NCBI GenBank assembly: GCA_965644265.1
Contig: OZ286459.1
Location: 144,398,001-144,462,000 of the forward strand
DNA length: 64,000 bases
Source: Glycera tridactyla
Taxonomy: Eukaryota
Reading direction: 5' to 3'
How positions within the stretch are numbered: the first letter of the stretch is position 1; each line of letters opens with the position of its first letter. A model generated the notes under the pieces. That model was not told where the DNA came from, searched no databases, and saw nothing but the letters and a program-made list of their open reading frames with translations. Positions 1 to 64,000 of this stretch are shown piece by piece. A program made the translations under genes and the position numbers.

Positions 1-1
1 C

Positions 2-1903
2 ATCAAGGACTACATCGCGGAAGGTGAGAAGCAACTCAACGATACAAGGTTCTACAAAAAAACTGAGGAGAACCTTACAGAATATCACAATAACCTGGTG
101 AACGAGTTGTTACAAAAAATGTGCATAGAGGGAGAGATAAGTGGCAAAACAATGGAGTATTTAACAAATGAGACTCCACGCACGGCCCAATTCTATTTAC
201 TCCCAAAAATCCATAAAAGACTGGAATCACCACCTGGGAGACCAATAGTTTCAGCAAATGCATGCCCAACGGAAAAAATCTCAGAATTCGTGGACCATTT
301 CCTGAAACCAGATATACCTTCTCTTAGATCATACCTGAAGGACACAAGTCATTTTATACTAGAGGTAGATGCCTTGGGAAGGGTCCCAAAAACCAGTCTG
401 CTAGTCACCATTGATGTGACGAGTCTCTACACAAATATACCAATAAAGGAGGGTATAGATAGTGTGAGAGCTTTCCTGGAAAAATATAGGAGATCTAGCT
501 ACAGACCAAGGAACTCATCAATTATAGAGCTCCTAGATATCACTCTGAACTGTAACAACTTTCAGTTCAATGAAATCAACTATCTACAAGTAGGTGGTAC
601 AGCGATGGGGACCAAAGTAGCCCCTAGCCTAGCAAATATATTTATGTCAGATTTCGAAGAGAAACATATCTTCAGTTATGACAAACAGGCAATCTTCTAT
701 AAACGATTTCTAGATGATATCATTTTCGTCTGGACACATGGTGAAGAAGAACTATTGAAATTTCTCGACCACTTGAACAGCCGCCATGACACAATAAAAT
801 TCACCATGGAGTACTCGGCTGACAAAGTAGTCTTTCTAGACACGTATTTACATCTGTCACCGGATGGACATTTGTGGACAGATCTGTATAGCAAACCGAC
901 AGATAGCCATACGTATCTTCACTATAAATCAGCACATCCGAGTCACTGCAAAAAGAGCTTACCTTACAGCCAATTCCTCCGGCTGAAGCGCATTTGCAGT
1001 AGAGAGATGGACTTCATAAACCACTGTGAAGTCATGATCTGCCATTTGTTAAGGAGAGGCTACCCTTTAGAGCAAATCATAAAGGCCTTTCTGGATGCAA
1101 ACAAACAAGACCGACAGACACTTCTGAACATACAACTTGAAAGAATGAAGAACCCACCAAAAAGCACTGCGGATGAGGATCATGATTTATTCTTTATCAC
1201 AACATATTGTCCAGGTCTGTCTGCCCCCAGAGAAATCATAACGGAGAACTGGGACCTACTGAAAAGATCAGCAGCAACCAAGATCTTAGCAGAGACTAAA
1301 GTGACCTTTGGTCACAGGAGACCACCGAACCTGAAAGACCTACTAGTAAGGGCACGCATCCCCCAACCGTCTCCCCAGAAGGGACCCACCCCACTGAGCA
1401 AAAACAAGAATGGATGCAAAAACATAAAATGCCAATTCTGCCCCTTACTCAACAAAAAAGGCAGAATCAAAAGCTCAGTAACTGGGAGAGAATATGAAAG
1501 CAAGAAAAATGTTACATGTCAGAGCAGCAATATCATCTACTGCATCACATGCAAAAAATGCACCAAACAATATGTTGGACAGACTGGAAACAGCCTACAT
1601 ATGAGATTTGGAGCACATTCTGGATCGATAGGACGGAAAAACCTGAAAGAGGATGTCAGCCGACACTTTCTGCTCCCAGATCACAGGGGAATTCAGGATA
1701 TGGAACTACATGTGGTGGATTTCATCCATGCACCACCAAAAACCAACTTTGCCATCACACTCCGGCTCCAGATAGAATTTAACTGGATCCAGAGATTGAA
1801 GACAATGTTGCCACTGGGACTGAACACCAAAGACAGAACCCCTCTAACCAAGAATTGTCGTAATTGGCAATTCTACCGGAATACCAATAAATTTAAGGTA
1901 TAA
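2..1903 (+). CDS. Penelope-like element (Neptune-type) reverse transcriptase + C-terminal GIY-YIG endonuclease; 5' end lies outside the window
   Basis: The frame is open from base 2 (IKDYIAEGEKQLNDTRFY...). RT motifs: GTAMGTKVAPSLANIFM, YKRFLDDIIFVW, FLD, and thumb KPTDSHTYLHYKSAHP. A Cys linker (CKNIKCQFCP) precedes the GIY-YIG-type NIIYCITCKKCTKQYVGQTG...RFGAH. No stop until 1901-1903. Confidence 0.93.
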   Translation: MKDYIAEGEKQLNDTRFYKKTEENLTEYHNNLVNELLQKMCIEGEISGKTMEYLTNETPRTAQFYLLPKIHKRLESPPGRPIVSANACPTEKISEFVDHFLKPDIPSLRSYLKDTSHFILEVDALGRVPKTSLLVTIDVTSLYTNIPIKEGIDSVRAFLEKYRRSSYRPRNSSIIELLDITLNCNNFQFNEINYLQVGGTAMGTKVAPSLANIFMSDFEEKHIFSYDKQAIFYKRFLDDIIFVWTHGEEELLKFLDHLNSRHDTIKFTMEYSADKVVFLDTYLHLSPDGHLWTDLYSKPTDSHTYLHYKSAHPSHCKKSLPYSQFLRLKRICSREMDFINHCEVMICHLLRRGYPLEQIIKAFLDANKQDRQTLLNIQLERMKNPPKSTADEDHDLFFITTYCPGLSAPREIITENWDLLKRSAATKILAETKVTFGHRRPPNLKDLLVRARIPQPSPQKGPTPLSKNKNGCKNIKCQFCPLLNKKGRIKSSVTGREYESKKNVTCQSSNIIYCITCKKCTKQYVGQTGNSLHMRFGAHSGSIGRKNLKEDVSRHFLLPDHRGIQDMELHVVDFIHAPPKTNFAITLRLQIEFNWIQRLKTMLPLGLNTKDRTPLTKNCRNWQFYRNTNKFKV

Positions 1904-2474
1904 CCACACAACTTGTCCTGAGAAGAAGGTACATACTGATCACCCTCTGTACTTGAGACCATGAGCAAACCGCCACCTTACTTTGCCTCGTTTACACAAT
2001 TCTTATATTATGTAAGCTGGTGAATCACCTCTGGTCGATCTCAAATAATTTTCTGAGGGTAGTCCCATAGAACCATCAGGGCACCCCCAACGTCTCAACG
2101 TGTGACAAAAAGTGTAGATCCTAGATACACTCAGCGCACATCCATTCATTTGGATGTTAAAAAATCATGTTAACATAGGAGAAAGAAATCGGGTCTTGTG
2201 TAATACCAATACAATACACATCAGCTGATCTCAAATACCCCCTGTGATATCAAAAACAGGAAGACCCCACACCAACCCGACCATATACACCAGAGAATGG
2301 TTCATAAATTTCCATAAAACACCCACAGGAAATTTATTAAGCAGGAAAAATTATCTTGCTTGTGGGTTTCATATAAGTGGAAGACTTACACTGGGATTCA
2401 TTGAATAGAGTAAGAAGGGTTTCCACAAAGCTAACATCCCCATGAATAAACATGAATTTATAGGGATTTCCATA

Positions 2475-2730
2475 GGCAACTGATGAGGCTCATAAATAGC
2501 CGAAACTCGGATTATGGTTCCAGACATAGCACCAACATCTGAAACCAAGACACCAGTTTGGAGGGCCAGGGGACAGGTCCTCCCACCTGGTGTGATGTCA
2601 ATAGACAGCAGTTCACTTGGTAGACACCAGATGTCATAGACATCGATGGTTGCTACCTAGCAACAACTGCGTTGCGCTGATGACGTCACACGCCACGGTT
2701 GTAAACAGTTACGCCATTCCGAGTCTTGCC
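2475..2730 (+). ncRNA. Type I hammerhead ribozyme with a 206-nt insertion in loop III
   Basis: Stem I GGCAA (2475-79) pairs with TTGCC (2726-30). Core CTGATGA is at 2480-86. Stem II is GGCT/AGCC around a 7-nt loop, followed by GAAA (2502-05). Stem III ACTCGGA (2505-11) pairs with TCCGAGT (2718-24). The predicted cleavage triplet is GTC (2723-25). Confidence 0.8.
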
Positions 2731-2764
2731 GTTGAATGAGAGAGACGCGCCGTTGCCTCGTTAA

Positions 2765-2768
<4 letters not shown>

Positions 2769-2835
<67 letters not shown>

Positions 2836-2840
2836 GTATA
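2769..2840. repeat. (TA)n microsatellite at the end of the PLE
   Basis: Directly visible TA dinucleotide run. Confidence 0.95.
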
Positions 2841-4150
2841 TCCGCTTGGCCAATAGATATATTTCTATCTCATATACACTTCATACAATTCATACAAATA
2901 ATACCAAAGACATGCCCAGAAAGCAGACCAGCAGACAAACAAAACCCATGCAATGATGAGTGGTCATAGATTTTTACCGCATTGTCTGATTACTATACAT
3001 TTGGGAATTGGCCCATTACCCCAGCCTGGGTTGAAGAGATAGTGAAGAATCCCTCAATCTCGAATTACGTTTGACTTATGATCTGATATTTTGACTGCAT
3101 TTCACCAAATATCTTGTCGTGCAAGTATCATCTGTAGAATTCTGATCATTATGGCGCACATATCGATGGAAACAGGACATCAATACTTTGTATAGGTATA
3201 CCAAGAGACACATTCATTTAGTGTATCACGAGAATCAAGTAATTGTACCATGAATTCATCTCTTCAGCGAATGATTAACACAATCATTCATAACCTGATA
3301 AATGTGTCATGTCATTTTACCATGGTTCCTACATGAAATCAGGATTACTGTCGTACCCGATGTTGGGGTGACTTGGGCTGTATTGGGTAAGCTTGGCTAT
3401 GCCAACAACCATTTTCCGGATTGACCTATCTTCTGATCATGAACATCAGTATGTTAAGGTTTTTCCCTACTCAGAATATCCATATTTGGTATTATCATAC
3501 CGTGGGTGCCGGTGGTTGTGTAAACCTGGCTGACGACATCCTCCTCCGCTTCTGAACATACAGACAGACGCTAACAAGGACGTTGCAGGAGCAGTTCAGT
3601 GGAGGCTTGCATCGGATTATAGAAATCCAATCAGTTAATCCTATCAGATGAGGATTTTATTCTACTGATTATCGGGAGTGGCAAGTTGGAATCTCATCCC
3701 TGAGGGTTCCTGTTTGGTTTCGCTATGGATATGGACATCCCTTCACAACTGCATTTATTTCCCCATCCAGTGTTCTCCACGCAGGATCGCTGGTTTTATC
3801 TCTCATCTATTGCGTTGCAATCGTAAGGACTGGCCTGCATTGCCTGGCTGGACCAACGCCACTGAATAACACAGGTGCCATATTTCTCAGAGCATCTGTC
3901 TGTCGTTTTGGGAGTTATCTTATATCAACAAATTTGGAAGCTGGCCGGTGTTTCTGATTTTCAATTTTTCTCTATCTTGATATCCCTGCGAAGTGAATCA
4001 TTTGCAGCATAAGGATAGAAATTGGCGTACTCAGCATTTTATGAACCACTGCTCATTTCTCATATCGCAGAGATCGCAAAAGGATGAAAACATCTACACT
4101 GTCCATTCGATTCGAACACAAAAACTACTTACCCGTAGAGAAGCATCATT

Positions 4151-4728
4151 ATGTTCACCAAGTTCATAGTTGGGGTGATACATTTTTTCTATCGTAGAAG
4201 GACCTACGAAGACTTCAGTGATCATTTATCCAAACATGATACAGTTCTGTTGCTGGTCACTTTCTGTGGCGTCATTACATGGGTGATGACACTTAGCAGT
4301 GCTATTAGGTGCTGGTGTGATGATCAGTTCATCGACGAATTCAACAAAGATATTACTTCTTGGGTGGACTACGTGCACGGTTATTGTTGGGTAAGAAACA
4401 CCTACTATATACCACTAGAAGACCCAATTCCAAGCGCTGGGATACAGGATTCGGATAAACATATGGTTATCTATTACCAGTGGGTGCCTCTTTTACTCAT
4501 TGGACAAGCCTGTCTCTTCTACTTACCATCACTCATTTGGACGGGTTTCAATGGAATGAGGGGTGATAGTTTCGTTAGTCTTTGTGAATATTCGCAGACA
4601 TACAAGCAAACTGTAGAAAGTGACAGGAGAGTGATGTACCTTGAAGCCATTCGTCGTCAAATGGTTCATCTCATGGGTCATTCGACTCGCAAAAAGTGCC
4701 CAGGTCACTGTGAACCGACTCGTGGAGG
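4151..4728 (+). CDS. Innexin variable 5' coding exon A (divergent): N-term, TM1, EL1, TM2, cytoplasmic loop
   Basis: Innexin motifs AIRCWC, GYCWVRNTYY, YYQWVPLLLIGQACLFYLP. Donor GG|GTGAGT after 4728 is phase 2, in frame with the exon at 26718. Confidence 0.8.
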
Positions 4729-5355
4729 GTGAGTCATTTTCATTTGTAGAACCAATGCAGATATCTTAAATACAGCCAGACCTCCACCAAAGGCTACCTA
4801 TCTAAGAGGCCCACTTTCATCCGTTACAGTGCTATGAATATCTATACAAGGTGGGTCCTTGAAATCTGGAAAATCGATATATTTATATTGCACCTTTGGC
4901 CCTTTGAAAGCCTTCGAATTTAATTACCATTTCTGGGAAATGCCTGACCTTTTGTATTTGACCTGGAATATCAATGGATCCAAGATGATTTCAGTCACAA
5001 CCATGGAGTATATATCCATATATCCTCTTTGAAACTGAAAACTCGATTAACTCTCATTGACATCCAGCTATCCAGTCCTGAAAGTGTAGCCTTATTGGAT
5101 CTATGGAGAATTTTCTTGCGAATTCTCTTATACGAAAATCGTCATTTATCAGATTATCCGTGTGGTACCTGGATCTAGTGTCTAGTGTCAGAAGAATTAC
5201 ATCTCTCATTGAACCTGGGTAGATAGGTAACTGAAGCCATTCAATCTGGTGATCATCTCGTTCTTGTAGCAATTTCCCAAACTACGCAGCTGTTCCGAAT
5301 AGTGTCGTTGCTCACATAGAGTAGTCCACTCATATCCACATGATTAGGTTGTAAT

Positions 5356-5698
5356 GAGATACCGTAGTTGGGCCATCAAGTGAAATAAGACTTATTCTAT
5401 GACTACAATCGAGACTGAAGCTCATTCTGGTTGGATGATCGAAATACCGTAGATGGACCATCAAGTGAAATAAGACTTATTCTATGAAAACAATCAAGAC
5501 TGAAGTTCATTCTGATTGGATGATCGAAATACCGTAGTTGAACCATCAAGTGAAATAAGACTTATTCTATGACTACAATCGAGACTGAAGCTCATTCTGG
5601 TTGGATTAACGAAAAACCATAGTTGGACCGTCAAGTGAAATAAGACTTATTCTATGAATACAATCAAGACTGAAGCTCATTCTGGTTGGATGATTGAG
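5356..5698. repeat. 85-bp tandem repeat, about 4 copies
   Basis: C(A/G)TCAAGTGAAATAAGACTTATTCTATG recurs at 5374, 5459, 5544 and 5629. Confidence 0.9.
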
Positions 5699-6000
5699 AT
5701 CACGAGTGATATCAAGAGTGCATCATGTTGACATGACTGGCGTGTAATGTGGTTGAAATAGTCGAATTACTATTCAAATAGTTGAGAAGAACTATCTCAT
5801 TGGTCTTTGAGTCAGCCGATGAGTGCCTTGGTGCTTTCCTTATCGTATGAGGTGACCATCGAAATTCAATGTAGGCTTTCCCAACTCATGTGATTTGTGG
5901 CTCGAAAGCAAGGAAATCGCAGGTCCATCACGCACTAATTCAGTTGGTCTGTCTGAATGGTCCGGTCCGTTCGTCTGTCTGTCTGTCTCTCTGTCTGTCC

Positions 6001-6326
6001 GTGAGTATATTTGGAATGCCCTCCCTCCTAGTATTATAGGGCGGACAGACATGTCTGCCTCCAAAAAAGGTGCCACGGCCTTTCATGAGGCAATGGAATC
6101 TCCTATTTAGACATTGAGTCAAGTGGATCCTTCCTGACATATATCTGTATCGTATTACTAAATATCCCTTTTTTCTTTTGATATGTATATGTATGTGCTA
6201 TGTATGTTTGGTATTACATGTGTATCACGTGTTTCCTCTCTATATATGTTCACTTGAATTGGGAAAATATAGACATAATAGACCTCCCCGGGAGAGAATA
6301 AATACTTTTCAATCTCAATCTCAATC
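6001..6326 (+). mobile_element. 5'-truncated L2/CR1-type LINE 3' end
   Basis: Translates as IWNALPPSI (typical LINE ORF2 C-terminal WNxLP), followed by a 3'UTR, AATAAA at 6297 and a (TCAATC)n tail. Confidence 0.6.
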
Positions 6327-8544
6327 TTAACAGCCGTTCATCATTATGGTGATGGTGGTGTGAATATCTGCAACAGGAAAAGCCGAGTCCTGCCGTGAGT
6401 TCAGTGATGTATTTTCACCGGAATTTTTAAACTTTTATTTGTAATCGCCAGCGAACTCAACTGATGACTGTTGAGACTGAGTCTCGTGATGTATCATCTG
6501 AAAGTTGATGAAGATGAAAAGATTTCAGAAAGGCATTTCACATCAAATAACCATTTCATGAACAACCACATATTCATAAAGTTATGTCCATGAAAATATT
6601 CATTCGATTTATCCTCTCAGATCACTGCAGTGCACGGGGAGTGTCAGCTTCTGCGTTCATCATAGGGACTCATTAGTGACTGGACTGGTGTGTCACTATA
6701 TATTCGCAGTGCATGAAATAGGCAGGATGTGCGCGAGTATGTATCACTGCACTTTTTCAGAAATTGGGTTCGCGTTTGACAAGATCGGAGGATATACTTG
6801 GATGTGACGAACTGATGTCACATCAAGAAAAAGTCCAATGATATATGTATGTACGAATGTAACACAAACGTCACCCATTGGTGACATGGGTATTATTTCA
6901 CTGTCTGAGCATGAAGGAAGAGCTTTATGGTCTAGGCCACGCGAATAGATGTTCAAAAATTCCCCCGAAGTATTCTAAATCATTCATGCATAGCGTTTGC
7001 TTTTTCTTATATGGGTTTCTTCAGATGTACCTACTAAAATGCTGATTCAGAGCACCCGGAGCGGTTATCCCACTTTTGTACCTGATTATGAGAAGATCAG
7101 GGGTACGAATTGAACACCTATTCATGATGCATTAGCTGTCGAATGATGCAAAATTCTTTGTTCAAAACACTCAGGAGGGGATGTGCTGACAAGCGAATCT
7201 CCCACATGCCTGGTATAGCCGCCAATGACGCTAAATGGTGTTGAGTTGCACCGCCAACTAGCGTCGTTGGTGAGTACTAGGCTGATCTCCCTCGCCACCG
7301 GGTATCGCAGATGAAAAGCAAAAACTCAATAATGTAAATACATAATGGAGCAATCACTCCCACCATGCATGCATTATACATCACAGTTTCACTTGCGTTT
7401 GATCTCCTGCATTGGAATATATAGGATGAATGCTAAGACCATGTGATAAAGGAGTACAAAAATAGATGAATGATGATCTTGTAAAACCTTTGCGATCCTC
7501 CTTGGCGACATTGCGACATTGAGCCCAGCGCCCAGATCTTGTGGCAGTCGATTATCCATTACATAGTGTTCCCAGTACTTCACGTATGGGAGACTCATCA
7601 CTCGGTGTTACTCGATTGCAATCATCCCACGCCAGTTTCTGACATGCTCATCAGAACCTGCTGTGAAAACATTACAATCGATCATCAGTACCAGTCTGGC
7701 TGTATCCATTTGAATACATGCACAAAATGTCACTTTGCCTTCAACTGTTTTTACTGCAGACAATCGGTTGGATCACATATCATAGTGGTATCGAATTCAG
7801 TAATGGAGGGAAGGCAAACACCATTTCTGATTGAAGAGCGTAACCGCACAGATTCATGGATTAGGTGGGCCTTGAAAAGCACATAATTCGAACATGTTGC
7901 TTGGTTAATTCCCTGGTGACTTCTCCACTGTGATGACATTTTGAGTGTGTGATTTCCGCTTTATTTCACTTCTCACCTGGCATCTAATATGAGGAGGAGG
8001 AGGAGTCTTATAGTTGTGAATGATCCTACTTACTCCCATTGCATCGATGTCTCAATATAGCCCAGTCTGTGTTCACGAGACGTTAACCAATAAGACAACC
8101 GAACACATGGGGGGGATATTCTAGACTGCATATTGGTAGCTCAATGGTTGTTGTATTGGTTCGCCCTGGAACCGAGCTAATTCCGTATTTTATTGGACGG
8201 TCTGACCTGTCTACAGAAACTATCCCTGTTTTTTCTAGGCAGGTAGTCTTTGTAGAGAGTTCTTTCAGTGTGAAAATTACAATAATGTGGAGAATGTGTT
8301 TGCTGTAGAGAGTCACAGCTCCGTAGGGTCTCCCGAGCGGTTTGGACTGCATTATTATCCATGTCATCACGATACATACTATTGAAATGCACGTTTTATT
8401 GTCGAAAACCTATCAACGACTCGTGAAAAAAACTGGAAAAGAGGGATTGAATTTGGATTGATCTGATTCACCTACATACACATTTATTCTAATCTTGGCT
8501 CAGATTTGCCCAGCCCGATGACTGACAATCAATGCAATTGATAT

Positions 8545-8649
8545 TACTACTGCTACTGCTGCTCCCGCCGCCACCACCACCACCACCACCACTACTACTA
8601 CTACCACTACTACTACTACTTTTCCACTTTATACTTTATGCTACTACTT

Positions 8650-8697
<48 letters not shown>

Positions 8698-8815
8698 ACA
8701 ATAATGATAATAATAATGCTGATAAAAGTAATGATAATGATAGTGATAATGAAATAGTAATAATGAAATAGTAATGGTGATAATAATTACAATCATGATG
8801 ATAATAGTAAATCAT
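8545..8815. repeat. Compound trinucleotide microsatellite (CTA/CCA/ATA)n
   Basis: Directly visible; it explains the low-complexity ORF 8532-8771. Confidence 0.9.
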
Positions 8816-9714
8816 ATAGCACCAATATCCATAGAAAGCTCAGAGGCAATTCGCAAGCGAAACTTACATTTCAACAAGACTCAGTATAGTCATGGTATAG
8901 TATATCAGTATCTTCTTTTTTCTCGTTGTTGAGGTTTTATTCTGTAAAATCAATCACAAGAACACATGCGCAATCCCGGAAGCAAACACTCTTTCGGCTT
9001 GCTCCCTACGCCAACATGCATACACAATCCACGCACGCACACACTCACGCACACACATATATATGCTAGCAATCTGGAGGGAATCTAGATACATTTGTTC
9101 GTCTAGAAAACACTTGTCATACCTTTCGCAGGTACCCGGATTTGCAACAGGATCTTGACGTAATGCATGTCGAAGCATCAAACAGGATGTCGACATTGAA
9201 CATGAGAGACTCACTAATGACTGTTCACTACTGATTGTTCACTACAGAATACTCCAATCCTATTGAGATTCCAATGTAAACGGAGATGTTCTTCCAGCGT
9301 AAATATTCTACTATGTACAAAGTATAAACTTCCGCTGAAAATATAGAGTTTTTATCCACAAGAAATGAGCTTTGGCCATGGGGGACTTTGGGGATTCTTG
9401 ACACGCCTTCGTGACTTTCCTGCATCAATCAAGTAGGCTAATTCATCAATCAAGCATTCAATCGATCAATCAATCAATCAATCAATCAGTCGGTAGGTCA
9501 ATCATTCCTAATTCATAATTCTTGATAAGATTTATGTTTTACGGAATCAAAACACACACTGAAGTACTGCTTGACATAGCGGACACTAACTGTCGTAGTT
9601 CAAACTGGCGCTGAAGCCTGATGCAATGAAGAAAATGACATCATAGCGATAATGAAAAATCAAGCAAGGTTGATGTTGTTGCAAATACTGTCCGATAATC
9701 GCAATATAGGCCGA

Positions 9715-9850
9715 TGTCGCTGCGCATGTGCGTCACCGAGAATGACGCAATAGAATTACCACGAGACACTGCGAGACATTACGAGGTGTCCAGCATCAAG
9801 GGGAAGGTCACATCGGTGACCTACCCGGCGGTTCTGACCAATGAGCACGC
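9715..9850 (+). promoter_or_regulatory. CpG-rich promoter-like patch, candidate promoter for innexin isoform B
   Basis: NRF1-like TGCGCATGTGCG at 9721 and CCAAT at 9838, about 3 kb upstream of exon B. Motif-level evidence only. Confidence 0.25.
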
Positions 9851-12800
9851 TGCACTCAAAACAATATGTCGCCTCGGTCTAGGTAGATAGATCCATGTCA
9901 TGAAAATGCATGTATGTCCGTGTGGCGAGTTTGTGGATGAACCACAATGCGACGCAAGCTATGCATGTGTTATAGGGTGTAAATGTTTAATGGTTTAGGA
10001 TGGAGAATGGGTCGAGTCTCTGTAGCAAGCCCCCCCCCCCCCCCCCCACCACCACCACCACCACCAAAACCTACACACATTGGCTGGTCGCTAAAATCAC
10101 GAGCGAGAGGTGCAGATACACTGCGCTCCAGAACACCACACCACCACCGACGCTACACTCACCACGTACACACCCGTTCTTCCTCCAAGAGCGTCACGGT
10201 TTGTGATTTCTGTGAGATGCCCCCATCACGGCTGAGTGACGTTCTGGGTGAATGTAGAGTGCGCTAGAGGATGCAGCCATTCAAGCATATTCTAACTTGA
10301 GCAGCGTACCCCCTCTCAGTAGCAGCCCATCTCTACACAAATCGCGACCCCCTCACGCCGGATTTGAGCAGGACACTATATACCACTAGTCGCGAATGGA
10401 AGTCAGCTACAGATCTGACTATATGGAATAGTTCTATGGTATTACCCAGGATATCTAACTCCAGAATCCCATTTCAGTCATTCGGGTGAATTGTACGAGT
10501 CACACAAGGATGGTGTGAAACCCCGTGGATATATTCTACCCCTCTACACAGTGGGGGTTACCTACATAGGATTGAAATCAGAATAGCGCATTCCACGGAA
10601 CATGCTGATGTTCTTATTGTGGTAAAACAGCGGAAGTTGTCATTTCAGTTATGAACCATCTTTAAGAATGGATAAACTACTCGGTATTCTGATCTGATTT
10701 CTGAGTTACGCACGCGTAATTCCTATATTGGTGCCGATAAACAAATGAAGCAATTCATATACATGTATATATGTGTATATGATAATGTGCCGGGTTTAGC
10801 TATCAATTTTGACTTCCATGCGTTGATCAAGAGCCTAATTTGACACTCAAGAAAATATTGGATGCGCCAGACGTTCTGTTTTGAGGGCATTTGTAAAGGC
10901 GTGGGGAGTGACACGGATGTTTGTGTCATTGGTTTGTGTGTGAATTTCTTTTGTGTCTGTGCTCACTTGTGGATTCCAATATGAAATATACCGATAATGA
11001 TATTGGTGACCTGCTTGTAGTCACAAACAAACACTAGAAGACAAACAGAAGGGTCATTCTCCCCTTCCCCTTGAAAGTGATCTCAGAACACAATGGCGGA
11101 CGATTAGTGCCTCGCACCACCGAGAGGTGACGCTAGGGGCCGGCTTGCCACAATAATGAATTTTAGCGTTCAGTCCGTTCATTCAAGAAAATCCCCCTTC
11201 ATTGAAGATATAACTGCGTTGTCCTTACAGTGAACAGTCTTTAAGTACATCTGATTGTTTTGAGCGACTTTTACAAGCAAGATCGAGTATACCGATTTTT
11301 ATCAACTATTGATTGATTGATTGAGTATGGCTTGACGTCTCTTCAATCCAGGCAGGGTTATTCGAGAGTGGGAGGCTTCCTCTATGTACACCCGGGGTCA
11401 GAAATGAGGTCCTCGGCTATTTCGCTGGGTTTATCGGGAAATCCGGCTGTTTTCCTCAATGAGAAAGAAATGAGAAAATGCCTTTCACCCCTCACTGACA
11501 TTCGATTACAATGACGCCGATAGAATCCTGCATGGTCTACCTTACTTGATTTACACAGCGGACGATGTCATATCGTGTATCTAGTTTAGCGGGCAGTCGT
11601 CGTGAATTGCCTGAGGGTGCGAGGTCGAGTAGCTGCGGAAAAGGTCAATTTCACCCACCCCCAGTCTTGCTAGGCACTGGACATCCTATATCCAGTTGCA
11701 CTGACCTGATTAGTTTTCATTACTCAACCTGAGTATTTTGATGGTACCAGTTCTTTTGTGAAACGTTCCCTTGCACCAGAGGGAAAACGCCCCTATCTGG
11801 CATAGCTGATCAGGTTCAACACCAGTGATATCACCCGTGTGTTGATGCCAGAACCCTATGTGCTATACATTGGGTTACATGAGTCAGTATTTTCCAGGAG
11901 CTCCTGATTCGAGTCGCAATAAAAAAGGCTATATCGGTGGAAAATGTAGTAAAAACACTGACACTGAATTCATTCCAAGCTGCATGAGATCCCGAAGTTC
12001 TGATGGAAAAATCGGATTAATGACTGCTTAAAGTCACTCCTCGTCTACATGTTAAGCATGTAGTAGAGATGGGGTTTATGACATCATGTTACTAGGATCT
12101 GATAGTCTTGCTAGCCCCTCCTAATTTAGTAACTGCTACAAATATAGAAAAATATGACAGACTAATGAAGTGTCATCTACCGGTGACTTAGTAGTACTGA
12201 AGTGTCATCTCATGGTCACTACCAATAACCTCCAACAATATTTTAATCGTAATCCAAATATCATCTCATCTGAAACGATGCAATTGCATTCAATTGTCAT
12301 TACCACCCATCTGCTTGGCAGATGGTGATTCCTGGAAATCTGCCTGTCCTGCGCAGATGGAAGGTCGTCACTTCCCAACTTTTCGACAGCACATTTTCTA
12401 CGGACAATCATATTTTTGTGTCGGGATATTTAGTGGGGTGTAATCTTGTACACCTCACCAAGGTTACCTGTCAACTCACCCCAATGCAAGCTCGCCCCAC
12501 TGGCTACTGAACCAGTTCGCTCCTGTACAAGCTCACACCATTCCTCACTCGCCCCATGACCAACTCGCCCCATAGGCTTCATACAATGGCTTTCAGCTCA
12601 CCTGATCACTATGAAATACTTGCGTAATCGATAGAATATCCTAGTTCACATTTTACGAATGTCCTTGAAATTGACCAGATGTACATATCCATTCCATTTG
12701 TTCAGCACAAGCATCAGGGCAACTGTTGACATCAAACCTTGAAGGTAACCGAAATATCTTGGTCCATGCCTCCTCTCACAATTATCTATGATTACAGGAA

Positions 12801-12897
12801 AATGAGGTTGATTGAAGGGAGAAGCAGAACGTGAAAAGACTGTTTAGACATTTGAACTAGTACTGACTTTTGATACCTGCTAAGAGACAATACCATC

Positions 12898-13478
12898 ATG
12901 GAAAAGCTCGTGGATGTTGTACGTAAGATAGGGTCGGGGGAGAAGAATGATGATGACACCGCCGATCGTCTATCTAACCGCTATACCGTCATGCTCATCG
13001 TCGTCTTCGCGGTCATCATCAGTGCTCAGATGTACGTGGGCAGTCCCGTTACATGCTGGGTTGACAAACACTTCACTGGCCCCTGGACCAAATACACCAA
13101 TGACTACTGCTGGGTGAAAAACACCTACTATCTACCCTACGAGGAGCCTATACCCGAGGAAGGTATACCTGAAAGTGATAAACGTATGATACCCTATTAT
13201 CAGTGGGTGCCCTTTATCCTGGCGCTACAGGCCTTCCTCTTTTATGCACCCAGTGCATTCTGGCATTCTCTCAATCAGGGAGGTGGAGTGGACGCCGATA
13301 GGATTTTGCAGTTGTGTAACGGTTTCGAGAAGAAAGTCGATAAAAAAGTGAGAGAAACGACTTTGAATGCCATCCGTACTATGATGCATCGTTTTCTTGG
13401 CTCCCGGAAAGCTGCACGCAACAAGAAGGTATCTCTCAAAGAATCCATCTCGGAAAATAGGAATATGGGATGGCGAAG
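12898..13478 (+). CDS. Innexin variable 5' coding exon B
   Basis: DDDTADRLSNRYTV, YVGSPVTCW, YCWVKNTYY, YYQWVPFILALQAFLFYAP. Strong start context CATCATGG. Donor AG|GTGGGT after 13478 is phase 2, giving ...MGWRR|FGCYL. Confidence 0.92.
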
Positions 13479-13619
13479 GTGGGTATCGTACGGAGCATTC
13501 AATCAACAATCCAATTTGTCTGTTTGGATGTCAACCCTGTCCTTTACAATGTGCATGAATAATACTGGTATATTCAGATGTGCAGTTATGGTATTTCTAC
13601 ACATCAGCTAGAGATGCTC

Positions 13620-13918
13620 NNNNNNNNNNNNNNNNNNNNNNNNNNNNNNNNNNNNNNNNNNNNNNNNNNNNNNNNNNNNNNNNNNNNNNNNNNNNNNNNN
13701 NNNNNNNNNNNNNNNNNNNNNNNNNNNNNNNNNNNNNNNNNNNNNNNNNNNNNNNNNNNNNNNNNNNNNNNNNNNNNNNNNNNNNNNNNNNNNNNNNNNN
13801 NNNNNNNNNNNNNNNNNNNNNNNNNNNNNNNNNNNNNNNNNNNNNNNNNNNNNNNNNNNNNNNNNNNNNNNNNNNNNNNNNNNNNNNNNNNNNNNNNNNN
13901 NNNNNNNNNNNNNNNNNN
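13620..13918. other. Assembly gap (299 N); further gaps at 15999-16282, 18294-18484 and 41021-41172
   Basis: N runs of non-round length, mostly flanked by microsatellites. Confidence 0.99.
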
Positions 13919-16900
13919 CGCCGCCACCACCAACACAGCAACAACATCAACAACAACAATCACCTTTCGGCGTTGCTATCAAAGTTGCATCCCTACCCAT
14001 GTCCATTGCAAAGGACATCACAATATAGCAGTATGGCGTGACGTCAAATCGAAACCAATGCTGCAATCAAGTATGGTCACCCTCACCAACCACCGCTGCT
14101 GCCACCACCAACACCAACACCACCAACACCAACACCAACACCACCACCACGGCAACAACAACCCACCCCATATCCATAAACAAGTGTGATGACTTTTATA
14201 ATGTTACTCCATGAAAATGATCTGGGTGTTCAAAATGCTTGACCTGAAAGAGTTTTAAGGTCGAGTCCGATTTGTTGATTGTTTGGTTAGATTTAACGTC
14301 CTTCAATCTCCTTGGCTTATATCAGACTGAACAATTGAAAATGGTGAAGAAAGGAGGCATGCAGCCAGGGGTTACCCCCAACTCTTCGCGATGGACATCA
14401 GTGGTTCTCTCACGTCCTTACTGGAAGACTCCCATACACACGGGCGGGCTTTGTTATCCCAGTCGGCATGTACTGGGTTCCAATTGTTAGATGCATTTTC
14501 AGAGAATATATTAGTAGTCACAGAAACTAGTAGCTAAGCGCCACAAAACATTTTTACTCAGGTTGATGGTTGCTCCTCTTCTTCAACATCCCATGATGAA
14601 CTCACGGATATTTGCTTTTTCATAAGATGGTGTACAAACAAGACGTGAGTCGACATATTTATTTGAGGTTCGACAATACCATCCAGGTATTCCATCTTGA
14701 ATATAGAGAAAAGCTGAGTCATTGCATGTGCGACATGTGGAATTCGTGAACACAAAGCATTGCAGAATACTCAGTCCATCATCCATTATTTATTGATCAC
14801 ACAGCCCAGCAGCCTCATTACTGTTCCTCATTGTGACGTCACAATCGGTTGCCATTGACGATTCCTCCAAATATTCCTATAAATCTCATGCATTTCACCA
14901 GTCGGGTTATCCTGTGTATGTTCTGAGTTATTGTAGGTATGGAAAAGTTTCAGTTTATCTTACTGAGCTGTGTCCCCAATCAGCCAAGGATTGGAATCAA
15001 GAGTTTCCTATGTCTGACGGTAGTTTATTTGATATTTTGTATAATTCTACAAGCTCATCGAAGGGTGCCTGCACCAAGTGAGATGCAAAATGACTATAAT
15101 CTGGAGACGAATATTCAGCTGTGTTTACTTATAAACCTTTCACTAGAGTTGGTGAAGGTGTAAAAAAAGCATGGAGTGTTGGGTTACTCCTGTTAGACGT
15201 TTGTCAGGCAGGATCTGGCCTACATAACATCGCAAACATGCTGGACTTGAAGTCTTATATGTACCAGATGATTCAGCCCACAACACCGTGATCTTAGAAG
15301 ACGGACTGTATGCCCATCCGTTACTACTAATAGGGTGTCACCCTTACTGCATCAACAAGTCATGCCACGCCAAGAGTGACTTAGTGAAGACAAATCAGAC
15401 ATGTGGTATTGTAATTCAAGTCATTGTCGATTCTCATGCTGAAGTTTCTCCGAGTCAACCATCACTACTAATAAGACTCATTGTATACCTCCGCAGGTCA
15501 CTAGATTTCTGATTTCATGGCATATGATGGTTTTGTTCAATATTGATGGGTGTCTGCTATATTATACGAGATTGTAATCTATATAGAACACAGGAGGAGA
15601 GGGCGCTAATGCTTAGTGTGTGACCTTCACGCAGGGTGTTGGATCAGATTGCAGGGCGACCCCTGCTGTTTGATGCCTTCTTACGTATACAGTTCTTCAC
15701 CGAGGTCACATATGTGACTAAGTAGGTCACGACACATACACTCTGGTAAGAATACGACGCAATACCCCACCCCACCCCACCCAGTCTGTCAACGTCCTGT
15801 GATACATGAGTGAGCCCATCATAGATGTTATAGCATGCTATACCATCTATGATCCCATTGTAAACGTTCTGATCACCAACTTGTGATTTTTGTCAAATAT
15901 GGGGAAGGTTTGAACCCCACGAAAAAGATGTGAAGTGCCCCTGATCCCTCCGAGGAAAGGCTGCCATAAAATGCACGTTATCATCGTCATCGTCATCGNN
16001 NNNNNNNNNNNNNNNNNNNNNNNNNNNNNNNNNNNNNNNNNNNNNNNNNNNNNNNNNNNNNNNNNNNNNNNNNNNNNNNNNNNNNNNNNNNNNNNNNNNN
16101 NNNNNNNNNNNNNNNNNNNNNNNNNNNNNNNNNNNNNNNNNNNNNNNNNNNNNNNNNNNNNNNNNNNNNNNNNNNNNNNNNNNNNNNNNNNNNNNNNNNN
16201 NNNNNNNNNNNNNNNNNNNNNNNNNNNNNNNNNNNNNNNNNNNNNNNNNNNNNNNNNNNNNNNNNNNNNNNNNNNNNNNNNNGCTGGCAGCGTTGTCTGT
16301 CTGGCTGGCAGCGTTGTCTGGTTGTCTGTCTGTCTGTCTGAATAACATCGGTGATATTTTACTTTTCTTGAGTCCTTCTCCAGCCTCTACAAATCAGGGG
16401 TTCAGAATTCAGAAGCAGCCAATGGATGGCATATGGCATGATATTGGATGCTATGTATTCATATTTTGAGATACCATATCCCAGATACGATAACCATTTG
16501 TTGGTCGCCCCACTCCTCCTCCAAAGGCTTCTGGGCATCTATCCCCCAACCCAACCCCATCCCCTTGTCTAATATTCGGCGTCTGGAGGTGTCGAATCTA
16601 GGCAAGAGTTTGACGACCTCATCTGGTTTGAGTTTCTTGGCAAGTGGTGTGACTGGGTGCTAATATCAGGGACTGTTCTGCTACCCTGTGTAGTTCTCAT
16701 TTGTACCAGCCACTTGAACCAATTCTGTCACCATTCCGGGGTGAAAACTGATAAACTTTTGGCTTTGATGTCCTTCAGACAGGTGAAGCGAGATTTTGAC
16801 ATGTCCTCGATAATTTCACCTGTCCGCCGGCATAAATGGTAATCATAGACTAAATGATGGTAAGGTACCTTCACCTAGGGCAGCTAGTCTGATGAAATCA

Positions 16901-17360
16901 TCCGCTTTAACATGAAATCCACCCGCATGTAGGATAGCACTTGCCGGAGAGGCCTGCTTCATTATTCAGTGATTTTCAAAATGACTGACTGTATTCTTGG
17001 ATGGAACATAAGTGGGCCAGCCCAGGTGAACTCTTGTGGTTGATTGGGTGGTTGGTTGTTTGTTTATGAATCTACTGAGCACCATCTTTGATATATTGAG
17101 ACGCCCATGCAATGAACATGAGTGGTTTCATTCGAGATTCCTTCCTCTGAACCCCCATCCGACGGTGAAGAATATATGAATTTCACAGACACCCAAGAAA
17201 ACATTTGACCAACGTGTGAACCTGCGAACTTGGGACTCATTTACATGACCTTGATTAGGTCAGGTATTGTAGCCATTGTGTAATGCCGTGATCATGGGAA
17301 ACATTTTTGGGCCTCCACTTAGTCGACTGGAAATAGTGAATGCCACTGCTGTCTGTTATA

Positions 17361-17500
17361 CAGTAGAACCTGTATTGAGCGACCACTTTATTCAGCAACC
17401 ATCTGTCTGGAGTCGCCACTTTCTTATATCCCGCCGAGGTATTTTTCACTGTAATCAGCCTGTTTTAAGCAACCACCTAGCTGTCCTGAGCAACCGCTTA
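17361..17500. mobile_element. Degenerate Tc1/mariner-type MITE relative (one TIR); similar remnant at about 55144-55235
   Basis: TA-CAGTAGAACCTG start and internal GACCAC/AACCAC repeats resembling the reverse of the 22400 MITE. Confidence 0.55.
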
Positions 17501-17719
17501 CTCATTTTCCGGGCATGGTTTCTGAATCCAGGTCCTGCTGTATGCCAGACAGTTGAAACCCGTGGCATAGAGTAGTATGGTAGGTGACTGAATGTTTAGC
17601 CTAAACTTTAGGAAAAGGGAGTTCACAGTAGGGCTGACGAATCGAATACAGCAGGCAGTTACGTCAGTGAAGGAGAGGGTCTCCAAATGGCTCAACTCAC
17701 ACGGATTCCTCTTCAAAAT

Positions 17720-18040
17720 AGTCTGACTATTATTAGAAACACGCCGGCTCGGCTAAATGTCGGTTTCCTTGGTGAGTGGTCGTGAACGCAGTGGACCGTG
17801 ACGTTAAATCATTCTCACACTCACTAAAAGTAGAAATGCGCAGCGGTTGGTTTCCGCTGGAGATGGATGGTCACCTGACTGGGAGTTTTGGTGAAGCTGC
17901 GGGCGACAGGCGGCTGTACTCTTGCCAACTGTGGTGATGATTAACAATGGGTCTAGTATGCAAAGATACAAGCCCCGACGTCCGGGACGCCATTATTGGG
18001 CCTCAGCCAATCAGAAAGTGTGACATCTGCTAGGGAGGCT
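17720..18040 (+). promoter_or_regulatory. CpG-rich promoter-like patch, candidate 5' non-coding exon/promoter for innexin isoform C
   Basis: CpG enrichment, donor-like TTG|GTGAGT at 17771/2, GCCAATCAG at 18006. Motif-level evidence only. Confidence 0.25.
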
Positions 18041-19760
18041 ACTCTTCATTATTTATCATCCATCTATTCGATTACCTAATGATCCATTCATGCCAGCTCA
18101 TCGACAGTTTTCGATTCAAATGTACTGGCAGATTTCACTTTTTTACACCCCACAGGGGACGGGGGCTGGTCATTACACTTGTCTCCAGATTTGAAAACCT
18201 CAGTCACTATGGCGTCTCAATGAAAACAATTGTTCCTGAGGTGACCATACTGAAGTCTTCAGTACATCGTTTCTTCATTGTGGGGAATCACCANNNNNNN
18301 NNNNNNNNNNNNNNNNNNNNNNNNNNNNNNNNNNNNNNNNNNNNNNNNNNNNNNNNNNNNNNNNNNNNNNNNNNNNNNNNNNNNNNNNNNNNNNNNNNNN
18401 NNNNNNNNNNNNNNNNNNNNNNNNNNNNNNNNNNNNNNNNNNNNNNNNNNNNNNNNNNNNNNNNNNNNNNNNNNNNNNNNNNNNCGTTCGTTCGCTCGTT
18501 TGAGTTTACTGGATTGCGTATACTGAGATCTCCAGATCTATGAACGCTGGACCATGGAAGAAGAGGGGCTTTCATGGCTGGACACTGTCCTTTGCTGGCT
18601 CACTCTCACACACCCTGAATATGTGGTGTTGAGTAACCAGAAATAGTGTCAAAAAGTTGAAGAATCCTGCAAATCAGAGACACCTTTACATACATCAATA
18701 TACGATGTGATTTGAGTGTGGTGGCTGAGGTGTCTCCTGGCATATGATAGTGGTGGAAAAGTGGTGGTGGCGGCGGCCGCGGCGATGGGGATGACGATAG
18801 ACATTATTGTCATCAAGATCATTTGAGTGTGGTGGCGGATATGGCAGTTATGTCCGCAAGATGCCTTTGGTTGGTCGGTTGATTCATCTAAGTCGCATGA
18901 AAACAACCTAGGCTGTAGTGAGCCGCAACCCAGTGCACGCTGACTGGGAAATCGAAGGCATGGCAGTCTATTTCCACGTGCACACGTAAAAGACCCACTG
19001 CTGTGATCCACAAAGAGCAGGGATTGCCCCCAGCAACGGTGCCTCGTTTCTTCAGCATGTTCAATTTTTCAGTCTAATTGAATCCAAAATGTTTGAAAAG
19101 ACGTTAAACCAATCAGTCTGTGTGCAGACGCACATACAATGACTATGGCTGAGATCATTCAAGACTCCTCCTCCTCCCCCCAGTTACTTCTCCCCCAGGT
19201 TCCCAAACGGTGGATGGAATTTTAAGGTCCTCAACAGACAGCCAAAGGTTGCTTTCTGGGTGGCACCAGTGCAGCGTTCTGTTTCTGACTTGAGACCGGT
19301 ATGTGACCAGTCATGATGAATGGTTATAATTCTGTGTGGGGTGCCACCCCTGTGTATGACACCTACATGGTTCCGCGACCTCAGTCGCCAGAGAAAGTCG
19401 ACTGTTCTCACTGCTTTCACAGATGCGGATCTCTTACAAAAACGCCTATCTACATCCTTGTTAAGCATTCCTTTATTCTGAGGGTGATTGGATCCTATCC
19501 CAGCAGTAGGTGGGCTCGTTGACAAAGTGTTCCATTGCTCACCAAGGTGGCAAAATCAACGGAGCTCATTGTTTCGCCGAAGGACTTCACCCACCACGCC
19601 ATTCCGGATTGTTTCACTGGCCACTGACTGCCAATCTGTCATACATCCATCATGGACACATACCATACCTGACTATGGACATTTTATTAGCATAACAGAG
19701 TAGTTGGGATATTATATTTTGTTATTTATCAGCATTAATCAAAATACGTAATCTGCAAAG

Positions 19761-20332
19761 ATGCATGATATTGTGAAGGTTTTCACGGATGTGGAAGATT
19801 CGGTGCAACGTGATGATGACTTTACTGACCGTCTTAATAGTCGTTATACTGTGATAGTACTGGTGGTGTTTGCCCTGGTGGTCAGCATGCACCAATATGT
19901 GGGAGATCCCATCGATTGCTGGGTACCACAGCATTTCACTGGCGCTCACACCAAATACGCCGATTCCTACTGCTGGGTACGAAACACCTACTATCTCCCT
20001 TTCGATGACCACATTCCCGAAGCGGATGATGAAAGTGTGCGAAAAATGTTACCCTATTACCAATGGATTCCCTTCATCCTTCTTGCACAGGCTTTGATGT
20101 TTTATATCCCAAATGGCTTGTGGCACTCCTTAAATCAGACAGCTGGCGTGGATTCTGATAGTATCCTGTCCACAGCGCAGACATTTAATAGTACAGCACA
20201 GGCCGATAATCGTGATGATCTTCTGATGATTATACGTAATCAGATGGACAGGTTCCTCCGAAATCGCAAAAAGGGTGGTCGGAAAGGCGACTGGAAAGGT
20301 GCATTCGCCAGAAGGGAATTCTCCGGAAGAAG
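19761..20332 (+). CDS. Innexin variable 5' coding exon C
   Basis: DDDFTDRLNSRYTV, QYVGDPIDCWVP, YCWVRNTYY, YYQWIPFILLAQALMFYIP. Donor AG|GTATGG after 20332 is phase 2, giving ...FSGRR|FGCYL. Confidence 0.93.
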
Positions 20333-21789
20333 GTATGGGCATGTGAGCAGACATGATGATTACGGCAATATGATCACTGCCCTGGGGCATTGTATGATGA
20401 TGCAATAGCTGAATGCCTGGCTGTCTGACTGGTTTGCTGCTTGGCTGGCCAATTCTCCTTCACATCGTGCTATACCGAGACGCCCTCTGTCAAGCGTGAA
20501 CTTCCATCGATCTAAGATTGTGGTCGTCTTTGAGAATTATTGGATTTCATAGACACCCAATATCGTCATTCCTGATAAATAAGCCAGTTTTCTCTGACAT
20601 GCAGGTGTTAGGTCGGAAAAACGACTAGAAAGGTACCCGTTAGATATGAATCTCAAAGTAACGTGGGGGAGTCTTAATATAGCCACCGGCTCACCCCTCA
20701 AAGATTTTTATAAGAATTATTATATCTATTATTATTGGATTTTCAACAATAATAATAATGATAATGAACCTCTTGATTTTGAAATGAAGGAAATATATAT
20801 CATGCCTCAAAATTGCAGGTCTATGTTTTGGACATCTGTCCCTCAGAAACCCCTCTTAATTGAAGTCCATTCATATCAATTCTCTATCAGGGACCTATTG
20901 TAACAAGGACTTTTCAGACTGTCATTTCAGTGTCTACACTAAGCCCCCTGTCTCCACTTGGCCCTCTTTATGTAATACTTAAAGCTTCACCTAGAATGAA
21001 AGCCCCACTATCAATGGAGATAATTGATAATTACCCTCACCTGCCCCCACCACAGATTGCAGCTTTACTCACCCCCCCCCCCCCCCCCAGTGTCTTGGAA
21101 CTCACTTCACCCAGAATTGGGGTGGTAGGGGAACCGACCCCTCAACTAATCAGGAGAGCTCAATCTAAATATGCATGTAGATGCACCTGAGTGATGATGA
21201 TCTGACTTATATGTTTTAACCCATGAGCAATCATCTGGTAGGAATTTCGGCTGAGAGGGAAATCTGAAGAAGGGCCAACTTGGAGATTGTTCTTCAGTTG
21301 GAACTTGGGTAGCAGTCCTGATCTACCTGGGTCCTTCTTTGTCAGATGATGCTATTTTGGTTGTTTAGCAGCCAAAAAATACTGTTATATGTCGCATCAC
21401 ATCCTCGTTTGGACTTCTCACTATAGCCACCTCTACATACACTATTAGTAACGATCCCAGAGTGGGGTATACGACCTCACACAGGCATACACACGCACGT
21501 CGATAATTGAGGTAGTGCCCCTTTATAGGAGAGAGAAAGAGTGGGTCATTGAATTGCAATTAACTTGATCATGCTGGTAGCTGGAAGTACTCCCCAGAAT
21601 GTCCGTGGCGGACAGATCGTGTACTCAAACTCAAACTCAAACTCAAACTCAGTGTCAGGGCAAGGGAAATGTATGGGTGGTGGTTGGGTGGGTCATTGTC
21701 GGAGTGTATTGATGCAATGAACCTCCATGCTATGGCCCAAATGTATGCTAAACTTGATGAATACTGATAAGCGAATCGAGCAACTTCAT

Positions 21790-21960
21790 GAAATCAAATC
21801 CCCCCCCCCCTCCCCACCTTATGTGAATTTCATAGTGTCACTCTTCATTTGGGACCCAGAAGTAGGAGTCTCGAGTGGTTTAATCATACCCACTGCACGG
21901 GCGTCTCAGTATAGCCCAGATATTGTCCATGGAGCATGAAACAAAACAATCAATCAACCG
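21790..21960 (+). repeat. Best-preserved copy of a dispersed SINE-like family
   Basis: The core TGCA(T/C)GGGCGTCTCA(A/G)TATAGCCCAG recurs near 8037, 17092(-), 21891, 24285, 33581, 42266(-), 42678(-) and 42825(-). This copy ends in an AAAC/AATC tail. Confidence 0.6.
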
Positions 21961-22399
21961 CTCCCTACCACGGAAGGAAAGCAGAACCATGTGGCGATGC
22001 ATATTAGACTACACAGCTGCTAGTGTTTATGGTAACTGAGAACCACCTCAAAGTTAACCTGAAAGATGATACTGTGTTACTGCGTATATTTGTCCGCGGG
22101 GGTTCACGCTTGGGTGTATGTAATGAAGATGTCCATTGTGGGGAGACGTAACCACCCAACACTGATAACGTAGAAAAATCATCCTGCTGAACAATAATGT
22201 TAGCCTACTGCTGATGAGAAGATTGAAGGTCGGAGAACAATAGCATCGCTATCCGTTGTCATTATTAAACGGGAGAGGGGTGTGAGCTTTACCGAAACCA
22301 AATATTCACGCCGAATAATCGGTATGGTCAGTCCGATATAGGAAGATTTCAATGGATTCAGAGATCATTCTGAATTGATTTGTTCACTGAAGATATATA

Positions 22400-22559
22400 C
22401 AGTCGAACCTGTCTATAAAGACCGCCTTCGGTCGCATAAAAAAGCGGTCTTTATTGGCAGGTGGTCTTTATAGAGAGGTCATTTACTGTTGAAAATACTA
22501 CCACAGTCGCAGCTTAGGTGGTCCTTATAGAGAGGTGGTCTTTAGAGCAGGTTCGACTG
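22400..22559. mobile_element. Tc1/mariner(pogo)-type MITE, 160 bp
   Basis: TIRs CAGTCGAACCTG / CAGGTTCGACTG, flanked by TA on both sides. Confidence 0.9.
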
Positions 22560-23145
22560 TATATGAACTCGTACTGAATGTGTGTGTTGTGACTGTGTGA
22601 AATACGTACAACCTCATGATCGAGGAATCCACTGAGGCTAGGCCGGTCCTTAATTCTGGAGACGGAGAAATCTATATCACAATATTTCAGATAGACTTGC
22701 TGGTCAAAGAGATTACCCTGAATGTGAACGAGTGAGAATATGGTGTTCATTGACAGGAGCCCCCCCCCCCCACACACACACACACGCACGCACACACACA
22801 CGAGCGCGCGCACACATACACACGTGTGCGCACGCTATGTTAGTCAAAAAGTAACACAATGAATAACTGTGAATCCCATATAATCCCACCTCATTGTCTG
22901 TGAGTTGAGGAGACACAGAACGTCCAGTTAACCAAGCGACCCACATCGGAAGTAAGTTAAGGTTGGGAATAAAAAGAAGATTGTTTTTGTACATCGTGTG
23001 AGCTATGTCCGGCATTCGGTCGTGTTCAAACAAAAAGTTATCCCTTGAATGAATGCAACTGTCGAGTTGTGGGTTGACGCCATAGCAGAATACATCATAG
23101 CCGACTCGGATAAACTATGGTTCTCTCTAGCCAGCGACACAAGTA

Positions 23146-23306
23146 CAGTCGATCCTGTCTATAAAATACCACCTTCGGTCGCACCAAAAATGGTCTTTGA
23201 TGACAGGTCATTCACTGTTGAAAATACTATCACGATTGCAGCTCAGGATGGTCTTTATAGACAAGTTGTCTTTATAAAGAGGTGGTCTTTGGAGCAGGTT
23301 CGACTG
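23146..23306. mobile_element. Same MITE family, second copy
   Basis: TA-CAGTCGATCCTG ... CAGGTTCGACTG-TA; the interior matches the 22400 copy. Confidence 0.88.
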
Positions 23307-26300
23307 TAGTTTGCGCAAATTCAGTGAAATTTATTTCGACAGGTGATCTAAAATTTCATCACTCATAGATATCTGGAATATATTTCTGAGACATGATTCC
23401 GTCACACTTTTCGTATCACAAGTGACTTGTGCACGTTGTGTGCATGAATTCTTTGAACGAAGTGCCAGTCTGGCTTCATCCAGTCAGATATGCACACAAA
23501 CCTTACTTTGTCTTTGGTTCGGATGTCCCGTCCTTTCAAATTTCAGTACTTCAAATAAAACTATGAATGGGAATGCCTCGAATCCTGTGATAGCCTGGTA
23601 ACGACGAGAGGATATCTTCTTTCATGATTTAGTCTACAGTCCTACAGTCGACCGTTTCCAGTCATCTGTCGAGTTGGTATAAGATGAGTGCGTCGGAATG
23701 TCGGGAGGGGACGCTTGTAACCGGAAGTGGGATTACACGCATTCAGTAACGACTGTAACTACTTGTATATGTAGGTGTTCGAAGGCAAATACCTGCAGTA
23801 AGACTCCGTGAGTGTTCATTGGGTATGTATTGTTCGTGAATAGACTGACATTCACAGAAGCCGCGCAGCTTGATGGAGGGGAGAGCTATTTTTTCGGCAT
23901 TCTTTTCGCTGATAATGCCTGTCTTTATATCACCTAATATGCATCAGAGAACTATCCCTACACTGTGAAAGGGTCTTATGTGTCTAGTCTGGCCAAGAGT
24001 ACAGGATACTTGTTCGTCATAGTGGATCGCTATCCTATCAACTTATGCCCTCAGACTCACTGAGAACAGACATAGCTCTTAACAATCCGAACATATTATC
24101 GAATATTTTGCTTCAATGCCCTCAGTATTTTGTCTGATGGACCAGTGCCGGTCCGGTGCTGATCAACCATCACTCTAGTAACCGACCCTTACCAAATGGC
24201 ACCTAGAGTGTCTGTGGATTTCATAAAATTTGGCCTTCTGTTGGGAACCCAGGAGGAGAAGTTTTGCATGATCTCAAACGTTTCCATAGCATGGGCGTCA
24301 CAATATAGCACAATTCGAGCTAAACCACAACTTACCAACCAACCAACCATCACCAAAAGTGAAGATCGCGGGCAAAGAGTGGTGATGATCTCTGTCTACT
24401 GAGTGTGCGAATGTACATAGGCTTTGGCTAAATAACCCTGGTATTTGCTCACCCGACAAACCGTGTCAACAACATGATCATGTGAAAACACCTGAACTAT
24501 ATACTGCTGATATTTGTCTACCTTCTAACACGATTCACTGTGGCAGGAAACACGAGGAGAAACTCCCAGGAAGGAGGCTATGACCCGACACCTATGGGCA
24601 TTGTCCTGTGACCTGCTTCGAGTTGTTGGTCGGCAGGACCAGTTCCATTCTGATGTTTTGGCAGTAGATCAAAATATGAACTCTACCAAATATGACCCAA
24701 ACTATTTGTGTATCTTCAGCCAGAGCCCAAGAGCCTCAGTCGATATAGATTTTCTCCGTTCAGTACGGTCTCAGTTTTCGAAATGTCATTCTTGAAGTTT
24801 GAATCGAGTGCAATAAAGCCCGTATTCAAACGAAGTGAATAAGAATCAGATGCGTCATGTGTAATGTAAACAACTTGATATGTCATCTGAACCCAGGTGA
24901 TGAAACAGCGTGGATTGAGTCTAGACGAGCGTCTCAACACGATAATGCCTGTATGTTGACTATATGTATTGCTATGCATGGGTGGGGTGTATACTATACC
25001 GTTCCACGAGACACCGACCACATCGGTGACATTGTCCCTGGTCATACATTTGGTCTGTATTTCAAAGTGTATGATATCCATGGCGTACTTGGAACTTCAC
25101 TACAAGGATGCCAATCAGTTCGAATGTGGATTAGTGACTACTCTCCTATTTCACGAGTGGTGCTACTCTGCAGAATCAAGATATTTTCTAATCATCGATT
25201 CCACAAGTACCATGGGCTACCGTGTGAATCACTATTTCCCCAATAAGTAAGCAATGAATATTATTGTATCAAAGGAGACGGGCTGATCCCCACGCCTTTA
25301 AAATTCGTGTGACAAATACCAGAGTCAATCCTTTTGCCCTCTGCCCGGGCCCCCATCAAACATATCGGTATATGTACACAATTATGATTGGATCTCGAGT
25401 ATGAATAAGAATAGAAACAATATCTATGTGAATTACAATTAAAATTAACCTAGCAGTTTACTATGAACTCTTCGAATTCAACAGTGTGGATCCTTCTTCG
25501 ACACAAAGTTAATGTAAAGCCCCGCAAGAATGTGGATGTGAACAGGAAACACGGATATTTGATGTCATCAGATCTCCTTCATAGGTTCCTGTATCTACAC
25601 ACCACATACTGCACTTCCCGGAACTTGGTGGTGACTAAATCAACCTTCCTTTCCTAGATTCATTGAGGCATCCAGTTTGTTTTCCCCATCTTGGGTCAAG
25701 GCAAAGACTCTATCATGATAATCATTATAGGGTCTTTGGTTAAGATCGCCATTGCTTGGTGTAAATTGTCATCAGTGTTTTAGCCAGAACTTAACAGGGT
25801 GTCTAAAATAGAGATTCAGCTAACTTTTTAAAATAGATTGTTTGAATCCTCCTCTCTCGTACTTGCATGTGCGTGTGTGCTGATTCCCGAAGAGGGCTAT
25901 CATTTGTGCATGTTTGTAGTCACTTATAATTGCATCACCGCAACCTAGGACCATTGTTTTCAGATCCCCGATAGGCACTAACCACCTCACCCAGCCCTGG
26001 TCGTGTGTAACCCATGTCTGTTTGCTAGTTTTTAATTCAACACTTGGGAACCCACATCTCTCACGTAGTCTGTGACTAGGGCACCTTTATGAAGCATACT
26101 ATAGGCTTCCTGACACCCAAAGTTCATCTTCCTACAAAGACCACATTTGTTGCGTCCGTGAGTCTTTGTAGGCAGGTTGGACTGTATGATGAATCCGACT
26201 TGGAGACGGTCATGAGTGAGTGGAGTACTCTCTCTATCTTCCAATGAACCACCCGGATACAGAATCTGATACCATGTGGATGAAGCTTGCTAATCGGCGA

Positions 26301-26717
26301 TTTCTGATCGAATTTCTACTTCCTTTGAAACTTGCTTGTATTTCCTCCTTGTTTACGCACTGGATGTTCAATTGATGTTCGTTTCCTTGATTCGCTCTGT
26401 AACAGAGGTCCTTGGCAATGTTTATTCTGAGTCTGTCTGCGTCAATATTTTGGAATTATACGTGTAACATCACATGAAACACAGATGTTCCATAATTACT
26501 TGAGCTATACGGGTGGATGATATTATATTCGGTGTCTTCACTTGCGTTAAGCCCCCGTGTAATTGCTTAACGACTGGCGCTAACGCAGATCTCCCTATTC
26601 TTTTTGTAGACAGGTTTGGTTTCTCTCCGATCATATAAGGAAATTCCAGGCAGTCAGTGAAATCAGAGTTTGGCTGCATTGATTAATCACCTACTCGTTG
26701 TTTTTTGTTGTTGACAG

Positions 26718-26951
26718 ATTTGGCTGCTATTTGGTGATCATCTACTGCATCTCCAAGTTTTTGTATCTCGTCAACGTCGTCGGCCAACTCTTCATGCTCA
26801 ACTCTATTCTGGCTCTTGACTACCACATCTACGGAATAGAAGTGTTCAGGTGGATGTTGGATAACTATGACTGGACCACCTCGCCACAGGTGGCCTTCCC
26901 CAGGGTCACCATGTGTGACTTCAAGGTCAGGCGTCTAGGCAACATTCACAG
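26718..26951 (+). CDS. Innexin shared (constant) exon: TM3 and first part of EL2
   Basis: Acceptor TTTTTTGTTGTTGACAG| (phase 2). Encodes FGCYLVIIYCISKFLYLVNVVGQLF...FPRVTMCDFKVRRLGNIH. Donor AG|GTGAGT, phase 2. Confidence 0.95.
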
Positions 26952-28694
26952 GTGAGTAGGGCGTCCTCACGCTCGTGTTGTCATGTCGGATAGGTCTGGC
27001 AACCTCCATATAATCATACGCCGGGGCCATACGTCGCTATGGAGGATAACAGTATTTAGTTGCCGGACTTTCCACCAGGTTATTTCACTCTATAGACACA
27101 AGATGGCATTTTGAGCTGACTATCTATGCCTGTTCCCATCATTACCATAGAAATATGTGTGAATGTGGAATATAATTCCAAGTACTTTTCGGCAATCGGA
27201 ATGATATATCCAACTCAGTAAGTCATTCTCATCAGTATATGTGTCTAATGAAGTACCCAAAATCCACTGAGCATGTCATATGCTTGAACAGTCAGTGCAG
27301 AATGAGGTATTTAATCCTCTGATTTACCGAGAAACCATTATCATGACTTATGAATCTTCAACACTGTCCCTCGAAACAAAATGAATCCACCAGTATGGAA
27401 ATTATGCCTGTTTCTTATCATAGAATTTGATTAAATCATTATACCAGTCATACAAGAAGGGAGAGCAATAATCATTGCTAATACGGTGATGCCAATTCTC
27501 CGAAAATTATCGGAATTCCGAAAATTGGGGTGAAAAATTCAAATTCAGGATTTTCTGAAAACTTGCAGAAAAGATACGTTTGAGATTATGTGAGGGAATC
27601 CAATCATATTTCCGAAAATCTAGATTCTTCTAATTGCCATCTCTGCAAATAGTTGCCAATAGGTGTTACTCTGACCAGCAGGCACCAGACTGAAATGAGG
27701 ATAATGTCAGGAGAAATATCAGGAACCATATGTAAAGATGGTGGACCATCTCCTTCTTATACACGGATTGCAGGAAGAAGAAACCCGGGCCCATTCAGGG
27801 CTTCATATTTTCTGAGAGCTCAGTGGGCCCATATGGTTCAGGAAGTGAAATTACCATGGTTCTAAGTCAAAATTGATGGGACATCTCTTATTCATCACTG
27901 GTTGATATAATCGACATAAATGCTGGGCTAGTGGACCCATGATATGATATATTGAAGAGCCAAGGGGACAGATACGTGGGCCAAGGGCCCATGCCCGCCA
28001 ATAATCTGGAGCTCTACTCATTGACCGATCTTGGTGGGCCAAGAAGCCAGAAATAAGGATTAAGGCCCTGGGCCCATCAACAATCTGAGTATAGGAATCT
28101 CAAACAAATACATGGGATAGAAAAACCCTTCCGGGCATTGAACCAGTGTGAAATTCGAAGTGTTGGCCCCAAGCAGAAAATCTGTAAAAAAAGTTCCATG
28201 TGATGATGTGGCAGATGGTTCCATCCCAATATATTTTTTCTCACGGCCCTTCAGCGGTATATTATGTACTGGGAATACTTTGCATAATATTTCCGCCAGG
28301 CAAGTAGGCATAGGCTATATATCTCCGAGCAAAAGAGTATGAAGTAAAATTGAGAGAACTGAGTAGTCTACGTACAAAGTTGTTGCCTCAATGTGCTTGA
28401 ATCATGCTTGAATATTCCATGTGGCCACTCATAGAATGAATATAATGTAAGTAGAAGGATGCTTCTTTGTTTGAGATTCATTGTTAAGCGTTGCCAGGCT
28501 CCATTCCGAATATTTTGATACATATACATGCTATGCCGAACGAAAGGCATTGGTATGTAAAAGTCTTAAAAGGGTAGAGGTGGATGGATGGGTGGTTGGG
28601 CAAAAAGGCAGACGCGTGGAAGGCCGGTCAAAGACAGACAGACAGACAGACAGACCGAAATACAAATCTGACCCCTCTGTTTGACCTCTTGCAG

Positions 28695-29136
28695 GTATAC
28701 CGTGCAGTGTACTTTACCAATCAATTTGTACAATGAGAAGATCTACATGTTCCTCTGGTTCTGGATGGTGTTCGTTGCCGTGGTAACCGCCGTCAGCTTG
28801 GTGACGTGGATCGCCCGTATTGTGAGCGTCACCGATAGAGAGCGCTACATTCAGAACCACCTCAAGATGATGGGCAAGATCGACAAGAGCGGCAAGGACG
28901 TCGATGACGACACGCGACGTTTCGTACGCTCCTATCTACGTCATGACGGCGTTTTCCTCTTACGTCTAATCGGTCACAACACTAATACGTTGACGGTGAG
29001 TGAGATCATTGGAGCGTTATGGGACAACCGACCCCAGCATCTACGTGCACCGCCCCTCAAGTCAACCCACGAGGAGGACCCCTCTGACCCTGACAGCCAT
29101 CTGCCCCTCAAGCCAGGGGCAGAATCCACTGCATAA
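28695..29136 (+). CDS. Innexin shared terminal exon: end of EL2, TM4, C-terminal tail
   Basis: Acceptor CCTCTTGCAG|. Encodes (R)YTVQCTLPINLYNEKIYMFLWFW...DGVFLLRLI; stop TAA at 29134-36. Confidence 0.95.
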
Positions 29137-29991
29137 TGGGTAGCCGCCTGGGTATATGCACACGCGCATGACTGACTGGTTGTCAACGTATCATAAGAAA
29201 AACCTCAATGAATGAATACCTGATCGCTGACCCTTTTACAACCTGTAAATCACCTGTCTCTTCTTGTGGGCTTCTCCAGGTTGATTGCGTATGAATAGAG
29301 TTTCTCATCTGTCTGATTGATTGAGGCAAATCAGTGAGAATATGTCCACATTACCAATCGAAGAAATTCAATGGTATTATGTTGCTGATTCGTCGAAATT
29401 TGATCTGTTGCATCACATCAGAAATATTTGAAAGATTAAAGACACCAGATATCATTTAATTCACCTATACCCAAGAGTGTTGTAACGTTTCATTTGTTGA
29501 ATAATGCTTATTCAAATTTCCGATGAAATTAAGTATTACGGGACTCTTGATAGAGCTTCTGAGTGTTCTGGACCCGGGCATTCGCCCCATCTTTGCCTCT
29601 TGGGCCCATTAATGTCTCCCATTTTGCGCCCTCTGGTCCATGAACTTCGTTCCTATTAACCATTGATAGATAGGAGATGGCCCATCAGTTCTAGCTCATG
29701 GGCCACACAGGCCTAGTAATTGTCGGAAAATTTGAAGCTTTGTGAAACTGCCATCTGTCGGACAACCAGCCAGTCATCCATCTTACAGGGTACGGCCATC
29801 TTGACGCGTGTGCTTCCAAAATCTTTCTTTTTCTCTCGTTTTTAACAATTTCTATCATTTTTATGTACGTGACCCTTGTCTTTCGATTCTTTAAATTCGG
29901 TCACAGAAGTTCATTGCACTGTCTACAATAACAGCTGATTTCTCGTCGCATTCCCATATCAATAACACTCATTTTATAACGTTTTCGAGTA

Positions 29992-30063
29992 CAGGGTTCG
30001 TACACGTCCTGGAATCCTGGAAAGGTTATGGGAGAACACTATGCCAAACGCGTATGAACCCTG
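29992..30063. mobile_element. Very short MITE-like deletion derivative
   Basis: Terminal inverted repeats CAGGGTTCGTAC / GTATGAACCCTG (11/12 match); no clear TSD. Confidence 0.45.
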
Positions 30064-33000
30064 GACTACTTGGTGTATAAGTTATTTTAGACATCTAAAC
30101 TGAGAATACATTTCTGATCAAATCGTTTCATTCAACTCTCACAATCTTTTGAATCATATCGGATGTTTCGCAAAGCCTTGTAGCAGGCAGAGAAGATGAA
30201 ATGGGAAAATATATCTAGTTTGGCTGGTCAATACATCCATGCAATTTTGAGTCCCGGTGTTTTGAAACTGATCCCCTGAATGGTTGGCTACCTTTTGCAG
30301 AGCGCCTGAGAACAAATATCCAGTACCTTTCAATTTACTGGAGTTCTTGACATCTTTTACGTAAACATTGGGTGAAAATGATGAATTTTCTCCCTGGTGA
30401 ATGGCTCGAATCATTTATTTAGCTTGATCGGGAAATATGTCAAAACATCGAGATAGGAACTTTGAATAACATTCACTCAGCCTTTTCTGGAAACACAGTA
30501 GATTCTAATTTGAAGAATATGACACTTGAACGCTAAAGGGACCAACTTAGATCGAATCCTATTCTCAGACAATTAAATTCTTACCTGTAACTATTTTCGG
30601 AGTGATTTCCCATGCGAAGTTATTCCGCTTTCGTTTGGATGGTCGTAAAGATAGTTTCACCTGGTGGTGGTCCCTGTACACTACCATGCTTCGCCGGTAG
30701 ATATCGTACACTGTTGCTGAGATAGTGGGTGACATCTTGCGGAATATAAGCACACTGATCATTCGCATCACTCATCAGCTGTTCAATAGCTACTTTTGTC
30801 CTGTATAGTTTTCATTTATATCCTTGCTGGGAAGGGCTACCAACATAAGATAGATTCAGGCTTGCTATATATGTGTAGGAGAAACTCGGTGGCTGCGCGT
30901 TAGTTGTGTATATGTGTAGGAATGAAGCCACCAAAGCCAAACTATAGTCGCACGATTACTCGACTTGTATCTAACAATATTCCACGGATTATGCCAAATG
31001 AATTAGAATCGCTGCACGAAAAGTCTTACGAAATTTATAATGCTATCCAGTGCTTCATTCTGAATGTATAATCCCTGCTTTGAAATGATTTATTTTTGTC
31101 GGGTATACGTTTTAATGGACTACAGCGAATAGGTGAACTGCAGCAATTCATGATCATAGACTGATCTCTTCTGTAATTGATTAACCTAACATTTCTTTGT
31201 ACTAGTGGGAATAGAATATGCCGGCCATTTTGATTTCTGATTACTCTTATGGGGCATAAATCTGGCATTTTACGCGTGACCCATTACTCCAAGAAATTTG
31301 GGATTCTATTTGACCATTGCTAACACTGGCATGATAACTCTTCCTGCCTACAGTTGATGACATTCTGCGACATCTAGTGTCTTGCTTCAGAACTTGTAGT
31401 TCGTAGGAATATCACAAGATGGGATTGTCATGTTTTAGGAATAGGCACTTTCCAGATCAAGTTTGTAAAAAAGATATTGCAATTTAGTAATTGTTCCATT
31501 CAAATACACGAGGAGAAAAGAGATCTGAATAAATGTTATATGTATCAACTTATCAACTCAATGTAGTTGCAAACTTAAAACATATTTTTGTTAAGCTTTA
31601 TTTTGATACAAACATGATTATTTTATGCACATTACAAATTTGTACGTACAACTCGGTCCGGTGATAACATAATTGTCACCAATATGCTAGCCTTACACAG
31701 ATACATTTATATAATCTGGCATCTGAGATGAAATAAGGAGAACATGTTGCACTACGTGAGTCAGATCGAGATTCTACTGAAGTAAGACAAGTGAATCATC
31801 CTTTCTTCAAAGCATTGATACCAATTTCGCAATGTTCAATTATGACAATAATCGCATTGAAATTTAAGCAAGCTTACTATTGAAAGAGCAAGTTTTCGCA
31901 TGCATGGTTAGCATCGACAATACATGATGTATTGACTCGCGATATGATTGGCCTATATTCGTCCATTTTTGTATTGAAATCACTACTTCAATGCGAATAC
32001 TGGCATCATTGCAAATTGTGAAATTAGTATCAATACTTTTTATCCATGAAAAGTTGGAATAACTGCGAATTGACCCCATTAGAGACGTCAAGTGAGACAC
32101 ACAAATGAAGGATGTATTCCTAATTGACAGATAGTGAATCGCAGACCACTGATTTGAGATTCCGTGTTCGCTACACTTTTTATATAATACTTGTATGACT
32201 GCACTCGAATTTTAGGAATCCATTCCATGAATTATCCGCGTTGTTACTAACATGAAATATATTTTTCTTATCTTCAGATTTAGCATTTTAGTTTGATATG
32301 GAGTAGTTGATATGTATTTGATATTTGATATTCTCACCTGAAAGTATATGTACATTTGACCATGTTTTGTACTTAACGAAAATCTTGTGTCTATCGATGT
32401 GAGGACATACAAATACTTGATAGTGTTCATTTTACATATATACGTGCCTTATATGGGTTACTGTATGCATATTATTGTTATGTTTCACATACCAATAAAG
32501 ATTTAGAAATATATCAACCAGCGTTTGACCAATCTTCGTGTGAGTGTTTCGACCGGGCGGACGAACACAAACAGACCGACCACCTGACCGACAGACAGAC
32601 ACACAGACAGTCAATTCTCCAGTTCACGTGCTAAGAATGATTCAGAGATACAACTAGCAGCGCCATATGAGTGACCCGATGGGACGGGGAGAGTGGAGCC
32701 ATCAAGATGACTGGTATTTGTTTCCCAAACGGAACTTTATTCGAATATCCTGCCATCTATCTGTCAAAACAGTGAGATGAAACATTCCCCTTCCACCAGA
32801 CGTCGCACCTTCAACGATTCCTACTTTTAGTCCATTAATGGTGCGAACGCACATATGCCAACGACTACTATTTCTGTGTAGCAACTACTATTTTTATTCC
32901 CAAATTCCTACGTTTCACGATCGATGCTACTCTACAAAACCAAGATTTTTCTCTTCACTTCATTGCAATTACTGATATTTCTACTCTTTTAAATTCTGCC

Positions 33001-34637
33001 ACAATTTTTGTCCATCAGAGGTTGGCATCCCTGCGGATGGAATTGCATTAGAGAAGCCCCAGACAATATTATCAGAGATAATCTCCCACATAAACATTCA
33101 ACGACATACCTGATTTTACGTTTTCACAATTTATTTGTCAATAAACATAAATACAACGCTGGACATACACGAACCGAGCAACAAAGGTTATTCACGCTTC
33201 TTAATATTAGACATTACTCATATGCACGAATGGCGAAGGAAAGTTAGCGCGAAACCCACAAGTACAATCTCATCTACGGATTTCAAGAAGCGGTTTGTCA
33301 TCCCAAACTACTCGTACCCCGTGATACCAAAGATGCCAACCGCTACGATATTTCGAGTAATGGCTACTCTCTGCAGACCATATTTGTGACAGTTTACGGA
33401 TGATGCGACTCTGGAAATTTTTCTTGCTTATCAGAGGTTGGCATCTATATGGACTGATACTTGAAGGCGCCTTTCTATCATTTCACCTCCCACTAGGGGC
33501 CGTTGCCGTTAATGTCATGAATTTCCACCTCGCGTCGAGGACCCAGAAAGAGAACTCTGGAATGAACTCAAACATATATTTTGCATTGGCGTCTCAATAT
33601 AGCCCAACCTGTGCCCATGAACAACCATGCAATCAAGCTACTGAATGCCCCCCTCATGCCTATGCTGTATGGTAGACGCAATTTAACACAAAACGGCAAC
33701 CAACTTTTTAACCCTCCAGAAAACTGGGACAGTGTCCAGACCAACTGCAAATATTGCGAATTATTGCCCTGCACATATAACTGAGGGCTATCTGGTCACC
33801 AAATGAGATACTAGACCCCAGTATTAACGCCGGATCCGTGCAAGGCTAGCATTCTTCCATGTTTCAATAAATAGGATGTATATTCACAATAATCCAAGAC
33901 CTCATTCAATTGACACTCAATTACCCAAGTACCCAAGACATAAACAGGTCTCATCTGCGCCTAAATTCTAGAAATGTTCTGGAAATCGGTATTCACACTG
34001 GAATTGTTCTTGATGTCATTTTTTCACGTCACATTTTTTCACGTCAGTATTTTGTACGATTAATGTAATTTTATATCTGCCATCTGGAAATGGCACATGT
34101 GTCCTGAGAACTTGGAAAAGCTGGTGATCTCAGTTATTTTTGCTGATAAATGGTGCACAGTTCAGGTGACAATGGAGTACTGATTGGAAAATGACCCACA
34201 TGATGTCTAGATGAAAAATCGTGATCAGCACCAGAGATGGAGAATGACATAGGAAAATCACAATTTCCTATAGAGCATCTATTTGAAATACTGTGACAGG
34301 ATATATGTATCCCATGAATTAATTTGCGTGTACAGAAAAACATCTAGGAAAACTGATATTTTTCGTAAGAAGTCCGTATGAAGCATGATCTACAAGCGAC
34401 CTATTGGAATTGAAATAGATTTCACCAGTATTATTTGAGGCAATGGGAATATGTGGTATTGCCTATTGGTCCAAATTACTATTGATCCACGTTCATTGAG
34501 CTCTGTTGGGAATATAATGCAACATAAAAATCAGCATCTGTATCAGGTGAACGTACAGAGATCAGTAGCAGGAGGGATTTCTGAGGGAAAAGGGGGGGGG
34601 CTGAATGGCATATATGTCGGAGTGTACTGATTACACG

Positions 34638-34727
34638 GTGTCCAGGTTGTCCATTCACGTGGGAGACGTGTCCAGGTTGTCCATTCACGTGGGAGACGTG
34701 TCCAGGTTGTCCATTCACGTGGGAGAC
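34638..34727. repeat. 30-bp tandem repeat x3, each unit with a CACGTG E-box
   Basis: Three identical GTGTCCAGGTTGTCCATTCACGTGGGAGAC units. Confidence 0.95.
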
Positions 34728-36152
34728 GATAGCTGCTTCTACTAAAATCTCACCTCATCCGGAACTGGTGATCACATGCTCAGTCCATGCATTCAGCAGC
34801 AGCATGAAGAAGTATCACAAGATCTTGAATCGGACTATGCAGGTTCAATAAACAAAGATCATGTCAGACGAGAGGTGGCAACTCCTGCCCCCACCCATTC
34901 AATCCATGTTTTGCATCCATGGAAATCCGGAAACTGTCATCTGTAATGATGTCTCGACCTCCCATATCCGGTGTTGTGCAATGTCCTTGCCTGATGTGGA
35001 GGATTTTCCGAACCCTCCCCGACACTTTTGGCTCTTATCACCCAATTGACATAACCCGTATCTTTGCCCAAAAGCCACAATAATGCGTGTGTTGGACGTT
35101 AGGTGCATATCAGACTGGTGGAGAGATTGAGAACTATGGCGGCGAGAAGTAGACACTAGATGGCGTATTCCTGTTGGCAATGTGAGGCGGGACACACTCC
35201 CATATGTGATGTGTGTGGTCACAAGAGCGCCCACGTGCGCCAAGAGATCTCCGGGAAATGAAGAGACAGAAAAAAAAGACGGATGGATTGGGGATAGTGA
35301 CAAGCCCTCCTTCGGAAATCTGTGGCAGAGGACCTCCCGGTGTGAGTCATGAGCGGGCCAACCGTGGATTTGTCTTGTACCATTATGGCCATATTCCATC
35401 AAAAACTGAAGCATTCGTAAAACGTTCGTCATCAAATCGCCGTCATTTGTGCTAAGAACAGCGAGTGCTGATCTCTGATTGGCTGGTTTTATGCACACCA
35501 TCTACAACTCCATTCATGAATAGGCGCAGTGATCCATGAAACCTGATAATGAGGTGCGAAGAACAAGCACTACGTTACACCCCAATGGAGTATCATATCA
35601 ACCAAACACGCACTCTCTATTTGTGTGCAGCTATACATATCCGAGCCACTGAGAACTGTGTGCTTCGCTGATCAGCCACAAAAAAGAGTGTAGAGAGAAT
35701 TTCCCATTATGTAATTGCTACATTTCCTCAAATTATCGTTCATCAGATCAATGAATGATCTCAAAATTGTGTTAGACTATATCAGTTGTACCTTTCACAC
35801 AGCTACGATCAAGATTCATATGATGATATAAGCCTCGAGAGTCAGAATCGGTGAAGATAGTAGGCAGGTCGAGCAGAGAGGTGATAGCATAGAGATCTCC
35901 AGCCGCAGGTGGAGATCTCAGAAACGAGCCGGTTGTCCAGTGTACTGATAATACTGCACGTCACTGTCGCGGAATATATAGGATGGCATATGTATTGCCA
36001 ACTGATTACAATCCATATCTCATGCTAACGCTCAGCATCAGTACTTTTATCTATACAATGCTCATTTATAAATAGACGAGTTGTCTCTGACATCAACACA
36101 CACTCGAAGATCAAAAAGAGAAGAACTACCTAGTGCTAACTCATTAATAAAC

Positions 36153-36397
36153 CTATCTCACAACAAATCCGCCTTTGTTCAGTTTATAAGAAGAGATGGG
36201 TTGAAAATCAGAGTTTGTGAAAAGCCGTGGCTGAACGTTCCGTTTGTTATCTCGGTAATTTCGGCGACGTTTGCGATTTCGTCTATGTCGTCCTCTCCGT
36301 CGATCATCACGATTTTTCCTTCGGGAATTTTTCCTTCGTCGACTCTTCGTCGGTCTGTAGGTCGAATTCGACGGGTCCGATTTGTTGAACACCAAGT
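36153..36397 (-). CDS. RSPO: R-spondin-like gene, last exon (basic C-terminal region)
   Basis: Phase-1 acceptor TTGATTGCAG|. Encodes the Arg/Lys-rich SRRRKNSRRKNRDDRRRGRHRRNRKRRR; TAG stop. In frame with the TSP1 exon. Confidence 0.75.
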
Positions 36398-38048
36398 CTG
36401 CAATCAAATGCATGGACAAATCTACTCATGCATGGTTTTACTCAATGCGAAACGGAACAATACAGATTGGAATGGCGTCTTTCTTCAACCGACAAATCCA
36501 GACATCTGATTGGACTAGAATATCACGCACTATTGTGAACGAGGTGAGTTTCAGCGTTCCAAAGTACATGTATAAGTAATATAATCATGATAGATAGATG
36601 TCCATTCCAGATTCGTGAATGTGACAAGACTGCACCTGGTGATTCGGGATGATATCATTTACCAAATACAGTAGCTTGGTCAACCAATATTTGACCAACA
36701 TTTTAAGATTTATACTAAAAGTAGAGTTTAAAATCCAAGTGAAATATTCATTACCATATAGTCTAAACTCCTTCTATCTGGTGTAACATCCCTAGACTTC
36801 CCATTGGCGAACATTCTGTCGATTGACACATTCCAAATTACAGTAAGCGTGATGCGAGCAGAAAGTGAAGAGAAATTCATCCAATCATTTAACTTTAATC
36901 TCAGTACAACAATGCATCTTCTGAAATCTATATGATATATCGAACTTGTTAGATCATTTTGATCATCATATGTTACCAATGAACTACAGAATTTCCATTG
37001 TACACATGTATGCTTGAACTACAGCCAGTGTAGAATCAGCTATTCAATCATCTGATTCACAGAGAAATCCTATCATGGCCTGCGGATTTTCAGCATTGTG
37101 CCTAAAAACATAGAAAGACATCCACCTGAAAGGCTATACCCGTCTGTATTTTAGATTTTGATTGAATCATTTGTACTGGTCATCAAGCAAAGGAGAGCAA
37201 CAATCATTTCTAATATTTGCTACTAGGTGACACTTCAACCAGTAGGCACCTCAACAAATTGCTGTCAATGTCTTTATTCACAAGGCCATCTATCACCTCA
37301 GGTGCTGCATATGTTCTATTCATGGTATTCTTTATTTTGATACTATACATTATGGAATCGGTGCATCTGACTCATTAGATGTTGTGACAACTTTCTTGAG
37401 AGTAATGACCATTAATTTCAGAAGAGGTGGGAAATGTAAACACCTTCATTGACAGCCTTGAATCATGTCTAATGCATACATACAGTGACTGCTATGACCA
37501 TTGTTGAAAGATGAGGTAAATGCTAGTCAGATATTTTATACTTAAACCTGTCTACATCAGATGTTTTAGATAGGCAGGTCTGATCAGGTCTGATCAGAAC
37601 GTTGACTATTCATGGATGAGATGTTTATGATTTAAACACGTTTAGAAACATAGCAGCTCCATAGTGGAGACAGGTATTGTCATTAGGATTCTGCCTCATA
37701 TCTTGAGCCATTTCAGAGCACGGTCATTGGCAGCTTGTTTGAATTTATCAGAAGTCAGAGCATATCAAATCTGTGGATCTATATAAAGAACTCCATATCT
37801 TTATGAAGAATAAACGATTCTGTTCAATACCACTTTGCTCCACAAGATGCATCTGACAAATGGGAGTCATTTTGTTCAATTTGAAGAAGAAAAGCAGGGT
37901 CCAACCCATGCCTATGACGCGATTCTCACTATAACCGATATGGTTCATGTTGGACAAAAAGCTACCAATCGACTTCCAACCATAAATACCACTGATTATT
38001 ATTGGTACGTATTTCAGGTGATATTACATGAATTATGGCGCAACTTAC

Positions 38049-38234
38049 CGACGCAGTTACGGAAGGCCAATCGACATTTACGGGCCTCGGTTGTTGCCGG
38101 GCATTTCTGGCCGTTGGGCGAGGGCAGCTGGAGGGCCTTTCTGGAGCGGGACTGAAGGCCATACTTGTAGCCGCATACTTGACCTCGGCGGACACACGCT
38201 CCCCACTCGCCCCACGAACTCACTGCACAATCAA
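38049..38234 (-). CDS. RSPO: R-spondin-like gene, thrombospondin type-1 exon
   Basis: DCAVSSWGEWGACVRRGQVCGYKYGLQSRSR...CPATTEARKCRLAFRNC; TTGTAG| acceptor, |GTAAGT donor, 186 nt, phase 1-1. Confidence 0.92.
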
Positions 38235-38877
38235 CTACAACATACACAAATAAATCAAAGCATACAATCACCAGTATTCGTAGGGAAGATGAAATGGTAT
38301 GTTCGACCAGGTTGCAGCGCATGCTATGCTCTTGATAGATTTCCGTGATTCAATTCCCTGGTGGGTTCCAATTCGTGTTCATGTCACGTCCCCTCAGACA
38401 TCTGATGCCCATGCAATGAGCGGGAGGTAGAACCACTTGGGATTTCTTTCTTTTGGTTCCCAGCGGAGGGTAACATTTTATGAAAATCCCACAGATGCTG
38501 AGTGGCATTTCAGACAAAGTTGGGAGAGGGAATTTGGCATCGGAAGTGATGAGTGGACATATCGTAATTGCCTTATAATAGTCTTTGCCCTAGTTGGGAT
38601 TGCTTTGTGATGTCTGCCCGAGACCTGCCAATTGCTACCTGCTGAAATGGTTTTCGTATGTCGGCGGCAAATCAAACGAGAGCTTACAAATTACCTAGTT
38701 CATAATTGAATTCTATTTTTTCATTGTCAGTGCTTTATTTAGAAATGCAATCGACGGCTATTTATGGATTGGCTGAAGTAAATAGAAATATCGGCGTCCG
38801 GATTTAAATTTTGCCAATTTCTCGGATTACCAATTTCAGGTTTGGTGATCATATCATGGATACGTTTTAAGGTCGCA

Positions 38878-40690
38878 ATGACACCTCTAGTATCCGTGAT
38901 TGTATTCACTCTACTCGACCAGTCTGACGTGACACCTCTAGTGTCTGTGATTGTATTTACCCTACTTGACCAGTCTGACATGACACCTCTAGTGTCCGTG
39001 ATTGTATACACCCTACTTGACCAGTCTGACATGACACCTCTAGTGTCCGTGATTGTATACACCCTACTTGACCAGTCTAACATGACACCTCTAGTGTCTG
39101 TGATTGTATACACCCTACTTGACCAGTCTGACATGACACCTCTAGTGTCTGTGATTGTATTCACCCTCCTTGACCAGTCTGACATGACACCTCTAGTGTC
39201 CGTGATTGTATACACCCTACTTGACCAGTCTGACATGACACCTCTAGTGTCTGTGATTGTATACACCCTACTTAACCAGTCTGACATGACACCTCTAGTG
39301 TCCGTGATTGTATACACTCTACTTGACCAGTCTGACATGACACCTCTAGTGTCTGTGATTGTATACACCCTACTTGACCAGTCTGACATGACACCTCTAG
39401 TGTCTGTGATTGTATTCACTCTACTTGACCAGTCTGACATGACACCTCTAGTGTCTGCGATTGTATACACCTTACTTGACCAGTCTGACATGACACCTCT
39501 AATGTCTGTGATTGTATACACCCTACTTGACCAGTCTGACATGACACCTCTAGTGTCTGTGATTGTATTCACTCTACTTGATCAGTCTGACATGACACCT
39601 CTAGTGTCTGTGATTGTATACACCCTACTTGACCAGTCTGACATGACACCTCTAGTATCTGTGTTGATTGTATTCACCCTCCTTGACTAGTCTGACATGA
39701 CACCTCTAGTGTCCGTGATTGTATACACCTTACTTGACCAGTCTGACATGACACCTCTAGTATCTGTGATTGTATTCACCCTCTTTGACCAGTCTGACAT
39801 GACACCTCTAGTGTCCGTGATTGTATACACCCTACTTGACCAGTCTGACATGACACCTCTAGTGTCTGTGATTGTATACACCCTACTTGACCAGTCTGAC
39901 ATGACACCTCTAGTATCTGTGATTGTATACACCCTACTTGACCAGTCTGACATGACACCTCTGGGGTCTGTGATTGTATACACTCTACTTCACCAGTCTA
40001 AGATGACACCTCCAGTGTATTTGATTGTATACACTCTACTCCACCAGTCTGAAATGACACCTCTAGTGTCTCTTATTATAGACACTCTACTTCACCAGGC
40101 TAAGATGACACCTCTAGTGTCTGTGATTGTGTACACTCTACTCCACCAGTCTGAAATGACACCACTAGTGTCCCGTATTATAGACACTCTACTCCACCAG
40201 TCTGAAATGACACCTCTAGTGTCTGTGATTGTGTACCCCTACTTGACCAGTCTGAAATGACACTTCTAGTGTCTGTGATGGTGTACACTGTACTTCACCA
40301 GTCTGAAATGACACCTTTTGTTTGTGCTCATTTCATGACACTGAAATAACGCCCCGAATATCTGTGGTTGTAGCAATCAACTTCACGACTCCGTGAAGGC
40401 ACCTCCAGTTTCTGTGATTATAGACAATCTACTTCACAAAATTGTCTGGAATTGTATATACTTTAATCTACAAGACGGAAATGACACCTGACGTGTCTGC
40501 GATTATACATGCTCTATTTCACGAGTTTGAGATGACATCTGGAGTGTCTATGGTCGTAAATACTGTACTTGACGTGTATGAGATGACTCCTGCAGTGTCT
40601 CTGAGTATACATACTCTACTTCATGAGTATGATATGTCACCTGATGTATCTATCTTATATACACTCTACTTCGCAAGTCCGAAATGACAG
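38878..40690. repeat. 51-bp minisatellite, about 27 near-identical plus about 8 decayed units, in an RSPO intron
   Basis: Unit ATGACACCTCTAGTGTCYGTGATTGTATACACCCTACTTGACCAGTCTGAC. Confidence 0.97.
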
Positions 40691-41219
40691 ATCTAGTTTC
40701 CGTATTTCACATGTCTTTTCGCATTTCATCATGGTACATCATGGTATTTCTTTCTCATGCTGGTTGCATGGGCACTGTGATGTTGCATATGACTTGACGT
40801 TGATCCACAATCAATCAATTGCATAGACAACCTTTATCTCACGATTGTTAGTGCTGGTCCCTGAGTTGGTCACTACATATACCGAGACTCGACTGCTTGT
40901 ATCATACAATCATCCAGCAATCTCATTCCCTGTCTTATCTTTCATCTGGCGGCACTGAATTCAAAATCAATACATGAGGTATGGCAAACGTGCCGTCCAA
41001 GATCTGCGATGGTAAGATTANNNNNNNNNNNNNNNNNNNNNNNNNNNNNNNNNNNNNNNNNNNNNNNNNNNNNNNNNNNNNNNNNNNNNNNNNNNNNNNN
41101 NNNNNNNNNNNNNNNNNNNNNNNNNNNNNNNNNNNNNNNNNNNNNNNNNNNNNNNNNNNNNNNNNNNNNNNNTTATAGTGCCCATTAAAAACACGTGCCA
41201 ACTGTGCCAATGGTTTATC

Positions 41220-41540
41220 ACTCATTCATTCATTCATTCATTCATTCATTCATTCATTCGTTCATTCATTCACCCATTCATTCATCCATTCGTTCATTTC
41301 TTTATTTCTTTATTCAACCATCCATTTACGCATTCATTCATTCATTCATTCATTTATCTATATATTTATTAATCTATTTATATGGTCATTTATTTATTCA
41401 TTCATTTATTCATCTATTCATTTATACATTTTACACAATCATTGACTTATCTAATTATCCATTCATCCATTTAACTATTTGTCTATCCATGTATTCATCT
41501 ATTTCTTATCTGAATTCATCCATTCATTCGTTCAATCGAT
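41220..41540. repeat. (TCAT)n degenerate microsatellite
   Basis: Directly visible next to the N gap. Confidence 0.9.
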
Positions 41541-42492
41541 AATTCTCTTTATCATCAACTCATGAAGTCTCGAATAAACCTGCATGGATTTTTTCACGTA
41601 ATTCATATCATCATTTATTCGTCCAGTCATTTATTTATCGAGACCGGCAGATAGGTCGGACAAATAGGAACAGAAAGACATAAAAAGCCCGAATCAGGGT
41701 TAGAAACAGAATCGGAAACACACACAAAAAAGAAAGTAAGAGTGGGGGCGAGGGTCGTGATATGATGATGACGTCACTTTATGGAATCATGGTGATTCTA
41801 AGAGAGATTTGATATATCCTTTTGTGATGCGCTTTATCAAACTTGGATGGACTATTTTTTTAATTTCGAGCTCTTTGTCTGAAGCAAAAGCAGCATGCAT
41901 CGGCGGTTTATTCAGCGCCGATATGATTTCGAGTGCCATGAATGCCCCGCAGAATGCGGGCCTAACTCACTTGTCCACTACTGCTCAACAAGAGCAAGAC
42001 ATGATTTCGAATTGGTACTTTAATTGAAAATGTATTTTATCATGATATCTATGTATCATCCACTGAATGGGATTTAACGCCCACGCGGCATGGCAGTCGA
42101 ATGTAACGCACGCGGACGATACAGGCCCCACTCTCCGTCGGGACGAGCAATCCTAAATAAAGACCACACATCATCCTGACTGGTATTGTCAGAAAAATAG
42201 TTAGCACCAGTTTGAGAACTGGATTTCAACCAGTTGGTTGGTTTGTTAGTTGGCTGTTTTAATCCGGGCTATATTGAGACTTCAATGCAATTGGCATTGG
42301 TGGAATCATTCACAACTCAGTTTTCTTTGTCCCCCAAGGATAGATGAAAATTAACGAAATTCACAGCCACTCAAGGTTTGTTAGGTAATGACTGAATGTC
42401 GTATGACTGTATCTTACTGACTGCCACTTGGTGAAAGACGTCAATCCCCTGACCTCTCCACGTTGATTCAAATTACAAGTATCTTATCTTAC

Positions 42493-42642
42493 CTGATGAC
42501 TGGCAGTCTTTCGAATAGGCAGCATAGTGTAGACCAAGAGGGCACTCCTCGATGCAGTCCCCCTTGTAGGCCAGAAAAGGCGGCCGGCAACGGGTACAGT
42601 AGTCCGCCCCCACACACGAGTCACAGTTACCTACTGAACAAC
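42493..42642 (-). CDS. RSPO: R-spondin-like gene, furin-like repeat 2 exon
   Basis: CSVGNCDSCVGADYCTRCRPPFLAYKGDCIEECPLG...C; TTGCAG| acceptor, |GTAAGA donor, 150 nt, phase 1-1. Confidence 0.92.
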
Positions 42643-43155
42643 CTGCAATAGGCAAATACACCAGTTATATGCTTGGCTGGTCTATATCGAGACGCCCATG
42701 TTTGTTGATCGCATGGTTATTTGACGGCTCGTGAACACCGTCTAAGCTATATTATGACCCCCATGCAATGGGTATAGGTGGTTGGATGGTTGGATAGTTC
42801 TTTGTTTTGAGTCTACTGGCCATCGGCTGGGATATCTTGAGACGTGTATGCAATGGACACATGATATATGAAATTCACTGGCACTATAGATGTCATTTCT
42901 GACACGCATATTAGACAGGCATACAGTCAGATTTCTCGTTTTGTCCCACCCATCAGCGGATTTGAACGGGGAGTGTCACGATTTGGGTTGGCCAGTTCGG
43001 TGCTTGGTTATTTGAGTGGCTGATTGAGGACTTTTGAGCACCAACTAGGTTGTATGGACATGCCTATGTAATGGGCATAGGTGGGACCATTCAAGACTAC
43101 TCCTTCTTGAGTTCCAACGGAAGATGAAATTCACCGACACCAAGCGTGCCATTTC

Positions 43156-43263
43156 TAACTCAGCATATACTATGGTGGTCAGGTGCGGCATTAACTCAGC
43201 ATATACTATGGTGGTCAGGTGCGGCATTAACTCAGCATATACTATGGTGGTCAGGTGCGGCAT
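43156..43263. repeat. 36-bp tandem repeat x3
   Basis: TAACTCAGCATATACTATGGTGGTCAGGTGCGGCAT x3. Confidence 0.95.
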
Positions 43264-45462
43264 TGAGGAGAGTCTGGAATTAAAAGAGTCTCCTCGAGTT
43301 CTCATTTATCCCACCCATCAGCGGATCGAGATTTTGGCCAGGTTGATTGATTGTTTGACTGGCTGGTTGGTCAATATATCTATGCAATGGACATAGGTGG
43401 GATCCTTTAAGATTTCTCACATAGAAAGATGAAGTGCTGTGAGGCATAGGATGTGTACTCTCAGACTAGAGTCTCTAATAGTCGTTTATCCATGTGTAAC
43501 GCAACAATACACACCGGGGAAACATAGCGTCAAAATTGAACAAACCACCAACCATGCATCCATTCACGAATGCGTATTGTAGTAGCGGACCTGTAGATGT
43601 ATGCCTGGGGTCGACATCGATATTCTTCCAGTGTCTCTAGCACGTGCCCAGATTGGCGGCCAACACTGGGTCAATGACCGGACCATCTCTAACATGGATG
43701 ACCAAATGATAAACTGGCCTGGCTGTCAGCTGATGTCAGCATCTTTGACAGCGAAGTATGAAAGGACAAATGACAAAAATAACAGGAGCTAATTCACCAA
43801 CGTCGCAGAAGTAATTATCATCACGCACACTTTCCGCTATCCGTCTCTCTGCCCCAGCTTCTGTATCTTCCTGTCTTTCTGTCTATCTCTCCTGGCCTCT
43901 GCACTTGTCTGTCTGACTATCTGTCTGTCTACATTTCTCCCCCCCCCTTCCCCTCTCTCTCTCCTACCACTCTCCCGCTCCATGGCTCTCACTCTCTCCA
44001 TCTCTTCGAACCGTCTCGATCCATCTCTGTCCAGCTTCCCCCTACCTCTACTTTGTTTGTCTGTATATTTGTCTGTCTGTCTGCCTGTACGTTTCTCTCC
44101 TTTCCTCGTCCCTCTATATCCCCATCTGTCTCTCCCCTCCCCTACTTCTCTCTTTCTCTCTGTCTCTTTGTTTCCCCCGTCGCTGTTTTTCGGTCCCTGT
44201 CCCAGCCTCTGCAGCTAGCTGCCTGTCCCCTACTCATCGAGAGCTTATCGAAGCAATTAGATATGCCTCCAACAAAAATCAATCTTGCTGTGTCAGAAAA
44301 ATCATCTGCCCAGATCGAGAAACTCTCCTTCAGGTATTTCCATTATCTGTGTGAAATATATGATATCTCACTAGAAGCATGAGCAGCGATGAATACGGCA
44401 GGTGATACCATGAAGGGCGTCACTTTTGATTTTTGCCGGAAATCCGGTTTGTAGAGCCTGCATCAAGATTTGCTTTCTAGGAATATTTGTACCGGATATT
44501 GGACGCCTCACATACTTCAGTCACGTGGGAAATTGACCTGGCCCGAAACAGCATTATCCCCACTGATCCCTTTGTCAAGTGTACGGTGGAGAATCGTTCG
44601 ACAATCAGGAGAAATGCAAGAACCGTTTTTAATGACAATATTTTTTCCATTTCCCGTCACCTCCAGAGAGAGATCGTCGGGAGAGCAAGACCAGTTCCAT
44701 CATCGATTTAATATATTTTGATCCACTTCAAGATGATATCCGCACCAGTGCCAGTGAATTTGCTATTATATTTTCACCTCCAGTGGGGACCAAGAAGTAG
44801 GAGTCTTGAATGATTCCCCCGAAAGGCCTTCCGGTTGGTTTAAAGCGCCATCCGTATTGTATGGACATTCCATGTTATACCTCCATAGAATATTATCATA
44901 GTATCTTCATCATTCGGGCATCACAGGAAAGCAAGGTATCACAGGAAATTACGATGGATTGAATATTTAATTATCAAAGATGACAGTCTTTCCAACATAT
45001 TCGGCATTTTGATAATTGGATGGAATTTTAATTCAGTATTTGCAGCAGTCTGTCTCGGAATTCAAAAATGATTGTTATGAGAGTAATATGGGGTATTTTT
45101 CCAACGAATTTGCTTCACAATATTGACATTTTTGGATTATTAGATCACCGAAAACAATAATCCACTGGTAATGGTTTAATATAATATGATATCCATACAA
45201 AAGATATGGGAATAGATCATTTGAACCCCAACCTTTTGGGTTCTCAGTCGTAGGTGCAACTTGAGTTCACGTGAAGTTTGGAATAAATGGGAGGTGATGG
45301 GAGAGGAGTGTACTTTCTAGCAGAAGAATACATAATTTTTTTAGTCCAAACGATCACCAGCATGTCTGATCAACAGCTTGGTTTCTCTCATTTTGGTGTT
45401 CGGTCAATCCACAGTTTAATTACTGAAGAGCATGGGTTCAGTTGTGGAGTATAGCAAGAAAT

Positions 45463-45596
45463 CATGGGGTGTTGTCCTGACAAGTTATACACCATGAGGT
45501 GTGTATTGTCCGTATAATTCACGAGGCCGAAGGCCGAGTGGATTATACCAACAATACACTCCGAGTGGTGTATAACTGTTGGGACAATACCCCATG
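45463..45596. repeat. 134-bp imperfect palindrome centred on GGCC-GAA-GGCC
   Basis: Paired segments CATGGGGT/ACCCCATG, AGTTATACACCA/TGGTGTATAACT and GTGTATTGT/ACAATACAC. Confidence 0.85.
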
Positions 45597-46130
45597 GTGT
45601 CTCGCTTATATACCACGATTTAGCATGCTTATTGAAGGCTGTTAGCTTATTGGAGTTGAACTTAGTTTATTTGTTGATCCCATTTATCCCATCATGGACC
45701 CCATTATGAAACATATGGGAGTTACAATATATAACAAACATGAACAAATAAGCCGAAACTCTTAAAGTAGTCTTGTCGAACCAGGCGGATCATAGGGAAT
45801 CCATCAATGTATTATTTATCTATGTAGCAACTAAGTTTATGAAATGCAATTGAAAATTGAATGGATCGGGAATCCTTTCAGAGGCATAAACTTAGCCAGA
45901 TGAGCCGACATGCCGAACCGTGTCTATTTCCAAGGGGATCCATTTAAAGCCGCCGCCGCGGACACAGTGGTCCCGACGAGTTATATTCAACACCCCTATA
46001 TTCAAGCCATCCCCGCACTAATCGTGGTATATAAAGATGGGAAACTTTTACAATCCGATCCCAATTGCACGACACCGTGGGGAGCGGATGTATTCGCGCG
46101 ATATACAGGCGGCCTGACAAGGCACACCCG

Positions 46131-46203
46131 TGGCGATGATCAGGCTCGAACCCGGCTACGTTGACATTGAAGTCGAGCACCTTACACGATCGGCCACCGC
46201 GGC
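46131..46203 (-). other. 73-nt tRNA-like Pol III module 1 (not a functional tRNA)
   Basis: A-box-like TGGCCGATCGTG and B-box GGTTCGAGCC at canonical tRNA spacing; acceptor, anticodon and T stems pair poorly. Confidence 0.6.
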
Positions 46204-46497
46204 ATCTCGATTACGTCATCGTTGGAACTTCTAGTCTTTCAGCGCGAGTAATAAATTATGTTAATGAGGTGAAACCAGAAACGGAAATACTAGTGGCGCC
46301 ATTTACTACACGACGTGACTATGGTGGACAGAATGTGAACTAAACATCGCCACCGGTCCGGAGATCGTTTGCTCCACAAAACCTATGTTTTTCTCGATAA
46401 ATACAACCTGCAGGGCATACATATGATGAATAAAGAAACGTTTCTCATTAATCAACATGAAATACTACAAAATGAGTCCAAAACAACGAAAAATCAG

Positions 46498-46570
46498 TGG
46501 CAGCATAAGGATTCGAACCCGGGAAGGGCTATACACGAGGCGAGCACGCTACCGACTGAGCCACCGGGGC
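46498..46570 (-). other. 73-nt tRNA-like Pol III module 2, followed by T5
   Basis: A-box TGGCTCAGTCGG and B-box GGTTCGAATCC at canonical spacing; TTTTT 4 nt downstream; stems degenerate. Confidence 0.65.
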
Positions 46571-46913
46571 AGCGAGAATTCGGCGATTTTTTGTCATGAC
46601 TATATACATGCTTCTGACCTGAGAAACGCAGTCGCCGATAATCGTGATCTTTCGCTGACGAATGAAACAAATCAAACGTTTTAAAGCCATAAATGATCGT
46701 GTTAACCTGCGAAAATTGTCGAGAGATGTGTAAAGCTAGCCGCCATCATTAAAATCTGCAGCGCGCATGCTCGAAAATAATTCCGTATCCGGTCGAACTA
46801 GGTGCCGAAAACCGATCGGACATTGACCTGAAGGAAGACGGCGAAAGACATCGTTAATAAACGAACGTGACGTCATCGCGTCTTATCGTATCCGCACATC
46901 GTCTGCAATCAAA

Positions 46914-48084
46914 ATGGCGGCGACAGAGAGGAGTTTTAGTCTGTTCAGCGATGACAGTGACTTCGAGAGCCCTGTGGCCCCCAAAAAGAAGAGGATTCTG
47001 TGTGAGAGGAACAAAGTGGTGGAAGACAAGGAGAATGTAGGAGGAAAATCAACAAAGAGCATCGGTATCCAGGCAGGGCCATCAAGAGGAAGTTACAAGA
47101 GAGGAGAACTGAAGACAAATGGTCACATCACATACAGGCAGCTGATTCTCAACATAACTTCATCGAAGGACAGCACCATCAGCTTCCTTATGGACGAGGA
47201 CTGTATTCCAAAGTCACGTAAATGCCACGTTTGCAGTGAGAAGATGACATTGACGGCAGTATCAGATAAAAGGACCAGTGACACCTACATGTGGCGCTGT
47301 TGGAGCAGAAGAAGTGACCTCAAACATGACGTATGGCTGTCCATAAGGCACGGAACTTGGTTCGGACAATCGAATTTAACCCTAGAAGAGATCCTGGAGC
47401 TCACCTACCTTTGGACACTTGGGACTTCGCAAACACAAATGGCAAAACAGATCGAGGGCCTGTCATCAAAAACCACTGAGCAGTTTTTGCCGCGAGATGG
47501 TCGAGGAGTCCATGTTACAGGAGACAGAGAGCGGCAAGCAGATTGGAGGGAAGGACGTAATCGTGGAGATCGATGAAAGCAAGTTCTCCAAGCGAAAGTA
47601 TCATCGAGGACGGAGTATGAAAGGAGGATGGGTGTTTGGAGGACGAGAAAGGGAGGACAAGTCAGCAATGTTTGTCGTGGCTGTTCCCGACAGGACGGAG
47701 AAGACGTTGGTCGGCATTCTGAAGAAGTATGTGGCGCCAGGGACTCTGATTATATCAGACTGCTGGAAAGGTTACATCAATCTCGAAAGTGAAGGATATC
47801 AGCATCTGACGGTGAATCATTCGAAGTGTTTTAAAGATCCGGATACTGGAGCACACACCAATTCAATCGAGGGGATGTGGCAGAAAATGAAGTATGGAGA
47901 GCACATGCCACAGTACAGAAATGTATCCGAAGAACATCTACCAGGCTACCTTGCGAGCTTTATGTGGCGCGAAAAGAACTTCACCAAGGATCTTTTCATG
48001 CAGTTTCTCCATGATGCAGCCTTGGTGTACAGGGGGGAGTGTGCGTCTGACAAGTGCGCTCACTGCCACAACTCCGCAGAATAA
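46914..48084 (+). mobile_element. Merlin / IS1595 (ISXO2-like) DDE transposase with one frameshift near 47478
   Basis: PKKKR NLS, Cys motif CHVC...WRC, catalytic VEIDESKF / ISDCWKGY / HTNSIEGMW, GGWVFGG, TVNHS. Split over ORFs 46914-47576 and 47419-48084. TIRs not located. Confidence 0.9.
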
Positions 48085-49642
48085 TCAGTTCATATGGCCC
48101 CCCCCCCCCCGACTGTACGTATGTTATGTTGGACGTTGCCGACGTTTTTGTATTATAATATTGACATTGCTATATCACGGATGAGACCATGTACAACTGG
48201 AAAAGACAAGCAACCATGCCTGGATATGACAACTAACCAATACCGGCTATGACAAACAACATGTTCTATCAAAGAAAGTCACAAGGTAAGTCAATTTCTT
48301 CATTAATGTTGTAAGTAAGTTTCCTCCCCCCCCCCCCCTGATCTCCAACACTTCACGACTTAAAACAGCCATCATCCTATCCATTTCAACAACAGTGTAC
48401 CAATTTATCAATTTTTGTTTCTTGTTTTACTTTCGGAGATCAGTCCAACCTGAGTACTAAATTGTATTCAACATCCCATCATTATTGACCATTAGATAGC
48501 CATTTATATCAAGATTTCGGTTTATGTTTCTTGTTTTACGTTCGGTGTTCAGTCCAACCTGATGCTTATTCTTTTTTCATTTTTAATTCCACTACCACTT
48601 CCGGTCAAGATGGCGGCGCACCTGTCGAACAAAAAATCGCCGACAACCAACAAAAAATCGCATAAATCACATATATAGAGGGGAGTTTCACCATGAAACA
48701 CGGTATTTGTCTGATTTAAACACTATTCGTCATGATTTGAGTGAGTTTTGTAATCGCGTACATTTAGCGATATAAATCAGAAGTGGGATCGAATTGTAAA
48801 GTTCAGCCATAAAGATAACTTCCCCAACCCTCACATCATATGCGATCGTCAGGCATTCAATGTGAGAGACCTTATCAAGAAGAAGACTTTCCTGGTCTTG
48901 ACGGCGCAGAGTCTGAGAAGGTAGGTAAAGATGCGAGGTAAAGACTGTCTAGACATAATGGTTTGTAAAAGGCTCATTTTTCAATTGGGCGGAATGGGTC
49001 ACTTTTATTGAGGGTGTAGTTGTAACGTTTTCGCATTTAAGTAAACCCTCTTGTGCTGTGGGAGCCAGCACATGGCAGGACACCACGGGGAAGGCCACAG
49101 CTCACATACACCGAGTTGCTGATATGAAGAACTAGGCATGTATGCCGAAAAAGGATGCTTGGTGACACACATCTCTTCTGCTGGTGAGTGTCACAGAAAA
49201 CATTCATCCAGTCCACCAGCTGCTCACTGCTCATTGGCCGGGATGGGGATATCTTACTCTCAAAACCCAATCATTAAACCTGTGAATTTCGCTCATGAAT
49301 CACTGAATCATACCATCAAATGCTGTAATGCCTCTCAAGATTGAAATGCTCCAATGTATACCAATAATGGGCAATGAAACATCAGTTTGAAATGAACAGA
49401 AACAAGTAGAGAGTATTCATATCATTGGGGGTGTCAAACCTGATAAATCATGAGCTGGCAAGAAATTTATAGAAGTAGAAGCCATTTTCTCGGAAGATAA
49501 ACTGATAAAGAGCTATCCAAGTAATCTATGCAAAGCAGACAGGCTTTCACAACAGCCATACAAGATTTCAGGGGAATCGGAGCAGTTTATTACTCTCAAT
49601 CGGCTACCCCAAAAAATGTCAAAATATGTTCCATTTTTTCAT

Positions 49643-49990
49643 CTACACTGCAGTCCCAAACAAGAGTGATAAGAAGGATGCCTGCGAGGCAGGCATCCTT
49701 AAAAACACAGGCTGTACCAACACCACAGAGCTACAGATTGCCATGGTCAATAGGGATGTCAATAGGGATGTATGCACCGATTTGGGAACAGGAAATAATA
49801 GCCCCAGGTTGGAGTTGGTGCAATGACGAGTGATTTCATGGCAGCCACAAAAATGACCCTCCTCAGCAAAGACAGCAACTAACCAACCAGTCCCGACGTT
49901 ATGGATATTTCTCACCAGTACATGACGTCTACAGCACAATTCTAAGAATGTTCCAGTTTACTAGTACACAAGAAATGCACACAAGTTGTA
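49643..49990 (-). pseudogene. Possible degraded rhodopsin-like GPCR fragment (TM1/2 to TM3/4)
   Basis: Eroded resemblance: LVRNIHNVGTGWLVAV (ICL1/TM2-like) and TSLLTMAICSSVVLVQP (TM3-like). No intact DRY motif. Confidence 0.3.
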
Positions 49991-50099
49991 GTCTTGATCG
50001 ACTCGATTATCGAAGGTGAAAACAAGCCCTGGTCACCACTTATGAAATATTTCATGATAAGACCCTTGAATTGAGCCCACTATATACTTTGTATCGACC

Positions 50100-50358
50100 A
50101 CAATTATTGTATCTCACATTTCTTAAATTAGAGTACTTTCCACACAATTACTTCCCTACTCACATGTGACTACCCTCCGACGATATCACTATATAAATCA
50201 CTCATCTGCATTTCATCTGTATTTAGTCATCATGGTTCTATGTGATGTGAATATATTCTTGTTCTTTACTAACCCTTGTCGAATCTACCATATAAGCCCA
50301 GCTTATTGAGCACACATGTTTTACTGTACATCGTTGAATAAAGTATTCTTATTCTTAT
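50100..50358 (+). mobile_element. LINE/SINE-type 3' end abutting the RSPO Fu1 splice donor
   Basis: AATAAA at 50337 followed by a (TTCTTA)n tail ending within a few nt of the donor at 50363-64. The left boundary is uncertain. Confidence 0.4.
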
Positions 50359-50364
50359 ACTTAC

Positions 50365-50574
50365 GCTGGCACATACTGTATTGGTGTGAATATCGCACCC
50401 CATAATATCCATCAGGACAGGAGTGCACACAGAATCCCTTTTGTCTCATGCCGCCGGCGGAGGCTGTGGACGAGTGGAGAAGGAGGTATAGTCGTGGTTG
50501 ACACGTTACACAACGGTTGATCTCGGAACAGCTGGCACATCCTCGGGGACACAGTGGATGGTTACCAATTATCG
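50365..50574 (-). CDS. RSPO: R-spondin-like gene, furin-like repeat 1 exon (absent from the ORF track)
   Basis: Manual translation IIGNHPLCPRGCASCSEINRCVTCQPRLYLLLHSSTASAGGMRQKGFCVHSCPDGYYGVRYSHQYSMCQ matches the RSPO Fu1 Cys pattern and MRQxG. TTGCAG| acceptor, |GTAAGT donor, 210 nt, phase 1-1. Confidence 0.92.
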
Positions 50575-50596
50575 CTGCAACAGAGGAACGAAATCA

Positions 50597-51700
50597 CCGT
50601 TATAACTCAGGGATGGTGTCTGATGATCGTTAAAACACAATAGCAAAGTCATCGCTATGACGCAAGGATGATGTCTGATGTTCGTTAAAACACAATAGCA
50701 AAGTCATTTATTGACGCAAGGATGGTGTCTGGAGTTCGTTAAAACACAATAGCAAAGTCATTTATTGACGCAAGGATGGTGTCTGGAGTTCGTTAAAACA
50801 CAATAGCAAAGTCATCGTTATGACCCAAGGATGGTGTCTGATGATCGTTGAAACACAATAGCAAAGTCATCATTATGGCGCAAGGACGGTGTCTAATGAT
50901 TGTTGAAACACAATAGCGAAGTCATCGTTATGATGCAAGGATGGCGTCTGGTGATCCTTAAAAACACAATAGCGAAGTCATCGTTATGATGCAAAGATGG
51001 TGTCTGGTGATCGTTAAAACACAATAGCAAAGTCAATGTTATGTCCCAAGGATGGTGTCTGATGATCGTTAAAACACAATAGCAAAATCATCGTTATGAC
51101 CCAAGGATGGTGTCTGGTGATTGTTAAAACACAATAGCAAAATCATCGTTATGATGCAGGGATGGTGTCTGGTGATCGTTAAAACACAATAGCAAAATCA
51201 TCGTTATGACACACAGGTGGTTTCTGATGATCGTTAAAACACATGAGCAAAATCATCGTTATGACCCAAGGATGGTGGATGTTGATTATCAAGACATAAT
51301 AAGGAATCCATCATTATGACTGATGGATGGCAGCCGAAGTTTGCTAAAACACAATAGTAAGAAGATCCTTAAGACTGAAGGATGTTGATGATTACTCAAT
51401 AGCAATTTCGTCGCTATAACTCAAAGATAATGGTTGATGATTGCTAAATCACAATAAAAAACCATCGCTATAACTCAAAGATGCAGCTCGATGATCTTAA
51501 GAACAAAATAGTAAATCCCTTATTTTAACGCAAGGATGATGGCTGGTGAGATACAATAGTAAAATCATTATAATATCTCAAGTGTGGTGGCCAACGATCA
51601 CTATAACACAATGATATACTGATCATCATCATTGAGACTGATGATTACTAAAACACAATGACATTTTCAATGCTGAAATTTAAAGATGATGGCCTATGAT
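50597..51700. repeat. 54-55-bp minisatellite, about 12 good plus about 7 decayed units
   Basis: Unit approximately CAAGGATGGTGTCTGATGATCGTTAAAACACAATAGCAAAGTCATCGTTATGACC; starts at 50611, 50666, 50720, 50774, 50829... Confidence 0.93.
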
Positions 51701-52369
51701 AACCTTTAGGTATAGTGGAGACTATCTTTGTGCCTTAATGATCGTCGGCCACCACCCAATACCTGCGCGAGAAGTCTCCAAATGACAGTGTGAGTAAATG
51801 AATGCAAGTGCTGTGAATTGGTCGCTTGTATCACAACTTACAGATCTGTGTTACTTGAAGCCATCAAATGCTGTCTTTCATCAGCAATATGAATAAAACA
51901 ATAGTGTAAAGTGCAGCGCGGTGATTGTCCTGCGCTGTCAATGCAAATCGTGTTTGTACGGAAGACAAATATGAACTTGAAGATTGTACCATCCCAGCAA
52001 ACACATAACATTTTTTCAAGGTCATGAAAGCGTCTTTTTCAAACATTCATCATTGACATCATTAAAGCATTAGTTCAATGGTATGGAAAAAAATATTCAA
52101 AGACGTCATCAGGAGATTTTCATGCCAATGTTTACACGAAACGTTGAAGAATCATTTTGTGAACGTCGTTAGAAACACCAAGTGCATCTAAAATGTTTGC
52201 ATGAATTATGTTCCATGACGTTAAGGAAATCACTATCACAAGTGCAGAATCGAACAGTGATACCGGGATATTCTCAAAACGTTTGCCTAATATCTCAATT
52301 CAATTTTGGATTCAGATTTTGTGAAACTGTCAGAGAGATGTCACCCAGTGCTTGTATGAGATATCCCAG

Positions 52370-52500
52370 TGGCCAAGTGGTTAAGGTAGTCACCTCTCAT
52401 GTTATTCAACTGGGTTCGAGTAACTCCACTATAGGGAGGTTTCACAATCTGCGTGACCCTTAGGAAATCGCTCTCAGCGATTATGATGTCGCTGTGAAAA
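52370..52500 (+). mobile_element. tRNA-headed SINE-like remnant
   Basis: A-box GTGGCCAAGTGGTTAAGG and B-box-like GGGTTCGAGT; no complete cloverleaf. Confidence 0.5.
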
Positions 52501-53779
52501 CTGGCCTGAATCTGCTGGGTTTATCATCCAAAGAAAATGAAGGTGCAGTGCTTTCTACAAGGCTTTGCACACATACACTTGCATATGCAATAAATGATGC
52601 TGCTGTCCCGACTCGGGTATGATATATGCTGGCCCTTGGGCCACTAACAAATTCTGACGTGGGCCCTAGCACACGTGTTGCGGACCCTGGGCCTCGGGGC
52701 ATACAAAGTGAAGCAGTTAGCATCGCTCAACGCTACGTTACGCACGGCTGATATTACCACAAAACGACGGCCTAACGGTTTCTTGCGATATGAGTTAGAG
52801 ACATCACCAGCTGACACTCTTAGCAGTAGTTGCCATGGGATGGAAGCGTTGTTGGCAGATGCTGCCACATATTTTTCTGCTATTCTTGACCACCTGAGCG
52901 ATGGCTCCAGTGCTAATGCTTCCCCACACAGATACAGGTACGCCGAGCTCATTCGCCAGTAAGACAACCTGAACACCGAAAAAGCGAGGCTGAAGTTCAA
53001 TGTGAATGTAATGGTTTAGGGTCTGGTATCCTTGAAAGTTCAATCGACTTTACAACTAAATTCCTTGGAAGGCCTGCCCAAGCTTGAGTAATTCTCATCT
53101 CCCTTTGAAGTATACAACCACAGACAGAGAGTTGAGTGCATTGGCTAAGCATTCTACAATCACCATCACTACCAATAGCCGAGTACCTATTCACACCTGG
53201 GTGAAGTGGAGTGATGGATTACAGAGGGTCCACTCAGTTACCTTCACACAGAAGTGCCCCCATAGTGAGTAGCACAGATAATACAGCTCTGTATAATGAT
53301 GCAGATCCGGTATGGAATGGTGAACCTTGTCCAATTTCGTTCACCCATCTGATGAGGAGCCCTGCTCACTGTTGTAAACAGCGCTGCTCAGTTGAGAACC
53401 GGAGTGTCCGCACCTAATTATCCGTCCTGTTTGAAGTAAAACAGGTTCAAGGGATCACAGGAGGCTGTAGCGAATTATAATTCGCAGTGTGAACTCAACC
53501 TGAACTGAAGGCTGTTTCAGACAATAGGTCTTTCTTGTCCACGAAGTGAAAGAGAAAAATATCAATAAGGCAGCAATATGCACAATTTAGCTCAATTGCG
53601 GAAAACCAGAGCGAACGAGTGGTTTCGGCTACTGCTGATCCAGGTGTACAGCGGCCTACCATCCATGGTCAAGGATTCTGTGAGTTAAGTTTGACTTAAT
53701 GTTGCATAATGTTGCAGTAAAAAATATTTGTCATCCTACCTTGTATTTTGCTCCGATGAGGATAAAAGTGGAATTAATC

Positions 53780-54640
53780 ACATCCAATGGAGTTGTCTTG
53801 ATTCAGGAAGTGATCGCTGAGCACAGCCTTCACCATGGAAGATTGTAATGTCATACGATCCATTAGATTTAGTCGCCTGTCAAGCTCATTTGCTTGGTTC
53901 TGAATTCCCTCACCAAAATCATTTGAAGTGACATCCTCAAGGATCAGGAAATGCCCTGGAATCATCCTATTGGAATATTTAGTGTGTTTGATCGTGGTTC
54001 TGGTATTGTTTCCATCATCCCATTGACTATCACTGATTGTTTTGACATTTGATGATTGGATACATAACAGTACAGCAAAAGGGAGCCAGAAGACGTCCAA
54101 TGTACTGAGAAAAAACATGCATGCTTTGCTCATCCCGTAATTCCCACTCCAATTTAATTGTGAAAGATGGGCATGCATCGATTCGATCACGCATTTTTTT
54201 CTGTATTCTGAGCCAATTCAGACGTCGGAATTTAACACCTGTCCTTGGCATTATCCAAGGAGCGTCACTGAACTTCAACAACTTTTTAATAAAAGTCGAA
54301 TCTCTGTCTCCCCCACCCATATTGATTCCGAATGTCCAATTACTGACAATCGAAATTCGGTGAGTCTTTCACGGATATTTCCCTGGGGCCAGGAAATTTG
54401 ACACTTGCCGAGAAATTGGCGCAATAATGTCAAATAGGATGCTGTTGAGCAGACATCATCAGCATTTGCACAATCTGGTAATAATAATAGGACAGATGGT
54501 TGCTTGACTAATGTCTCCCGAGCATCAGCTGAATATATTGAGAGGACCATGCACTCTGCATTGATGACATTATTCAGAATTCCTCCTTCTGGGTCCACAA
54601 ACGTATGAGAAATAAAATGAAAATCACTCAAAATGTCATT
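53780..54640 (-). pseudogene. Possible degraded intronless rhodopsin-like GPCR
   Basis: Frameshifted fragments in TM order: KQPSVLLLLPDCANADD (TM2-like), SKACMFFLSTLDVFWLPFAVLL (TM6 xWLPF), YSNRMIP (TM7-like). Confidence 0.4.
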
Positions 54641-55786
54641 TCTGGACAGAAAACAAAACGACTTTTCAAGTACAGAGAATGGACAGAGAAGGGACGCCGG
54701 TGATCACTTATTTATGCCAAGAACACGTGCCTCACAGTTCAGAACTTGATAGGGAAAACACACTCTGAACAAAGACAATATTCATGAAGTACTTCTTGCG
54801 CCTTTTGTCCACTTCCGATATGATCTCGGACATCTGAATGATCCATCTTTAATCCCGTGTTCAGGCCCTTATTCTTCATTGAATCAGGCGGAGTATTTAT
54901 GTAGAGGATCAGTCACTTTCTAATTGGCTTGTAAAATTGACCATTTGGGCTCATTCATCTCAGTTTATCGACGGGATTTCTACTCGCTCCAGTTATCCCG
55001 GAATCATGGATGATGTAACGAATGTTAAGATAAGAAGAGTGAGCCGTTTCATTATAACCCCTGTTCAAGACACGGCAACCATCGCAACCCCGACGCAAGT
55101 GTCGCACGGACCCCATTGAAAAGAGTGCACGACATTAATGAATACAGTCAAACCTGTATTCAGCAACCACCCTTGGGACAGTGAAAAGTGGTTGCTTAAG
55201 ACACGTGGTTGCTTAATACAGGTGCCCTTTATAGCAGGTTCATCTGTATCATTTTACGCGGGATATGCATATCCTTATCACCGGATATTCCACTCAAAAT
55301 CTCCCACTCAACAGTTGCTGGCTTGGTTCCGGTTCAACGTTACGTTATCATCCCATGTGCTATGTTGTGACGCCTATACAATAAGCATGAGTGGGCCCAT
55401 TCAAGAGTCCTTCTCCCGGTGACAAATTATGAATGTCAGTGTCATTTCTGTCAATAACTCAAACAGGCATCACGGATGGATTCTGTATCTATGTTAATAT
55501 TGTTTCTATGACGCAGATTGGTTGGTTAGATATTCCACGTCCCACAGTCACGATTCAGGCTGTACTGGGACGTCTATGCAATGATTATGTGACATCAATG
55601 TCTGTACCTGGTAACCACCTGACGTCGACAGTAAGTGGATATATCAGCCCGGAAGTTAAATGCAGGATACCATTAATGTCATGACGTATATAATTCTATG
55701 GGTTTCCTGTGGCTAATGAGGGAGGTTCCATATTCAATTAAGAAATGAAAAATCGCGAGGAAAGAGTACACACATATGCACGCATA

Positions 55787-55789
55787 CAT

Positions 55790-55862
<73 letters not shown>
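55787..55862. repeat. (AC)n(AT)n microsatellite
   Basis: Directly visible. Confidence 0.95.
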
Positions 55863-55864
<2 letters not shown>

Positions 55865-58800
55865 AGGCATGTAGGTTAGGCTAGCACCTGGCTCTAATGA
55901 GGACACCGATGGGCGGGACTCTGGCGTCACGGGTTCTAACTGGCCTGGCAAGCAGGAAATGAGGATATGCACCGATTCACCGTATGTTCCCACCCCATAG
56001 ACACCCACATCTGCTACTGCTATTCTTCCGACGTTCACTGACTTATTAGTTGATTATCAGCACCAGATGATTATTGCCATGTTGTTGGTTGATGACATAG
56101 ATGACATGGATACATTTGATTATTGTGCTCTAAAATCACCTGCTGTTTTTTTAAATTAAAAAACAGAGTCAGATATCCACAACCTGATAGGCAAACTCTC
56201 TTGACTTGGTATTAGTCTGGGATATCCTGCTGTTGTAAGTTGGTTTGAAGATCGACTGATTCATCGTTGAACGTTTGAAAATGAATATGATCTTCAAATC
56301 TATCCATTTCACTACAAACTGGTATCTGGTATGATGCCACATGCATGCTGGTGAAGACGGTACGAGAGGCTCAGTGCCCTGGAATGACCTAGTGCCAACC
56401 AATATAGCCTTAAGCATTGTTCGAGGTCATCCTAAGGTCGATCATTTGAGTGGACTTGATGCTCACTCTCACTGCTTTCAAGTCAATTATCAAACTACGC
56501 CCATTCACACTATCTCCATTCTGAGGTCGAATGACTAGTGAGTGAACCCTTCATCACCAATGATGTGCCCGAGATTGTTATATCGAAGACAACCGCCATG
56601 GCTATCAGCTCCATGTGATGAGTCGGAATAGTGAAATACGAAAATCCGAGACACCCGATCAGAGTTGGAATAAGCAGGATAAGTAATATAAACTCGTATC
56701 AAATATGCTTTATCAGCTATTAGCTTATCGTTGGGGTGAGTATTATATATAGATAGTGATACTGAAAGGTACGTACTGAATGACGTGACATGCTTCTTGT
56801 GTCACTAAAACATTCATCATGCATATCGAAATGATATCTTTTTCGTGATGTATCTGAGATAACACATTTAGTGTTTGTGGTTTACACGCCATTCACATTC
56901 CGTTGAGGCACAGACTCTGGAGCCTTTAACGATCCCACCCTTACCCACTGCACGTGCGTAGAAATTCAGCCCAGATGGTGCTAATGAGGCGTTCAATCCA
57001 AGGGCAGAAGTGGAGCTAGTTCAAGACGAAGATCCTATTATAATTAGACAAGTCACTGGCGACTCCCCGTATGTCGGCCACGCTTGCACCCCAGCCTGAC
57101 CCGATCAAACATGTTTGAATGGATTAATGTCATGCTGTATGCTGCTATAGCCATGTAAACATCCTGATCTCAACAGTAGCATAGGAACATATAAGAATTC
57201 TTTATCTACACTTCAATATATGTACAATTATTTAATCAGCACACGATGGGCTAAGGATTGTAATTATTGAAATGAAACGATTTATAAACCACAGTGCAGG
57301 CACACACACAGCACAATGATACCAGACTTCATGAGTCCATTGGCTCAACTTTCCTATCCATTTGAATTACTGATGACTTGATTCATGGGCCACAGGGAAC
57401 CAATAATCTGTCAGGAAATCTGAAGCCCTGGTGTGTTTGCCCCTTTCTGCATGCATGTGTGGGCGCGTGTTTGTGTCTGCAGAGGGGAGGAAACAGGGTG
57501 TATGCATGTGTTTGTGGTGGCAGGTACTCTGTGAAAAAAGTTCAGATTTGTATGGATGCCCCTATGCACTCAATTCCATGGATCCGTATGCTGGTGTAGT
57601 GATAGGTTCCTCTGTCCCATATCATTCAGCGTCGTTGCACCCCCAGGCAAAACTGGAAGTGCAGTGGCAGCATGGGTGAGTTCTCGACCTCCCCTGCTTC
57701 ATTGCATGATCCAGGACATCCTCTGGCCAACAAACCGTCCCCTATACGGGAGAACACACTCACAACCGGTCCTTGGCTTAGGTGCAATGATCAGAGAGCA
57801 TTCCGAATTGCGTGTGCACAAATGAGCTCACATCACGCATATTCATCAATATCGCACGCTGTTTGACGATGCCAATTATAGGTATAATTATTTTCCCACT
57901 GTGCCTCTGCATGAGATGCTTGAATCCTTTCACATGCCGAAGAGAAAGGACATATCCCAAGTATCCTTAAAGAGATAAAACGTGATCAGTTATAGAACAA
58001 GGCTGCTTTTGGGATAATAGAAGCTTCGGAAAACGGGAAAAATGTTATAAAAATAATGATATCCACACCAACTTTTCAAAGAGTAGATTATTATCCCCGA
58101 TGGTGTGCTCTCTTCTATGAAGAAATAGATGACCATGGATGTCTTGGATTTCGATGCAATTCCGCACTGGTTTCCATACGGATGAATTTCCCACCAGCTC
58201 TTCCCATGAGATTGCAGTGTCGTCTCAATATAGTCCCTGTGGTGCTGCCAAGATGATGAGTAGCAGAGAAAAGACCCATCCTGTCGGCGGATCTCACCCA
58301 TGAGGAGTTGGCAATCTCTTGGCCCACGCAGTCTTTTCATATCAAAGCTCCGAAATACTTGTAGTCTGTAAATGGCCAGAATGCTTTAAACGTCAACCAA
58401 TCAATCACCCATCGGATGTGCTCTACTTCGTATTTGGCGCACTAGTTCAGAGATGTCAAATGTGCCAGGGTTTCCTTTACTGCCTTGACTTTGGAGTTAG
58501 AGGATCTATATTTGTCACCCGGCAAAGAGTGCATGTCAATGCCTTTTAACACATTCCCAAACAAGTGAATTCTGATGGCTGTCAGAGGGATTCTGATCCG
58601 AATTCGGACGGCAAAAAACGGACAGGTGTCTTCGAGGCTTTACTGTCACTGATACTCAAATGTCAATTTCGGATCATCTTCTTTGAACCCACATTAGAAA
58701 TGCAATATCGTAAGGAATAGCACAGAAATAGACAGATTGAGGCCATGCATGCATACATGAGAGGGAGGATTCGGTTTCTCCTGAAAGCTACTAATTATCC

Positions 58801-59271
58801 CAGAATAGAGATATTAGCTCAGAAGGGCTCTGTCTCATCCTCCTGACAAACTTCAAGGGCTCGCAAAATTCACTGAAAATATCTTAACAATGATATCTGA
58901 AACTAATAGGCACTCGGCTTTCATCAACCAGTGTACACGTTTGATATGCATGTAATGGAAAGCCTTTAATGACGTCATGCCTTAAAAAATACCGAACAAT
59001 CCCTTCACTTCATAAAAGGCGCCATAAAGGTTTCTTAGATATTTATAGCACTGGTGAACATGAACAGACACTTTCTCATCGTCACATTCAGACTATTTGT
59101 ATGAAGATCGACAAATCAACATACAACATATATCAAACCATTTCAATTCAGTTATTTTGGTTGAATGCACTTCAAAATACCATCACATAAATAAGGTACA
59201 TGAGCAAATATTTTTTCTCGGCTATACTGCTCAAATGAGTACAACCAATTTGATCCGCTCAACAACATATA

Positions 59272-59433
59272 CAGTCGGACCTTTCTATAAAGATCGCCTT
59301 CGGTCACATCAAAAAATGGTCTTTATAGGCAGGTGATCTTTTATAGAGAGGTCATCCACTGTTGAACATACTACCACGATCGCGGCTCGGGGTGGCTTTA
59401 ATAGAGAGGTGGTCTGTAGAGCAGGTTCGACCA
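59272..59433. mobile_element. Third full-length copy of the 160-bp MITE family
   Basis: TA-CAGTCGGACC ... CAGGTTCGACCA-TA; the interior matches the 22400 copy. Confidence 0.85.
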
Positions 59434-60399
59434 TAGAAGAGACCATTATTTCTCAAGACGCTGATCCGCATAAACTAGGCAAAACTATGAAACAGGTTAT
59501 AACAGTTAACTGAAACTCGTTCCAATTAAATGAATCTGATCAAATGACAGTGATAGGAAAATCCGGAGGAGAATCCGAAGAAAATACGTCGATGATATAA
59601 TGAATAAGTAGATGAGTGTATCCATCCTACCATCTCTGTCTCTCACTTGCTCTCCCTCTCGCTCTCTCTCTCTCCCGCTCTCTCTGTCTCTTTCTGTGTC
59701 TCTCCCTGACTGCCTGCCTGCCTGCCTGCCTGTCTGGCCGCCAAAATCCAAGACGGCCGCCAGATTGCCAAGTATAAAAATCTCAGGAAACAATAATGAT
59801 GCCATCAGCATGTGAGATACCTCTATTTGAAAGTAATTTTGATTGGGAATCCATTTATACCAATATTGAAAACATTTACATGAATGTAGTTAGTCAATAC
59901 AATAATAACATCAATTGGGATCCAATTTTTCAGATTATTTCCATCAGTGATAACAATACTATACATATCGCCTGTTTTGGTACATGAAACTTATATATAT
60001 ATATAAGATATTCCTGACATTTTGAGGCACATGGAAACCTTCACCCTATAATTGTTTTACGATAATAGGAGTAAGTGTTATTAGGTTCATGTATGTCTTG
60101 CCATATCACGTTAAACCAGAATCAACCAACCAACAACCAACAACTCCAATGAATGATGGACCTGGTAATACCTATTTGTTTGTAGAAAACTGGGAGCTCA
60201 TCTTGGGTTTTATGAAACATATAATTTTTCACAGGATGCCAAGCTCAGATCATCATTTGTCAAAATACTGCCAGTTCAATAACAAGTGTTTAGAATTCTT
60301 GGTTCAGACCTGGATTTGTTTGAGCCAGTACATCACATGAACTTGAAATCAACTTGTGGTGGTGTACATGCTCATCTATATGCATAGGAACTGAGACAA

Positions 60400-63380
60400 C
60401 ACTATTGACATAAAATGAATTTGCACCAGTTCATACTGAGCTTGCTACATTCCCCACAACAGAGGCACAAAGATGTACACTTCAAGTCCACTTTGGCACA
60501 GCTACAACCTCCGTTTTTCTTTCATACAGTCTTGCATCTACACTGGATGAGTTCCCTGCAAGCTCTGGTAGCCTGGGGCCACATGTCCACAGAGGTTCCC
60601 ACATGTCAATGGTATCTGCTTTAACCCATCCCCAATTACTTGGATCAGGCATTTCTTGTGATTTCAAGAGGGTCTGGCCCAGGTGTGACCAGCTTGAAAA
60701 GTTGCATGTTTGATATGCTGAATAAGACGGCCTTGTGTAGGAGGAACGTCCATCATAGTGAAGAGCTCCTTTCTGAAGGCATTAACCTCTGTTTGTGTGC
60801 TTGTTCTGTCATACAGAATGACAGCAAATCTCTCAACTGTTTAGATTTACTATAAAACCCTGATATTGTATCACAGCCTGTGAATGCATGCAAGAACAAA
60901 AGACCTGCTGCTTTCTCAGGACCAAGATTCTGAGTGATATGGTGGACCGCCCATCTTTTCCCCTCTTTCATGAATAACATAACATAACATAACATAAGTT
61001 TTATTTAGGAAGCTCACAGCAACAGAAAGTGGTCTGTATCATCTGCGCCGGAGCGCCGTTAGAGGTAAATTCGACATTATGGGTGACAATTACTCCCAAG
61101 TATATAATACAACAGTCTTCCGAAAGAAAAACCAACACACCCCATAGGTCTACACTAGTAGTTCTACAGGATTATAAACATTTCAAAAACCTTACGACGA
61201 GGAATTCCAGACATATAATGAATCTACACTTATGAAGAATGGGATACTGATTGATAAGAGGCGATCAGTCATATGTACTTTTAGCTGAGCAGCAGTCAGC
61301 ACCAATTACAGGTGAGTAGATGGTGGGTATACGGATACTTCTTTCCATAAACATATATACTATTCCACTATCCTTGTACATGATATGAACTGACGTGCTG
61401 TACTGCCAGAGACCTATGTCACACAGGCAGCCCACGCCCAGGTTGATCGTCATTATAGGTGGCCAGATAAGAATACATCATCTCATAGGGAGATTGGTTA
61501 AACAGGACATTACATACGAGCATCACCTTACATGGCACATGGAGGGGCATATAGTGCATAGTATCTAGGATAGTGGGGGAACACTATGTAATAATTGCAC
61601 TTTTATCAGAGAGAGGCTAATTGACTGTAATAGTGTTCTTGTAGGCATCTCTTGTAAGCCAAGGTAGAGGTTGCATTAGTAACAGACTCAGGACGGTTAT
61701 TCCAGGCAACAATTGCCCGGTATCTGAAAGATCGTTTTCCTAATTCCGTCCTCCGTCTTGGGACTGTCATCCCACCCCTAAGAAGATGTCTTGTAGGCAA
61801 GGTCTCTCTACCATAGTCAGGCATGTTTTGCCGGAATAGATCAAAAATATCAGCAGATGTTTCCTGATTTCGAATTTTGAATGTCTCCACCAGGATTTGC
61901 TTTTCTCGGATACTTCTTAGGTCAAGCAGGTTACATTGTCTCATCAGAGATGCCCTAGGTGTATGTACGCCAGCCATTGCTACTGTTCGCAGGAGCTCAT
62001 TGAAGGCATGATCTAATTTGTCAAGTAGCGCCCTATTACCACCGCCGTATATCACATTGCCGTAGTTAACGGCAGACAAAATAACAGATAGAGCAATCTG
62101 TCTGGCTGAACAAAGATCCATTAGACGTCTATCATGTCTCAATATAGCAGTGCGGGAACGGAGGTCTCTAATTATGTTACTTATGTGGTTACAAAAGGTC
62201 AAGCTTGGATCCAGTTGGATGCCCAAGTATTTTGTTGAGTCAACTTGTCTCAGCCCCAGGTGAGTCCCCAGGTTATTTACTGTGTCCCCTAGTAGTTGAA
62301 GCTTCTGCTTCCAGCCAAATACCATGAGGCAGGACTTGCCTAAATTCGCCGAATGAATGACTGCTGTATCCCAGCAGTTTGCTCATGATGGTGTGCATAC
62401 TCCTCGCATGTTCTGATACAAGCCACATTTTTTTTAATCCAATCGCACCACCTTTCATTGGAGCATTGTGTTGTTCATGGGCTTGATCTAGTGCCATGGC
62501 TGAAAATTTCCTTGTGGTCTTGTGGAATACAAACTGACCATTCATAAACTCAATGTACAAGTTTGGATGCCAGTCTTTCAGGGTCACCATGTCTCTGATA
62601 TGCACTGGAAGCCAGCAAGCATAATTGGTATGGTTAAGTGCAAACATCAAAGGGAATGATTTAGGAAGTGATTCAATACAAAGCTGGAAGTCTCATTCTC
62701 TAATGGATCGGACATAGATTAGAAGTAATAGCTCAAACTCCAAAGTGAGGTACCAAAACTTGAATATTGGACTTTGCTGAGATTGATATACAATCCAATC
62801 TTCTTGAGTAAGTGTTTGTTCCTGTTCTGGTATGGTGCAGGCATAGTCCCTGTAAGCATTAGTCAGAAGAATGTTTAGACAAGTGGCAGCAACCTCACAT
62901 ACATGCCTTGTTCTTGTGACATGTGCAGCTTTGGGAAATGCTTCTGCTTTTCCTGGTGATGCAATATTGGCCTTACCAGTGCATTGGTCCACAAAACTTG
63001 CAGCATCATGTAGCTTATTTCTTCCTTTCCCTTCACTGTCACAGAAGAAACATCCATTCAGTTCTTCATATGTGTCTTTATCTTGGGCCATGTCACTCTG
63101 TTGAGTATATTTTTTCTAAGTTGGAGACTGGCTTGGGGTTTTTGAGACTTCTACACCTTCACCATCATTAAACCTCTGCAGTTTGAAAGGCAACAAATTC
63201 AAGTCTGAAAATCTTTGAAGGTACTTTGCTATTGTCGCATATCCAGCACCCACATTGGTACGCTTACTATATGCTGGACATTTCATTGTGCCACCATCTT
63301 TCTGGCAGAAGATGCAGAGTGTCCAATCTGTAGGACTAGTCTCACACAGATGACTCTCCCTGGTTACTGCCAACTAACTC
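60400..63380 (-). mobile_element. Degraded Academ-like DNA transposon, internally deleted and interrupted by a LINE
   Basis: Fragments in order: DWTLCIFCQ...GAGYATIA; FKFWYLTLEFELLLLIYVRSIRE; NHTNYACWLPVHIRDM...DQAHEQHNA; XPG/H3TH-like HAFTGCDTISGF; Cys-rich end CRELIQCRCK*...CSCAKVDLKCTSLCLC. The superfamily call is inferred from the XPG-like + Cys-rich architecture. Confidence 0.65.
60973..62290 (-). mobile_element. 5'-truncated L2/CR1-type LINE inserted in the Academ-like remnant
   Basis: ORF2 C-terminus KYLGIQLDPSLTFCNHI...KRSFRYRAIVAWNNRP, about 600-bp 3'UTR, AATAAA and a (TTATG)n tail at 60973-60998. Confidence 0.88.
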
Positions 63381-64000
63381 TGTTACTCCATGGAAACCAC
63401 CATAAAAGCTTCTAAGCATGCAACTAAGTTTCTACACCTTTAAACCCGTCTTGACTTGAGAATATAGAAAGGAATGACACATCATCATTCTTTCAGCATT
63501 GGAATTCAAAATTAAATAACAAATCTAGTCCAACAACCATGGTCTGAAAAATGAAAGCTCCAGATTCAGTGAAATAACCTTTTTATGATTATCCAATCTT
63601 TCAAATTGAAATCCTGAACAGAGGTATATGATGAACAAATTCCTCAACTGATGTTCGAATTTCCAAACATACAGCAATAAACATACCTGATATTATTGAA
63701 TGATTCTGAGTGCAATGTGAAGGGCTGCAAATGTACTGAATGAAAGATGTTTTATTGTATGAAGTGATAGACATTCAAGCAGATTTCGTGTAACTGCTCA
63801 TGAATGTGGTACAAAATATTGTTACAATGCATTTGTATTACCAAATTCACCCCACTCAAAATAGGTTGATCGATCCTGAATCACTCAAACTTTTAGAAAT
63901 GGTCTAGATGACATTCCCCATTGAAAATACATATGAATTGAGGTACTGCATGAGGGATTATGGTAATTAGTTCATTCTATATAGTCTTCTTGAGATTCTT

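What the first reader, a model, noticed from the sequence alone, without database searches (positions are those of the whole stretch)
4151..29136. Innexin locus with three alternative N-terminal-half exons sharing one constant C-terminal half
Seen: exons A, B and C each encode N-term/TM1/EL1/TM2/loop and end at a GT donor in phase 2 just before TM3 (4728, 13478, 20332). The only TM3-EL2-TM4 exons I can find are 26718-26951 and 28695-29136. All three splices are in frame and give 417, 418 and 415 aa innexins. No N gap lies between A and B, and the three gaps between B and C (299, 284, 191 N) are nominally too small to hold a 3' half. Known: Drosophila shakB uses alternative 5' exons to make rectifying heterotypic junctions, and clustered protocadherins and UGT1A use variable/constant arrays. 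Inference: this is an exon-duplication system for diversifying gap-junction subunits, with a larger variable part than shakB. More variable exons may lie upstream of the window.
Basis: partly seen in the sequence, partly recalled or inferred. Interest (0 to 1): 0.92.

Follow-up and report, generated by a model that had tools for sequence, protein, structure and literature searches.

The report
Innexin locus with three alternative front halves
An annelid-like gap-junction (innexin) gene region holds three intact, selectively maintained copies of the exon for the front half of the protein but only one set of exons for the back half. It therefore probably makes three channel subunits by alternative exon choice, as fly shakB does, but no transcript evidence could be obtained.

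Summary
On the + strand there are three ATG-started innexin N-half exons: A 4151-4728, B 12898-13478 and C 19761-20332. Each matches Pfam Innexin positions 1-156 and ends at a phase-2 GT donor. tblastn and profile searches of all six frames find only one TM3-EL2 exon (D, 26718-26951) and one TM4-C-terminus exon (E, 28695-29136) in the 64 kb.

All three joins are open, giving 417, 418 and 415 aa. No exon touches a gap. However, A and B lie on one gap-free contig (1-13619) and C, D and E on another (18485-41020), so their linkage depends on scaffolding.

A is very divergent but constrained. It keeps 23 of 25 family-conserved residues, and its profile score is far above neutral simulations. With no back half between A and B, A must skip B to be useful.

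Best reading (about 0.5): alternative N-half exons share constant exons, a shakB-like design with a larger variable part. Rivals are back halves hidden or lost in assembly, and recently orphaned relics. Related annelid contigs show only ordinary N-D-E genes. This genome is absent from the protein collection, so splicing could not be tested. I class it as a new variant of a known kind, of moderate interest.

The parts
4151..4728 (+). Variable exon A: N-terminus, TM1, EL1, TM2 and cytoplasmic loop (193 codons, phase-2 donor AGG|GTGAGT). It is the most divergent copy.
   Evidence: Pfam Innexin 2-153, E 2.5e-28. Home HMM 158 bits, against 41+-16 for neutral simulations. Keeps 23/25 conserved residues. 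End branch 3.2 against a median of 0.46.
12898..13478 (+). Variable exon B: the same protein segment (194 codons, donor AAG|GTGGGT). It lies 141 nt before the first assembly gap.
   Evidence: Pfam Innexin 1-156, E 3.6e-43. 40% identical to A and 49% to C. Best outside hit 52-56%.
19761..20332 (+). Variable exon C: the same protein segment (191 codons, donor AAG|GTATGG). It is on the same contig as D and E.
   Evidence: Pfam Innexin 1-156, E 1.1e-44. Groups with P0045/P0057 at SH-aLRT 98. The junction ...SGRR|FGCY matches the cDNA-derived P0057 ...SGRRMGCY.
26718..26951 (+). Constant exon D: TM3 and the first part of EL2, the only such exon in the window.
   Evidence: Pfam Innexin 157-233, E 6.5e-21. 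Single hit. Acceptor with a pyrimidine tract.
28695..29136 (+). Constant exon E: the rest of EL2, TM4, the C-terminal domain and the stop codon, the only such exon in the window.
   Evidence: Pfam Innexin 234-332, E 9.8e-31. Single hit. 85% identical to the ENA ORF P0295.
13620..13918 (.). Assembly gap 1 (299 N), 141 nt after the donor of B. It marks the end of the contig that carries A and B.
   Evidence: The right flank is a CAA/CCA simple repeat.
15999..16282 (.). Assembly gap 2 (284 N).
   Evidence: Flanked by ATCGTC and GTCT simple repeats.
18294..18484 (.). Assembly gap 3 (191 N). The contig carrying C, D and E starts at 18485.
19714..19732 (+). Candidate 3' splice acceptor 28 nt upstream of the ATG of C (T-rich tract ending in CAG). 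Weaker candidates end at 12884 (before B) and 4138 (before A).
   Evidence: Read directly from the sequence. Not validated.

Best explanation
This is one innexin transcription region in which three paralogous exons, A, B and C, are used alternatively. Each encodes the N-terminus, TM1, first extracellular loop, TM2 and cytoplasmic loop. Each is spliced from its phase-2 donor to the single acceptor of exon D, followed by exon E (TM3, EL2, TM4, C-terminus). The products would be three subunits of 417, 418 and 415 aa that differ in the pore-lining, docking and loop parts but share the back half. The likeliest route is separate promoters or 5' leader exons for each variable exon, as in alternative-first-exon genes. 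C-D-E is the original gene, orthologous to the cDNA-derived P0057. A and B were recruited either by exon duplication or by loss of the back halves of tandem genes. What is shown: the exon inventory, the phases, and the constraint on A, B and C. What is inferred: the splicing itself, promoter use, and any role in heterotypic or rectifying junctions.
For: There are exactly three N halves and one D and one E in 64 kb on both strands. All three donors are in the same phase at the homologous position and are close to consensus, and all three joins are open. The junction residues RR|FGCY match cDNA-derived relatives. The N/D intron position is the usual one in relatives. A and B lie on one gap-free contig with 8.2 kb between them and no back half, so A needs a back half beyond B whatever the gaps hold. 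A is constrained: it keeps 23/25 family-conserved residues, including both EL1 cysteines and YYQW...P. Neutral simulations down to the same identity give 5.6-5.9 stops, only 1 of 600 stays open, and the profile score is 41+-16 bits (max 104.5) against 158 observed. B and C score like ordinary family members, 230 and 244 bits against a median of 210. No other gene or Pfam domain was found in the long ORFs of the intervals. [quoted passage not shown]
Against: There is no transcript evidence. This genome is not in the protein collection; the best hit to B is 52-56% identical. The linkage of A/B to C/D/E depends on scaffolding across three gaps, the first only 141 nt after B. No relative showed the same layout: 25 annelid-like contigs are all N-D-E, multi-N gene models are tandem whole genes, and among 108 full-length relatives no pair shares a back half with different front halves. 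On the ENA contig that carries the C orthologue P0045, the B-like P0009 is followed by its own D- and E-like ORFs, which suggests tandem whole genes as the ancestral state. A sits on a branch about 7 times longer than the median. Plausible acceptors upstream of B and C would complicate a simple first-exon model. No shared upstream motif and no docking/selector complementarity was found.
Confidence: 0.5

Rival explanations
1. Assembly artefact. B, and through it A, belongs to a separate gene whose own TM3-TM4 exons lie in the gaps (if their sizes are underestimated), on an unplaced contig, or were collapsed. Alternatively, contig 1-13619 is wrongly scaffolded next to the complete C-D-E gene.
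For: Contig I ends 141 nt after the donor of B, and three gaps and two 2-kb contigs separate it from C. A B-like N half in a related genome has its own D/E-like ORFs at +2.2 and +6.8 kb. Ordinary N-D-E genes are the rule in relatives.
Against: The gap sizes look estimated rather than fixed, they total only 774 nt, and none can hold an E-like exon core. No partial D or E hit occurs at any gap edge. The gaps are flanked by simple repeats, as is usual for short intronic gaps. Even under this rival, A and B still share one back half, because nothing lies between them on a gap-free contig.
Confidence: 0.22
2. Orphaned relics. Only C-D-E is a working gene. A and/or B are front halves left over from tandem genes that lost their back halves recently. 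They are not productively spliced and have not yet decayed.
For: A has a very long branch (3.2 against a median of 0.46) and a low profile score (7th percentile). No orthologue of A was found among 1.84 billion representatives; the best identity was 37%. The layout was not seen in relatives.
Against: Both exons are fully open with consensus-like donors in the right phase. A keeps 23/25 conserved residues and scores 7 SD above neutral simulations. B evolves at a normal rate. This reading needs two independent recent losses.
Confidence: 0.2
3. Mutually exclusive internal cassette exons. A, B and C are transcribed from one upstream promoter behind a shared leader exon that lies outside the window. 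One of them is chosen per transcript by a Dscam-like or steric mechanism.
Against: No docking/selector complementarity between the introns after A, B or C and the intron before D exceeds chance (all E>0.5). The acceptor candidates for A and B are weak. A joined to B through 12885 would stay in frame and duplicate the front half, while joins to 19733 run into TAA. Strict exclusion would therefore be needed, and no mechanism for it is visible.
Confidence: 0.08

Closest known systems
Drosophila shaking-B (shakB / inx8) alternative 5' exons
   Same: It is in the same protein family. Alternative 5' coding exons give isoforms with different N-terminal, TM1 and EL1 parts and an identical remainder. 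The known consequence is heterotypic, rectifying junctions (PMC5412853, PMC4197764).
   Different: In shakB the shared part starts at the extracellular end of TM2, so about one third of the protein varies. Here TM2 and the whole cytoplasmic loop also vary (about 46%), and each variable part is one large exon. The origin is independent: the relatives here are annelid-type paralogues, not shakB orthologues. The isoforms here are only predicted.
Clustered protocadherin and UGT1A variable/constant exon arrays (established knowledge)
   Same: A tandem array of large paralogous exons, each with its own start codon and 5' donor, is followed by one set of constant exons with a single acceptor.
   Different: There are only three variable exons, and they are 35-49% identical. 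No shared promoter element was found. Plausible acceptors lie upstream of B and C. Own promoters were not shown.
Tandemly duplicated whole innexin genes (for example the P0032, P0041 and P0031/L012 loci)
   Same: Clusters of innexin paralogues on the same strand are common, and gene predictors often fuse them.
   Different: In those clusters every front half has its own back half. Here there are three front halves and one back half.

Membership tests
Innexin (Pfam PF00876) | Profile match above the gathering score that covers the whole domain once the exons are joined | tested here: met
   A, B and C cover profile positions 1-156, D covers 157-233 and E covers 234-332. All score far above the 25-bit cut-off.
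Innexin (Pfam PF00876) | Two cysteines in each extracellular loop and the YYQW motif with proline in TM2 | tested here: met
   The EL1 cysteines and YYQW..P are present in A, B and C. The EL2 cysteines (TMCDF, VQCTL) are seen in D/E.
shakB-type innexin gene with alternative 5' coding exons | Two or more homologous alternative 5' coding exons upstream of one shared set of 3' exons | tested here: met
   Three N halves, one D and one E in the 64 kb. The donors and the acceptor are compatible in phase.
shakB-type innexin gene with alternative 5' coding exons | Transcripts that join each alternative exon to the shared exons | not testable with these tools
   This genome and its transcripts are absent from the collections.
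shakB-type innexin gene with alternative 5' coding exons | Orthology to shakB | not tested
   The nearest relatives are annelid innexins. No tree including arthropod shakB was built. An independent origin is assumed.
Variable/constant first-exon array (Pcdh, UGT1A type) | Each variable exon is a first exon with its own promoter and no functional upstream acceptor | tested here: inconclusive
   No shared upstream motif was found. Candidate acceptors end at 4138, 12884 and 19732, and the last is good. There are no expression data.
Variable/constant first-exon array (Pcdh, UGT1A type) | A single constant region downstream of all variable exons | tested here: met
   D and E occur only once, downstream of C, subject to the scaffolding being correct.
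Dscam-type mutually exclusive exons with competing RNA pairing | A docking site complementary to selector sequences next to each variable exon | tested here: not met
   The best complementary matches are 10-15 nt with E 0.57-9, which is chance level.

The most novel reading that the evidence does not exclude
An annelid innexin locus has kept, under selection, three alternative exons for the whole N-terminal half (N-terminus, TM1, EL1, TM2 and cytoplasmic loop) that are spliced to one constant TM3-EL2-TM4-C-terminal half. One gene would then supply three subunits with different pore, docking and gating-loop properties. This would be an independent and more extensive reinvention of the shakB strategy for building cell-specific heterotypic or rectifying electrical synapses.
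Probability: 0.45. Interest if true: 0.65.

Novelty: new variant of a known kind. Interest (0 to 1): 0.5.

Why it matters
If the three joins are real, one locus encodes three gap-junction subunits that differ in the parts that line the pore, dock to the partner hemichannel and gate the channel, while keeping the same back half. That would be a natural chimera series for locating the determinants of heterotypic compatibility and rectification. It would also show that the shakB solution arose independently outside arthropods, with a larger variable module. If the arrangement instead comes from scaffolding or from orphaned exons, the locus is an ordinary innexin cluster. It would then be a caution for gene prediction in gapped assemblies.

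Tried and rejected
- **Extra back-half exons.** I searched for them with tblastn at E<=10 and with N, D, E and DE profile HMMs on six-frame fragments. Nothing scored better than E=0.1.
- **This species' own proteins or transcripts.** None are in the 5.8-billion-protein collection or in the JGI contigs.
- **The same layout in relatives.**
  - The Capitella P0010 locus is an ordinary gene, and P0013 is intronless.
  - P0031 (L012) is two tandem whole genes. By their domain order, P0032 and P0041 are fused tandem whole genes.
  - P0030 is a model of repeated partial units.
  - All 25 JGI contigs that hold both halves are N-D-E.
  - Among 108 full-length relatives, no pair has the same back half with a different front half.
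- **ENA contig ERZ26052378 (859 kb).** It carries P0008, P0009, P0045, a 192-aa innexin ORF and P0350, and is the best lead.
- **Splicing and promoter signals.** No docking/selector RNA pairing, no shared promoter motif and no shared downstream motif was found; all matches were at chance level.
- **Bridging the gaps.** The window self-comparison found no repeat that bridges a gap. B and C share only 236 nt of coding similarity at 69% identity.
- **Other content of the intervals.** There were no Rfam hits. The eight longest ORFs tested in the intervals gave no Pfam hit above its curated cut-off.
Full report
**The window and the gaps.** The window is 64,000 bases at 42% G+C, with four N runs at 13620-13918, 15999-16282, 18294-18484 and 41021-41172. 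None of the five innexin exons touches a gap, so no reading frame has to be carried across unread letters. The gaps do divide the locus into contigs. Contig 1-13619 carries A and B. Two contigs of about 2 kb follow (13919-15998 and 16283-18293). Contig 18485-41020 carries C, D and E. Each gap is flanked on at least one side by a simple repeat, and the gap sizes are irregular, which suggests they were estimated by a scaffolder.

**Checking the observation.** The ORF list and direct reading show three ATG-started open exons on the + strand.
- A is 4151-4728, B is 12898-13478 and C is 19761-20332.
- Their lengths are 578, 581 and 572 nt, so each ends after the second base of a codon.
- The donor contexts are AGG|GTGAGT, AAG|GTGGGT and AAG|GTATGG.

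Pfam places A, B and C on Innexin profile positions 1-156, with E = 2.5e-28, 3.6e-43 and 1.1e-44. D (26718-26951) falls on positions 157-233 and E (28695-29136) on 234-332. D and E have acceptors with pyrimidine tracts. Joining each variable exon to D and E gives open products of 417, 418 and 415 aa. The junctions read ...RR|FGCY for B and C, which matches the cDNA-derived relatives P0057 (...SGRRMGCY) and P0001.

**Is there really only one back half?** tblastn of all five pieces against the window at E<=10 found only the pieces themselves and the mutual A/B/C matches. I then built profile HMMs for the N, D and E segments from 57 full-length relatives and ran them without filters on 3,226 six-frame fragments. 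The result was three N hits (E = 1.9e-73, 4.2e-69, 3.9e-47), one D hit (3.4e-34) and one E hit (4.5e-50). Everything else had E>0.1. The inventory of three front halves and one back half is therefore solid for the letters that were read.

At the nominal sizes, a D-like exon (234 nt) could hide in a gap. An E-like core (about 330 nt) could not, and no partial hit occurs at any gap edge.

**Are A and B live exons?**
- A is 40% identical to B and 36-37% to C. B and C are 49% identical. At the DNA level only 236 nt of B and C still align, at 69%. The duplications are old.
- In a tree of N halves, C groups with P0045 and P0057 (SH-aLRT 98). B sits near P0001 and the P0008/P0009/P0014 clade. A sits on an end branch of 3.2, against a median of 0.46.
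- I simulated neutral decay of B or C down to 40% identity. This gave 5.6-5.9 stop codons on average. Only 1 of 600 sequences stayed open. The profile score was 41+-16 bits (maximum 104.5), against 158 bits for the real A.
- A keeps 23 of the 25 columns that are at least 85% conserved in the family. These include both EL1 cysteines, YYQW..P, P126 and W130. B also keeps 23 of 25, and C keeps 25 of 25. A's score is at about the 7th percentile of 76 independent family members, and B and C are above the median.

A is thus a fast-evolving but constrained innexin front half, not a decayed relic. A very recent loss of function cannot be excluded.

**Consequence.** A and B lie on one gap-free contig with 8.2 kb between them and no back half on either strand. 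If A is functional, it must be spliced past B to a back half that B (and probably C) also uses. This part of the argument does not depend on the gaps. Whether that back half is D/E depends on the scaffolding, or on nothing being hidden after B.

**How the choice could be made.** Upstream of each ATG there is an AG that could serve as an acceptor.
- The one ending at 4138 is weak.
- The one ending at 12884 is an AAG with a TACTGAC branch-like site.
- The one ending at 19732 has a good T-rich tract.

Either each variable exon has its own promoter, perhaps with a short private leader exon, or there is a shared leader and mutually exclusive choice. I found no sequence shared between the three upstream regions. 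I also found no complementarity between the introns after A, B or C and the intron before D beyond chance; the best match was 15 nt at E = 0.57. A Dscam-like mechanism therefore has no support. The eight longest ORFs tested in the intervals gave no Pfam hit above its curated cut-off, and there are no Rfam hits. Nothing points to another gene inside the region.

**Relatives.** This genome is not in the protein collection. The best hits to B are 52-56% identical, and the named hits are annelid (Capitella, Helobdella, Dimorphilus, and later Hirudo, Paralvinella and Lamellibrachia). A has no match above 37% among the best-scoring hits from 1.84 billion representatives.

Gene models with several N halves turned out to be tandem whole genes or repeats. 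All 25 JGI contigs that hold both halves are ordinary N-D-E genes with N-D introns of at most about 3 kb. Among 108 full-length relatives, no pair shares a back half while differing in the front half.

The best lead is an 859-kb ENA contig (ERZ26052378). It carries the C orthologue P0045, the B-like pair P0008 and P0009, a 192-aa innexin ORF 9.9 kb upstream of P0045, and an E-tail ORF (P0350).
- P0009 is followed by D- and E-like ORFs.
- P0008 and P0045 have no flagged back half within 10 kb downstream.
- P0350 has no front half within 10 kb upstream.

The DNA and coordinates of this contig are not available, so the layout stays ambiguous. The P0009 case does suggest that tandem whole genes were the ancestral state.

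[quoted passage not shown] Their pairing gives rectifying junctions (PMC5412853, PMC4197764). The locus here would work the same way, with a larger variable module (through TM2 and the cytoplasmic loop, about 46% of the protein) held in one exon, and with three variants. In layout it also resembles the Pcdh and UGT1A variable/constant arrays (established knowledge). Own promoters and the absence of acceptors were not shown.

**Verdict.**
- All three exons share D/E: about 0.5. That at least A and B share one back half: somewhat higher.
- Back halves hidden or displaced by the assembly: 0.22.
- Recently orphaned exons: 0.20.
- Mutually exclusive cassettes behind a shared leader, as a variant of the mechanism: 0.08.

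If true, this is a new variant of a known kind. It would be interesting for gap-junction biology but not categorically new.

Noticed in passing
window 5359-5694: Four tandem copies of an 85-bp unit (90% matches) lie in the A-B interval, about 630 nt after the donor of A.
   Followed up: no
window 38878-40703 and 50556-51612: Two long tandem arrays (self-matches offset by multiples of about 51-55 nt) lie in the region that another note of this scan assigns to an R-spondin gene. One of them ends about 320 nt before the fourth assembly gap (41021-41172).
   Followed up: no
window 4728 joined to 12885: If the AAG ending at 12884 were used as an acceptor, the donor of A would join in frame to the ATG of B (GG+A GAC AAT ACC ATC ATG). 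This would give a doubled front half, the kind of fusion a gene predictor could produce. Joins of A or B to 19733 run into TAA.
   Followed up: partly
ENA contig ERZ26052378 (859,010 bp; proteins P0008, P0009, P0045, P0350): One contig of a related annelid-like genome carries at least three innexin front-half ORFs, including the closest relative of exon C. Two of them have no flagged back half within 10 kb downstream. This may be the orthologous cluster, but its DNA could not be read.
   Followed up: partly
protein P0030 (1033 aa, representative library): This gene model has a guanylate-kinase fragment followed by four near-identical repeats of a partial innexin front half (period about 260 aa). 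It is probably a tandem repeat or an assembly artefact in another genome.
   Followed up: no
window 8532-8810: A low-complexity stretch ((ACT)n and related repeats) in the A-B interval translates to poly-L/P/T/N ORFs. It caused the weak spurious TM-like profile hits.
   Followed up: partly
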